Assembly: GCF_009914755.1 (NCBI RefSeq)
Contig: NC_060936.1
DNA from: the human T2T-CHM13v2.0 reference genome, Homo sapiens
Strand: one strand, 5' to 3'
DNA: 64,000 bases
The notes beneath the pieces are model-generated. The model was not told where the DNA came from, searched no databases, and saw only the letters and a program-made list of their open reading frames with translations. This document shows positions 1 through 64,000 of this stretch, piece after piece. The translations under genes were made by a program, and so were the position numbers. Position 1 is the first letter of the stretch. Every line of letters begins with the position of its first letter.

Positions 1-855
1 GCACTAGAGCCCTTGAGGACGGGCGCTGCTCCTGGGTTCAGGAGGATGGTGGGTGACCCCCTGTAACCTCGCCAGGCTGGGCAGTTCGCAGTCAAGAGCG
101 AGGTTGGCCGGGATTTCAGTCTCTTGGGGCGTGGCAGGCCCTTTGGTACCATGCACTCCAGAACTGTGTAAGGAGCAGTTCTTGAAATAGCTGCCTGAGC
201 CACACTGAAAGTTAGAGACATCGTTAGGATGAGAAAGAATAATCTTTTAGTTTTGCACTCGTGAAAAGGAAGAAAGAACAATTTTGAGAGATTTCTCTGT
301 GCCAGCCCTGTTCTTGGCCCTTTTATGAGAATTGTTTCCCTTAATTCTAACAACAGCGCCATGAGTAGATGCTGCTGTTCAACATCGGGTAGAACAGCGG
401 TGAGGGAGGTGAAGGTCACATGACCTGTCTTCCTCCCTCTAGTTCCCAGGGTGTGTTTTGAGAGGGGCAGTCTGTGGGGAAGCTGTGTAGTGGGGGGCGG
501 GGGTGGCAGAGTGGCCTGTGTGTGTGGCTGGTCCTGGGATGGGGGAGTGGAGGCACGTGGTGTGTTTTTTTGCCTCTGGGTGTTACAGCCCTGGCCCTGA
601 GTTTAGCTCTGCTGGGAGGCGGTGGGTGCACCAGGGCCTGCTGTATTCTGAAACTGGGAGTGTGTGCCTAACCCCGCACCTCTGTTGGGCCAGCAGAGGC
701 CCCCACCCCAGTGGGCAGGGCCTTCCAGACCAGCTGCCTTCCCTGCCTTCCTCACTCCTCATCTGTCACCCACCATCCTGGGTGACCTGAGGTGGGCTGG
801 AGAGACGAGCTGCGTCCTGGTTCCAACCGTCTCACTGTGTCCCTCCGCCTGGCAG

Positions 856-957
856 GTGAACGAGAACGCCAAGAAGGACCTGAAGGAAGGCCTGCTGCTG
901 TACCACACCGAGAACAACGTGGGGCTGAAGAACGCCTGGAACATCATCCAGGCTGAG
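856..957 (+). CDS. TSPAN9: Tetraspanin-9 internal coding exon (start of large extracellular loop EC2), VNENAKKDLKEGLLLYHTENNVGLKNAWNIIQAE
   Basis: CAG acceptor at 853-855, GT donor at 958-959, 102 nt phase 0/0; peptide recognised as TSPAN9 EC2. Upstream exons lie outside the window. Confidence 0.96.
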
Positions 958-1671
958 GTGCGGGCTGGGCCGCCCTGGTGGGGCCAGGCAGGGAGGAGGG
1001 GTGGCGGCCGGTACTTCTAGCTGCCTTCCCCGGTGACCTGGCCGGGCACCTGTGCTTTCTGGATTTTAGCCGGGAGTGGAGTGGTACCCACGGGGGCATT
1101 TGCCTGAACTGCTGAGTCAGATGTGATACAGCAAGGTACAGCCAGGGAGGGATGAGGATACAGGAGGGGCAGGCCTGAGAGAGCTGTGGCTGAGCTTTGG
1201 GATGAATGACTGAATTTATTTTAGCAACAGATTTGCCTCCATGATGGGGCTTGGCTTAGGTGAGGAGGCCCTGGCTCTAGGAGGAGAACAAGTCCATAGT
1301 CCCAGATGCTCCCATTTTAAGCCCTGGGGAGGGGCCGGCAGGGGGTTGGGTGGCAGTCAGCTTGGGACGGTTTACAGAAAGAGCAGAGGTGCTGGTGGGC
1401 AAGCACAGGGCTGAGCCAAGGGGCCCAGCCCGAGGGGTGGGCTGCATTGCCCTCTCCCGCTCTGGTCTCCAGGAAGGAGTGCTCACTCACTTCTCCAGTG
1501 GGCCCGGCTGAAGCCCAAAGAAGGGACAAGAAGCAAGCCCTTTGTCTCCTCCCTTAACTGCAGGGTGGCCACTTTTGCGGGGACTGGGGTTGGCCTGGGC
1601 AGGGGAAGGCCCTGGGGAGGAAGGGGCGGGCCATGGCATGTCTGACTGCCCCTTCCATTCCTGCTGGCCAG

Positions 1672-1803
1672 ATGCGATGCTGTGGTGTCACTGACTACAC
1701 AGACTGGTACCCAGTGCTGGGGGAGAACACGGTTCCCGACCGCTGCTGCATGGAGAACTCCCAGGGCTGCGGGCGCAACGCCACCACGCCTTTGTGGAGA
1801 ACG
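1672..1803 (+). CDS. TSPAN9: Tetraspanin-9 exon with CCG and PxxCC motifs, MRCCGVTDYTDWYPVLGENTVPDRCCMENSQGCGRNATTPLWRT
   Basis: CAG at 1669-1671, GTGAG donor at 1804, 132 nt phase 0/0; tetraspanin CCG and PDRCC signatures, N-glycosylation sequon NAT. Confidence 0.97.
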
Positions 1804-2207
1804 GTGAGGCTGGGGATGGACCGCTTGGGTCCAAGAGCCCGTGTGTGGATGCCCCGGCACGGGGAGCCCTATAGGGGAGGCTGGGCCCGGGACACTAAGA
1901 GGTTGGCTGAATGTGGCGGTGGGGGGCTCACAAAAATAAAGCCAAAAGACAGGTGGAAAATGGGGGGTGGGGCTGGACCCACAGTTGGGAGAGTCAGAGG
2001 GCGAGGGGTTGAATGGGGTCTGAGGCTCTGCAGCTGGCCTTGCGGGTGGGGCGGAGGCTGCGCCAAGGGATGGGGACAGGGCTGAGGCCAGGGAGGGCTG
2101 GGAGGTAAGAGTGAGGACGAGGTGGAAGGAGAGAGTGAGCTGGGGGCTGGGCTGCAGGGAGCGCATGCTTGGGCTGGGACCCTAACCTCGTGGGCCTCGC
2201 TCCCCAG

Positions 2208-2291
2208 GGCTGCTATGAAAAGGTGAAGATGTGGTTCGATGACAATAAGCACGTGCTGGGCACGGTGGGGATGTGCATCCTCATCATGCAG
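2208..2291 (+). CDS. TSPAN9: Tetraspanin-9 exon (GC motif and start of TM4), GCYEKVKMWFDDNKHVLGTVGMCILIMQ
   Basis: CCCCAG acceptor ending at 2207, GTAAG donor at 2292, 84 nt phase 0/0. Confidence 0.97.
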
Positions 2292-2866
2292 GTAAGAGGG
2301 GCGTCCCCAGCAGCCTCACCCACCCTGCTGGCCTCAGCCGCAGAGGGAAGGAAGCACAGAGAAGTGAAAGCAGTGTTGGTACACGGCGGAGGGTCTGGAA
2401 TTCATCACAGCTATTCAAGCTTAGCAGCTGTGCCTGCCACCGTTTCCGCAGAGCTCTGATATGAGAGCACGTGTCTACTCAGCACTGAGAGTGGTGCTCA
2501 GGGCTGCCTGTGGCCAGGCCCAGGCTGGGATATTGAAGCTGGAGTCAACCCCCGTGGGTTCCCCCAGTTCTGCCCAAACCTTGAGCTCAGAGAGCCATGC
2601 AAGACACACACGGTGTCCCCCGGTCACCATCTTTACAGCCTGTGCACATGGCACACTCTCTGTGGTGACCGTGAGACCACACCGGGCTTCCTTCTGCCTC
2701 CTGCACTCCTCTGGGTCCCCGGCTCCTTTGAGGATTCAGGAGGGAAGGGGCACAAACGAGTAGTGACGTGGTCCTGAGCACACATCACTGGAAAGACAGC
2801 CCTGCTGCTGCCAAGACATCGCACCATGTGTTCCACAAGCAGACAAGAGAGGCTTGACAGGAGTCC

Positions 2867-3139
<273 letters not shown>

Positions 3140-3518
3140 TGGCCTGAGTCCTGAATGATCCCTGCCACCTCCCACTCCCCACCTTGGCTCCTGTGAGCCC
3201 CCACGTAGAGCCAGGTCCTCCGTGCATTCCGTGCCTGCAGCGCCCCTCTGAGTAGGCACACGTATGCATCCTGCAGAGGTTCGATGGCTTCTGGTCTAAC
3301 AGCCCCACGAGGCTGAGCCAGAGTTCACCTGTGTGTGTCTCCAGGGTGACCTCTGTTCACGGTTTTCTTCATGTCTTCATTCCATAAGCATTTTCCTGGC
3401 ACACCAGTGGCCATCCCCGCTTGCTCTAGGTGCCCTGTGACATCCCAAGCCTCTCGGGGCTGAGGTCAGGTCCAGGCTGCTGCAGCTCCTGCCTCAGGCC
3501 CCTCCCCGTGTCTTTCAG

Positions 3519-3590
3519 ATCCTGGGCATGGCCTTCTCCATGACCCTCTTCCAGCACATCCACCGGACTGGTAAGAAGTACGACGCATGA
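3519..3590 (+). CDS. TSPAN9: Tetraspanin-9 last coding exon, ILGMAFSMTLFQHIHRTGKKYDA-stop
   Basis: TCTTTCAG acceptor ending at 3518, TGA at 3588-3590; matches the recalled TSPAN9 C-terminus. Confidence 0.97.
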   Translation: MLGMAFSMTLFQHIHRTGKKYDA

Positions 3591-6500
3591 GCGGGCTGGC
3601 CGGGAGTGCCCACCCCGCCCTGCTGCCCTGTGGAGGGAAGAGGATTGAGCTTTGTGTCGCCTGCCTGCGCTCTCCAGATATGACCCCTGCACCCACCCCC
3701 CACAGCCTGCCCTACCCCACCTACCCTGCCTCAGCCTCGGACTTCTCAGTGGGTGGAGTGCCAGGGAGGAGGAGGCACACGGAGACCTGGGGCTCGGGGC
3801 CCCTGGATTCCTGCATCTGCATATGCGTATTTGCCAAAGACGACAGGGTGGGCTGGGGTGCGCTCTGGAGGAACCCCCGGCACTGATGGGCTTCTGCCCC
3901 TGCCCTTCCTCACACTGACACTTTGTCCCCACATGGGGTGGGGAGCAGAGTGCCCGCCCCGTGGAGATACCGCCCCAGCGGGGGCTGCGACATCCATGGC
4001 CACCATGGGGCACCTGGCGGGGCGGGGGTCTGCCGGCCTCTGGGCAAGGCCCCTGGAGCATCTCGCCCAGGCTTTTTATACCTTACAATGTAACTTTTTT
4101 ATTTTATTTTACTCTATGATTATTCAGGAATATTATCTCTCAGATAAGTTTAGGGTTAGATTTCTGATTTGTAACTTTTTACTGTGTTGATTTCTTTAAT
4201 GGTTTGACTTTTTTTCCCTGAGGGTGAGGGATGGGTGGGAAGAGAGGACATCTGTCCAGTCTCAATCAGGACAGACCACCGTGCGACACCCAGGAGGCTC
4301 TCGGATGGGGCGCGCCTGCGCCCTCAGAACGTGTGGGAAGGAGGGGGCGTGGACAGGACACGGGACCTTGCCAGGCCTGGTGTCTGAGGACAGGAGCCTG
4401 GGAGAGGCGGGTGGAGCGTGAAGCAGGCTGGAGGTGCCCCTGCACGGGAGGTGGCGTTTGCTAACCAATCGAGCTGGAAATGCCAGGGCAGGGGGGCCCC
4501 ACGGTGCTGTGGCAGAGCTAGAGGGGTCCTTAGACTTTTCACTGATGAGCAGTTGTTGGTTTTTTCTTTCTCCCTTCCTCCCGCTCTCTGCTGGCACGCG
4601 AGGCTTCCCCTTCCACCCCATGTGGGTATTCCCACAACAGGTTCTGCACACCCCAGTTATTTCACAGACATTCCTGCTAGAAACTGTCAGACAAATACCT
4701 CTCTAGTTCGGATGCTGCTCACTTTCCCCCTTGCTTCTGGAAGGGGAAGCAGTCCTTAGGTTTTGCTGTGCTGGGACAGTGGCAGGGGACCCACAGGGGT
4801 GAGGACCCACGGTCCTCCCCGCCAGCCTTGCTCAGCTGTGGGTTGCCCTGCTGGGAAGGAGGGAATCACGTCCACCTGGGTCCCAAGATCTTCGCCTCCT
4901 TCCCTGGGGCCACGGACATCAGCAGTGGGTTGGGTGGCGATTATATCATCTGTGATCCCAAGGAGAAGAAATACAGAAAACCCAAGAGAGGTCAGACTGG
5001 CTCTTGTTACCGGAGCCACGGGAAGAAAGCAGCCGGAGTCACGCACGTGCAGAGCTGGGCATGGGAGAGAAACGGGCTGGGGAGTGAGGCCAGGAGTGGG
5101 ATTCAGCTGCAGCAGGGCGCCCCCTCCAAACTGCAGCTGGTCTGGCTTACTGTTTTGCCGTTCAAAAAGGTCGCGAATCCGTGGGACTGAGCACGGGGAC
5201 CTCACCCGCTAGCCAGCGTCTGCTGCACTTGATCAGGTGGGGCCTTGGTGGGCGGCTGCCTTTCCTATACAGTTTGTCTTGTCACCCTGGTTTCCCACTG
5301 GGGCCAGGTCTCTTCTCCAGCCTCCACCTGCCTGTCTGATCCAAGAGCTGAGACACGGCCACCCAGCACCAGTCACTCCTCTGTTCACCTTAAGTAACAC
5401 ACAAACCGGGAACAGGAGGACAGAACCGTTGGCATTATCAGGATTCGTGTTTTGTGGGGGTGGGAGTGGAGAGTAGGGTGGTCTTGTGAGTTGTGCAGGG
5501 TGAAGACCGCTTCCCTGAGACAGGGGCAGTGGTGCTGATGGAATGTGGGGGAGGCCCACATTTGAGCAAAGCTGCCCTGCCCTTGTCCCCTGGCCTGGCT
5601 TCCTGGTAAGGAGTTTCAGCCGCCTCCGCAGGAACCCCCAAAGTGCAGATTCCGGAGCAGACACATCCGGGCGGAGAGACTCAGCAGACAAGTGCTGCAG
5701 TTGCACGGTGGGACCCGGGGCCTCGTGCGTTTTTTGCTGTGGGTGGGGTGGGTGGGTTGGTTTATGCCTATCAATGCAATTTTTAATTTTTGTTAATATC
5801 AACAGCAAAAGCCTAGTGCATTGGGAGATGTGCAACCTCCCTGAAAATCTTTTCTGTTTCTGGAGTACTTCAGGGGTGGCCTCTGGCCCCAGAGCCTTTG
5901 CCACAGTGCTCCCACCAGCCCCCACCTCATCCGTCTGTTTGCAGAGCCTCATCTACAGGTCCCCACGCTGCCTTCTTTACTCACTCTGCGCTTGGCCGTT
6001 TTGTTATTTGGCTTAGTCTACATTGGGCGGAAGTCTGTGTGCACAGAGTGGGTGTTCCTTCGAGCCCCTTCCACTCAGAGGGCCACACCCAGCGATGCCA
6101 GTGAAGGTGGCACAGCCTCTCTTCAGTTTCTCCTGACTGTGATCTCACTGGGGTAGAATTCCCCTGAGAGAATTCCCTCACTCACGGCTCCCTTTGCCAG
6201 AGTCAGTTCAATCAGGTCTGATGTGAGCAATTTACACACTTGTCTCAGAAAGTCCCTCAGGGTTTGTAGAGGACTGCAGGGGGGCATCCGCTGCAGACTC
6301 AGCCTTTCTCTGCAGCCATCCTGCAGTGGGGGTGAGCGGGCACAGGCTGAGAACTGCTCTTGGGTGGTGGAAGCAGGTGTCACGGTGCAAGTCTCCCCCT
6401 GCACCCCTCCCCCAGCTTGAGCCGTGTCACCCCCCTCTCCCTCCAGCATGGGCCTGTGTCTCAGGCTCTCTGGAAGGTGGCCCTGCCCCGGACCCTCTTG

Positions 6501-7033
6501 CAGGTGTCCTGGTTTGACTTGGAACTAGATGGCCATCTTTCCAGGCTTTGGTGGCCCAAGAGCAGTCTGGGTGGATGGAAGTGGCTGTCCCCTCCTCTCC
6601 AGCCCCTGCCCACCCACTGGTGGAGGTGCTAACTAGCAGGGACGTGGCATAGGATGGGAGCTGGGCGTGAGGTGCTTGGGGTCCATTCTTTGTCCCTCAG
6701 CTTCTCAGAGTCCGGCCAGCCCTTGTGTTCCCGTGCCCCACACTTTCCTCCTCCCCACTGCAGTGAGTCAATAGTCCAGGGTGGGGCCTGGCCTCCCTGC
6801 CCTGATTGGGGACTCAGGAGGTGAGGCCTGGGGGGCTTCCTGCCCCCTCCTTGCCCACCTGCCTGCCCCCGGGCAGCACGGGAGGGAGAGCAGGGTGAGC
6901 ACGCTTGTTGGTTTCAGATGCACTTTCTGCTTGCATTGCCGTATCTGTGCGTTCCTTCATCCTGGTCCTGGCTTTATGGAACACCATGTTTTTAGCATGT
7001 TTTTAAATAAAAACGGATAAAGTGTCAAAAGCA
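3591..7033 (+). other. TSPAN9: TSPAN9 3' UTR (about 3.4 kb)
   Basis: Runs from the stop codon to an AATAAA followed by a GU-rich element; end coordinate approximate. Confidence 0.8.
7006..7011 (+). terminator. TSPAN9: TSPAN9 polyadenylation signal AATAAA
   Basis: AATAAA preceded by U-rich tracts (TGTTTTTAG, TGTTTTT) and followed by GTGGTGTGTTTTGTT at about 7051-7065. Confidence 0.85.
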
Positions 7034-8619
7034 CAGCAGGCTGTCTCTCAGTGGTGTGTTTTGTTCACTCAGCCAAAACTGTGACTTAGGTCGTGGTTGG
7101 TGTGAGGGACCCAGAGGGATCAGATACCACTCCTACCCTTCATCCAAGACACACCCCCAGGGGGACCTCATCTCTCTTTTGGGGCCCAGGTCACAGATCT
7201 GCTGGCGTGGGGAGGGTCTCTGTCCTCTCTGGGTGCCTGAGGAATCCTAACATCCCCCCTCGAAACAGGCTGGATCAGGGGGCAGTCCCAGTGCCCGAGG
7301 CCTTCTGCCTGAGAGGCTGAAGTCCTGTCTCCGTACCAATCACCCATCACACATGGCCAGTCCTGTGGCCAGGCCCCGAAGTGTATCGTGGGGCGGGTAT
7401 GGAATAAGCCACTAGCAGCTTCCAGTAGGGTAAGGGGCTTCCTGTAGGGGTGGGGGCTGTCAGTTTCAGAAACAGTCTTCTTCCCAATCCCTGTGATGTT
7501 CCCGGGGTTCATTTGACCTTGATGTCTCGGACTGAGGGGGCCTCACAGTGTGTCTTGGCCTTTTCAGGGTGACTGGGACAGCCTCAAAGAAGGAACAAAA
7601 TCAGGATGAGGATGGTCAGCAGGGAAGGCCATTAAAACCGCGAGCAGGAAGAGCTGCTGGCTGGGCCACTGACGTTGCCGCCTTCCTGCAGTCGAAGTCT
7701 CCCGCGGCCTTGGTTGGGGTCCTGGTGTGTGGGGTTTCCTTGGCTGTCAGTCAAGGTGACAAGTTGCAGATGAGAAGCTCAGAACTCCCCTTGCTGGTCC
7801 TCACTGTGTTCATGTCCCCAGGGTGGAGGCAGGCGTGAGGGTGAGTGTGCATGGGGGTCTGAGAGCAGTTGGAGGTTTGGAGGTGAGCATCTTGAAACCC
7901 CTCTGCCTGTGGAACTCCATCTCCCGCCTTCTCAAGGGAGTGGCCAGGTCCACACAGAATTATCCCAAAACATCAACCTCTGGGGCCCCCTCCTGCAGCT
8001 GCTGTGTCCCAGAGCCTCCAGAGACGGTGCCTTGAGTCTGAGCCACCCTCTGTCTAAGGTCCAGCTGGAGTGATGTCCCTGGGAACCTCCCCAGGATATT
8101 TACCGAGAGAGACTTTGTGGCTGTAGGGTCAGGATTGATCGTGGCTGAGGAGCAGGTGACCCCCTCATCGTCTGCGGAGGACAAACCAGCTCATAGGAAT
8201 TTGGGTGGATGCCACCCTGTCTCTGCTCATTCTTACTCTCGCTCCTGCCCCCAGGCCTGTTGAGATGCCCACTGGGTCACTGTGCTGTGTTTTGGGGCTT
8301 CCAGGCAATGGAACACACTGGCTGTTCTCTTAACCCTCGGCTCTGGTTGCCCTGGCTGTGCGGGAGAGGAGCATCTTCTTTGGGACTTCTAGTGACGAGG
8401 CTAGCACCTCTGGGCTGGGTCTGGGCTCCTCTGTCTAGGGAGTGGCTGAGATGACCCGGGGGGGGGGGTCCCTCCTTTGCGCCCCCATTCTTGTGTGTTG
8501 TGATGGAACTGCCTCCCCATTGGTGCTCAGCAAAGGGCAAGTGAGAAAGGGTGGCTTCTGAGCCCCGCCAGCTTTCCATGGGGCCAACAGTGGCGCTTGC
8601 ACAGACAAATGTCTGTTTG

Positions 8620-9270
8620 CCCAAAGACTTACTGAATACTCACTCGTGCCAGGCACCTAGAACACAGTCGTGGACGACACAGACCCAGTCCCTGCACTTT
8701 CAGAGCCGACCATTTAGTGGGGACCCCAGAAGAGTGCCTGTGATTGCAAGTAAGTAGTGGCAGCAATGTTCACAGGGCACTGGGAAGCCCTGGGGGACAG
8801 TCACTGGCTGAACCTGGGGAAGTGAGGTCTCCAGAGCAGGTGATGTCAAAGCTAAGAGCTGAAGGTGGAGGTGTTCACCTGGCAAAGAGAGGCAGGAGAT
8901 GTGTCCTGTGGATGCTTGTGGTCCACAGAGCTGGAGCACAAAGGGTGAAGGTGAAGGTCTGGAGATGGTGGTGACCACCAGATCACAACCTTGAGAACCA
9001 GGCCAAGGAACTTGAAGTTCAGGCTGAGAACAGTGGGAGCTGTGGAAAGGCTTTAAGCCCAGGTGTGACAGGCTCAGATGTAGCCTTTAGAAAGCTGGCT
9101 GTGGCTGCAGTGTGGAGAGTTTTCAGGGACAGGGGAGGCCACCGGGGGACCAGGCACAGGTGCCGCAGTGATTTAGGTGACAGACGATGGAGCCTTAGGG
9201 AAGGGCAGTGGGATGGAGATGAAGCCGGAAGATTTGAGAGATGCACAGGAGAATCTGCGAGCCTTGGTGG
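8620..9270 (-). mobile_element. L2 LINE fragment (degenerate)
   Basis: TACTGAATACTCACTCGTGCCAGGCAC...GCTTTAAGC...TTTAGAAAG...GGCTGCAGTGTGGAGA resembles the L2 3' end; boundaries approximate. Confidence 0.6.
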
Positions 9271-9574
9271 TTAATTAGATTTATGCAAAGAGAAGGAGCG
9301 TTCTTGCCACTCGCCCAACATGACACCCTCAACCCAGACAGGCAGATGACTAATTGTTTGCATCAAATGGATGGATGAATGTGTTTTCTGGGCTCGGTGC
9401 TTCTGTGCAGGAGATGACAGAGATCAGCATGGTGCAATTAAATCTCTTTGTTTGTGTTGAGCTGCACAGCTTGCAAAATGCTTCCATAAATGTGATCTAG
9501 GCTCCTCCTGACCAAAACGGTCTTATCAGCTGTCACTGTGCTTAAACTTTCACCATCAGAGATGCACCAAGGTG

Positions 9575-9790
9575 TGCATGGGAGGAGCACTGATGTGGGT
9601 GCCAGAGGACCCGGGTTAAACTCCCAGTTTGCATTTGGTGTCCCTGTGAGCCTCGGAACTTGTCTTGGTTTTGTTATTTGCAAATGAGGATAATGCCTAT
9701 TTTATAGATTTGTTGTGGGGATTAAATAGAGACATGTATGTAGAGGCATCCGGCTTGTTCCTGGAGCAGGATAGGTGCTTGGCAAGAAAT
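9575..9790 (+). mobile_element. MIR SINE
   Basis: Degenerate MIR core (TTTGCAAATGAGGATAAT...TTGTGGGGATTAAATAGAG). Confidence 0.6.
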
Positions 9791-10591
9791 TGGTTGAACC
9801 TGGGTCGCCACATGAAAGGCAGGACCCCAAGGAAGAGCAGCTTTCAGCCCAAGGACACAGGAGAGCGGTCTGGGAAGGGGTGCTGGTGTATGAAGGGAGA
9901 GTGAGCTGCCCGCAGGGGCTCAGGGAACAGGTTTCCCCATGCCTTTGTTTTGCCCTGGGCTGGCTCAGCAGCAACACTCAATATTCCACAGAAGCAAGAA
10001 GGAAGCCAGATTAAATAAATGTCATTTTGGACACAAAAATATTGACATTGCGATGGTCCCTTCTTAAAGCCGTCAGCAAAGCTTGGTAGGCTATTGATTT
10101 AGCCATCTCATTTTTGCTGAGTTTAATGACAGGAGCGAGATAGACTATTGTCTCCTAAAGCTAACAAAAAGAGTAACAGCACTCCACAGGGCACGCTGGA
10201 GCCAAGCCCTCCTGATTGAAGCTGACGCCCTGGAACCTCTCCTTTGCAGCCCAGAGACTACCAGGTAGCTGAGAGCCAGCTGGGGCAGAGCTGGGCACTG
10301 CCTCGTTTTCCTTGGCCCTATGTGCAGAGGAGAGAGGTGAACGGGGACATGAAGGCCGCACAGTGGCCTGTGGCCGGGTCTTGCGGTTAGCACCTGTTGC
10401 CCGGAGATTTTTCTTCTGGTTACTGAGTTCTGGAACAGCCTACAGCAGTGTCCAGAGCAAGGCCAGGCTAGCTTTGGTGGTCGAGGGGAACTGCAGCCCA
10501 CATGCTCTGATTTAATGACCTCAGGAAGCTCATTGTCCTTTGCCTCCCTACTCCCACCTCAACTCCTCCACTCAATTTCTGGAATCAGAAT

Positions 10592-11265
<674 letters not shown>

Positions 11266-11724
11266 ACATGTTCTCAATATATTTCTTTTCTCTGGCAAGG
11301 GACCCTAGTTCCTGAAAGGACTCAGCCTTCTTATTTACCAGATGGCCCCTCCAAGAGAGTGTGTTGGGTTTGACCTCTGGCCTCCAACTCAGGGTTCTCT
11401 AAAGGAGGATTAGAGATTCCTGAGCTATTCTCAATATTTTAAAAGTCCCAGCGAAGTTGTTCCTCACCCCCATCATGGGAACATAAACCCTTTGGGTCTG
11501 GATGGCTGTGTTATGCCCTTAGTGCAGTGGCATGGTTCGTACCTTGCTAATGGAAAGGGCTGGGTTCCCGCCTCACTCTTTCCCTCCTCTCCCCTGGTCT
11601 GGTGCAAAGCCTCCCACCGGATGCTCCGCAGGTCCTCTCCTTCCTGCTCAGGTCACTGCCAGATAGGGCTTGACCAGTGGCAGAAGCAGGAGGAAAAAGA
11701 AGTAGGAGCTTCTTGTGTGTTTGC

Positions 11725-12113
<389 letters not shown>

Positions 12114-13481
12114 TGAGAACCAGGGTCCCCAGCTCGAGGCACCCTGAGGCAGCAGTGACAGCCCAGCTGGGGCTGACATGAGGCATCAGTACCTGCTAGG
12201 AAGTAGTGGCAGCTGACAGGCCAGCCGGCAGCCACCAAGGCACAGCTTCAGCACAGCTTCTTGCTGCCTGCCCGGATGACAAGGCCCAGGGCTGTGGGGA
12301 CAGCAGTCACCAACCACTGACAGTGCTGTGCAGCAGGGAGGGTCCTGGAGTGGTACTTGTTCCTCCTCGGTACACACACACTCTCAGTGATGGTGGAGGT
12401 GAGTAGATGTCCAGGTCCAATGGGACAGATGACGGTGAGCGTGCCCTGGGCTGGCTTCCTTCCCCTGTTCAACATCCAGACAGTCAGAGGCTGCTGCTGT
12501 GGCCGTTGAGTGAACGACTGAACATTGGCCAAGGAGGTCCTGAAGACACAGGAGAGCGGGGCAGGGCTGGGGCTCTCGTGCGAAGCGGGTCCCCGCTGGA
12601 CCTCGGGTGGATCCACCTGTTCACACAGCACGTGGCCAGGCTGCGTCGGGTTCACACCACACCAGGTGTGCGGTTCCATTCTCAGCTGCCTCCCAGGCCA
12701 CCCCCACCCCTCTGTCTGGGGATCCCCTGAGTTCCGCTTACCCGGGTACTCTTCAGGCTTCCCACCCCACCTCAAGCAAGTTTTCTAGACAGAAGAGTGA
12801 ATGAGAGAGAATGAGTGTCCATGTCATAGAAGGGAAAGCGTATTTCTTTTTCCTTGCGCTGGGCAGCCTGATGGCCTCAGCAAAGATTCGTCTTTTTGCA
12901 TTGAGATGAAAAGGTGTCCAACTCTGGATCTGGGGATGAGGACGAACCAGCTGGTCCAAGGTGGAGAAACCCTGTCATTGTGGAGTGAGGTCGTCTGGGG
13001 GTCCAGGTGGCAGTAGGAGTGTGTGTCTCAGCCAGGGGGAGCCCCATTGCTTGTGACCTCTCCCCACACTCTGCCTCTCCTGCATCCAGGCAGAGGGCCG
13101 TGCACGAAGTGGGGAAAGGCTCACCGCAGATTTCTTAACAGGCTGGTTGCGCATCCTGGTAAACGGTGTGAAGATATTGACTGACCAGAGACAGAAAGCT
13201 TTACAAGGAACACAATTCAAGTACACATGTTTGAGCCTGGCTCTCGCTGACAGCCAGGAGCTAATGACACTTGTGAGCAGAAGAAGTCAATTCAAACAAA
13301 TCATGACCAGAGCTGACAGAAGGGTAAGCAGGACCCTGCGCAATGTGGCCAGCGGGTTTACTCAGGGGGAAGCCACAGCTAACGTGGCTTCAGGATGTCA
13401 CCATACATTTGGTGAACTGATGGCAGGGGTTTCCTCGCAGTGGAGGGAAAAAAATCAACAGAGGTAGTCTAGATAGAATCC

Positions 13482-13487
13482 TTTATT
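13482..13487 (-). terminator. Candidate polyadenylation signal of the pseudogene 3' UTR remnant
   Basis: TTTATT on + (AATAAA on -), followed on - by TGTTGATTTTTTT about 20-35 nt downstream; 5.2 kb 3' of CE7. Confidence 0.4.
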
Positions 13488-13817
13488 ATTCATTACCATG
13501 CCCCTAGCACGTGAAGCTGGGCTTACACTGAGGTCAGCTATGGAGAGGGGTGTGTTTACAATGAGAGCAGTTTCTCTATATGCAGTAGGTTAAGCCATCG
13601 TCTCTGTTTCTGGAATACTGTGATGACCCACATCCATGGGCCAGCTGGTTCCAGGAGCCCATCTGGCCTTGCTGACACTGGGCTGCCTGAAGGATTAGCC
13701 GCACTTGCACAGGGCGGGCTGGGGAAGGGGAGTCCCGGGTTTATAAGCAGGAGGAGGCAAGGCCCATGGGAGGCAGGGAGCATGGGCTGGGCCATGTGCT
13801 GAAGCAGGAAAAGGGAG

Positions 13818-13953
13818 GCAGGGCACAGCGGCTCATGCCTGTAACCCCAGCACTTTGGGAGGCTGAGGCAGGAGGATCACTTGAGCCCAGGAATCGGAGA
13901 CCAGGCTGGGCAACATAGGGAGACGCTGTTTCTACAAAAAACTTTAAAAAAGT
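13818..13953 (+). mobile_element. Alu monomer (FLAM_C-like)
   Basis: Single left arm with A-tail and 12-bp TSD AGGAAAAGGGAG (13806-13817, 13954-13965). Confidence 0.88.
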
Positions 13954-14301
13954 AGGAAAAGGGAGCAACAAGGATGTTGTCGTGCCTCTCCCAGGGCACA
14001 TAGGAGGTGGTGGGAAAGCAGGCTGGGGAGTGTAATCTGTCTCCTTCCAGGAAGGGACCCAGCCACCGGGTCTCCTGGCCAAGGCCACAGACCATCCAAG
14101 AGCCGTCCAGGGCAGGGCAGGGCAGGGCAGGCGCCGCACAGATGCACAGTGCGAAGGCTTTCCTGGTCGGCTGTGAGCGACCATAGCGGCATGCTTCATC
14201 CCCAACCCCACGATGGAGGTAGGGGGACAGTTGCAGCTGGGCAGCCTGAGGGACTTTTAAACCCTGAGGGGGGTGGCAGTGTCCCTGGGGCGTGGTCTAA
14301 A

Positions 14302-14467
14302 GCAGTGGTTCTTAAAGTGTGGTTCCAGGGCCAGCAGCAGCCCCTGGGGACTTGTTAGAAATGCAAGTTATTTGCTCTGCTTCTCCTGATTAGAAACTCT
14401 GGTGGTGGAGGCAGCAATCTGGAAAAGCATCCCCCCCCAGGTGATGCTGACTCAAGTTTGATCACTC
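14302..14467. mobile_element. MER5A-like hAT-Charlie element
   Basis: CAGTGGTTCTTAAAGTGTGGT...CTTGTTAGAAATGCA...CCAGGTGATGCTGA. Confidence 0.75.
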
Positions 14468-17400
14468 CTGGCTTAGACGCTTGGTCACGACGTTCTCAGC
14501 AGATGTAAGCACCACCCAGCGGCGGTACCAGAGACTGGTTGTCTCTGCAGCCAGTCAAAGCCCCTTTCCTTCCTCAGGCTCAGAGTGGCCAGTACACGGA
14601 GCATGTTTTCAAGGCAGGTCCTAGGGTGGGTGGTGGTGATGGTGACTGTTCCACCTCACTGCCCCTGCCTGAAATCCTTGAAGAGGGGCCCGGAGTGGCA
14701 GACTCTGAGACCAAAGCTGGCAACAGGGCTGGAGGGTCCCGGGCACATCATACTGACATACCATGGCCCCCCTGCCCCCAGGGCCACATTGGGCCCTTCT
14801 GGCTGTCAGGGCCTTTGGCCGTGCACAAGGTGAACTTCCCAAAACAGAAAGTAGTGTCCACCCCAGAGCCCCGGCAGCAGCAGGCGCTTCGTATAGCATG
14901 GAGAAAGAAGGCAGAGAGGGGTGTCGCCTGAGGGGGAGGTGGTCAACACACCCCCAGGCGTCCCCTCCCTGCCCAGGCTGGCTCTGGCAGGGGGCGTGAC
15001 CTGAGGTTTTCTCCAACCCCCAGTGATCTCCACACGGGCATGAGATTCCACACCCTGTGTGAAGGCTCCGAGGGCTGAGGGCCAGTCCCTGCTCTCACTG
15101 CGGGGCCAGCATTGGCACCTGAGACGATGGGCCGGGCTGTTGCCAGGCTCGCTTGCTGCCTGAGCCCCTGCTCCAGGGGGGCCCGGCTGTCAGCCTGAAA
15201 TAAGCTAGGCTTCTGCACCACGCACATGTGCAGGGCAGCTGGCACCTGGCCCAGATGCCAGATTCCGTTCAACCTGGTGGGAGGGGGTGCCGAAGCTGCT
15301 GCTATCGGATGGTGCCCTGAGGGACACTTTGTTTCTGAACCTCAGCCTGAGCACTTGTTACAGAGATGGAGAACCATGGGACGCGGAGGACAGGGGGCTC
15401 CCAGCTCAGCTTTGCTTCTTTCTACCCGGCTGGGGTGGCAAGACAACAGCCATTATTGCTGACCAGCAAGCCTCTTAACCCTGCTGAGCCTCAATTTCCT
15501 CACCTGTAAAATGGGGGAAATACCTTTTTGTTGGAGTAACTGCAAGCGAATGTACTGACGGCAAGTAGCACGTTCTAAGTGCACAGCAGGCCCTCAGTAA
15601 GTACAAGGCATTCGCCAGACACCCCGCAGGTGGCCCTGCCTGGAGGGCTCCCGGGGTTGAGGCTAGACTGTCGGGGAGTGTGGCGGGGGAAAGAGAGGAA
15701 TGGGCACACACACTTCATCCCCTCCCCCAAGGCCAGGTTCCATCCCTGTCCACTCCCTGCCTCCCACCAACACTCGTCATGCGGGGGACACAGGGACGGA
15801 CGTACCCTTCTGTCTTGGTGTCCGCCCCTTGGGGAATGGTGGCATGGCGTGTGCAGGGTGTGGACGTGCTGGCCTGAGCTGTGTGGGATCCCAGTACCTG
15901 TTGCTTCTCTGCCCAGGCCCTGGTGGGCAGGAGGCTTTTGCCCTATACAGGACTGGTGATGACTTTCCACAGGCATGTCCTCTCTCTCCAAGGAACTCAA
16001 GACTGCTGGCCTCCAAGCAGGGGCCCGGGAGGACCTGCCCTGGGCATCCATCTCCACCCTGGGCAGCAGGAGGGCTACACCCAGCTGGGGCTGCATCCTG
16101 GGCTCTGGACTCCAGCCATTGTGCATTCCTAGGCAGAACCTGCCCTGTCTTGGGCCTCTGTTTCCTCCAACCCTGTCTCATCTCCCAGGCTGCTGGCCTG
16201 GACATGGAGGTCGTATTTCCAAGAAGCTCTGGGCTGTCCTACCACTTTCTGCAGCTTGGACCAGCCAATCTCCCCAACGGAAATCTGGGCTGGACAACCG
16301 CCAGTGCAGGAATCACAGCTAATCCTGCCTCCAGTCAGGCTGGCCCAACCCAACACATGGGGCTGGGGCCGACGGGGCAGGCTCTCCTGGGCTGCCACCT
16401 TTGTCTCCCATCCCTGCCAGGGCAGACAGGTCAAACCATAGCCCTCCTACCCACTGCTGCCTCTCTTGGTGCCCCACCAGGAAGAACAAGACCCTGGCCC
16501 AGCACGCTCCCTCTTTCTCAGCCCTCAGTCTGTAGGTCTTGTCAGTTGATATGCAGCACTTCAGAGCTCTGGGGAGTCACGATCAGTTTTCGATGATCTG
16601 CACGAAGCCCAGCTTGGAGGGCAGCAAGGATAATCACGTCACACTGTTTCTCTTGGCCGTGGAGCAGTCATTTCTGGGAAAGCTGGTTTTCCTTTTAATG
16701 AGTTCACATTGGCCACCCCAGGCCTTTCTAGGCAGAGGAGATAAACCAGCCCAGCCTCTCGGTAGCCCCTGGAGAATCCTCACAGTAGAGGCGGCAATCT
16801 GCCCCGAGAGGCTGGCTTTCTCTCTGTCCACGTGGGCACTTCCCGCTCTGAGGATACAGTTTCTGGACAGTTTAGGGCTGTGTTTGTGACCACAGTGAGG
16901 GGCCTTCAGGTCACTCCTGTGTACGGGAGCAAGCACACCCCTCCTCAGGGCCAGCCCAGGTCAGCAAGGGCTGTGCTCAGCAGGCTGGGAGCTGGAACAT
17001 GTGGAGAGACCAGGTGTGACCTCTCCCAGCCTCGGCCTTCGCATCACAAGGCGCTGTGCTTTAGGGGGAAGAGGGCCCACCTCTGGGGAGAAGTGCAGGA
17101 CCTGGGAGGTATGGAGGCCAGGCGTGGGGTTCCCGTGTTATGCTCAAGGTGCCCACTTGTAATAGCCATTTAGGGGGGTACCTATGGTTGTCGCAAAAGT
17201 TGATACCTACCCTTCATGAGACTGCCAGCATGAATACTCTGTATTTCATAGGATTTCCTCTCTGTTCTCCCTTAGTATTTGGGAAAGTTCTTCCTGAAAA
17301 CTCCCTGCCTAATTCAAGACAGATGCAAGACAGGACCAAAGGAAGGGACTCTATCCAGCCTGGGACGGGCGGAAAAAGGGAAGGAGAGCGAGACCCTCTG

Positions 17401-17597
17401 GAAGCAACACGGTGGTGGCCCCAGGGTTGGGGAGAGGGGCCCCAGGAAAAGTGAGGTTCGGGCAGATCCCCTGTATTCAGAGCTGCCCCTTCTCAGCCCT
17501 CCAACTCTGCAGGGCCTGTGATTTAGTCCACGCTGGGATGAGTTTTACACCCACCAACATTAAGAGCTGAAGATAGTTTTGAAACCAGGCATGCCTC

Positions 17598-17898
17598 AGC
17601 TGGGCGAAGTGGCTCACATCTGTAACCCCAGTACTATAGGAGGCCAGGGTGGGAGGATGGCTTGAGCCCAGGAATTTGAGGCCAGCCTGGGCAACATAGG
17701 GAGACCCCATCTCTACAAAAAGTTTAAAAAATTAGCCAGGTGTGGTGGTGCCTGCCTATCATCCCAGCTGGTCAGCAGGCTGAGCTGGGAGGATCGCTTG
17801 AGCCTGGGAGGTCAAGGCTGCAGTGAGCCCTGGTCACGCCACTACCCTCCAGCCTGGATGACAGAGCAAGACCCTGCCTCAAAAACAAAAACAAAAAA
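17598..17898 (+). mobile_element. AluJ-type SINE
   Basis: Dimer with GCTTGAGCCCAGGA and GGTCAAGGCTGCAGTGAGC, AAAAAC tail. Confidence 0.92.
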
Positions 17899-18683
17899 CC
17901 CACTGGCATTCCTGAGAATCAGGCCCCAGACCAGGAGATCCCCGAGGGGCATATTACTATAGAGGCCGGGGCTTGGAGCCAGGGTCTCCCAGAGGGGTTT
18001 CTCTTGGGAAAGCCACTAGGCAGGGTGCAGGGCTCTGCTCCTGGTGCAGCATGTGCTAGTGTGGCCAGCATACCCCACATCCCTGCCCTGGCAGCTCCAC
18101 CCAGCCTGTGACTGCCCTGCCTCTGGCCTCCCCACCTCCAGGCCCTGCAGGAAGGAGTGAGGCCAGCAGGACACGGCTTTCCAGGTGAGGCAGTGTGGGG
18201 AGTAGGCAGGTTGAAGGGCTAGCTAGGTCATCTAGGGGAAGAGCCACTCCTACCTGTCCCACCCCATGCATTTCCCAGAGGGGACAGCAAAGCGAGGGCT
18301 TCTGAGCACTGGTGGGGATCCTGCCCAGAATGCAGGCATCCCAGGGGACCCGGGTTTTCAGCCTTGTCCCAGGTTTGGGAGCTGGGAGGGAGCAGAGGGC
18401 CCAAATATCACCCTCCTGTGGTCCCCGGCACCCCCGTGCCTGGTGAGGGTCCTTCTCCTGCCAAGGCTCTGGCTGTGAGGGCTCAGAAATGGAGGGGAGG
18501 GGGCTGAGGGTCCCCGCCTAGGTGGGGAGCCATGGTCTAAGGCACTTGGTGCATTTGCAGGGGCTGGACACAGAGGAGGGGGCATCTGTGGCCCTAGTGG
18601 AGCTGGTGCTAATGCTGCAGGCCTGGCAGGTGGATGTGGCGCCTGTCCTTCGAAGGGCAGTTGGCAGGGGACGCAGTTGACCA

Positions 18684-18742
18684 TGAGTAAAAATGTCGCT
18701 GGAGCCTCGGTGCAAGCAGCAGATGAGACCCATCCTGCAGGT
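18684..18742 (-). pseudogene. TSPAN11-like CE7: TCRMGLICCLH / RLQRHFY, stop position reads TCA
   Basis: Matches recalled C-terminus ICGMVLTCCLHQRLQRHFY with a 1-nt deletion; upstream pyrimidine tract kept but the acceptor AG is missing. Confidence 0.9.
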
Positions 18743-18864
18743 GGAGAGGGCAAAGGAGCAAAGAGAGATCAGAACTCCCTGAGGCTGTCAGCCATCAGGG
18801 CTCTGGAGCAGTGCTGCTCATGCCCAGTGCACATGTGAGTCCCCTGGGGCCTGGAGAAAGGGCA

Positions 18865-19095
18865 GCTTCCCGCTTAGGTTGGGGTGGGGCCTGCGGTTCC
18901 ACACTTCTAACAAGCTCCCAGGTGATGCCCGTGAAAGTGGGGGAGCCGCACTCCAAGAACTACTGTCCAAGAGCAGGGTGTCACACACTTTAATGGACAT
19001 AAACCACCCGGGGACCCCCTTATTACAAGTTTGCAGGCCTGGGTGGGGGCCTAAGGGTCTTCGTTCCTAACAAGCTCCCCGTCGATGCTGTGGGT
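18865..19095. mobile_element. Two MER5-like fragments
   Basis: Two copies of GGGTGGGGGCCT...CTAACAAGCTCCC..GATGC. Confidence 0.55.
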
Positions 19096-21771
19096 CTGTG
19101 GTCCTAGGGCTTCTCCAGAAATGGCCTAGTTTAATGAGATCCCGAGTGAGTATTTCTGCTCCCTCATCAGAGCTGTCTGAAGCCGCCTTCTTCTCTGGGA
19201 AACGGCCTGTATTTTGCTGCCCTCAGACTCCGGAACAAAACTCAGGTCCGTTATGGATGCTCTGCCATGTGCAAGAGCCATGGGGGAAACGGAGACTCTG
19301 GGAGGAGCCCCTAGAGCTGTCATCAGCTCTGACAGTGAGCACAGAAGGCAGCGCCAAGCCCAGCCGCAGGAGTCCCGCCTGCCAGCCCCTCTGTCGGCAA
19401 CCAGGGGCCGAACAGGAAGGGGCTGGAGCATCCTACCCAAAGCACGCGCAGGCTTGGGAAGGTCGCTGTCCGCCCCGTCTCACTTCCCATTTCTAAAACA
19501 CAGAGGACCTTTATTCTCCCACCTTGCTCTTCATGGACACCCCCTGCCCCCCGCCACCTTCTTCTTCCTCTCCTCCCTCCCACTCAAGGATGCACTGGGA
19601 TAATGTCATCATGATCCTGATAATGATGATGACCTGTTGTCAGGTCTCGACTCTGTCTGCAGGAGAGGGGCACTGGGCTAGAGCAGCCCCGTGAATGTCC
19701 CGTGCCACCTGGGGTGACAGTAGATTCCCCTAAGTATAGAAACAACACCCCGACTTTCCCCAATGTTTCCAGCTGCTGCTGCCGCCCTGACCTTGCGAAT
19801 CTGGATGTAGAGGGCAGGCTGGTGGAGGTGCCTGTGGGCCGTACCCACTTGTCTCTCAGCAAGGCTAGTGAAGAAGGTAGCTTCTTCCCCTCCTCTCTCC
19901 TCTCCATCCCTCCAAACCTGGAGGGCAGCAGGGAGTGTGACCACTGCCTTCAGCTTGGAGACTCGGTGCTGAGGGCTCTGTTAATCCACCTCGGGGCCTC
20001 AGGGTCACAGCTGAAATGTGGCTTAGGAGGTTATTTCATGTCCCACCAGCTTAAGCAAGTGGCTGTCACAGCCCCTCCACCCACGTAGGTGTTATGCGGC
20101 ATGCCCTCTTCCCCTGTCCCCACCTCATGGGTTGATGATTTTCCTGTGCACTTTCTGGATCTTTCTGATCCATGCTAAGGGGGAGGCCAGAAGGGAGCTG
20201 TTAGGCCAGCACAGATTTGTGCTGTAAGCAAAATTCACGTCTCGTACAGTGTACATCTGATGCTGGGGGAGGACAGGAGGAGCTAGGCTCTCAAGAGACA
20301 CACTTCTGCATGAGATGTGTGTTCCCAGGGTGCTCCCAGGAGAGGTCCAATAAGGGTGGAGGTGTATGGGCCAGACTCATCAATGTGGGTCCACATGCAC
20401 ACACACACGCGCACACCCCCACCCTGAATCGTGCAGAGGGCACAGGATACTGACCCGCCGGATCCCTGAGTAAGCATCAGCATCTCTCTCCTGACAGAAG
20501 ACGCGAAGAAACCAGCACGGAATGGCTCCAGGCAGCCAGCAGGGGGCGAGCAGAGACAAGACAGGACAAGTTCCCTGCAGGTGCTGGAGAAGGCCAACCG
20601 GGTTGGGCCGGGCCCTGGGGCCCAGCTGCATGGTGTCTGGTGCTTTTTTTCGGCAGCTGCCTGGGTGTGGCACTCGGCCACACGTGGGACATTTTTTTTT
20701 TAACAGGGAAGTCGTCATGCCTTCAGCTTCTTATGAGGTTTCTGAGTCAGCTCCTGGCTGTCATCAGAGAACACGAAGGAGGGGCCAGGGAAGTTCCAGG
20801 AAGTCATTCCAAAGTGATTGCTTGGTTTCCCTTTTCACGACCTGCAGATCCCAACACTCCAGGATGGTGCAGGACATCAGTCTCAAGGTAATTGGTCACA
20901 GAGGTGAGAACCTTACTGAAAAATCAGAATGTGAACCCTGGAAGGTTCCTGAAAGATGAGCTAGACGGTTTTGAAACTGTATTGGGAATCCCAAGTGTAG
21001 CTCAAGGCTACTGGTCTTCGAGGTACCAGGCTGGGTATGTCGGGGAGGTAGGTGCCTGGTGTCTGCCTGCTGGCGACGATGACTGCGAGCCCTTTCTCAA
21101 GACTTCGGCCCACCTGGGTCTTGGGCAATGTAGTGCCCAGCATCGGCCGCGAGAGGGAGCTCTAACCTGAGACTTGGCGGCCGCAGGGCTGGCTCAGTGG
21201 ACCGCAGGGGAGAAAACAGGGCAAGGGGTTGAGCGCCATCAGGAGCCATTCCACAGTGACCATGGAGGAGCAGAGACTGCATGGTGGGGGTTGTGAGTGG
21301 GGAGAAAGCGTCCACTCACCTGAAAGCCCAACGACCTGGTCTCCTCGGCATCAGACTTACACAGCAGTTCCATCCACCTTGACCTTAGGGCTCAGGGCAT
21401 CTGCAGCCCTACTGCCGGCCCTCGGCCTCACTGCCCTCATCTGGCAGCTTCTATGTGCTCTCGGGGCTGGAGAGGTCAGGAAGAAATAGACAGAGTGGGC
21501 CAGGCTTGGTCGGAGTCCATACAGAGCAGGCCCCCTCTGCACGGGGAGTCACAGATTTCTGGAAACCTCAGCTGAGCCTGGTGCAGTGGCACAGAGCAGC
21601 CCTGCCCCAGTTCCCAGTGGTGACTCCTCTGGGGTTCAGCACATGGGACAGAAGACCTGCCCTGGGGAGGTGCAAAAGAGCGGCAATGCTAACGCCACCT
21701 GGGCTCCCTGGCCCTGCAGGTGAGTGAGGATGAAGGGGAGCAGGCTGGTCTGGCCAGGGAGAAACTGGGGC

Positions 21772-21798
21772 TTTTTTTTTTTTTTTTTTTTTTTTTTT
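21772..21798. repeat. Poly(T)27
   Basis: Direct read; followed by GAGAGACAG. Confidence 0.9.
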
Positions 21799-22910
21799 GA
21801 GAGACAGTGTGCCCTTGCAGAGAGAATACAAATGATGGTGTCACATGTTGAGCACCTGCTATCTGCTCAGCAGTGAGCCAGACACTTCCATGGGTGTTGC
21901 TAATTCCCATCACCAGCTACCAGATGAGGTCCGGTCAGCCCCATTTCACAAATCAGTGACTGAGGCTCAGAGATGAAATAAATGGCCCTAGGTCACACAA
22001 CTTGCAGGTGGCAGAACCAAGGTGAGTGTCCCTCCAAAGGCTAGAGACCCTCCTCCCAGCATGTTAGGCTGTAGCTGGACCCTCCAGGCCCACAGACCAT
22101 GTGGGTAGCTGGCACCATCATCTGAAAGGACCCTATGCTGGGAGTCTCTCCAAGCCAGCCAAGGCCACCATCCCTTGCTTCTCTTTCCCACAGACCTCTG
22201 AGTCGGGGTAGGGAGTTTGCGAAAGCGAAGGGCCAATATCAGGAGATCGGGGCGCCATTTCAGGGGGTGAGACCCTGGGCAAGTTGCCTCTCTGGGTCTC
22301 AACTTTCTGATCTGTAAAGTGAGAACGCTACTCGTTGTCTGGCCTGGGTCTCAGGTTGTTGTATGGACCCAGTGAGAGGAAGTATCGGAAATCCTCTGAA
22401 GTCTGCGGACAGCTGGATAAAGGCTTACGGAGGCTTTCATTTGTGCCATGTGCTGTAAGTGGGTCACAGGCATCACCTTATTCTTATTTAGACCTTAGGA
22501 GGTTGAAGAAATTATTCACATTTTGCAGATGAAGGGTTGAGGGATAGGGAAGTTAAGTAGCTCGAGGTCACACAGGAGCAAAGCCAGGACTGGACTCAGG
22601 TCTTCTGAGGCCTAAGCACTACTCTTCCTCTTCCCTAGACGGTGCTCATAGCACTGGACGGGGAAGGGCTGGGTAGGACAGCAGGACTGCTGGGCCCCTT
22701 CTAGAAGGACAGCCTACACTTGCGGGGGCTCTCACCTCTGAGGATTCCTTCCTGGCTCCCCTCCCTTGGACCCTTGACTACAGCAGCCTGAGAGAGTGAC
22801 CTTGACTTCCTGGGTGGCAGCAGGGGGACTGGGTGGAAGGGAGAAATGGGAGCCAAGGGCATTGCTTATCCTCAGGGAGAGAGCTGGATGTACACAGGGG
22901 AATGTGTGTG

Positions 22911-22958
22911 CACAAGCACACGCACACGCACGCGCACGCACACACACGCACACGCGCA
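22911..22958. repeat. (CA/CACG)n microsatellite
   Basis: Direct read. Confidence 0.85.
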
Positions 22959-22964
22959 CTTATA

Positions 22965-23256
22965 TACAGTTGTTCTGGATTCCAAAATCCACTGATGCTC
23001 AAGTCCCTGATATAAAATGGTGCAGTATTTGCATGTGACGTCTGCACATCCTCCCACATTCTTTAAATCATCTCTAGATTACTTGTAATTCCTAATACAA
23101 TCCACATGCTATGTAAATCGTTGTCACGCTGTATTGTTTAGGGGGTAATGACAAGGATGTTCAGTGCAGACATAACCATCCTTTTTGTTAGTACTTTTAT
23201 TCCATGGTTGGTTGAATCCAAGGATACAGAACCTGTGGATATGGAGGGCTGATGGT
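22965..23256. mobile_element. MER2-like (TcMar-Tigger) DNA transposon
   Basis: CCAAAATCCACTGATGCTCAAGTCCCTGATATAAAATGG...TTGGTTGAATCC...GGATATGGAGGGC. Confidence 0.8.
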
Positions 23257-23343
23257 ACACACACACACACACACCCACACACACACACACACACACCCAC
23301 AGACACAGACACACACACACAGACACAGACGCAGACACACACA
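23257..23343. repeat. Interrupted (CA)n microsatellite
   Basis: Direct read. Confidence 0.92.
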
Positions 23344-23754
23344 GGAATGAATGCAGATATGTACACACTCACACATGCACAAGCACCCTAAACACACACA
23401 GTGCATACCACCCCACCCACATAGACCCGGGAACATGGGGACCCCCACGGACCCACACACACCACGGCAGGCTTGCACACTGACCCCCACATGCACACAC
23501 TCAAGGTGCATGCCCGTACCTGAGCCCACATCCACACTCCTCCCAGGCCCCTGTTCCTGACAAGTTAATGTTGTCCCTCAGGCATCTTCCTTCATGTTCT
23601 CTGGGGGAGAGACTGACTGTGGGAATCAGCCTTGGTTGCAAAGGGAAGCTGAGAGAAGAGAGCAGCGCAGGGCACGGACATGCCAGCCCAGTTACTGGAG
23701 ATATCTGCCGCTGGAGACGGGTTCAGAGCCTAGTTTAATATCCCGAGTGAGTAT

Positions 23755-23809
23755 TTCCTCCTAATCTCCCAACTGCAACATACCTTCCTCCTAATCTCCC
23801 AACTGCAAC
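23755..23809. repeat. 30-bp-period tandem duplication next to the CE6 donor
   Basis: TTCCTCCTAATCTCCCAACTGCAAC at 23755-23779 and 23785-23809. Confidence 0.92.
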
Positions 23810-23813
23810 TCAC

Positions 23814-23880
23814 CTCCAGGCAGGCCACCCTGATGCCCATCGCCCCCATGAGTAGCAGGTAGCTTGGTGAGGCAGCCTCC
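23814..23880 (-). pseudogene. TSPAN11-like CE6: GGCLTKL / HLLLMGAMGIRVACLE with 20-nt deletion
   Basis: TTGCAG acceptor, GTGAGT donor, 67 nt versus 87 expected. Confidence 0.92.
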
Positions 23881-24258
23881 CTGCAAGGGAAGGGCAGGTG
23901 TCATGGCTTTGGCTCAGAAGCAGGCACAGGTGGGGAGGAAGGGCTGGCCGTCCCGGTGCATATGGCAGAGGCAGAGGGTGGACCAGAGGACTCATGGGCT
24001 GGACCTGGCCTTGAGTGGCTCACAGGTTTCGTGGGTGGCCCCAGGAGCATGCCATGGTGCCCTGGACTCTCTCAGCAGGAGCTGCTTGTCCCAGGGCTTT
24101 GTAGAGCGTCTGAGGGGCCTGGCACTGTGGGCTCATGGCCAAGAATCATGTGTGCTCTGCTATTCCCACACCCATCTGCCTGACCCCAGCCCTTTGGGGG
24201 CTCCTGGAGGCCAGGCTGGGGCCCTTTCCTTGTCCCCAGCTTGCGCTGGGGCACTTAC

Positions 24259-24414
24259 CACCCCCTTGCAGATGTTGGAGGGGTGGGCCGGCTGGCTGCA
24301 GAGCGCCACCACTGCCTTGCAGCCGCTGTCGGGCACTGGTGGCTCTCACCTCCCACGACAGCAGGTACGTGCTGCGCTGCCAGTCGCTGAGCTATTGCAT
24401 CCGTAGCACTTGAA
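24259..24414 (-). pseudogene. TSPAN11-like CE5 (EC2 core): FKCYGCNSSA/DWQRSTYLLSWE/ESHQ/PDSGCKAVVALCSQPAHPSNICKGV
   Basis: CTGCAG acceptor, GTAAGT donor, 156 nt with three single-base deletions; CCG->CYG and PDSCC->PDSGC; TGA at 24346-24348 in the shifted frame. Confidence 0.93.
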
Positions 24415-26442
24415 CTGCAGGGGGAGGCAGAGGCTGGAGGTGAGAAGCCTGTGTGGGGTTCCAGGGCCGACGACACAGGATTCAAATACCCAACCCCTCT
24501 TTGCTCTCCCTGCGATTTCTGCCTTCCCTGTTTGAGCAGAGAGCTGGTCTCTGGGGGCCAGCACTGCCCGCAGGACACCTATCTGCTACCTGCAGTCACC
24601 CAGGTCCTTTAAGGAGATTATGCTGGGTGTCCTGGGGGCAGGGTAGGTCTGTGAGGTGGGCAAGATGGAGGGGGGGGTCCCCAGAGAGGGGGGCTGTGTA
24701 CTGCTGCCTGACAGAACGCAGGCTGGTGACAAGCCACAAGGGGCAAGGAGGCCCTGGTCATCCAGGAGGCAGGACACGGGGACAGGGACCAGCCTTGCCA
24801 GGGGTTCCCAGGTGAAACCTCAGAGCCCCAGACATGCAGGGACACAAAGGGTGTCCCAGAGTCCACGGTGTGGGCAGGTCAGTGTTGGCCAGAGGGGCCG
24901 GTGTGAATGCTGAGTGAGGCCCGGGGTCGTCGGCACCACTCCAGGGCAGGAAAGTGCCAGCCAGGGTGGAAAGCAATTCAAAGGCAGCGGACTCAGGCCA
25001 CTTCCTGCCCTTCTGAGTCAGGGCCCTGAGACTCCAAGTCCCTACACGGGCCACAGAACACAGCGGCTGGGAGGCTGTCTCTGGTGTGGGAATGGGGCTG
25101 GGTGGGCGGAGCGGTATTAGTTCATTAGTTCAGCTACCAGCGTTTTGCTAGGTTTGCCATGTGCCTGGAGTGAACAAACATGAGTCAGGCACCAGTCCTG
25201 CCCTGAAGTAGTGTAGCATTTACTGTAGTTTAGTAGAAGACAATGGAAGCTTGTGTGTGAACCCCAGAGAAGGAAGGGGTGAATCCTCTGTCCAGGGCTA
25301 GGAAACGTCCACAGGGATGGACGGGGGTGCTGGGCGTCCTGGCCGAACATAACTGCAGCAGACAGGGCAGGGACTGGCGCAGCGAGGGCAGGGAGTCACG
25401 CGGCCTCACACATCCCTGTGTCTCTGTCTGTGTGTGCTGGCGCCGCACGACTGCTGGGCCACTTGCTTGTAAAATGGGGCCAACAAAAGGACCTGCGCCC
25501 TGGGCCATCGTGCGGACTGAAAGAGGTGATTCATGGAAAGCAATTAGAAGAGAGCCTGGCGCAGCACCCGCAGTTAATGAGAGACACTTTTGTGATCATC
25601 GTCGTGTGAATGCAGGTGCGCGTGCCCGTGTCATTTACATCCATGGGGTGCTGCTGGGAGGCCTGACGCTAGCCCTGGCTCTGCAGCCACTGCTTTCTGG
25701 GGGTCGGTCTCCTGCCTGAGATGCAGGTTGGGGTTCTAACTGTTCCCGGCCTGTGTGAGGGCCTGCGTTCGCGTGCACTGGTGCCCTGCAGGTCTTGGTC
25801 GGTGACACCGCCTCTGCTCTTAGCGGTACCTTTCCTCGTGCCACTCCCACCCCTCCACCTAAGCAAACCCTGCCCCTGCCCCACGGAGCCCTCCCCCCCT
25901 CCCCTGCTCCCTATTCTGGGGGTGCCCCAGCCTCACACTGTCTGCACGTTGCCTGCTGTGTGTCTGGCTTTCTGAGCGAGCCCGCGGGTGGGATTCTGTC
26001 CTATTCTTGTCTCGCCCAGGTCCTCACAGGCGCGGCCCAGTGACTGCACACTTAGTCTTGCACAGGGCTGACCAGTGGTGTGTGCTGCCCCATCCCAGTC
26101 CAGGGCTAAGTCTGTGGGGTACACGTGTGCCTGTGGGTGTGCACCTGTGTATACACGTGTGCCCTAGGCCACTATTTCAGAAAAGAGACCCCTCTGCCAA
26201 CTGGGAGCTGAGCCTGAGTCTTGGGGAGATGGGGTGAGGGCTTCCGCACTGAGCCATGATGCCCCTGGATCTTGGAGCTCATGACGTCTATGTCTTCCAC
26301 TTGCCTGACGTTCCCTGGGCCAAGACCAAGGCCCCAGGCCCAGGGGGTGAGGGTGGGGAGTGGGGTGGCAGAGAGAGGGGGACCAGAGCAGGTGGGTAGA
26401 GCAGACTTGGATTTTCTGACACAAACCCATCAGGATCTGGAA

Positions 26443-26634
26443 CAGTGGCGTCCAGGAGAACTTTCTGCGATGGAGGCAGCGTCCTGCATCTGTGCTGCCC
26501 AGCTCCGCGTTCACTCACCATCTGGGGCTCCTGAGTGCCTGAAATGTGGTTGGTGCGAGCAAGGAACTGGATTTTGTTTAATTTAACTGTAAATAGCCAC
26601 ATGTGGGCGGTGGCTGCCGTATTGGACAGCACAG
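26443..26634. mobile_element. MER3 hAT-Charlie element
   Basis: AGAACTTTCTGCGATG...TGAAATGTGG...AAATAGCCACATGTGG...CGTATTGGACAGCACAG. Confidence 0.82.
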
Positions 26635-27240
26635 CTCTGAGGTCCACTGCCCGCCCCCTATGTCTGGCAGGATGGTGGGCCTCGCTGGAGGGATCTGCCG
26701 CATCTTTTCTTGGAAAGGAGACCACCTTTCTGTCCCTCAGCATCCTGCCTGCTGGCTCACAACTGGGGAGTTCTGTTGGTGGCTTAGCTGAAATACCCCC
26801 GTCGGGTAGCGCTCCCTTTTATGGGGCTTCAGCTCCCCGCTCCCCAGGGAAGAAGGAAGGCAGCCTTACAGACAGGAGAAACCCGGAGAGAGGCTTCCTG
26901 GCCCAGATCCTGGCAGGAGATGGAGTTCTCCTGGTACTGCCAGCTTCCTGCCCACCAGGACCCAGAACGGGAAGACAGCAGGGGTGGGTTTGGAGGAGGG
27001 AGTCAAGGAGAGGGAGGGAGAGGAACCAGGCTTCAGCAGGCACTTCTCACGGTGGTAGGGACTTTACAGGTGTGACCGAATTTAATGCTCACATACCCTA
27101 AAGAGGCTTCATTTTAGGGATGTGGCAACCGAGGCTCAGAGAGGGTAAGTAACTTGCCAGGGCCACACAGACAGGAAAGAAGAGAGTCAGGATTTGAACC
27201 TGTGTCTGCTTGGCCTTCAAGGCCATAGGGCATGGTGTAC

Positions 27241-27345
27241 CTCCTGCTGCAGCCGGTCTACTGAGGCGGGGATCTGTGTGGCTCTAGCCTGCCCGCAGTT
27301 CTTGGTCAGAGTCTGGCTCAAGTGCTGCTTCTGTTCATCACTCAG
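27241..27345 (-). pseudogene. TSPAN11-like CE4: LSDEQKQHLSQTLTKNCGQARATQIPASVDRLQQE
   Basis: CTCAG acceptor, GT donor (GTACAC, weak), 105 nt, frame open. Confidence 0.93.
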
Positions 27346-28224
27346 CTGAGGAGTGATAAGATGGCATCAGCGGGACCACCCCACCCTTGCCTACCACCCA
27401 GGCCTGCTGCCAGGCCTCCCCAGCTAACTCTAGAGCACTGTGGCCTGTGGATGGTGCGATGACTATCAGTGGGAAACAGGGCAGAAGATGGCCATAAAGA
27501 GGAGGTTACAGAAGCTGGGCCCTGATTCAGGGCGCAGGTGCACTGGGCAGAGCTGAGGGAGGCTGGGAGGCTCAGGTAAAGGGTGGCAGCCAGAGGTGGT
27601 GGGAGGCGGAGGTGAGGCTAGACACCAGAAACTGAAATGTCTATTGATCTTAATTTTGATTAAGAGGTGATATTCAAAATACTTACAATTGTTACCCTGT
27701 GAGCACCACTCCAGCATGGCTTAAACAGCCAGCAGGGTTGTGTTGTCTCTACCAGCTGAACGTTACCCTGGTCATGGCCTCAAACTCTCGATTCAGAGGG
27801 CAGCAGGGTGGGAGCAGATGGGACTGGTCACTGCGTCTCTGTTCAATCCAGGCAGGCAAGACCCGATCCTGTCTTCAGGGTCTTCCATGTGATCCTGGCC
27901 CAGGCCTTTCTTCTTGGATGCCTCTGACAGATGGATTCATTCTCTAGACCATCCTTGAAAGGGGAGAGGGATGACCTAAGCTCCCACGGGAAGCCCCCCT
28001 CCCCAACTCCCATGCAGAAGACATCAGCATCAGTGGAGTCAGGGAATTGCTGAAGCCAGGGCCAGCAGCTGGGATCCAGATGTGTGGAAGATTGCCAGGG
28101 TGGAAAGCGGGACCACCCCTGTGCCTGCCGCAGCTTCCCCCATCACCATGCACCCCCCTTATCCCCGCGCATGGCTTCATCGGGACACAGACAGAGAATG
28201 GAGGAGGAGGAAGCATCCACTCAC

Positions 28225-28295
28225 CCTCTGGTAACACACATGGGCCGGGACTCCCGCCACCAGCTCAACCAGATAATAAGTGACAGGCAGAAATA
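28225..28295 (-). pseudogene. TSPAN11-like CE3 (TM3): YFCLSLII / VELVAGVPAHVCYQR with 4-nt deletion
   Basis: Pyrimidine tract plus CCTAG acceptor, GTGAGT donor, 71 nt versus 75 expected, so frameshifted. Confidence 0.92.
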
Positions 28296-28509
28296 CTAGG
28301 AGCAAGGAGAGAAGAGGGTCACCACCAGGGATCAGGACACGCCTATGACCGATGTTTCCCCAACGTGGTGGGGGTGGTAGAGATAGCTGCTAGGGACCCC
28401 CATCACCTGTGCCATCTACCTTCTCTCGCCAGCAGCTCTGGACATCCCAGCCTTGCTGGCTGCTGGCAGCGAGTTTCCTACTCATCCCTTTGCTCATTGG
28501 ACTGGCAGC

Positions 28510-28870
28510 AATTCAGTAATCCACCTACCCATCCAATATGTATAAATACCTGCTGTATGCCAGGTGCCAAGTAGCGTAAGACAACTATTGTCCTCAAAGT
28601 TATTAATGGTGGGGAGGACAGGTGAGTGATTACAATCAATGTAATTGCTATCAGTGTAACTGTGGGTTAAGCCCTAGAAATGATGGGAGGCTCCTGGCGG
28701 GGAGGGCAGTCAGAGAAGGCTTCCTGGAGGCGGTGACACCTGAGGGGCATCTCTAAGGACAAGCAGGCATTAGCCAAGCGAAGAAGGAGGGAAGTGCATT
28801 CCAGGCAGACGGGAGCGCACGTACAAAGCCTGGAGCCTGAGGAAAGCATGGGGCACTTGTGTTCAGGGAG
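28510..28870 (-). mobile_element. L2 fragment
   Basis: ACCTGCTGTATGCCAGGTGC...AGAAGGCTTCCTGGAGG...CATTCCAGGCAGA; approximate. Confidence 0.55.
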
Positions 28871-31800
28871 CAGAGTGCGCCCACATGGCTGGAGTGCAGG
28901 GCTGGGCAGCAGCAACCAAGGCTCAGGAAAAAGCAAAGGCAGAAATCAGAAAGGTGATTCGTGTGTCCTCTTCCAGCCCCGATGCCCATTCCCTGTCCTG
29001 CGTGGCCCCGCAGGGGTTCTCAGTTCCTCTCACCGCTGCCTGGCCACCTCTAGGCTTGGGGTTGCCCTTCTTGCTTTATGGCCCCGCTGCAGCCACTGCC
29101 TGACTTCCTGGCCATGCACACACGCAGGGAAGGTGTGACCCTCCTCATTCCCAGCTGGCTTTCCACCTCAGGGAGGCTCGTGCTCCACCCTGACCCTGGC
29201 GTGTTCTTGCAGCAGCCAACAGGTCTGAAACGCATGTCAGTCCCACTTGGGCTGGAGGGGGCAGGGAGAGGGGGATGAAGCCAGATAAGTTCAGGCAACC
29301 GAGGAGCACTGGGCAGGAACAAGGGAAGAGAAGGGAGGAGAGAAGACGGGGGAGGACTGTTGATGGAAATTGGCCGTGCCCTGGGGGAGTTCAGCCGCAC
29401 TCATGAGCACCTCCCCCCGAGCTGCCCCTGGGCACTGCCCACCCCTCTGGCCACAGCAGGGTAGCTGCCCATAGTCACTGGGATGGCTGGGTTCTAGGGA
29501 AGGCCCAGGCTATGGGTGACACCTGACGCTCTAGGGCTCACCCAGCAGGGAAAGGAGGGTGGGCTGGAGGGAGACAGTTGGGGGTGGGGGGCTCCTTAGG
29601 ATGGACTGGGGCTGTGGCCAGTTTCAGAGGCAAGGCCAGTGCAGGGGCCCATGGGGCTTATCCAATCACCTCCTGCACCATTCGGCAAGGAGCCTGGTAT
29701 GAGCAGGGCTTAAGGAACACAAGGAGAGGGGACATTTCTTCATACAGGGAAAGAGCCTCAGCCCAAGAATAAGGCTTTTAAATGAAGCGAGTTACTCGCC
29801 CCCTGCTCCAAGTTTACTGCGCCGTATTTGTTGTCTCCCAGCGTTGGAGCTGGCCAACAGTGGGGATAGCGGGGGAATTTTCCGTCTCGGAATAACGGTG
29901 TCAGGCCTGCCCCCATCACTTGAGGGCCTGAGGCAAAGCCTATGAAACAGGTCCCTACCTCACTCCTTTTCTACCCCAGGCTCTATGCTGCACCAGGAAA
30001 GGCCTCCTGTCCGCCCTCCCCCAGGGGGAGATGCCCCTTAGCCGAGCCCGTGGAGAGGGCTGGGTGTGGTGCTGTGTGGGTACAGGTGAGAGGGGCACGT
30101 CCCAGGGGTCCCGTCAGCTCCAGGACACCTGTGCAGATGCTGCATGCATAGGCTGAATGGACAGAGGATTCCAAGCTCCTGGGTTCCTGGGAGGAGGTCT
30201 AGAAGTGGGGAAAGGGAGCCGCAGGTTCCACAAAGGGACATCTCTCAGCCCCACAGACTTTCCGCTCCATGGGGAGAGGTGTGGAGGAAGGAGGGCTGAG
30301 TGCGGCCCAGGCAAAGGCCCCGCTTGCCTGGGTCTGTGGGTGGTATTGAGTGGTATCCCCAGGAAGCTGAGGCAGGAGGCTGACGAGGGTTTGTGGATGG
30401 TTCCTCTGCTGGGGGAGCCCCTGAAAAGTAGGGCCTGAATGCCAAGGGAGGCTGGCAGAGATGCCCATGAACTGGCCTTGGGTCTAGTCTCCACCATCTG
30501 CTGACTCCAGTCGGGTGGCTGCTAGTGCCTTGGTGTAAATTAGAAAAATGTGCTCCAATGAGAAAAAATGTGGCTCAGAAAGAGTCGAGTGGCCCGCATT
30601 TCAGCCTTCTCTGGTCCCCTTGCATAGGACGCAACGTTTAGGGCCATCCACGGTGGCCCTGACTGTGGGCTGTGCCTCCCTGTCCTCATCAGCAGATGGG
30701 GAAGATGTCTACTGCCGGTTCTGCCCACCCCAAGTGGATGGGGGCACCCAACAGGGAAGTGGTGGGAGGGACAGGCTTCAGTGGTCTGCCCTGCCTCCTG
30801 ACTTCCCTGAAGTTGAGGTCCCATAGCATGAGGTGTGTGGTCCTTGTCAGCCAGTGGCAGGTGCGGTTGGTGCAGCCCAGCACTCACCCTCCTGGGAGCC
30901 GCCTGGCCCATCAGACAGAGTGTGGCTGCTTCCACCCGCACCCAGGGGCTCTCCCAGACCCCCGCACTGCTGGGCCCCACAGCTCCTCTCTGACATGGGT
31001 GCCTTTCCCGCTGGCTCCAAATTGCCCTCCCCTCCCACTGTGGTGCACAGGCCGACTCCCTGCTGCCGCCCAGAACCTAGAGGGAGTGAGGTGCTGCAGC
31101 GTCTGTAACTGAACGGGAGACCCAGGCCGCTGGCAGCAGGGAGGGCTGCATCCTGGCATCTCACCACCTTCCTTCTATTACCACCATGGGCTGGGAGTCA
31201 GGCCCAGAAGATAGTCCTGAAGAGGTGGCAGCGTCACGCTGCTCCCCTGGGAGTCCCTGCCCTGGTTGCTATTCAAGACAGGGTGGGGAACAGGGAGGAT
31301 GGGAAGGGAGAGACACAACCTCACCGCTTAAGTTTAATGGCAGGCTGTTAGCACCCGCCAGTGCTGCAAAGTCCGGTCAGAGGCATCACACAGGCTACCG
31401 ACCTGCTGGAGGGGTGAGGAGGAGGGGGGGGCGAGTGCTGGGCAGGGGTGAGGGGTGTGGGGACAGCCTCCCGAGTAAGGGGCTCCAGCATGTAAGGACA
31501 CCTGGGAGGGGAGCGAGGGGCTGGCCTGGGACTTCAAGGGACTGAGGCTGGGTGGCCCCAGCTGCTGGCTCCAGGCAGCAGCTTCCGCAGCGGGAGGGCT
31601 GCAGGTGTGTGACTCACCTGGGTGGGGGAGGCCCTGAGTCACGGCTCCTGGTGTGACAGCCCCAGGAAGCAGGCCAAGAGCCCTGCTCATCTGGATCCCG
31701 CACTGAGGCTGGCTAGAACTCCCGGGCAGTGGGCCGGGCTGTTGGGCCTTTAGCTGTGTGACAGCACAGATGCCAACAAATCCACCTTTGCCCCGCTACC

Positions 31801-32540
31801 CTGCATTTACCCAGCGTTTCCCGGCTCCCTCCGTGCATCGGAATCATCTCAGGGCTCCCGCGGCACATGTTGGCTGTCTGCAAAGCGGAGAAACATCCCT
31901 CGTGTTGCTTTATGAAGCTCCTTTCATGCAGGCCAGGCATCTAGCCTTCAGGCCTTTGCTCTCTCCGTCCCCAACTGCCTGGAAAGCCGGTGCCTCCTTG
32001 TCCTTCAATACCCAGCTCAGCTCAGTCATGGCTCCACTAAGCCATGCCAGGTAGCAGCGATGGCTACTCCCTGCCCTCCAATGCCTGCAGCGTGTCATCT
32101 GCTGTCTCCTGACACCAGCACTTTCTGCTTTGCCCCTTCTCTCCTCAGCTAGGCGGGGCTCCGCCTCCGTGTCCCTCCGCATGCCTGCTGCATGATTCCT
32201 GGGTGTAGGTCTCCACTGGATGAACGGCACAACTTCCCCCACTGCCCTGTATCAGTTGCTTTTGTTTCAGGTGTTACCACTGTCCCCCCAGAATGACTGT
32301 GAGCTTCTGGGCATGGGGACCAGCACACTCCTCCACGGTGCCTGGTGCATGCTCAGTGTAGAGGCATGCTTGGTGAACATCCCCTGATTAAGGTGTGGGC
32401 GTGCGCTGTCTTACAAAGCACACCTGGGAGGCAGCAGGAACCCGTGGGAGCGTGCCAGCCCCACACTGAGGGCAGTAGTTTCATCTTTTTCTGGTACTTC
32501 CGAGAGTACCATAGAACAATTACCTTAGTTAAATTTATAC

Positions 32541-32750
32541 CAGTGCTTCTCAACCTGGCTGGATTTGGCCCTCAGGGGACATTTGGCAATGTCTGGAGAC
32601 TTTTGCTGTTGTCATTAGCTGGGGAAGGAGTATTACCAGTGGGTAGAGACCAGGGATGCTGCTGAGCGCCCTACAGCGCATGGGGCAGTCCCCTGCGGCA
32701 AAGAATCATCAGGCCCCAAATGTCGGTAGCGCCGAGGTTGAGAAACCCTG
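32541..32750 (+). mobile_element. MER20 hAT-Charlie element
   Basis: CAGTGCTTCTCAACC...GGGGACATTTGGCAATGTCTGGAGAC...GCCGAGGTTGAGAAACCCTG. Confidence 0.88.
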
Positions 32751-35700
32751 GGCCACACATTGACAGCTGACGCTGGGACTTGATTTGTTTATGTGCCCCT
32801 ATACACTACGGGAGGCACAAATGGAAGATCCGAGGAGCCAGGAACGGAACACGGACAGAAGCATGCACGGCCTTGTGCGCTGTGCCTGCCTGGGAGGGCA
32901 GCTCTGTGGCAGGAGGCTGCTCACCTGGACACAGGAAGGATCAGGGAAGCCCGTACTGCTCCAGCTCACATCCTCACGGGACCTGGAGGCTGGAGAGGGA
33001 ATTCCAGGAGTCCAGGTACATCCTGTCTGGTCCCAAGATCTCTGAAGGGTTCCCTGGGGACAGTCTGTTTCCTGAAGCAGCTGTGGAGTCCTCCAGCTTC
33101 CTTCGTGAGCTAGGGAGGGGGGTGCTGCCGTGATTCTGTAAGAGCTTGACTCCAGGAAGCACGAAGAAGGCTCCAGAGACAGCTTTTGCCTTGATTAAGT
33201 TTGATTTGATGTGTTTTTGAATTATTAAACAAAAGTCAGTAAGAAATTCTCAGGTGCCCTGTAATCTGGAGGAGTTCTATTTCCACACGGTTAGTATCAC
33301 TGGACCCCATGCTGTCCTGCTTCTCCCAGCTCACCAGACCAAGGAGGGTCCATGCTGCACCAGCAGAGCCCCGCATTCTCTTCAGCGTCCCCACCCCCCC
33401 CCCCAGAATTGCTGGCCAGTGGCTTAGGAGGCAACACCCCAACTCAGGGTGTGCTGGTCTTGCTTCTCAAGCCTAGTAGGAGAAGAGCAGAGGGGCACGC
33501 AGTGTTTTCAGGGCGGGAGCAGCAGAAAGCATCCCTTTTTTTTCTCCAAAAGAAAAAAAAAGCACCCTTCCTTGGCAGAGTCAGCACCTTGCTCATGTGA
33601 GCAGCCCAGGAGCACCAAGCAGAGCCCGGCACACGGTGGTGCTCCATGACAGTGACAGCCAACATGTATGAGTGCTCCCAGGTGCCGGCCCCCTTGCAAG
33701 CACTTTGCGTGTCTCTCCCATCCACCCTCAGAGATGAGTACTAGCATTACTCATCACATTGCCACGTGGGCACGAGCATCAGCCTCGTTTTCTAGATGAG
33801 CACACGTGCGTGGAGAAGCTAAGTAGCTTGCCTGAGGTCACACAGCAAATACGTGGCTGGGTGAGGCATGGAACCCAGGAATTCTGGCTGCAGAGCCTGT
33901 GCTCGGTCCTGCTACGTGCTACTTTCCCCACTGAACAACGGATGCGCGGATGGATGGATGAGCACTGGGCTCATTTAGCGGGGATTCAGCACGTTAGGGC
34001 TGGTGTGGTTCAGGTGGACACAGGGGTGTTAGGTGCTCCCCCAAGGGACAGGGTGTCAGGAGGGGTGAGGGGTGAGAGGGTGAAGATGGAGAAAAAAAAG
34101 GGAAGCCCGGGGAAGCTTTCCCCAGGCACACGAGCATCCCTCACTGCCCTGCGCTCAGCCTCTTGCCAACTGTCCAGGGCACCAGCCTTCTGTGGTCCCC
34201 TTGCATAGGACACAACCTTTAGGGCCATCCATGGTGGCCCTGTGGGCTGAGCTTCTGTATCCTCGCCAGCAGATGGGGTAAGTCAGTGATGCTCCAGGCA
34301 GTACCCCCTTGGGCAGGCTGCCCTGCTCCTTGCCAGCAGTGGTGGAGCATCTCCTGCCTGCTCCTCCACCCCCGTGGCTTGTCCTGGGTTCAGGGCCACG
34401 GGCTGTAATGTGGGTCTCTGCCCCCTCCACCCTTCCCATTACTCAGCCCAGCCTACTCTGATCTCAGAAGCTAGTCACTGTCTCTACAGCCTGTGAAGCA
34501 TTCCCTGTGTGTACACAGATCCTCACACAGCAAAGCTTCCAGCCTCCCTGCCTTTGCTCTCTGGCTGTTCCTCCTGCCTGGAATTCCCTGCCCTGGCCCC
34601 ATCTGTGTTCCGTTTATTGGCTGCTCAGCCACCAATATTCAGCTCAGGCATGGCCTCCATAAAGCCTTGGGCCAGAAGCTTCTGACCCGTGAGCTCACTG
34701 CTGGCATCCTTGTTTCCGAGCCTCCTTCTGGCTCCAGGCCTCTCTGCTTGTCTTGCTCCCTGGGCTGTGTACACTTGGATCCCTGCTTGCCCTCCTGGCT
34801 CTCACCTGTGCCTTGTTGTGCCTTCGTGGACCCTGTGCACCAGGGTGTGAACTGAACCTACCCAATGAACTCCAGTCTGACCCCCAGCTCCACTCTGGTT
34901 TTTGTGACCGGTCTGCCCCCTGCAGACTCAGGGCTGCACCATCCTTCTAGAAGCAACCATCTAATGGCCTGGTCTGATGGAAACGGGTAATGAGAATCCC
35001 AAAGAAAGCTCCTCTAGCATCTGCCTTCCATAAGAACGACTCAATTTCAGGCTCAAAACATAGAGGGAACCAGTGTTTTAGGCACAGAATGGGACCCAAA
35101 CGTTAATTCCCACCCCTTCCTCATACCATAGTGGGGTTTTTTCCATTAACTCTTTAACAGGGCAGCTTAAACTAGAAGCAGAGTTGGATACTTTCTAAAA
35201 CTATAGATCCAAAGTGAAGCTGGAACAGCATAGCATTTTCTGAATCAAACCAATACTTTCTTTAATGAGACGCTTTGCAGGAAATATGCAGAAATATTTC
35301 TCATTGTGACATTGAGACGAGTAACTAGAAATGGAATCTTTGGAGGGACTTATACCACATGGGGGCAAACTGAGCCCCAGATAAGAGTTTCTGGGGCAGA
35401 TGCACTGGTGCATAAGAGACAGGGCAACTGAGCTTCAGCTGGTGCCATCCTTGAGGTAAGTTTGAAGAACTTTGTAAAACTGGAATTTCAGAATTTCTCC
35501 ATTGGACTGATTCTGCCACAAAGAGGGAGCTTCGTGGAAGCATTCATTTTCCTCTTTTGTCTCTCCAACCATCCTGTATGATTAGATAGACACAGGGTTT
35601 GCAAAATTTCCTGCAAGTGATAGCCTGATGGTGGAGGCTCGGTGTCCAGGCAGGTCACGACAAGGTGGAGGGACTAGCCTATTCCCAGAACAGCCTCGCA

Positions 35701-36345
35701 TCAGCACAACACAAGGATCAAGACGTCGCCAAGTTAAGCTGGAGGGAGAAGAGCCCAGCCTGAGGCTCCCAGCCGGCTGTGTTTGAGAGGATCACAGAAG
35801 CAGGTGGAGGGAGGGCCAGGGAGCCCAGAACGACCGGCCAAACAGGAAAAGACGAAGCCAGCTGTTTAAACGGCAATGACCTCAGGGCGAATTATTTTCT
35901 GGCAATTAACCATGGACTGGAGGCAGCTCAGAGGTGCAGCTGCCTGGCCTGTTTGTGCAAACCAGAGGATGTGAATTTGGAAGCCTCAAGCCATTCCTGT
36001 AACAAGATGTCATTGTCGGAAGGCTGAAGGTGACCTCTACCCCTCCTGGCCCCAGCCCAGGGCTCACACCCTGGGCTATCCAGCCGCAGCTATGGTGGAG
36101 GTTGGGACTCAGCCATTCCACTGGGAGCAGCTCTACAGTGAGGACAAGAGGATGAGCTCTGGCCAGTTTCTGATACTAACATACATTCCTGACCCGGGGG
36201 GCTGGGAGCAGAGAAGAGGACCAGGGCTGGGGTAAGGAGAGCTGTAGATGAGATGGAGTGAGGGTTAAGTTGGAAGAGGCAGGGAGGGAGCAAACTGGAT
36301 GCTGGGGAAGCAGGAGGTATTCTACAAGCACATCAAGGAAATGCA

Positions 36346-36490
36346 GCTGAGCAGTTGCACTTGCTCACACCTGTAAGCCCAGCAACTTGGAGCTGAGGCA
36401 GGAGAACTGCTTGAGTCCAGGAGTTTGAGACCAGCCTGGACAATATAGCAAGACCTGTTTCTCAAAAAATAAAATAGGAAAAAAAGAGAA
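36346..36490 (+). mobile_element. Alu monomer (FLAM-like)
   Basis: CACCTGTAAGCCCAGC...GCTTGAGTCCAGGAGTTTGAGACCAGCCTGG plus A-rich tail. Confidence 0.82.
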
Positions 36491-36542
36491 AATGTGGCTG
36501 AGGCCATCCAAAGCGCCAGCCCAAATGTTGGGGTCTAAGAGG

Positions 36543-36545
<3 letters not shown>

Positions 36546-36596
<51 letters not shown>
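36546..36596. repeat. Perfect (GT)~25 microsatellite
   Basis: Direct read. Confidence 0.95.
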
Positions 36597-36597
<1 letters not shown>

Positions 36598-39500
36598 TGG
36601 GGGGTGGGCCTGGAAGGAGAACAGAATTCCAGAACTACACGCCCAAGACAGGCGTCCACTGAGCTTCAAGCTGGGACTATTAAGAACTTAGTTGGAATGG
36701 GCTGAGTCAGGGCAGCACCCAGAGAGGGCAGCAGGGCCTGGCCAGCAGGCTGGGGGGATGGGGGCCAGGTGCCCCATGGGGAGACACAGAGCAGGGGACT
36801 CAGAGGATGCTCAGTGGATTCAGGTATAGGGAGGTGACCAATTGCCACTTCTTCCCAGCCCCCCCTGGAAAGCACTAGACATTCCCGTGGCTGTCTTCTT
36901 ACAAGCTTTGGACAGAGATGGTGCAGCCTGCAGATACCTGTGCACACAGGTGGACAGAAGGGACTGTGCAGGTGGTGAAGGTGGGATAAGAGCAGTGGCA
37001 AGGGCCCCAGGGCAGGACTAGTGGTGTGTCCCTAGCAGTGGTAATTCGTCCTAGGACAAAAGTGGCTATGGGGGGTAGGGAAGGCTACCAAGAACAAGAG
37101 TGAGGAGATACCAAGAACAGGGCAGCCTAAAGGTTAGGAAAAGTCCTGAGGCCCAGAGAGGTCAGAGCCTCTGACCAAATCCAAACACAAATTCAAACCA
37201 CCTGCACGGTCCTTTACCTTTTAATGCAGGCACCTGGTGTTCCTCGCTAGAATCCAAGCCTAGAACTGGGCCACAGTCCCGTTCTTCCTCTCCCCTTCTC
37301 ACCCTGTGTTTTGCCCAGCAGAGCAGGAAAGCTGAGAATGTGCTGGAAATGCTTGTTGAGGCCGACGTGTCAGGCAGCCCATCAGTGCAGGATGGAGCCT
37401 CGGTTGCAGAGAACTGCAGGGAGGTGGTGTGGAAGCTCATTGGCTGTAAGAACTGCTCCGCTGCGACAGTGCTGCTGGAGGTGGTGGTGAACAGGTACAC
37501 CCACTGCAGCCTGGAGAGGTGGATGTTGACGCAAAGTCTATGAGTCTCTTGTGCAGCCAGCTCAAGGCTGGCTCTTCAGGATGTTTGTGTCCTGCTTCCC
37601 AAAGAGCCTTCAGGCTTCAGAGGTCATCTTCTCCATTCCCCTGGCTCTACCACACAAGCCACCCTGGATGAGGAGAGGTTCATGCCAGAGAGGGGTCGGG
37701 ATTCTCCAAGCCCTGGCTGCAGGAGAATTTTTGGAGCATGGGGGCTGTCATCTGACCAAAGATGAAAATACCACCTAACAGACGAGGCAAGGCCCACCGT
37801 GGGGCTGGGTGGCTGGTGGAGCAACAGAAAGGAACATGTGGGTGAGAAATGAGGGGAGGATGCAGTCCAGTTCCCGGGTCCAGGGACCCAGGTTCCCCCG
37901 AACTTCCCACCAGTCCCAGCTTCTTTAGAGGATGTGGCCCAGCCAAGGCTGTGGGGGTCTGGGGGCAGTGGGCCCAAGAATAACTCTTACTTATGTAGGT
38001 CTCTTCTCAAAGGAGCTTGGCCATGGTGACGGTGATGAGAATGTTCACCAGAGCCACATTTTTACAATCTTTATATAATGTGGTGACTCGTTTCCTAAGA
38101 CCTGAAAATACTTCCTCCTTATCCTCACACCTCGTCCCAGATAAAATGGCAACGCCAAAGTGGCAAAGCAGAAAGCAGTGACTTACCTGAGGCCCCAGAG
38201 CAAGCTGGGCAAGCTCCATGAAAACCAGCTTTTCAGCCTGAGCCCAGATATTATCTTTGATCCTGGACCCCATTGCCCTGGCTGACCAAGCCTCGGCATA
38301 TTTGATGGAAGTGTTGCAATTCTGGCTCCCCTCATTTTCAGAAATTAGTTTCTAGGACTTCTTACTTTTTAATCCATCCCCTGATAAAGACCCAGTTAAG
38401 TCTGAACCATCCATCATGATGTTCATTTGGCTTAAGATATAAAAGTTTTCAGAGCCCACATTCAAAACTCTAAAAATATCTTCCTCTTTTGATCTAGGTG
38501 GCATCTGTCCTGGTCATCGGCCTCGGGTCCAGATGGCCTGAATTATCTGTCTCTCTCATGCAGTCTTTGCTAAAAGAGAAGGTCTGGTGTAAATAATTTA
38601 AACCCCATTCCCTTCCCCTCTCTGCAGATTTCTGATGCCAAGCTGATCATCGTCTCAGCACCAGCAAAGACATGCTATTCCCGTCCCTGACGAGCATTTC
38701 CTTCTTGAGAAAGTGATTTTGAGGGGCTGCAGATGTACTTGGAGGAAGGTTTGGGCCGGGACAGATGACGTGCCCATGTGGGAGCTGGACGGCCCCTCTC
38801 TGGGTAGCTCCCTGGGAACTCCCATGTCCGCCTCCCGCTGCCTCCTGATCCAAGGTGGATGCACTTCATTTGAGGCCTGGTCTTTCGTCCTTCCCTCTCC
38901 TCTTCGGGGACCACTTTGTCTAGTGCTAGACTCATTGTGCTTCCCCCTTGGGGCTTCCTTCAGCCCTCAGCCGATTCAAGATTTCAAAAGGAAGTTGGAC
39001 ATGGAGAGGAAAAAAGAAATGAAACCAGGAAGGAACCGCCAAGAAGCACACAACGCGTTTATGCTGCCTTAACCACACGCTTGACTCTAAATGGGTTTAA
39101 AAATTCCTACTTGTGTTAGCCCAAGAAAGTTTCTGCAGCCGTCTTTTTGGTTTAAACAATCAAATGCTCAATAATTCTGGGGCTGGTGGGCCAGGATATG
39201 GGTTACTCAGATCTTCTGCTTCACCCCATGCTCGGTCCCTGAGCCAGTTCTGTCATTGGTTCTTTCAGACCAGGGCAGGAAAAGTCAAGAAAGCAAAAGC
39301 GGATTCTAGGCTGTGGGGTTTGCTGTTTGCTAGCCCCCTGGCAGAGATGCCTGTCCTTGCAGTCCTGAACTGGTGGCCAAGTGTGCATGCATGCACGTGC
39401 AGGTGTGTGCATGTGCAGGTGTGCATGCGTGTATGTGTGCACACACATTCATGCTTGTACATGTTTGTGTACACGCACACTTTTTTCTGCTTTCAATTTC

Positions 39501-42500
39501 AAGCTGTTGCCTCCCTGATGTGTCTGTTTAGTGACTTGAGCCAGAAAGATTCCCGGTTCTATGTGGGATGAGAATGAACGCAGGCAGGTCTCCACAGAAG
39601 TGAGTAAAGTAGAGCTGAGAAGAAGGACATTGTCTCATGCCAGCCTGTCCAATAGCCACTTTGCCCCAGCCCTGCCTCAAGCCCCAGAGAGATGACAAGG
39701 CTCTCTCTGTTTGTCGACTCCTTGAAGCTCAGAAAGGTGGGTCAAGAGGTGCCCATCAAGCGTTTAGGCAAGCACAGGACCCTGATCTTTACTAAGTCTC
39801 CACATCTCTCTTGCACAGCTCTGGGCTCAGGGCTTGGTCCCCTCTGGGCAGGCCATCCAGACTAAGTGACAGTCAGATTGTGTGTGGGGAGGCTAGAGAC
39901 ATCCATTCTTCATGGATCAGCCTGAACGGCTGGACAGATCTTGCAAATGGATTGTGTAAGACAGAGTGTGGAAGAGGAGGCTGTGATCAGTGGCTTGGAG
40001 AGCAGAGTGTGGTCAGGCGCTAAACCTAAGGCTTTTCTGGGAAGAGCTGTTAAGATTAGACTGTTCTCCCAAAAAGCCAATAATTCTGAGTGTCTCCATT
40101 AATGCCTAGGTAGCCCATACTCTCACCCAGCCGGTGCCCTTCAGCCTGGAACCTTTGGATGGAGGATTGGACCTTGTGACCTTCAAGTTCCCTTCCGAAC
40201 CAAATATGCTCTAACCCAGGTATGCTGTTATTTTCTTACATAACGGGAGCAAGGAGGCACTGGGATGCCCAAGGCGTCTAGGGTCTCACCATGACACCCC
40301 TGGTCTCCTGCCCTAGTGGTCTGGCTGGGTCCTGCACAGAGCCCTCTCTTGTAATCAGCCAGATCTCCAAGAGCCACGGCTCCACACAGACCTACCCATA
40401 GATGGATGGCAGGGTGTGCCCTGCACACATTCATCCCTGCCCCGCTCAGCTTCCTGCCCCTCTGCCTTCCTTCAGCCTTGGCCCCAGGAGAAGCAGACTC
40501 TTGGAGGCAATTCCAACAGGCTGCAATTCCCAGTCCAGCTCCGGCCCTTACTTCCTGCACGTCTCAGCCTGGCCTCCTCATCTGTAAAGCAGGGGTGAAT
40601 ACTACCTCTTTGGATGCAGTGGAGTGTGGTGGGTCATGGTGGGTCAGAGCATGGGCTTGGAGCTAGACCACATGCCACTCGCCAGCAATGTGTGTCGCAC
40701 ATTTGAAAACTTCACATTTTCCTGCTGCCTCCACATCCCCAGACACAGGTGGTGTGCACCTGCCTGGGTGACCCAGTGCACTATTGTCACGGGGCCGGCC
40801 GTGCCACAAGTTCCCCTGACTGTGACCTAGTAACGTTCAAATGCACTGGTGGAATTCCCTCGTGTCTGTTTTTGGTGTGCTTCACTCTGATCCCCAATAA
40901 AAAAGCCTCACCCGCTCTCTGCCCCCCACCTGCTTGGTGGAGCCTGGGCCCTGGGTGCTCCTCCCATGCGACCCCTCCCAGCGGAGTGTGCAGTGACTCT
41001 GTGGGGCCTGTGAGTCTGGGAACACCTGTTGTCCTGCGCCTCTCCTGTGCCTCCTCTTGCGGCTGCCCCCGATTGACCATTGCCTAAAATAATCACACAC
41101 ACAGTGTGGTTCTGGACAAATCACTTCCCTGCCCCTGCCCTCTGTTTCCTCCCCTGTCAATGCACATAGTAAGAATAAGCTGCTCTTTGGGGCACAGAGA
41201 GGACAGAGTTGACGTGTGAGTGTTGAGAATGGTGCTTGGCCGAGAGTTCAGATTATTGGGACTTTGCAGGTTGCTATAGTAAGGACAGAGGTAGGTGGCT
41301 CTCGGTGAACAGTGGCCATTTGTGTTCTAATCAGGCCCCAGGAGGAATGCAGGGGGCTGTTTCCCTGTGCTGCAGGGACTACTGGCCTTTAAGGGCTCCT
41401 CAGAACCAAGGGTCTGGGTCAGAAGAAAGGTTCCAGGTGAGGGCTTCTGCCTTCCCTCTTGTGCTGTCCAGAGGTGAGTCCTGTCCTCCCTCAACAAGAT
41501 GACCTGGTGGAAGGAAGGAGGCAGCGGAGACCACGCGGCTTGGCTGCCTGCCTGTGGGCAGACCTGCAGGTGTGAGGGGCGGAAGCTTGGCCTGAAGCCT
41601 GAGGCCAAGCTGAAGGCCAAGCCTGCTGGGGGGCACAGAGCCAGACAGGACACAGTGGGCTCGCCAACACTGCAGAGGAAAGGGGTTCTCTCTCTGGGCC
41701 CAACAGCACTGGTCCCGCAAGCCTCAGGCCCCCTAAGGGCTGGTCGGTGCTGCACAGAGAGAGTGTCTCCACCCCAGGCCATGGTACGTGCCCGGTTCAC
41801 TGTCCCACCACGTGCCTCCATCCAGCTACGTTGGTCAGGTCTAGGATGTGCCACTCGGCTCTCGGGGACCTCAGCTGAGCGACCACATTGCCCAGGATGC
41901 TGGAAATCCTCACGATAGGCCCCAGGCTGGAGGGCTGGGTGGGGGTATGGCTGGCTCCTGGCACACCAGTCCCCAGTGCTGGAAAAGAGCTCAAAGCCCA
42001 TGCCCTGGGGCCTTCACCCTGCAGGCCTATCACATCCACTCTCCCAGCGCCCTGGCTGTAGGCTCTCCCTCTCTTCCAAACGGGAGGGCCGTCCTGCAGG
42101 CCCGTACACAGGCGCTTCATATCCACAGCTGGAAACTAGGTCGCTGCTGGTGAGAGGCAGCAGGGGACGGTCCACAGGCTTTCGCAGCACCCTTCCTCTG
42201 CCACTGGTTCCCTGGGTCACTGTGCAAAAGCAGAGGCTGCAAAGTCTGTGGTGGAACCCGGGAAGCCGGAGAAGGAACACGGGGGCCTTTGAGGCTTCTT
42301 CCCGCTGCCCGATTCCTTTCAGGCTCGGCCTGATTTCTCTTTGAGACTTGGGCTGGTTCTGCCCCTCACACTTCCTTGCTGGTCTGGACATTTTTCAGCC
42401 TCATCTGTCCTCTTCTTCTCTTCCCACACACTAGGCTTTGACCCTTGGGAGGGGCTGTGGGGTGAAGAGAGGCCCCAGGCAGCAGGGAGCTTGCCTCTGC

Positions 42501-42759
42501 CAAGAGGGCATGGAAGTTAGGGAGTTGGGGTCTGCCTGAGTCCTGAGCTGGGCTCCAGGCCTCTGGTCCTGCACATTCCACCCCAGCCTCCCCTCCTGAC
42601 ACTCTGGGCAGCTGCGGATCTTCCCAGCTTCCCAGGAAGAAGGCTGTCAAGGAGGCTCTGGTGCCTGTAACACCAGCCATGCACCAGGCGATCTCCAAAC
42701 ATTCAGATCAGTGGGATCTGATCAGGCCTCTAGATCTAACCACCAGGTGGGCATGTTAG

Positions 42760-43387
42760 ACAACATCATGGGGGTGTCATCAGAAAATCCAGACTGGGAG
42801 AAACGTGACAGGACAAATGACGTGGTTCTTCAGCACATACATTGCAAGAGGAGAAAAAAGGAGAGAGAGAGATTGATGGTGGAACTTAGAGGCTACAGGA
42901 GACTTAGGAGACCAATTAACTGATTTTAACACATGGATGTAATTTAGATTCCGACCCCAAAAACTTTTTTAAAAAGAACAGTTTATGGGTCAGTTGGGGA
43001 GAGCTGAAACTGCCTGGTTATTTCGTGATATTAAGGAATCAACTGTTAATAGTTTTTAGGTATGATAATGGTAATGTTACTATGTTTTCTAAAAGAGGAT
43101 CCTTAAGTTTTAGAGGTACATACTGAAATATTTGTTTTTTAAATGTTTTAAAAAGTTTATTGCTCTTTCAGAAATATGCTGACATATTGACAGATGATTT
43201 GATATCTGGGATTGCTTCAAAACCATCCTGGGGTGGGGAGAGGGAGGGATGGAGGGGAGGGTGCAGGCCAGCGAATGGAGATGGACTATGAAGTGGTAAC
43301 TGTTGAGCCCTGGGTGATGGGAAGATGGAGGTTCATTAAAGCACTTTTTAAAATTTTTGCATATCTTTGAAAATTGCCATGATAAAA
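42760..43387 (+). mobile_element. Old L1 (L1MC/L1ME-type) 3' end
   Basis: AT-rich; GATATTAAGGAAT, TACATACTGAAATATT, TCTGGGATTGCTTCAAA, TTTGAAAATTGCCATGATAAAA. Confidence 0.72.
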
Positions 43388-43391
43388 TCTG

Positions 43392-43610
43392 GAAGGAGCA
43401 GGAAGAGAAACAGGAAGAGAAAGGATGAAAGAGAGGGAGAGGAGGACGAGGGGAAAAAAGAGGAGGAGGAGGAGGAGGAGGAAGAGAAGGCAGAGGAAAA
43501 GGGAGAAGGAGGAGAGGAAGGAGAAGGGAAGGGAGAAGGGGAAGGAGAGGAGGGAGAAGAAGGAAGGGGCAGAGGAGGAGGAGAGGGAGGAGGAGAGACA
43601 GATGAGAGGG
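43392..43610. repeat. Purine-rich (GGA/GAA) low-complexity tract
   Basis: About 220 nt almost entirely G and A, following the L1 end. Confidence 0.9.
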
Positions 43611-43811
43611 AGCTACTACTGCAGCTGCCGAGGCTGGCCTCCTGGCCTGTGTCCTAAGATCCTGGAGAACACCAGGCTGGCGAGCAGCCACCCCCTCTCT
43701 GGCTGCCCCATGGCCTCAGCCGCTTCCCACTCCAGGACTGGAGCCCTTCTTCCTTGCTGGGGACCTCACTGGGAAATAGGGTGGTAGTGCAGGGTCCCCC
43801 TCCCTGCAGAG

Positions 43812-44003
43812 CATGGAGAGGCAGCCCTTCTGCTCCTAGGAGATGGTGCTGTTGCCCAGGAAGCCGGTCACCATGACGAGAGTACCCGCTCAGATGAGGA
43901 TGCAGGCGGAGGCGGTGAAGGTGCTGGAGGCCAGGATGCTGAGGTAGCTGCTCCTCTCCACCAGGGTCCAGATGCCCATGGCCAGGACAGCTGCCCCCCT
44001 GAC
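43812..44003 (-). pseudogene. TSPAN11-like CE2: VRGAAVLAMGIWTLVERSSYLSILASSTFTASACILI*AGTLVMVTGFLGNSTIS*EQKGCLSM
   Basis: CCTGCAG acceptor, 192 nt, GIW and GFLG tetraspanin motifs; in-frame TGA (43890-43892) and TAG (43836-43838); expected donor position reads CT, not GT. Confidence 0.94.
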
Positions 44004-44064
44004 CTGCAGGAGACCACCAGGTTGGAGCAGGGGGTGGCGGGGGCCTCAGGAGCTGCCATTCCTT

Positions 44065-44250
44065 GAGTGCCCGCTGGGTACCAGGCACTTCTCGTGCATT
44101 GTCTTATTCAATTTAGGCCTCCTAAGAGCCTGTGAGAACAGTGTGGTGGCCTAGCTTTACAGATGAGGAAACGGAGGCTGAGAGAGGTTTGCAGGCTTGT
44201 CCAAGGTCACACATGTAAGCGAGCTGCAGATTTTGAATCTGGGTCTGACT
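44065..44250 (-). mobile_element. MIR SINE
   Basis: TTTACAGATGAGGAAACGGAGGCTGAGAGAGG...CTTGTCCAAGGTCACAC. Confidence 0.8.
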
Positions 44251-45635
44251 TCTGATTCTGTGCATCTTACTATGGTTCCTACTGCATATGAGGCGGGGAG
44301 AAATGACTTCAGTTTTGGGGATGACTAATATACCTGAGTCCCTTCGCCTCCCCTCCCCTCAGAGCGCTCCCTCCCTCTGTCCACGTTTCCCTGATGGATG
44401 TGGAGGTGCCATTTTGAGCACCTCCCCTTGTTCAATCCTTATATTTGCCCATTGGGGAAGCACGGCTGGGCCCCTTATCCCTCCCTGTTCTACAGAGGAA
44501 GGAACTGAGGCCCATGGAGGAGAGGTAAATGGCCCGAGTTAGGGGCAGGGCCAGGACCAGGACTCAGAGCCCAGGGCCTGCTTGCTCAGTCTCGCTGCCT
44601 CCATGATGGAAGGGCCACTGTGCTGGACAAGTTGGAGCTCCCTGGGACCACAGGAGGAGGGAGGAGAGCCTTCTTTGCTGTCTGACTCCCTTTCAGTCCT
44701 GAGAGGGGGCAGGGACGGGACACTGCTGATTTGCAGGTCTGGGGGATGCCTTCTTGGAAATAGAGTACCTGGGAAATGTAGCTGGGGTGGTGGGGCTTGA
44801 CTGTTCTTTCCTGCCATGAAGCTGAGGAGCCTTTTAGTGACTGTTATCCTCAGCAGAGCATAGTGGGTGGGTGCAAGTGTCCTCAAGGTGCCAGATGGGG
44901 GCTGTTTGGAGTGTTTTCCCAGGATTTGGGTCCTCTGGGACCTCTGACCATCTCTGTCATTTGCTCCTGGGAAGGTGGACTTCTGTCTCCCAGTCTCTCT
45001 GCCCGCCATTTAGGGACGGGTCCATTTCCTCTGATGGTCAGTAGATGCTTCCTCAAGGGGTCTTGGGTGTAGCCAAAGCTAGAGAAGCCCTCCCGGGCTC
45101 TGTTCACATCCCCTGATGCTTTTCCCTGCAAGTTGTCTCCCGTCTGCCCCAGGAAGACTCTCTGTATAACCTAACCTGTCACTTCCCAGTTCTCTGTTCC
45201 GGGGAGTCGCAGACCTTGGCTGAGTAAATGGAAGGTGGTTCTTAGCAATGAACAGGCACCTACATTACTCAACTCGCAAGTATTTTACCATTTTGCCATT
45301 TTCTCTTCTGAGCTTTGCAACAGCTCTGTGAGGATGGGGCCGGGCAGGAGGGGCCAGGCTATCCCTGTCTTGCAGATAAGAAAATTGAGGCTTGGAGAGA
45401 ATAAGAATGTGCCCAAGATGACACCATCAGAGGGTCAGAATTGAGGTGCAAACCCAGTTATTTGAGGGCAAATCCAGGCCTCTGTCCTTGGATCCCCCAG
45501 AGTAGGCTGGGCCTGCTTCTCTCTTACTTCTACGTTTTTAATAGACATGATTTCTTCAAAGTGCCATTTTATCTCCATAGGTACCTCCAGACACCACCCA
45601 GGCTGCAGCAAATGGAATGGGAGAGGCTAACACAC

Positions 45636-45810
45636 CATAATTTTTCAATTCCATGATGCCCATTTTTTCTCACATTTTAACGTCTCTAAAATTGGGGCAC
45701 ATCTTATGATTGATGGCATCTTACAATTACACTTGGCAGTACTTTTTCTTGGTGATACAAAAAAACAACAGTGTATCTTACAACTGATAGCTTAGATTCA
45801 GTGAAATCCT
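45636..45810. mobile_element. MER104-like (TcMar) DNA transposon relic
   Basis: CACATTTTAACGTCTCTAAAATTGGG...GATGGCATCTTACAA resembles the recalled consensus. Confidence 0.55.
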
Positions 45811-48800
45811 AGAATACAACAGGTTTGAAAATTCTCTGTGGGTGAGTGTTATCTGTGGCCCATACAACCTCCATGACCAGTGAGGGATTTCCTGAGTCTG
45901 GGTTCCAGCAAAATATCCTGGACAGAATTCTTTTTGACCCTCTACAGCATGCCTGGAAGGCTTGGGCACGGGTCCCAACTGTGTATAACTAGCTCCGTGA
46001 CCTAAAGAGAGTCCCTGAACCTCTCCAGACCTCAGTTTCTTCACCTCTCGAAGAAGGGAGTGAGTTATATTAGACCAGTAGTTCCCAGCCTGTAACTACC
46101 AAGGACCGTTTGATTATTTTTTCCCATGGGTTTTATGTTTTGAGGGCTTTTGCCTATCAACGTGCATTAATTAAGTAATAATTCACTTCTCATTTTTTAT
46201 TAATCAAAGGCACATATAGTGCCAGGAAGAGATTCTGAACAGCATGAGACAGTCAACTTGACCACACTGAGTTGATCTAACTCCAGCAAAAGGCCAAGAA
46301 TCTTGGCTTTTCATGAGAATAGCCTCTTTATAGAAATATGCACATTATCTGTGATCTGTTAGGCTTCTTAAGCCTGTCCCTCAAACCAGAGTGGGGGCTG
46401 AGCATATGGCTCTGGGGCCACCAAAAGACATATGTTTGGACTGGTCTGGGGACCATCTGTTGGGAGACACAGAACCTCACTGAAAGCCTGATGAAAAGCT
46501 TTGCATCCTTTGCCCAGAGAAATGGTCATTCACACAAAACAATACCCTTGGGGCCAGGGGCTGAAGTCTATTTTGCACTACCTAATGACCTGTGGCCTTT
46601 ATGGTCTGTAGGCCTCCTGCACCCCTATGGTGCCCTAAGACCTGGCTGTACAATCACCTGGGGAGCTTTGAAAAACCCAGGCCCCCCTGCAGGCCCATCC
46701 GTGTCTGTGGGAGTGGGACCCAGCCATGAATTTTTTATGAAGTTCCTGGGTGATCCCAGCTGAGAACCATTGCCCAGAATTAACGAATGGGGTCCAGGTG
46801 TCCTGCCCTCCTCTTCCCAGTTGGTGACGCTGTGCTGAGCCTCGCAGAACACAGCGGCTTCCCGGTCGCTCAGTCCCAGGAGGGGCCCCTTGAAGCTCCA
46901 GGTTCCCTCCCCTGGGAGGAGTTGCCTGGAGGGCTACTGAGATTTGTTCAGGACCTGAACCCCATCCTTTCCTTCCGTGTGTTTGTTAGGGTGTTTGCTT
47001 TGGCAGAAGCTTTAAGGTAGAAAGTGGGGTAATCCTGAGGAACAGAATTTTCATCTAAAGGGGCAAAAATCAGATTATGCAAGAAAGGAAAAAACCATGG
47101 CTCCCAGGGGAGTCGGAGGCTATGAGAAATGCAGCCCCGGAGAGGAGCAGTGTGGATCTGGCCGACGGAGGCCTGCTCTCTGCCAGGGCACCTGCAGGCC
47201 ACACAAATGGGGCTGGGATCTTGCAAAGCTTGCAAAGTGACGCCGGATCCTGGGCCACGGGGCAGGGTCTGGAAGGGGTCTGGAGGGACACATTTCCCTG
47301 ATTCAGGTCTAGAGAACAACAAATCCACATGCATTGCTGTCCAGAAGAAATCAGGAGATGAGTCTGGGTCAACGGGGCCTGGTTATACTTAGCCAGGGGT
47401 CTGCAGGAGCCAGAGTGCTGCAAGTCCTCCGGGAAGCTCCTGCCGGGGACGTGGTCAGCTCTTTAGAAAGCAAGCTTTCCTCTGAGCAAGGGAAGGAAAA
47501 CTGCTCACTGTTGGAATGGGTCACCAGAGGGTGCCACGGGAGGGCGGAAGTCAGCAGGTCTGCATGCCAGTCCTGGCCGTGCCCTTGACTGGGTATGTGA
47601 CTGTGGACAGACAGTTGGCCTCTCAAAGCCTTAGTTTCTTCATCTGCAAATTGGGGGCACTGGATGGGAATATCTCTGAGGTCCCTTCCACATGGTTAAA
47701 CTGTCCCTGTTAGTATTGGGCAACAGTGTTCTGCCAAGACACCACCAGCAAGATGCTTCTGGACCAGCGGCTCATGGCTGTCACTCAAACCACTTGGAAA
47801 CTGCCCAGTTCAACAGAAAGCAGTGGAAGACTGGTGGGGCAGGGAGAGCGCTGACCCCAGTGAGCGGTTTTAACAACCATTGGCGTAGAGTTGATTCAAC
47901 AGTATTTGGCTCTTTGTAGAAACTGGGTTGGTTTTCTGTGGAGTATTAACTGCATTTCTCAAAACCATAGCCTGTGGCCGATTAGCCAGCAAACGCTGCA
48001 TAGGGTGAAGTCAGGCAATGAGGACATGAGCAGACCAGTAAGGGCAGAGCAGGTCACCCATGCCGTGTAATTTTAGGAACTTCCCATTTATAGGAGAGAA
48101 ACATTGCCAAAGTGTGGCCCACGTCATCATGGGGAGAAGCGTTAGCTTGAACTGCCACACATGCCTGGGGCTGGATAGAAATAAGGCAGCAGGCTTGAAG
48201 GAAAGCAGGCAGTGGCGTAACAGTAAATGTAGGATTTTTCTTTGTCCTGCTAGCTAGGGCTTCTGTGTTGACAGCTGGGGGGAGGATGGGGTGGGGCAGG
48301 AGCCAGGACCATGGGACGCCCAGTAAAGAAGGATCCCCCGGGCAGGGGAGTTCTCTACCTTCGGTGCTGGGGTTGGGTGGGGGGAGCCCATGGCATGGGA
48401 GGCAGAAATGCACTGGCTGACAGTATAGTTCATTTGTTTGATGTTTGCTACTAGGAACCAAGCATCACGCTGGACTGAAAAGGTTTTTGGCCTGGACAGG
48501 AGTTCCCCCACTGGGAACCACACACATCATCCGTGTCTCTCCTTCCAGGTCGGTCTGGTCAATGGCACCATCACCCACCCACCCTAGACCAGACTAGACA
48601 CCTCAGGGTCATTATTGACTCCTTCCTCTCCGCTCAATGACAGCCAGTTCTCCTCTGCTCTCAAACCTGTCTCCATCTCCCCACCGTCAGCTCCCAGCTC
48701 CTGCTCTACCTGCAGGCTGGCACGCTGTGCCCCAAGGCACTCCCTGCTGAGCAATCCCCACAGGCTCCAACAGCCAGAGCCCCAAGCCCAGACTCTTTTG

Positions 48801-50923
48801 CATGGCCTCAGGGCTCTTACGTGTCTGGCCTTAACCTATTTTTGGCTTTATCTTCTGCTACTTTCCTTCCTCCGTACCTGGGCTTTAATCACCATGAACA
48901 AAGTAGTTGCTTTTCTTGTAAACATTGTAGATACCCATTAACTATGGCAGCAATAGTAGAGTGGTAAAGAGGGTGAACTCTGGGGTGAAGTACCGGTGTC
49001 CGAGTCCAAGCCCCTCTGTTTACGGCTGTGTGGATTTGGATAGGTTACCAAACTCTGGGCCTCTGAGAGGCTCTCTCCTGTCCCTTCCCAACCTGCTCAC
49101 ATTGTTCTCTTTGCCGTTCCTTTTCCACTGAATTCCTACTCACCCATGAAGCCCCATCTCCAGTGCGGCACCTGCTCTGACTCTGCTGGGCAGGTGAGCT
49201 TGTCCCTCTCGTGCACACCTGTGGCACTGCTCCCCTCACAGCAGCCCTCGGCCCGGGGGTGGGAGACTCCCCCGACTCCCCTCAGAACCCCGGGCCCAGC
49301 AAACCACCTGGCACCTGGCAGCCGCCCACATGAGCATGGGACTCCACGAACGGGGCTTTGTAGGGGGCTTTGGAAATAGCGGCATCTGCTCCCCTCACCC
49401 GTCTGTCTGCTGAGCTCCTGAGGCAACAACGAGTATCCCCCTTCCCTGTTTTATGGCCGTTTTTATTTTTGGAGGGGCAGTCTGCAAAGTGCCAGCAGTC
49501 CCCGAGGGCAATGGACTTTCCTCCAGGTCATTAGGAAGAAGCCCCTGGAAAGGATCTTCATGCCAGACCAATGCTTGGCTATTCTCGTTCTTTCTTTCAA
49601 CCCACACCCACTGTGCACTTGCTATGAGGACGCCAGGCTCTCAGGCCATAGTGGGGTCCACACCTGTCACTTCACCTGCCCTCATGTCGCAGGCCAGTGA
49701 CTAGATGGGAAGGCCCAGCAATCACCAGGGTGATTTCCATTAGAAAGAGAGGAGAATGGGTCTAATTTCAGGGAGGGGGGCTGGCAAACACAGCCTGGGG
49801 GCTCAGGAGAGGACTGGGAGGCCATGTCTGAGCAAGGCTCGGTTGCTTGTAAAGAATGGTACCCCGTTCCCACATCAGAAGAGTCAGCTGAACCCCGGGC
49901 TGCAGTCCCAATAGTGCACTGCTGAGCCTGGCGCTCACCTGCAGGGTAGATGGCACCTCAGTGCCACACCTGAGCCTCTGAGCTCTCCAGGAGGGCATAG
50001 GCAGGCATGTATCAGGCACCACTGCTCACCCTGCTTGTGAGTGACGTTTTTCTGAGCACCAGGCAAGCACTTCTCCCCGGCTCTGTCCATGCTGCCATTG
50101 CCTTGGTTTGACTGAATCTTCAAGGACAGGCTTGTCATGCTAAGGGCCATTTTCCACTTTGAGGCATTCTTTTCTTGGTTCTCTGGTTTTAAAGAGCACT
50201 TGATAAAATAAATCAGAGCACTGCTTCCCCCTCTGTCTTCCCCATCCCATCTACCCTTATAACAAGAGCAGAATCTCATGGGGCATACCGAGGGGTGGAG
50301 CTGGAAAGGAACATAAAATCACCTTCCAAACCCAGCTCAGTATCCAAGGGAAACCTTCCTTGGAGCTGTCTCTCCCCACTCCTCAGCAAACCATTCTGTC
50401 CTCTGTACCAGCTCCATGTCTTGCCCATGTTTTTGTAATTATACTCATCACTGCCTATTTGTTTTATTTGCTACCTTGTGTGTCCTCTTTTAGCCTCTTG
50501 ATAAAACCTTATTCATCTTGGTATCTCCAATGGAGTCCTACATGTGGGAGGGAAGAAAGAAGGAAGAAAGGAAGGGAGGGAGGAAGGAAGGGAGGAGGGA
50601 ATCGAGTTCAACCCCTTTTATATTCTGGAGGGAGAAACTAAGGCCCAGAGAAAAGTGACTTTTCCACAGTCACACAACTAGCCAGGGGAAGCATGGAGTC
50701 TAGAACTCAAGAATCCTAATGCTCAGTTTAGTGTCCATTTTACCAATTGGGCTGCTGACCCACACGAAGCTGCTTGGCCCAGGAAGCAAGTTGTGCGGTG
50801 CCTGGGCTACAGTAGATCTAGAGTCCCTGAGCTGCAGATGGGCAGCTAGGAGGGGTGACCACAGCTTCATCCTGACTTGTCTCACTCACCATGGCCCCGA
50901 GCAGACCAAATGCACATCCCTCT

Positions 50924-51278
50924 TGATATGGTTTGGCTGTGTCCCCACCCAAATCTCATCTTGAATTGTAGTTCCCATAATCCCCACATGTCGTGGGTGG
51001 GACCTGGTGGGAGGTAATTGAATCATGGGGGCGGGTCCCCCATGCTGTTCTCATGAGTGAGTTCTCATGAGATCTGATGGTTTTGTAAGGGGCTTTCCCC
51101 CCTTTGCTTGGCACTTCTGTCTCTCCTGCCACCTTGTTTGCTTCCCCTTCCACCATGATTGTAAGTTTCCTGAGGCCTCACCAGCCATGCTGAACCATGA
51201 GTCAGTTAAACCTCTCTCCTTTATAAATAACCCAGTCTTGTGTATTTCTTCATAGCAGCATGAGAATGGACTAATACA
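50924..51278 (+). mobile_element. THE1C-like solo LTR (ERVL-MaLR)
   Basis: TGATATGGTTTGGCTGTGTCCCCACCCAAATCTCATCTTGAATTGTAGTTCCC...GGACTAATACA; TG...CA ends. Confidence 0.92.
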
Positions 51279-52220
51279 CCCCTCAGCCATGGCCCTGTCC
51301 CCCAGCAGATCCTGACAGCCAAGAGGGGTAGAGGTGCCCCGAAAGCCGTGGGGAGTCCCATGCCATTCAGCATCTCAAGAAGCGGTGCAGCAGAGAAACC
51401 AGCTACGAGGTCCCTCACCTGTTTTTCCTCAAATGGCAAGCCCAGGAAGGGGGCAGAGGCCACGTTCAGTGGGGTGATGCTGTCCGAGGTGAAGGGCTTT
51501 CTAGCTCTGGCAAAGAGGTGAGCAGAAGGCCCCACCAGGGCCTCCCTAGATCCTGAAGTGATGCTCCCAAGCCACCTCATTCCCCTGCCAGGCTCGGTCC
51601 TCCATCTTCTCTGCCACCTGTCTTGGTCCCATGCCTCCTTTAAGGGCTCCCAAGCTTCCCTGTAGGCTGAGCCCTCCTGGCGGCCTGGGAAGGAGCAAGG
51701 TCTCCGCTTCAGGAGCAGAGGCAGCCTCTCCAGTCACGGAGTGCTTCCCATTGCCTGGCAGAGCTCCTGGGAGGCTGGAAAAGTTTTGATTATGAACACA
51801 GCCAAGCAGCTAATTAAAATAATAAATTAGAGAAAAACATTGCAGGGGTAATGGTAGCTGCAGGGAGCCGTGGAGGAAAAGGGAGGGGAAAGAAACACAT
51901 CTTCTAGGTGGCCGCCTAGGAAAGCCTGGGCCACATTTTCTTTTTAGGGCCATGAAAGAGGCATGAAAGTGTGGCATTTTGGTTCCTCCTCTGCTCAGCA
52001 GGATCATCCCATAATGATTATGGCTTAACTGAAACCCTAGGTGGGGTGGGGCGGTGGGAGTCAGAGATAGGGTGACGGGGAAGAATTGCCACCTGAATCC
52101 TGCTTCGTGTTTTGCAAACTTTGGAATGTGACCCATTTGGGTGATAAAATAAATTTAGTGGGTTGTAACCTGCACTAAAAAAAGTGAGCTAAAATAGTAG
52201 AGAAAATATCAGCATGCATC

Positions 52221-52776
52221 TGTATTAGGATTTTCTAGATGGGTAGAACTAATAGAATCTACGTATATATGAAAGGGTGTTTATTAAGGAGAATCGACTC
52301 ACAGGATCACAAGGTAAAGTCCCACAATAGGTCGTCTGCAAGTTGAGGAGCAAGGAAGCCAGTGGTGGATCAGTCCGAGTCCCGAAACCTCAAAAGTAGG
52401 GAAGCCGACATTGCAGACTTCAGGCTGTGTCCAAAGGCCCAAAAGCCCCTGGCAAACTACTGGTGTAAGTCCAAGTGTCCAAAAGCTGAAGAACTTGGAG
52501 TCTCATGTTCGAGGGCAGGAAGCATCCAGCATGGAAGAAAGATGAAGGCCAGAAGACTCAGCAAGTCAAGTCCTTCCATGTTCTTCTGCCTGTTTTATTC
52601 TAGCCATGTTGGCTGCTGATTAGACGGTGCCCACCCACATTGAGGGTGGGTCTGCCTGCCCCAGTCCACTGACTCAAATGTTAATCTCCTTTGGCAACAC
52701 CCTCACAGACGCACCCAGGAAAAATACTTCACATCCTTCAATCCAATCAAGTTGACACTCAGTGTTAACCATCACA
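52221..52776 (-). mobile_element. MLT2A-type (probably MLT2A2) solo LTR of HERV-L
   Basis: Minus strand starts TGTGATGGTTAACACTGAGTGTCAACTTGATTGGATTGAAGGA; perfect 5-bp TSD GCATC (52216-52220, 52777-52781). Confidence 0.92.
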
Positions 52777-53087
52777 GCATCATATACCGTAAGGGTAAGT
52801 TTAGTTTTCTGAATGTTTCGTGTGAGCATTTCTTATGCTTCCATGCATATCATGAGTCACCATCAGAAAAGTCTCAAAGTCAGCACTATGGACAGAGAAA
52901 GTCATTAAAGAGACCAGGCATGCCCATCAGTCTAATCATAATAGTTATGCATAATAGCTAAGCACTGAGTATGTGGCACAAATTGTGCTATTTTTCTAAA
53001 TAGTAACCTCTAATTCTTACAGGTATTGGTATTCTCATGTAGCATATGAAAAAACTGAGGCTCAGTGAGATTAAGTGATTTGCCTAA

Positions 53088-53452
53088 TGTCTTAGTTCAA
53101 GCTGCTGTAACAAAATGCCACAGTCTGGGTGGCTTAAACACCAGAAATTAATTGTCTCACAGTTCTGCAGGCTGGGAAGTCCAAGATCAAGGTGATCTGT
53201 TCTGGGTGGGGCTCTCTTCCTGGCTGGCCAATGGCCGCCTTCTTGCGGTGTTCTCACCTGGTGCTTGTCTATGGAGAAAAAGAGAGCTCTCCCTCTCTTC
53301 CTGTTCTTAGAAGACCATCAATCCTAGCAGAACAGAGCCATGCCCCTATGGACTCATTTAGCCTTACTTACCTCCCTGTCTCCAAATACAGGCACATTGC
53401 TGGTTAGGGCTTCAACATATAACTTTTGGGGGACACAATTCAATCTGTAGCA
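53088..53452 (-). mobile_element. MLT1A-like solo LTR inserted into a MIR
   Basis: GCTGCTGTAACAAAATGCCACAG...GGCTGGGAAGTCCAAGATCAAGGTG...GGGGACACAATTCA; flanks CCTAA/CCCAA; MIR core continues on both sides. Confidence 0.85.
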
Positions 53453-55175
53453 CCCAATGTCCCAGGGCAAATAAATAATGGAGTCTGAATTTGAATCCAA
53501 ACTTGAGTCTGAGCCTTCCCAGCATGCTGTGCTGCCTCGTTAATTCATGAATGCCCCGAGGACACTAGGAAAGTGTGCAATTTAGAGCTGGGGCTGCAAA
53601 GCGTGGTGACCAAGCACACAGGCCTGGGGCCAGGCAGCACTGGGCTACAGCTCCGGGACAAGGCACAGTGCTTCCCATTCCTAAAGCAGGGCTCTAAGAG
53701 AGCCATTCACAGCTTCAGGCAGGGCTGGGAGGATTAATGGGATGATGCACCTGCAAGGACAAGCACAGAGGCCCACCATAGTGAGTTCCAGGAACGCTGG
53801 GAACTTTGTTTACTGATAGACCCTATGGGCCTAGACCCATGCCTGGCACTTACTAGGTGCTTCATACAAATTGTGGACTGAGTTTTTAATTGTCATTTTC
53901 ATCACTGACCTGGTATTAGAATACCTGGGTGCCAGTGTTAGCTTTAGCAACACTATCAGACCTTGGGTGAGATTCAGAACCGGGTGGCCTGTTCCCTGTC
54001 TGTAAAGTGAGGATAATAATGACAGTGACCATCCAACAGCTCCTGTCAAATGCTGGGCTCAGAACTGCATTGGGGCCAACCCAGGTTTCCCCTCTCTGTG
54101 CTGGGTTTCGATAAAGAGTGCAGGGTGATAGACTAGAGAGGACCTCGTTCTGGGGGAGAAAGGAAGCTTGTGTTTCCCCTGTGCTGTGCCTCATACCTCG
54201 GCAGGCTCAGGCAGGAGGACAGCGATTGGACGCTGGGGGTGTCTGTGTGGGAGGGAACCTTCTCTTGTTGGAAGGGATCCTCACTGGCCAACGCCCCCTC
54301 CTGGGGAATTCTGGTGAGTTCCTAGGGACTTGGTGCTCTGTCCCTAGGGACTGGGCCTGCAGGCTGCCCAGTGTCTACCCCGGAGGAGATTGCAGCAGGT
54401 CTTGGGGACCGGACGCCAGGAACCCCTGTGTTGGAGACTGAGGTCTGAACCTTCAAAATCCAACCATCCCCCACCAGGGAAAGAAGTCTGAGCTGAGCTG
54501 GTCCCTGGGAAGCTGGTCCACGGCCAGCCAGGCCCTCGGCAGGGGTATTTTTAACTGGAAGCAGGGAGCGCTGCATGAAGGAAGCTCCCCTTGCTGGCAA
54601 CTGCACCAGTAACACACTTGCTGCGCAGCTGTGTGCACTGCCACCCACAGGCCCTTCTCCTTCCCTCCCCAAAAGGATGCACACACCCAACAGGCCCTGG
54701 GTCCTCCCCAACCGTGGTCACCATGTCTGCTGCCCACTCCCACCTACGGGACCTTGGCACAGGCAGGAGCGCAGGGTCCGAGGCCTTCCACAAATATTTG
54801 GGCAGAGCACCTCAAGACAGCCCTAGGGACTAAAGAGCCGATGACCCTCTGGCCCCATCTGCTACTGCCCAGCCCTCTCCTGGTGCCCGGCCGGTGGTGT
54901 CTACACGGAGTCCACCTCCTCTACCCTCCCGTCTCTGCACTTTCCTGAAAGTGCTTTCCCCACAGCTGCCCCTCTGTTGCTAAGCCCAGTGGCCTCTCAC
55001 CGCTGACCTTCTCAGGCCCCTGGCTTCCCTCCCACCTCGCTGACTGTTCCGCCTCAGGCTCCCCTGATCAAACTGTAAGCACTGATCAGCTTGTCTGGGG
55101 CTCTCTTGGTTTTAGACTAAAAGTCTCACATCCTGGGAACTCCCTCAGTTCAGGGCAAACTGGGACTGTGGGTCG

Positions 55176-55262
55176 CCCCAGACTCACCCTGACCTTGGGG
55201 ACACCCCAGATCACCCTGACCTTGGGGACACCCTAGACTCACCCTGACCTGTGGGGACGCCC
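55176..55262. repeat. Minisatellite, 3 x 27-29 bp
   Basis: CCCCAGACTCACCCTGACCTTGGGGACA repeated three times with small changes. Confidence 0.88.
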
Positions 55263-55289
55263 ATGTCTCCTTCTTGCCTCTCGTTTCCT

Positions 55290-55690
55290 CTTGATCTCCA
55301 TGCTCTCCCTAAGGGATCTCCTGTATTTCTGTGGCTGCAGCTGCCATTGGGGTGGGGATGATCCCCAAGTCTGGGGTGCCAGCCTAACTTTCTCCTGAGA
55401 TCCAGACCTGTAAGCTAACTGCCTACAGGGCATCTCTGCTCAGAGGTCTCCTGGCACCTCGAAAAGTCACCATGTCTACATCTGACCTCACCATCTGACC
55501 CCAAACTTCTCTCTCCAGTCTCTGGTTTCAATGAAGAGCTCTACCATCCATCAGGAGATTCATATCCCAGGCACCTCTTCCAGCCAAAGGAATCTCTTCT
55601 TGTCAATTTCACCTCCTAAGTCCCTTGACTCCAAGTATTTCTGTCCCCGCTGTCATCCCCACAGTGCAGGTCATGACCATCTCTCACTTT
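55290..55690 (+). mobile_element. L2 fragment
   Basis: TCCAGACCTGTA...AACTGCCTAC...GCACCTCGAA...CCATGTCT typical of L2; approximate. Confidence 0.6.
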
Positions 55691-55745
55691 GATCGGTGCG
55701 AAGTCTAGAGGAAGTGTCAACAGTGGCCATTCCTGGGATGGCCAG

Positions 55746-56203
55746 TGGTATGGGTTGGACTGTGTCCCCCCAAATATATGTTGAAATCCTAACCACCGGA
55801 ACTGTGAACATGGCCTTATTTGGAAATAAGATCTTTGCAGATGTAGTCAAGTTACAATGAGGTCAGAAGGGTGGGCCCTAATCCAACATGACTGGCGTCC
55901 TTGGAAGAGGAAGACGTCACGCGAAGACAGAGACACACAGGAGAGCAGCATGTGACAGCAGAGGCCTTAGAGATTGGAGGGAGGCAGCTGCAAGTCAAGG
56001 AGTGCTGAGAATTGCCAGCCACTCTCAGAAGCTGGAAGAGGTGATAAAGGGTCCCTCCCCTAGAAGCTCCAGAGGAAGCACAGCCCTGCTGATGCCCTGA
56101 TTTTGGACTTGTAGCCTCCAGAACTGTGAGAGAGTGAATTTCTGTTGCTTAAAGCTATCCAGTCTATGGCACTTTGCTACAGCAGCCCTGGGAAGCTAAC
56201 ATA
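55746..56203 (+). mobile_element. MLT1B/C-like solo LTR
   Basis: CCTTATTTGGAAATAAGATCTTTGCAGATGTA...GCCTCCAGAACTGTGAGAGA...ACAGCAGCCCTGGGAAGCTAA. Confidence 0.85.
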
Positions 56204-57611
56204 GGGAGATAAGGACAATTTTCATTTTCTTAGCATACTTTTCAGTATTTTAGAGGTGATCTGTAGTGGATACACAAGACTTTTATGATTAGGAAAAACA
56301 TAGTCATTCTTAAAAAGAAGTGCTCATCAGTAGGAATCCTAAGCGTCCTATTGGATTTGTCCCTGAGAATTGAAGCCATCTATGCCACACAGTTTACTGT
56401 CCTCATCAACACAGCTTTTTTATTCCACAGGAGACTCTTGCCCAGGAAGATAAAAGCTGAACATAATTTTATTGTTCATTTCGGGGACTTTGCAAATAAC
56501 ATTTACACAAACAGCAGATTGTACAACTTTTTAATAGCATCTAATGACTGTCTTTTCACCAAGACTCTTCAAAAACTCTTGCCTTGCCATGTCTTCCCAT
56601 CCCAAACTCCTAGGTCATGGCTCTTCCCAATCTTAATCAAGTCCCTGCAGGAAAGATGCTCAAAACTCAGACATATCCCATTTGCATTTGGTTTTCTGAG
56701 ATGATTCTAAGACTCTGTAAAGGGTCTTCTCCCTTACCATGGTAGCAGGAAACCTGGCTGCCTTATCCGAGGGTTGATTTGGTGGTATTTTCAGGCATTT
56801 GACATCTGATATTCAAAATATTGCATTTATGGAATGCAACCCCAATCATCCCTGAATTGTAGCCAGGGAAACAGGCTCCTCGAACTTCAGTTGCTCAAGG
56901 CCACACCATTAGTAGCTGGCAGAGCCTAGGTCCAGCTGCCTGCAAAGCCTGCACTCTTACCCTTCTCCTACTTTCCCAAATTTAGTGAGACTGTAATACA
57001 AAATACTTATATTCTGGTGTCTGGCTATTTTTGGGTGGTATTCGGCTCCCAATTGTCCAGATAATGGCCCCAAGCGGACAGGCTATGGTCCTCAGGAAGA
57101 CATCACCCAGGCAGGTTTCCTGCGGGGAGTCACCATAGAGACCATTTCCATCACAGGCAGCAGCAGCCTGAGCTTCCGGGACTTCTGTTTCCCTGCCCTG
57201 GGCCTGGAGAATGTTAACCATGAAAGGCAAATGGGCTTCGGTTGGAAACAAGCCATTATTAGCCACTATTTCAGGCAGTCACATTTCCCACAAGGCACTT
57301 GTGCAACAAGTTAGCAGGGAAGAAAGAAGCCGAGCCTTTGTACGGCGGGGCCAGAACACAAAGCTCATTGTGATGTTTGTGCTTCTATTCAGACGCCACG
57401 TGGTACGGACTCCACGCCAACCTGCAGACTGGATTCTTTTCTTCCCCCTCAGTAACAAACATACACATTTGCTTTAAAGTAGGCAGAATTTGCCCATGGG
57501 TGGTCTTTGATTTGGAAGAAATCAACTTCAAAGTGGTGACTCACAAAAAACAAAGGTGGCTTGACTCATTCAGTGCTCGGGAAAGGGGATGTGTGTGCAG
57601 AATTCACTCAT

Positions 57612-57706
57612 CCAGAAGCAGAAGTTGAAGACAAGGAGTAAATACTTCAGGTAGACAATCAGCCAGTCATCCTGCTTGGTCTTGTAATGGGCCATGGCTG
57701 CTGAGT
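57612..57706 (-). pseudogene. TSPAN11-like CE1: MAHYKTKQDDWLIVYLKYLLLVFNFCFW (ATG at 57695)
   Basis: Acceptor TTCTCTAG, Kozak GCCATGG, 28 open codons, 24/28 identical to recalled TSPAN11 N-terminus; donor reads ATGAGT instead of GTGAGT. Confidence 0.93.
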
Positions 57707-58066
57707 CTAGAGAAGGCACACAGGCTGGGCTGGGGAATTACCGAGAGCCACCTCACCCCTCCAGGAGCCAGGGCGCCTCAGCCAGGTTCCCTTTGAAGGG
57801 CTTATTTGCCTGTCTTGCCAGGGATCTTTGAGGCTGTGGGTGTGCAGCATAGAGTAAAGATCAGGGAATCGCAAAGGCTACTGGATGCCTTAGTGGAGGT
57901 GAATTTGGGCAGAATTTTCCAGACCTTCAGGTGCCGGTTTTGTTCTCTTGACAAAGGTCTAACCCACAAATCTTCCACAGATTTCCCTGGCCTTGTTGTG
58001 TTCTTATTCTCTTTCCCTGTCTCATCAGGGTTGCAGGACACAAGTTTATCTGTCATAGACACACAC

Positions 58067-58070
58067 TCTT

Positions 58071-58108
<38 letters not shown>
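58067..58108. repeat. (TC)n(CA)n compound microsatellite
   Basis: Direct read. Confidence 0.9.
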
Positions 58109-58301
58109 GTTCAGCATGGCTGCTTTGCAGTGGAAACCTGTACTGCACATCCACAGGTGTGGCAGGAGTCCCATATCAGAGCATCTGTGCCGGAAAGACC
58201 TCAATGATGACCCATTCTACCTTACCTGGCCTCTACACCCCTTGACTTCCCAGATGAGGAAGCAGGTCCAGACAGGCCCAGACTGTTTGGCAGAAGAAGT
58301 C

Positions 58302-58522
58302 TAAGAGCCTCTGGAGTCTTAACTCCTTGGGTTCAAACCCTGATCTGTCACAAGGTGTGTGACACTTTGGGCAAGTGACATGACTTCCCATCTCTCAGTG
58401 TTCTCATCTGTAAATGGGGATAATGATACCTACATCACAGGGTTGTTTTGAAGATTGAATGGGATAATCTATGTGACGTGTTTAGCATAGTCCTTGGCAC
58501 ATAGTAAGTATTTAATGTTAGC
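58302..58522 (+). mobile_element. MIR SINE
   Basis: TTGGGCAAGTGAC...CTCATCTGTAAATGGGGATAATGATACCTAC...GGCACATAGTAAG. Confidence 0.85.
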
Positions 58523-59857
58523 TTTTATTATTACATGCCATAGAGCTGGTACTAGAACCTACGACCCCAATCCTAAAACTCCACTCTTTGCCCCAGCACC
58601 ATGCTCTGTCTCTTGTCCGGACACCCGTCAATGGACTTTCTAGGGAAAGTCAACATTGGTGATAAAGGCAGAGAAGGCCCACTGTACTCAGTAATCGCAT
58701 TTGCTTCTTAGTCAGTCTGAACCTCAGTAAGTCTGAAGCCTCTATGGTTTCCTCTTCACCTGGACCTACTTGTACCCCTGGGCACCTGCACACTCACAGA
58801 GTAGTTGCTCTTTAAGAAATTGTCCCCATTTTGGGAAGCTCTTTTATTTCAGAACCATACGCAATGAGGCATTGGTTTTGCCCATGACCTTCTCTTCCTC
58901 TATCATTCCCAACCCCCCATCAGGCCCTCCTCCCCGCTTGCTCTTGCCTCTTTGGCTGGTGCTGGGCCAAAGCCCAAATTACTTCCCTGAGCCACTGCTC
59001 TGCCTTTTATTTCAAGCTTATGGGCTCATGGAGACAGGGAGAGAAGAGGAGAGAAAAGAAAAGGTGGCTGTCTTATTTGGGATTTCTATTTGCAGACCTT
59101 GAAGAAGGTAATTTAAGACTGTTAGTCTTCTCATTAAAAAAAGACAAAACCCATTTTTCTTCAATTTAGTTTGAGAGATAGGGTGGTGGAAGAGATATAG
59201 GAGAAAAAAAGGAAGCCTGTCAAGAATGGCGATGGATGGGGGTGGCCAGGCAATCGAGCAGAAGGTGTTTGGAGGTCATTCTGCAGTCGGCCCTGACAAG
59301 AGACTGGGTGCAGCGTCCTCTGGGTGCCATGGGTTTTTAGTAAGCTGAGGGATTTGTGGGGGCCTGGGCGCTACTGTCTGCAGTTTCCCTCCCTCTGCAC
59401 GTCCCTCCCCTCCCAGCCAGGGCCCACTAGACTCCTAACACAGAACCTTCTCTCGATCTGCAGCAGAGGGGCACGATTCACTCACTCAAACCAAGGGGTC
59501 AGGGCCCCTGAAAGGAAAATTGTATTTTTTAAAAAGGACTTCAGGCAGAAGATAGGACTTAACAAAGAAAAACGTAATTCTAATGGTAAAATTTTAGCCA
59601 TTATTGGTAGAGAAGATAGAACCACAGAATGTCAGGGTTAAGGGGAAACCTTGGGGCTCACTTAATTCAATCTTTTGCAGACAGAATGAGGAAATTTACC
59701 CATCGGAGCTAAAACGCACATCTTAAAATGACTTCTCTAGAAGTCTGTAATCGATGGTTGCAGTTTTCTATCCCCCACTATTCAAGGCTCCATCTCCTGT
59801 AATATCCCACCACACTTGGGTCCCTGTGCTGGGAGTGGCAAAGGCCCCAAAGAAACT

Positions 59858-60164
59858 TGGAGCCGGATGCCTGGATCTCAAAGCTAGCCTTGCCATTTTA
59901 CTGGCTGTGTGACCTTGGGCAAGTTACTTAACCTCTCTGTGCAGGTCACATTTATGGAACACTTTCGCGTGCCAGATGCAGACCTAAGTGCTTTACGTGC
60001 ATTATTCTGGTGCCTCTTTCCAATACCCCTATGAAGTAGGGCTAGTCCCATTTTGCAATATAACCGAGGTTCACACAGGTTAAATAACTTGTCCAAAGTC
60101 ACACAGCAAGTAAATGGCAAAGCCAGAGTTGAATGAGGAATCCCTGGCTCTGGCCTCAAGCTCT
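59858..60164. mobile_element. Two oppositely oriented MIR fragments
   Basis: GTGTGACCTTGGGCAAGTTACTTAACCTCTCTGTG (+) then GGTTAAATAACTTGTCCAAAGTCACACAGC (-). Confidence 0.75.
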
Positions 60165-60330
60165 TACCCACTGTGCAGTACTCTCAGGACCAGGGAACCC
60201 AGGGCAAGGCAGGAAGGGGTGGGGGGCAGAGACTGATGGTTTCCCTCATACCCACTGTGCAGTACTCTCAGGACCAGAGAACCCAGGGCAAGGCAGGAAG
60301 GGGTGGGGGGCAGAGACTGATGGTTTCCCT
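60165..60330. repeat. 84-bp-period near-perfect tandem duplication
   Basis: 60165-60246 repeated at 60249-60330 with one mismatch seen. Confidence 0.95.
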
Positions 60331-60853
60331 AATATTTGTTCTCCCCTTTTTCATTGGGAATAGAGCATCTCCATTTTAATTGGGTACTTGGTCACCTGGA
60401 GCAAAAGACATTTCCCAGCCTCTCTTCCGGCTAGGCATAGCCAGGATTCCCTGTTTGCCGGAGAGCGGTATGTAAGCAGAAATGGTATATGCGGCTTTTT
60501 AGAAGGATCGTTTTTTGGTATCTGTTTCATGTTCATTTACAAAGAATGTACATCCTGTCATTGTAGAGTACAGAATTCTGTATGTGTCGATTAGGTCAAA
60601 TTTGTTAATTGCGCTTTTCACATCTTCTGTATCCTTACTGATCTGGTGTCTGATTGGTCTATTGGCTATTGAAAGATGCCTGTTACAGGCTCTCCCTACA
60701 AGTGTGAATTTGTCTATACCTTATTTAAGTCTCTTAAATTTTGCTTCGTATGTTTTGCAGATATTTTATGGAGTACAAACAGATTTGGAGTTAAGATATT
60801 ATTCTGGCGGATTAATCCCTTTATCGCTAATAATGTCATTATCTGTCTTTTAA

Positions 60854-61174
<321 letters not shown>

Positions 61175-63279
61175 AGAAGTATCTTTAGAGTGGTGGGGGC
61201 ATGTCTCTCTTCACCCTTTCCTTCTTCCTGTTGGTTGGAATGCTGATGTTGTGGCTGGAGCTGAAGCAGCTCTATTGAACCGTGAGCTGAAAACTATGGG
61301 TTGAAAAGGAGTAACAATTAGTTCAAAGATTCTGGGTCTCAGATGGTTTCAGAGCTGCCGTTCATCCCTGAGCTGCTTACCTCCAGACTTAGTTTACATT
61401 AGAGAACAACAAACTTGTAGCTTCTTTAAGCTACATGTTTGTGCCAGGGGCACTGCAGTGGGGGCAATAAGACCAGAGGCCCATGGCAGGCAGTGGTCGC
61501 CGAGCTCTTCTGACTGTACACCCCCTCAAATTTCTTATTTATAATTTTTATTCATGTACTATTGTCCATTTATATAGCAGGTATTCATCAAAACTTCATT
61601 TTGCAGTTTTGAAAGTTAAAAAATAATGAGGGATAGGGATTTCAGTAAGTTTTCCCTGTATCCCAGTATATTGTCTGTTGCCACCTTGGAGACCACTGGT
61701 GCAGAGTGTGCATGGAGTGGGTGAGAGCTGAAGGTTAGGTGGGGTCAGGTCAAGAGTGACCTTACATGTGAAGCTCGGGGACTTGAATTAATGTCCTGAA
61801 AGTGATGCTGACCCCAGGAAGGTGGTGCTTAAGTTCGAGAAAGAGATGGTGGAGGAATGGAGATAGGGGACAGACACCTGACTGGCGCAGAGGGAGGCCC
61901 CATCAGGCAGGCAGTGTGCTCCAGGAAGAGGCAGGAGAGGAAAGACCCCAGGAGTGGGCAGAGGAAGAAGCAGCCAGGTGGGAAGTTGAAACAGAGGCGG
62001 GGGTAGAAGGAGAACCAGGGGAGTGGGGGTCCAGGTAGCCAAGGAGGACAGGGTGGGCTGCAGTACTGCATGCTTGCTAAGAGGTCCAAGCAAGGGCTCA
62101 CCTTTGTCCATGAAGGATACATGGGGATCATAGGGATGCACCATGAAGGGAGGGGAAACGGAGACCTGGAGGTGAATATTTTCAAATGAGAAGGCTGGGA
62201 GGGAAGCAGCTAGAAGGTCAGGGAAAGGAAGTGCTTTTGTGTGATGAGGGAGGGCGGCTCGGGCATGCCTAGTGCACTGGGAAAGGCTCCAAAGCCTGCT
62301 TAACTCTGCTGCCTCCGGGGAAGGGGACAGGGCTGAAGGAAGGTGAGTGGAAGAGCTCCAGCCACCACTTCCAGCCCTCCTCCTGACTGTCCCAGTGGAT
62401 TCCCCTCTCTGGGACCTCATTGTACCCCAATTTCCTTTTCCCTGGAGAGTGATATATCAGGGGAGGTAGGTGGGGGAACATGGCAATGGCTGCAGCTGCC
62501 CCTGGAGAGGAGAAAAGCAAACATAAGCCACTTGATGTGAGCTTATCTGCCAGCGAATGGAGGGGCCAGGGCTTTGGATAATCCCCCAAATCATTTTTCA
62601 TTGAGCTTTGAGTGTCTTATGATTGCTGGGAAGCCGACTGGCCTTCCTAAGTGGGTGTTATTTCTGTTCATAGCAGTTGGGAGCTGGGCTTGGGAACCAA
62701 TTGAAGGAAGTGTTCCTGAGGGGCACCAGCTAGACAGCAGGGGGCAGGCAAGGCAGAGACTCCCACTACGGGTGTAACCAATGCTGGATGCAGAATCACG
62801 GACAAGCCTCTGAAGACAAAGGAGAGGGACCGTACCTCCCAGATCCCTGGCCTCGCGACGCTGATCTCTTCCTTGGCCTCTAAAAGGCACATCTGTGTCC
62901 TCCCTTTGGCCCTTTGTTCAGGCTGTGGCCTGAATCTGAAACCCCTGCTACTCTGTCCCAATGCTCCAGGGCTCAGGGGGACTCTACCCCTCCCTGAAGG
63001 TGGCTATTTCCACCTTCCCAGACCCCCAGGGCAAAGCCCAGCATCCACGGACTGCAGCAGTTGGCCTGGGTGCTTCTCAGCATCTTATTTAACAGACTGA
63101 CTGATTTGGTTACCTTCCCGAGCTTGTGGACTGAGATGGGGACAGCGGTGCCACACAGTGGGGTCCAGACCCTCTTTCTGGCTCTGCCCTTTACTTGCTG
63201 CCTGTGCTTGGCGAGGCAAGCTACTTCCCTCCCTGAGTGTTTGGTTTCCCACCTGCAGGGAAAAGCAGCGGCTCTCCTG

Positions 63280-63550
63280 CTTAGGTCTTAGAATTACCTG
63301 GGGGACTCGTTAAAGTGAAGATCTCAGGGCCCACCCCCAGAGTTTCTGATTCATTAGGTTTAGTGTGAGACCCTGAAGGATTTGCTCCCAGGCAGGGTGA
63401 CTGATAATCCCCATTTGCCCGGGACAGAGGGATTTCTTGGGATACAGGAGTGCTGTTCAGGGTTAAACCTGGGCAATCCTGGGAAACCAGGATGGCTAGT
63501 CACTGCTCCCAGGTGCTGCTGGTCTTGGGACCACACTTTGCATCAATGTT
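63280..63550. mobile_element. MER5-like element, apparently interrupted
   Basis: TTAGAATTACCTGGGG...CCCACCCCCAGAGTTTCTGATTCA...GCTGCTGGTCTTGGGACCACACTTTG. Confidence 0.6.
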
Positions 63551-64000
63551 CTCTAAGGTCCCTTCCAACTCTGAAAGTCCCTGTGCCTGCAGTATAAGTA
63601 CCCTTCACCTCTGAAACAGGCATAACTGGGTGGGACATGAGGGTGGGCCCGTCCTCTCATGCAAATTCACATTTAGGACACAGTTCCTGTTGAAATGATA
63701 AAGATCTCCCAGATTGCCCGGCAATGAGCCTCAAGGTGCCTTCCCCCCAGGAAGAGGTTCTGACTGTAGCACAAAGGTGGGATTCAGGGGCAGCCAGCAG
63801 GTGCGGGGGCGGTGAATGTCATTGTCAGGATCCATGCCATAGGACATCTCAGAAAGGCAACCACAGATGCCTTGAAGGTGAACTGATGCATTTTGGGGAC
63901 TTTCATCAGGGCTGGATGTGTAATGGCATGGCTGTGAGACTTGAGGATCATTGTCCTCCTACTGCATCCCCCCGCTCTCCCAAGCAGATGAGGCTCAAAG

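What the first reader, a model, noticed from the sequence alone, without database searches (positions are those of the whole stretch)
18684..57706. Hidden complete TSPAN11-like unprocessed pseudogene spread over 39 kb of the minus strand
Seen: seven segments (57612-57706, 43812-44003, 28225-28295, 27241-27345, 24259-24414, 23814-23880, 18684-18742) translate in order to a whole four-TM tetraspanin. The ORF track does not show it as a gene. Known (recalled): the peptides match TSPAN11, a CD151 paralog. Introns are retained, so it is a genomic copy and not a retrocopy. I cannot tell whether it is already annotated.
Basis: partly seen in the sequence, partly recalled or inferred. Interest (0 to 1): 0.85.

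Follow-up and report, generated by a model that had tools for sequence, protein, structure and literature searches.

The report
TSPAN11 duplicated pseudogene beside TSPAN9
This is a dead, intron-containing copy of the tetraspanin gene TSPAN11 lying just downstream of TSPAN9; it is real and all seven coding exons are present, but it is an ordinary old primate pseudogene that RefSeq already names in part.

Summary
A gorilla TSPAN11 protein (253 aa) aligns colinearly to all seven minus-strand segments, with 185 of 253 residues identical. The copy is dead. It has two in-frame stops, five frameshifting deletions in exons 3, 5, 6 and 7, a lost stop codon and three lost splice sites (exon 1 donor, exon 2 donor, exon 7 acceptor). 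Introns are retained, and pieces of true primate TSPAN11 introns, seen through read-through or alternative-exon isoform models, match the copy's introns in order. It is therefore a genomic (unprocessed) duplicate, not a retrocopy. Old World monkey gene models from the same locus share several frameshifts, so the gene was dead before the human/Old World monkey split. The best tree puts the copy inside primate TSPAN11, near the anthropoids, but AU tests do not reject older placements. RefSeq's "tetraspanin 11 pseudogene" LOC100418939 covers only exons 1-2. Exons 3-6, the only ones with both splice sites intact, are exons of lncRNA LOC100128253. Exon 7 falls in neither of these two annotations. 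Verdict: a correct call, already known in kind and partly by name, and of low interest.

The parts
57612..57706 (-). Pseudo-exon 1: 11 nt of leader after an AG, then ATG and 28 codons (coding part 57612-57695). The donor is AT instead of GT.
   Evidence: 24 of 28 residues are identical to gorilla TSPAN11. The Colobus model P0006 reads through the same broken donor.
43812..44003 (-). Pseudo-exon 2 (192 nt, TM1-TM2). It has in-frame stops TGA 43890-43892 and TAG 43836-43838. The acceptor AG is intact. There is no GT donor, and 6 codons (18 nt) directly after the exon are missing relative to the unnamed model P0005.
   Evidence: (PF00335 E=1.4e-4). 49 of 64 residues are identical. Monkey models have W and Q where human has the stops.
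28225..28295 (-). Pseudo-exon 3 (71 nt, 75 expected). It has a 4-nt loss that shifts the frame. AG/GT are intact. It is the same as an exon of lncRNA NR_148995.1.
   Evidence: Monkey models read the shifted frame from the exon start, so the frameshift is shared.
27241..27345 (-). Pseudo-exon 4 (105 nt, open frame). AG/GT are intact. It is the same as a lncRNA exon.
   Evidence: 25 of 35 residues are identical.
24259..24414 (-). Pseudo-exon 5 (156 nt, 159 expected; large extracellular loop). It has a -1 frameshift near 24387 and a -2 near 24340. The CCG motif now reads CYG and PDSCC reads PDSGC. AG/GT are intact. It is the same as a lncRNA exon.
   Evidence: The Colobus model reads the frame that follows the first shift.
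23814..23880 (-). Pseudo-exon 6 (67 nt, 87 expected; start of TM4). It has a 20-nt deletion near 23860. AG/GT are intact. It is the same as a lncRNA exon.
   Evidence: The Colobus model and P0134 carry the same shortened exon.
18684..18742 (-). Pseudo-exon 7 (59 nt, 60 expected). It has a -1 frameshift near 18709 and the stop codon has changed to TCA. No AG stands in front of it (CC directly in front, preceded by CT). It lies outside both the RefSeq pseudogene and the lncRNA.
   Evidence: (E 0.11). P0134 has the same out-of-frame tail.
23998..24258 (-). Start of pseudo-intron 5. It is homologous to TSPAN11 intron 5 as read through in Papio isoform X1.
   Evidence: tblastn E=2.7e-15, 44% identity over 90 columns, starting at the base after pseudo-exon 5.
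26553..26955 (-). Two blocks in pseudo-intron 4 (26812-26955 and 26553-26648). They are homologous to alternative exons of Chlorocebus X3 and Cercocebus X4 TSPAN11 models.
   Evidence: E=5e-13 (60% of 48) and E=3.7e-10 (69% of 32), in the right order between pseudo-exons 4 and 5.
23575..23633 (-). Block in pseudo-intron 6. It is homologous to the alternative last exon of the Callithrix X3 and Microcebus X2 TSPAN11 models.
   Evidence: 13 of 15 and 10 of 13 identical, E=4.6e-5 and 4.9e-4.
18988..28295 (-). The part of lncRNA LOC100128253 (NR_148995.1) inside the window. 4 of its 11 exons here are pseudo-exons 3-6.
   Evidence: The coordinates in the supplied annotation are identical to the pseudo-exons. 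Splice dinucleotides were checked. Its longest ATG ORF here (115 codons) reads exon 5 out of the tetraspanin frame.

Best explanation
A genomic segment holding the whole coding part of TSPAN11, introns included, was copied into the interval downstream of TSPAN9, on the opposite strand, early in primate evolution. The stem of the anthropoids is most likely, and the event is roughly two to three times as old as the human/Old World monkey split. The copy lost its reading frame before that split and has decayed at about the neutral rate since. It makes no tetraspanin.

Four of its exons (3-6) still have both splice sites. They are spliced, together with unrelated exons, into the non-coding RNA LOC100128253, which starts at a promoter outside the window. 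Exons 1, 2 and 7 have each lost a splice site and are not used.

Shown here: colinearity, the lesions, intron homology, lesions shared with monkeys, and the state of the splice sites. Inferred: the date, neutrality, and that splice-site loss explains the lncRNA's exon choice.
For: 1. Colinear tblastn of gorilla TSPAN11 covers residues 1-253 in seven minus-strand blocks. 185 of 253 residues are identical, and the lesions are listed.

2. The best database relatives of exon 2 are monkey models from the same locus (84%, 83%, 81%). True TSPAN11 proteins follow at 71-77%.

3. Six of 8 non-canonical tails of true primate TSPAN11 isoform models hit the copy's introns in the right order and strand, with E from 2.7e-15 to 4.9e-4.

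4. Over 211 comparable columns, 28 changes are shared by the human and monkey copies and 11 are human-only. The frameshifts in exons 3, 5, 6 and 7 are shared.

5. In the ML tree the copies form a clade (100/100) inside primate TSPAN11 (83/93). They sit with the anthropoids (70/59) and next to Callithrix (82/77). The stem is 0.27 long against roughly 0.1 within the clade.

6. The human and monkey copies are 82-87% identical in translation. In my simulation this equals 0.06-0.09 changes per site, as expected without constraint (the expected human/monkey value is recalled).

7. Exons 3-6 have AG/GT. The exon 1 donor is AT, the exon 2 donor is CT, and exon 7 has no AG in front. Three of 13 sites lost compares with 2.5-3.2 expected under neutral decay.
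Against: AU tests do not reject a copy that branched outside crown primates (dlnL 10.4, p 0.18), outside crown anthropoids (p 0.32) or outside crown eutherian TSPAN11 (dlnL 7.3, p 0.29). The date therefore rests on weak topology plus intron similarity.

A strict clock on my numbers gives about 65-100 My, which is older than the anthropoid crown. It fits only if early primate rates were faster (recalled).

The monkey sequences are automatic gene models with junk stretches that I masked by eye. The parent locus DNA could not be compared, so intron homology is seen only through translated isoform models.

Exon 7 alone has E 0.11. Pfam on exon 2 alone is below the gathering score (22 vs 32.1 bits). 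Use of exons 3-6 by the lncRNA comes from the supplied annotation, not from data I examined.
Confidence: 0.9

Rival explanations
1. This is a relic of an ancient third CD151/TSPAN11-type paralogue that sat beside TSPAN9 since early vertebrates and died in primates (a unitary pseudogene), rather than a primate-age copy of TSPAN11.
For: AU tests do not reject placement outside crown eutherian TSPAN11 (p 0.29). The stem branch is long (0.27). The idea that CD151 and TSPAN4 are neighbours in a paralogous region is my recollection and was not tested.
Against: The best tree nests the copy within primate TSPAN11. Its identity falls with distance: gorilla 77%, aardvark 75%, opossum 68%, coelacanth 61%. 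It carries states seen in the anthropoid rows of the alignment at positions 140 and 209 and in the primate rows at 35 and 88, some of which recur in a few non-primate rows. Intron sequence is still recognisably like primate TSPAN11 introns. No separate 'TSPAN11-like' clade from non-primates appeared among the rows listed.
Confidence: 0.05
2. The pseudogene-derived exons are kept because the lncRNA LOC100128253 has a sequence-dependent function, for example acting on TSPAN11 transcripts. In that case the intact splice sites of exons 3-6 reflect selection.
For: All 8 splice dinucleotides of exons 3-6 are intact and match the RefSeq lncRNA exons exactly (and the supplied annotation).
Against: Eight intact sites have a probability of 0.11-0.19 under neutral decay, and 3 of 13 lost overall is the neutral expectation. 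The exons themselves diverge between human and monkeys at about the neutral rate. I found no paper on the RNA: one hit for LOC100128253, which is a table artefact, and only expression lists by title for LINC02827 (listing only).
Confidence: 0.07
3. The locus still encodes a protein, either a shortened tetraspanin or a polymorphic intact allele.
For: Automatic pipelines predicted proteins from the monkey locus (P0004, P0006, P0134).
Against: The human copy has 2 stops, 5 frameshifting deletions and 3 lost splice sites. Several of these are shared with monkeys. The monkey models reach an open frame only through out-of-frame or intronic stretches. The longest lncRNA ORF here is 115 codons and reads exon 5 out of frame.
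Confidence: 0.01

Closest known systems
TSPAN11 (tetraspanin-11), the parent gene
   Same: It has the same seven-coding-exon layout (84/192/75/105/159/87/60 nt inferred from the protein alignment). 185 of 253 residues are identical to gorilla TSPAN11. Intron segments are homologous.
   Different: The reading frame is destroyed, the CCG motif and one loop cysteine are mutated, and three splice sites are lost. It lies beside TSPAN9 instead of at the TSPAN11 locus (the parent's location is recalled, not tested).
RefSeq LOC100418939, 'tetraspanin 11 pseudogene'
   Same: It is the same locus and strand. Its span 43815-57695 equals the outer ends of my two best tblastn HSPs (57695-57609 and 44003-43815).
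   Different: It covers only exons 1-2. The full remnant runs on to 18684, another 25 kb, through five more exons.
Transcribed unprocessed pseudogenes whose exons are reused in lncRNAs
   Same: Exons 3-6 are exons of NR_148995.1, spliced at the inherited AG/GT sites (supplied annotation).
   Different: The transcript starts upstream of the pseudogene, skips its first two exons, adds unrelated exons between and after the inherited ones, and ends before exon 7. No function is known.
CD151, the nearest tetraspanin paralogue of TSPAN11 (relationship recalled)
   Same: It belongs to the same tetraspanin subfamily.
   Different: No protein that is CD151 by sequence appeared among the rows listed. 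One macaque record labelled 'CD151 antigen' (P0111) is 93% identical to aardvark TSPAN11, so it is TSPAN11 by sequence. No CD151 sequence was fetched, so no direct alignment was made.

Membership tests
TSPAN11-derived sequence | Colinear similarity to TSPAN11 over all coding exons | tested here: met
   Seven ordered minus-strand blocks cover residues 1-253, with 185 of 253 identical.
TSPAN11-derived sequence | Closer to TSPAN11 than to other tetraspanins | tested here: met
   Apart from 'hypothetical', 'unnamed' or 'uncharacterized' rows, named hits are TSPAN11 or TSPAN11-like. The one row labelled CD151 (P0111) is 93% identical to aardvark TSPAN11. The copy groups with eutherian TSPAN11 at 97/94 in the tree. 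The TSPAN9 exons in the window match gorilla TSPAN11 at only 29-35%. Solved tetraspanins match exon 2 at E about 2e-3.
Functional tetraspanin (Pfam PF00335) | Pfam domain above the gathering score | tested here: inconclusive
   Only single exons could be submitted. Exon 2 gave 22 bits against a cutoff of 32.1. Exons 4 and 5 gave no hit. The monkey models carry PF00335 as precomputed.
Functional tetraspanin (Pfam PF00335) | Open reading frame, CCG motif and loop cysteines (the motif's defining role is recalled) | tested here: not met
   There are two stops and five frameshifting deletions. CCG reads CYG and PDSCC reads PDSGC in human.
Unprocessed (duplicated) pseudogene | Introns retained at parent-like positions | tested here: met
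   Exon blocks of 84, 192, 71, 105, 156, 67 and 59 nt are separated by 0.3-15.5 kb. AG/GT flank exons 3-6.
Unprocessed (duplicated) pseudogene | Intron sequence homologous to the parent's introns | tested here: met
   This was tested indirectly. Six of 8 non-canonical tails of primate TSPAN11 isoform models hit the introns colinearly. A direct DNA comparison was not possible.
Unprocessed (duplicated) pseudogene | An intact parent gene elsewhere in the same genome | not testable with these tools
   The genome was not available as a file. Gorilla TSPAN11 P0025 stands for a 92-member cluster. Human TSPAN11 at 12p11.21 is recalled.
Processed pseudogene (retrocopy) | Intronless, contiguous copy of the mRNA | tested here: not met
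   The exons are spread over 39 kb with introns.
Unitary pseudogene | Branches as a separate old lineage with functional orthologues in other species | tested here: inconclusive
   The best tree nests it in primates. AU tests do not reject outside placements. No non-primate orthologue-like protein was seen in the listed rows.

The most novel reading that the evidence does not exclude
The four splice-competent pseudo-exons are not mere passengers. Under this reading, lncRNA LOC100128253 carries about 400 nt of TSPAN11-like sequence that modulates TSPAN11 expression (as a decoy, or by pairing with the overlapping plus-strand LINC02827), and this has kept its splice sites intact in catarrhines.
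Probability: 0.04. Interest if true: 0.4.

Novelty: already known. Interest (0 to 1): 0.12.

Why it matters
It matters little for biology. The main value is for annotation. RefSeq splits one 39-kb gene remnant into a two-exon 'pseudogene', four lncRNA exons and one exon that falls in neither, and reads or variants in LOC100128253 exons should be understood as TSPAN11-derived. It is also a clean small example of a lncRNA using exactly those pseudogene exons whose splice sites happened to survive neutral decay.

Tried and rejected

Earlier findings.

Solved structures. The PDB holds no TSPAN11 or CD151 chain among the matches. The best match to gorilla TSPAN11 is TSPAN7 at 5.6e-31.

Pfam. Single exons 4 and 5 gave nothing.

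Isoform tails. Four of the 13 tails tested gave no hit in the window: the Callithrix and Microcebus N-terminal extensions, and the exon-2 read-through tails of P0008 and P0009. The P0020 tail hit a low-complexity tract only. The Rattus X2 tail hit only an out-of-frame reading of exon 5.

Protein tree. The tree could not date the copy with significance.

Literature. 'TSPAN11' plus 'pseudogene' gave 23 papers; I saw the listing of 15 and none concerns this locus by title. LOC100128253 gave 1 paper; I read the passage and the name appears only as a mislabelled table cell. LOC100418939, TSPAN11P1 and 'tetraspanin 11 pseudogene' gave 0 papers. LINC02827 gave 2 papers (listing only). A five-term search on tetraspanin duplication and pseudogenes gave 0. 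A search on TSPAN11/CD151/TSPAN9/TSPAN4/paralog gave 16, with 12 listed, mostly reviews or surveys by title and none on this locus; none was opened.

Ancient-paralogue idea. I considered it and set it low for the reasons given under rival explanations.
Full report
**Observation**

The seven minus-strand segments were translated in all frames. Each holds a TSPAN11-like peptide, but five of the seven need a stop or a frame change to be read through.

A tblastn of gorilla TSPAN11 (P0025, 253 aa, representative of a 92-member cluster) against the window gave ordered minus-strand hits covering residues 1-253.

| Exon | Window position | E-value |
|---|---|---|
| 1 | 57695-57609 | 8e-13 |
| 2 | 44003-43815 | 2e-23 |
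| 3 (two frames) | 28295-28219 | 3e-4 |
| 4 | 27363-27241 | 2e-10 |
| 5 | 24426-24265 | 5e-8 |
| 6 (two frames) | 23886-23811 | 1e-3 |
| 7 (two frames) | 18748-18687 | 0.11 |

The only other hits at E<1 for that query were weak plus-strand matches (29-35% identity) to the TSPAN9 exons at 1675-1782 and 2208-2300. These serve as an internal control.

**Anatomy and lesions**

A frameshift-aware protein-to-DNA alignment, done exon by exon, gave 185 of 253 identical residues. The lesions found were:

- **Stops:** TGA at 43890-43892 and TAG at 43836-43838.
- **Exon 3:** 4 nt short (3-nt and 1-nt losses near 28277 and 28274).
- **Exon 5:** a -1 frameshift near 24387 and a -2 near 24340.
- **Exon 6:** 67 nt. 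The protein alignment shows the parental exon to be 87 nt (residues 206-234), so 20 nt are missing near 23860. My first partition of exons 6 and 7 was off by one residue, and this is the corrected reading.
- **Exon 7:** a -1 frameshift near 18709, and TCA where the stop codon stood.
- **Hallmark motifs:** the CCG motif reads CYG and PDSCC reads PDSGC. That these motifs define tetraspanins is recalled.

Splice dinucleotides were checked.

| Exon | Acceptor | Donor |
|---|---|---|
| 1 | AG | AT (lost) |
| 2 | AG | CT (lost) |
| 3-6 | AG | GT |
| 7 | no AG (CC directly in front, preceded by CT) | not applicable |

An unnamed model from the same locus (P0005) has six extra codons directly after exon 2, beginning with a Val codon. 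The human copy lacks them, so an 18-nt deletion took the exon 2 donor away.

**Which gene it came from**

Exon 2, with stops read as X, found 19 proteins at E<=1e-3 among 62 candidates.

- The top three were a gelada 'uncharacterized protein' (P0004, 84%), an unnamed record (P0005, 83%) and Colobus 'tetraspanin-11-like' (P0006, 81%).
- The rest were TSPAN11 of various mammals, or unnamed records, at 71-77%.
- Searches with aardvark TSPAN11 (852 hits, 120 listed) and with the Colobus model (586 hits, 120 listed) listed TSPAN11 or unnamed and hypothetical proteins. One macaque record labelled 'CD151 antigen' (P0111) is 93% identical to aardvark TSPAN11.
- The search with the Colobus model also found P0134, an unnamed 248-aa model closest to the gelada one, which runs through all seven exons.
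- Pfam on exon 2 alone gave PF00335 at E=1.4e-4, below the gathering score. Exons 4 and 5 alone gave nothing.
- Solved tetraspanins (TSPAN15, TSPAN7, CD9) match exon 2 at E of about 2e-3 to 3e-3 only.

**Unprocessed, with homologous introns**

I could not reach the TSPAN11 locus DNA. However, several database TSPAN11 isoform models of primates read into introns or use alternative exons. I ran 13 such tails against the window. Six of the 8 tails from true primate TSPAN11 models hit the copy's introns on the right strand and in the right order.

| TSPAN11 isoform model | Tail | Window hit | Result |
|---|---|---|---|
| Papio X1 | after exon 5 | 24258-23998, starting at the base after pseudo-exon 5 | E=2.7e-15 |
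| Chlorocebus X1 | extension before exon 5 | 24465-24400 | 16 of 22 identical |
| Chlorocebus X3 | alternative exon | 26955-26812 | E=5e-13 |
| Cercocebus X4 | alternative exon | 26648-26553 | E=3.7e-10 |
| Callithrix X3 | alternative last exon | 23619-23575 | 13 of 15 identical |
| Microcebus X2 | alternative last exon | 23633-23595 | 10 of 13 identical |

The two N-terminal extensions (Callithrix, Microcebus) found nothing. Neither did two unnamed exon-2 read-through tails (P0008, P0009). P0020 hit only a low-complexity tract, and the rat X2 tail hit an out-of-frame reading of exon 5.

The copy was therefore made from genomic DNA with its introns. It is not a retrocopy.

**When it died**

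The monkey models reach open frames only by reading out-of-frame or intronic stretches, and those stretches reveal shared lesions:

- They read exon 3 in the shifted frame from its start.
- Colobus reads exon 5 in the frame that follows the first shift.
- Colobus and P0134 carry the shortened exon 6.
- P0134 ends in the same out-of-frame exon 7 tail.
- Colobus reads straight through the AT 'donor' of exon 1.

The two human stops are W and Q in the monkey models, so they are later events.

Over 211 comparable columns (after masking the junk stretches by eye), 28 substitutions are shared by the human and monkey copies. Eleven are human-only, 3 are shared with some monkeys only, and 17 are monkey-only. 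The gene was therefore dead before the human/Old World monkey split.

**When it arose**

I built an ML tree from 24 TSPAN11 proteins and the four copies. The 24 were chosen by taxon from the 160 proteins fetched, with alternative tails masked.

- The copies form one clade (100/100).
- The clade sits inside primate TSPAN11 (83/93), with the anthropoids (70/59) and next to Callithrix (82/77).
- The stem length is 0.27, against about 0.06-0.13 from the clade's base to its tips.
- In the alignment, the copies share states seen in the anthropoid rows at positions 140 and 209, and in the primate rows at 35 and 88. Some of these states recur in a few non-primate rows.

AU tests reject none of the alternatives.

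| Alternative placement | dlnL | p |
|---|---|---|
| Outside crown primates | 10.4 | 0.18 |
| Outside crown anthropoids, or with catarrhines | 2.05 | 0.32 |
| Outside crown eutherian TSPAN11 | 7.3 | 0.29 |

I converted translated identity to nucleotide change with a simulation on the window's own DNA.

| Comparison | Identity | Changes per site |
|---|---|---|
| Human vs monkey copies | 169/205, 134/157, 130/149 | 0.06-0.09 |
| Human copy vs gorilla TSPAN11 | 185/239 | about 0.115, nearly all on the copy's branch |
| Intron-derived HSPs, as reported (Microcebus left out, as it overlaps Callithrix) | 120 of 207 columns | about 0.22 between two neutral lineages |
| Intron-derived HSPs, my hand count of in-frame blocks only | not computed by a call | about 0.17 |

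The duplication is thus roughly 2 to 3.5 times as old as the human/monkey split. With recalled dates (about 29 My for that split) and recalled faster early-primate rates, this is compatible with the anthropoid or haplorhine stem. It is not precise.

**How it 'works' now**

It encodes nothing. According to the supplied RefSeq table, pseudo-exons 3, 4, 5 and 6 are, base for base, exons of lncRNA NR_148995.1 (LOC100128253). That RNA starts beyond the window, adds other exons, and ends at 18988, before pseudo-exon 7.

The exons it uses are exactly those with both splice sites intact. This needs no selection. At 0.10-0.13 changes per site, 2.5-3.2 of 13 splice dinucleotides are expected to be lost (3 observed), and all eight sites of exons 3-6 survive with probability 0.11-0.19.

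The longest ATG ORF in the window part of the lncRNA is 115 codons. It reads exon 5 out of the tetraspanin frame.

**Comparison with what is known**

RefSeq's LOC100418939 'tetraspanin 11 pseudogene' spans 43815-57695, which equals the outer ends of my two strongest HSPs. It represents exons 1-2 only. I found no paper on the locus (listings and one passage only). GENCODE and HGNC could not be consulted.

The finding is correct. It is an ordinary duplicated pseudogene, already named in part. What is added here is its full extent, its lesions, its minimum age and the reason the annotation is split.

Noticed in passing
window 1675-1782 and 2208-2300 (+): Gorilla TSPAN11 gives weak tblastn hits (35% and 29% identity, E 0.023 and 0.16) to two annotated TSPAN9 coding exons. 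This is a useful internal control for how distant another tetraspanin looks.
   Followed up: no
window 43413-43667 (-): A Pro/Leu/Ser-rich translated tract about 150-400 nt downstream of pseudo-exon 2 matches the exon-2 read-through tail of an unnamed TSPAN11-like record (P0020), with E=3.7e-10 and 45% identity over 101 columns. It overlaps the masked repeat at 43399-43602. It may be a conserved CT-rich intron-2 tract or just low complexity.
   Followed up: no
window 23575-23633: The homologue of the alternative last exon used by the Callithrix and Microcebus TSPAN11 isoform models lies on the minus strand, inside the plus-strand LINC02827 exon 23582-23746 of the supplied annotation.
   Followed up: no
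window 21056-21188 and 18988-19125 (-): Among the 11 lncRNA exons in the window, one (21056-21188) has a GC donor. All others have AG/GT, apart from the terminal exon, which needs no donor.
   Followed up: no
PMC3655845, microarray table: The only paper holding 'LOC100128253' lists it as the description of a probe named LOC100128252, in a table where names appear shifted by one. It says nothing about this locus.
   Followed up: yes
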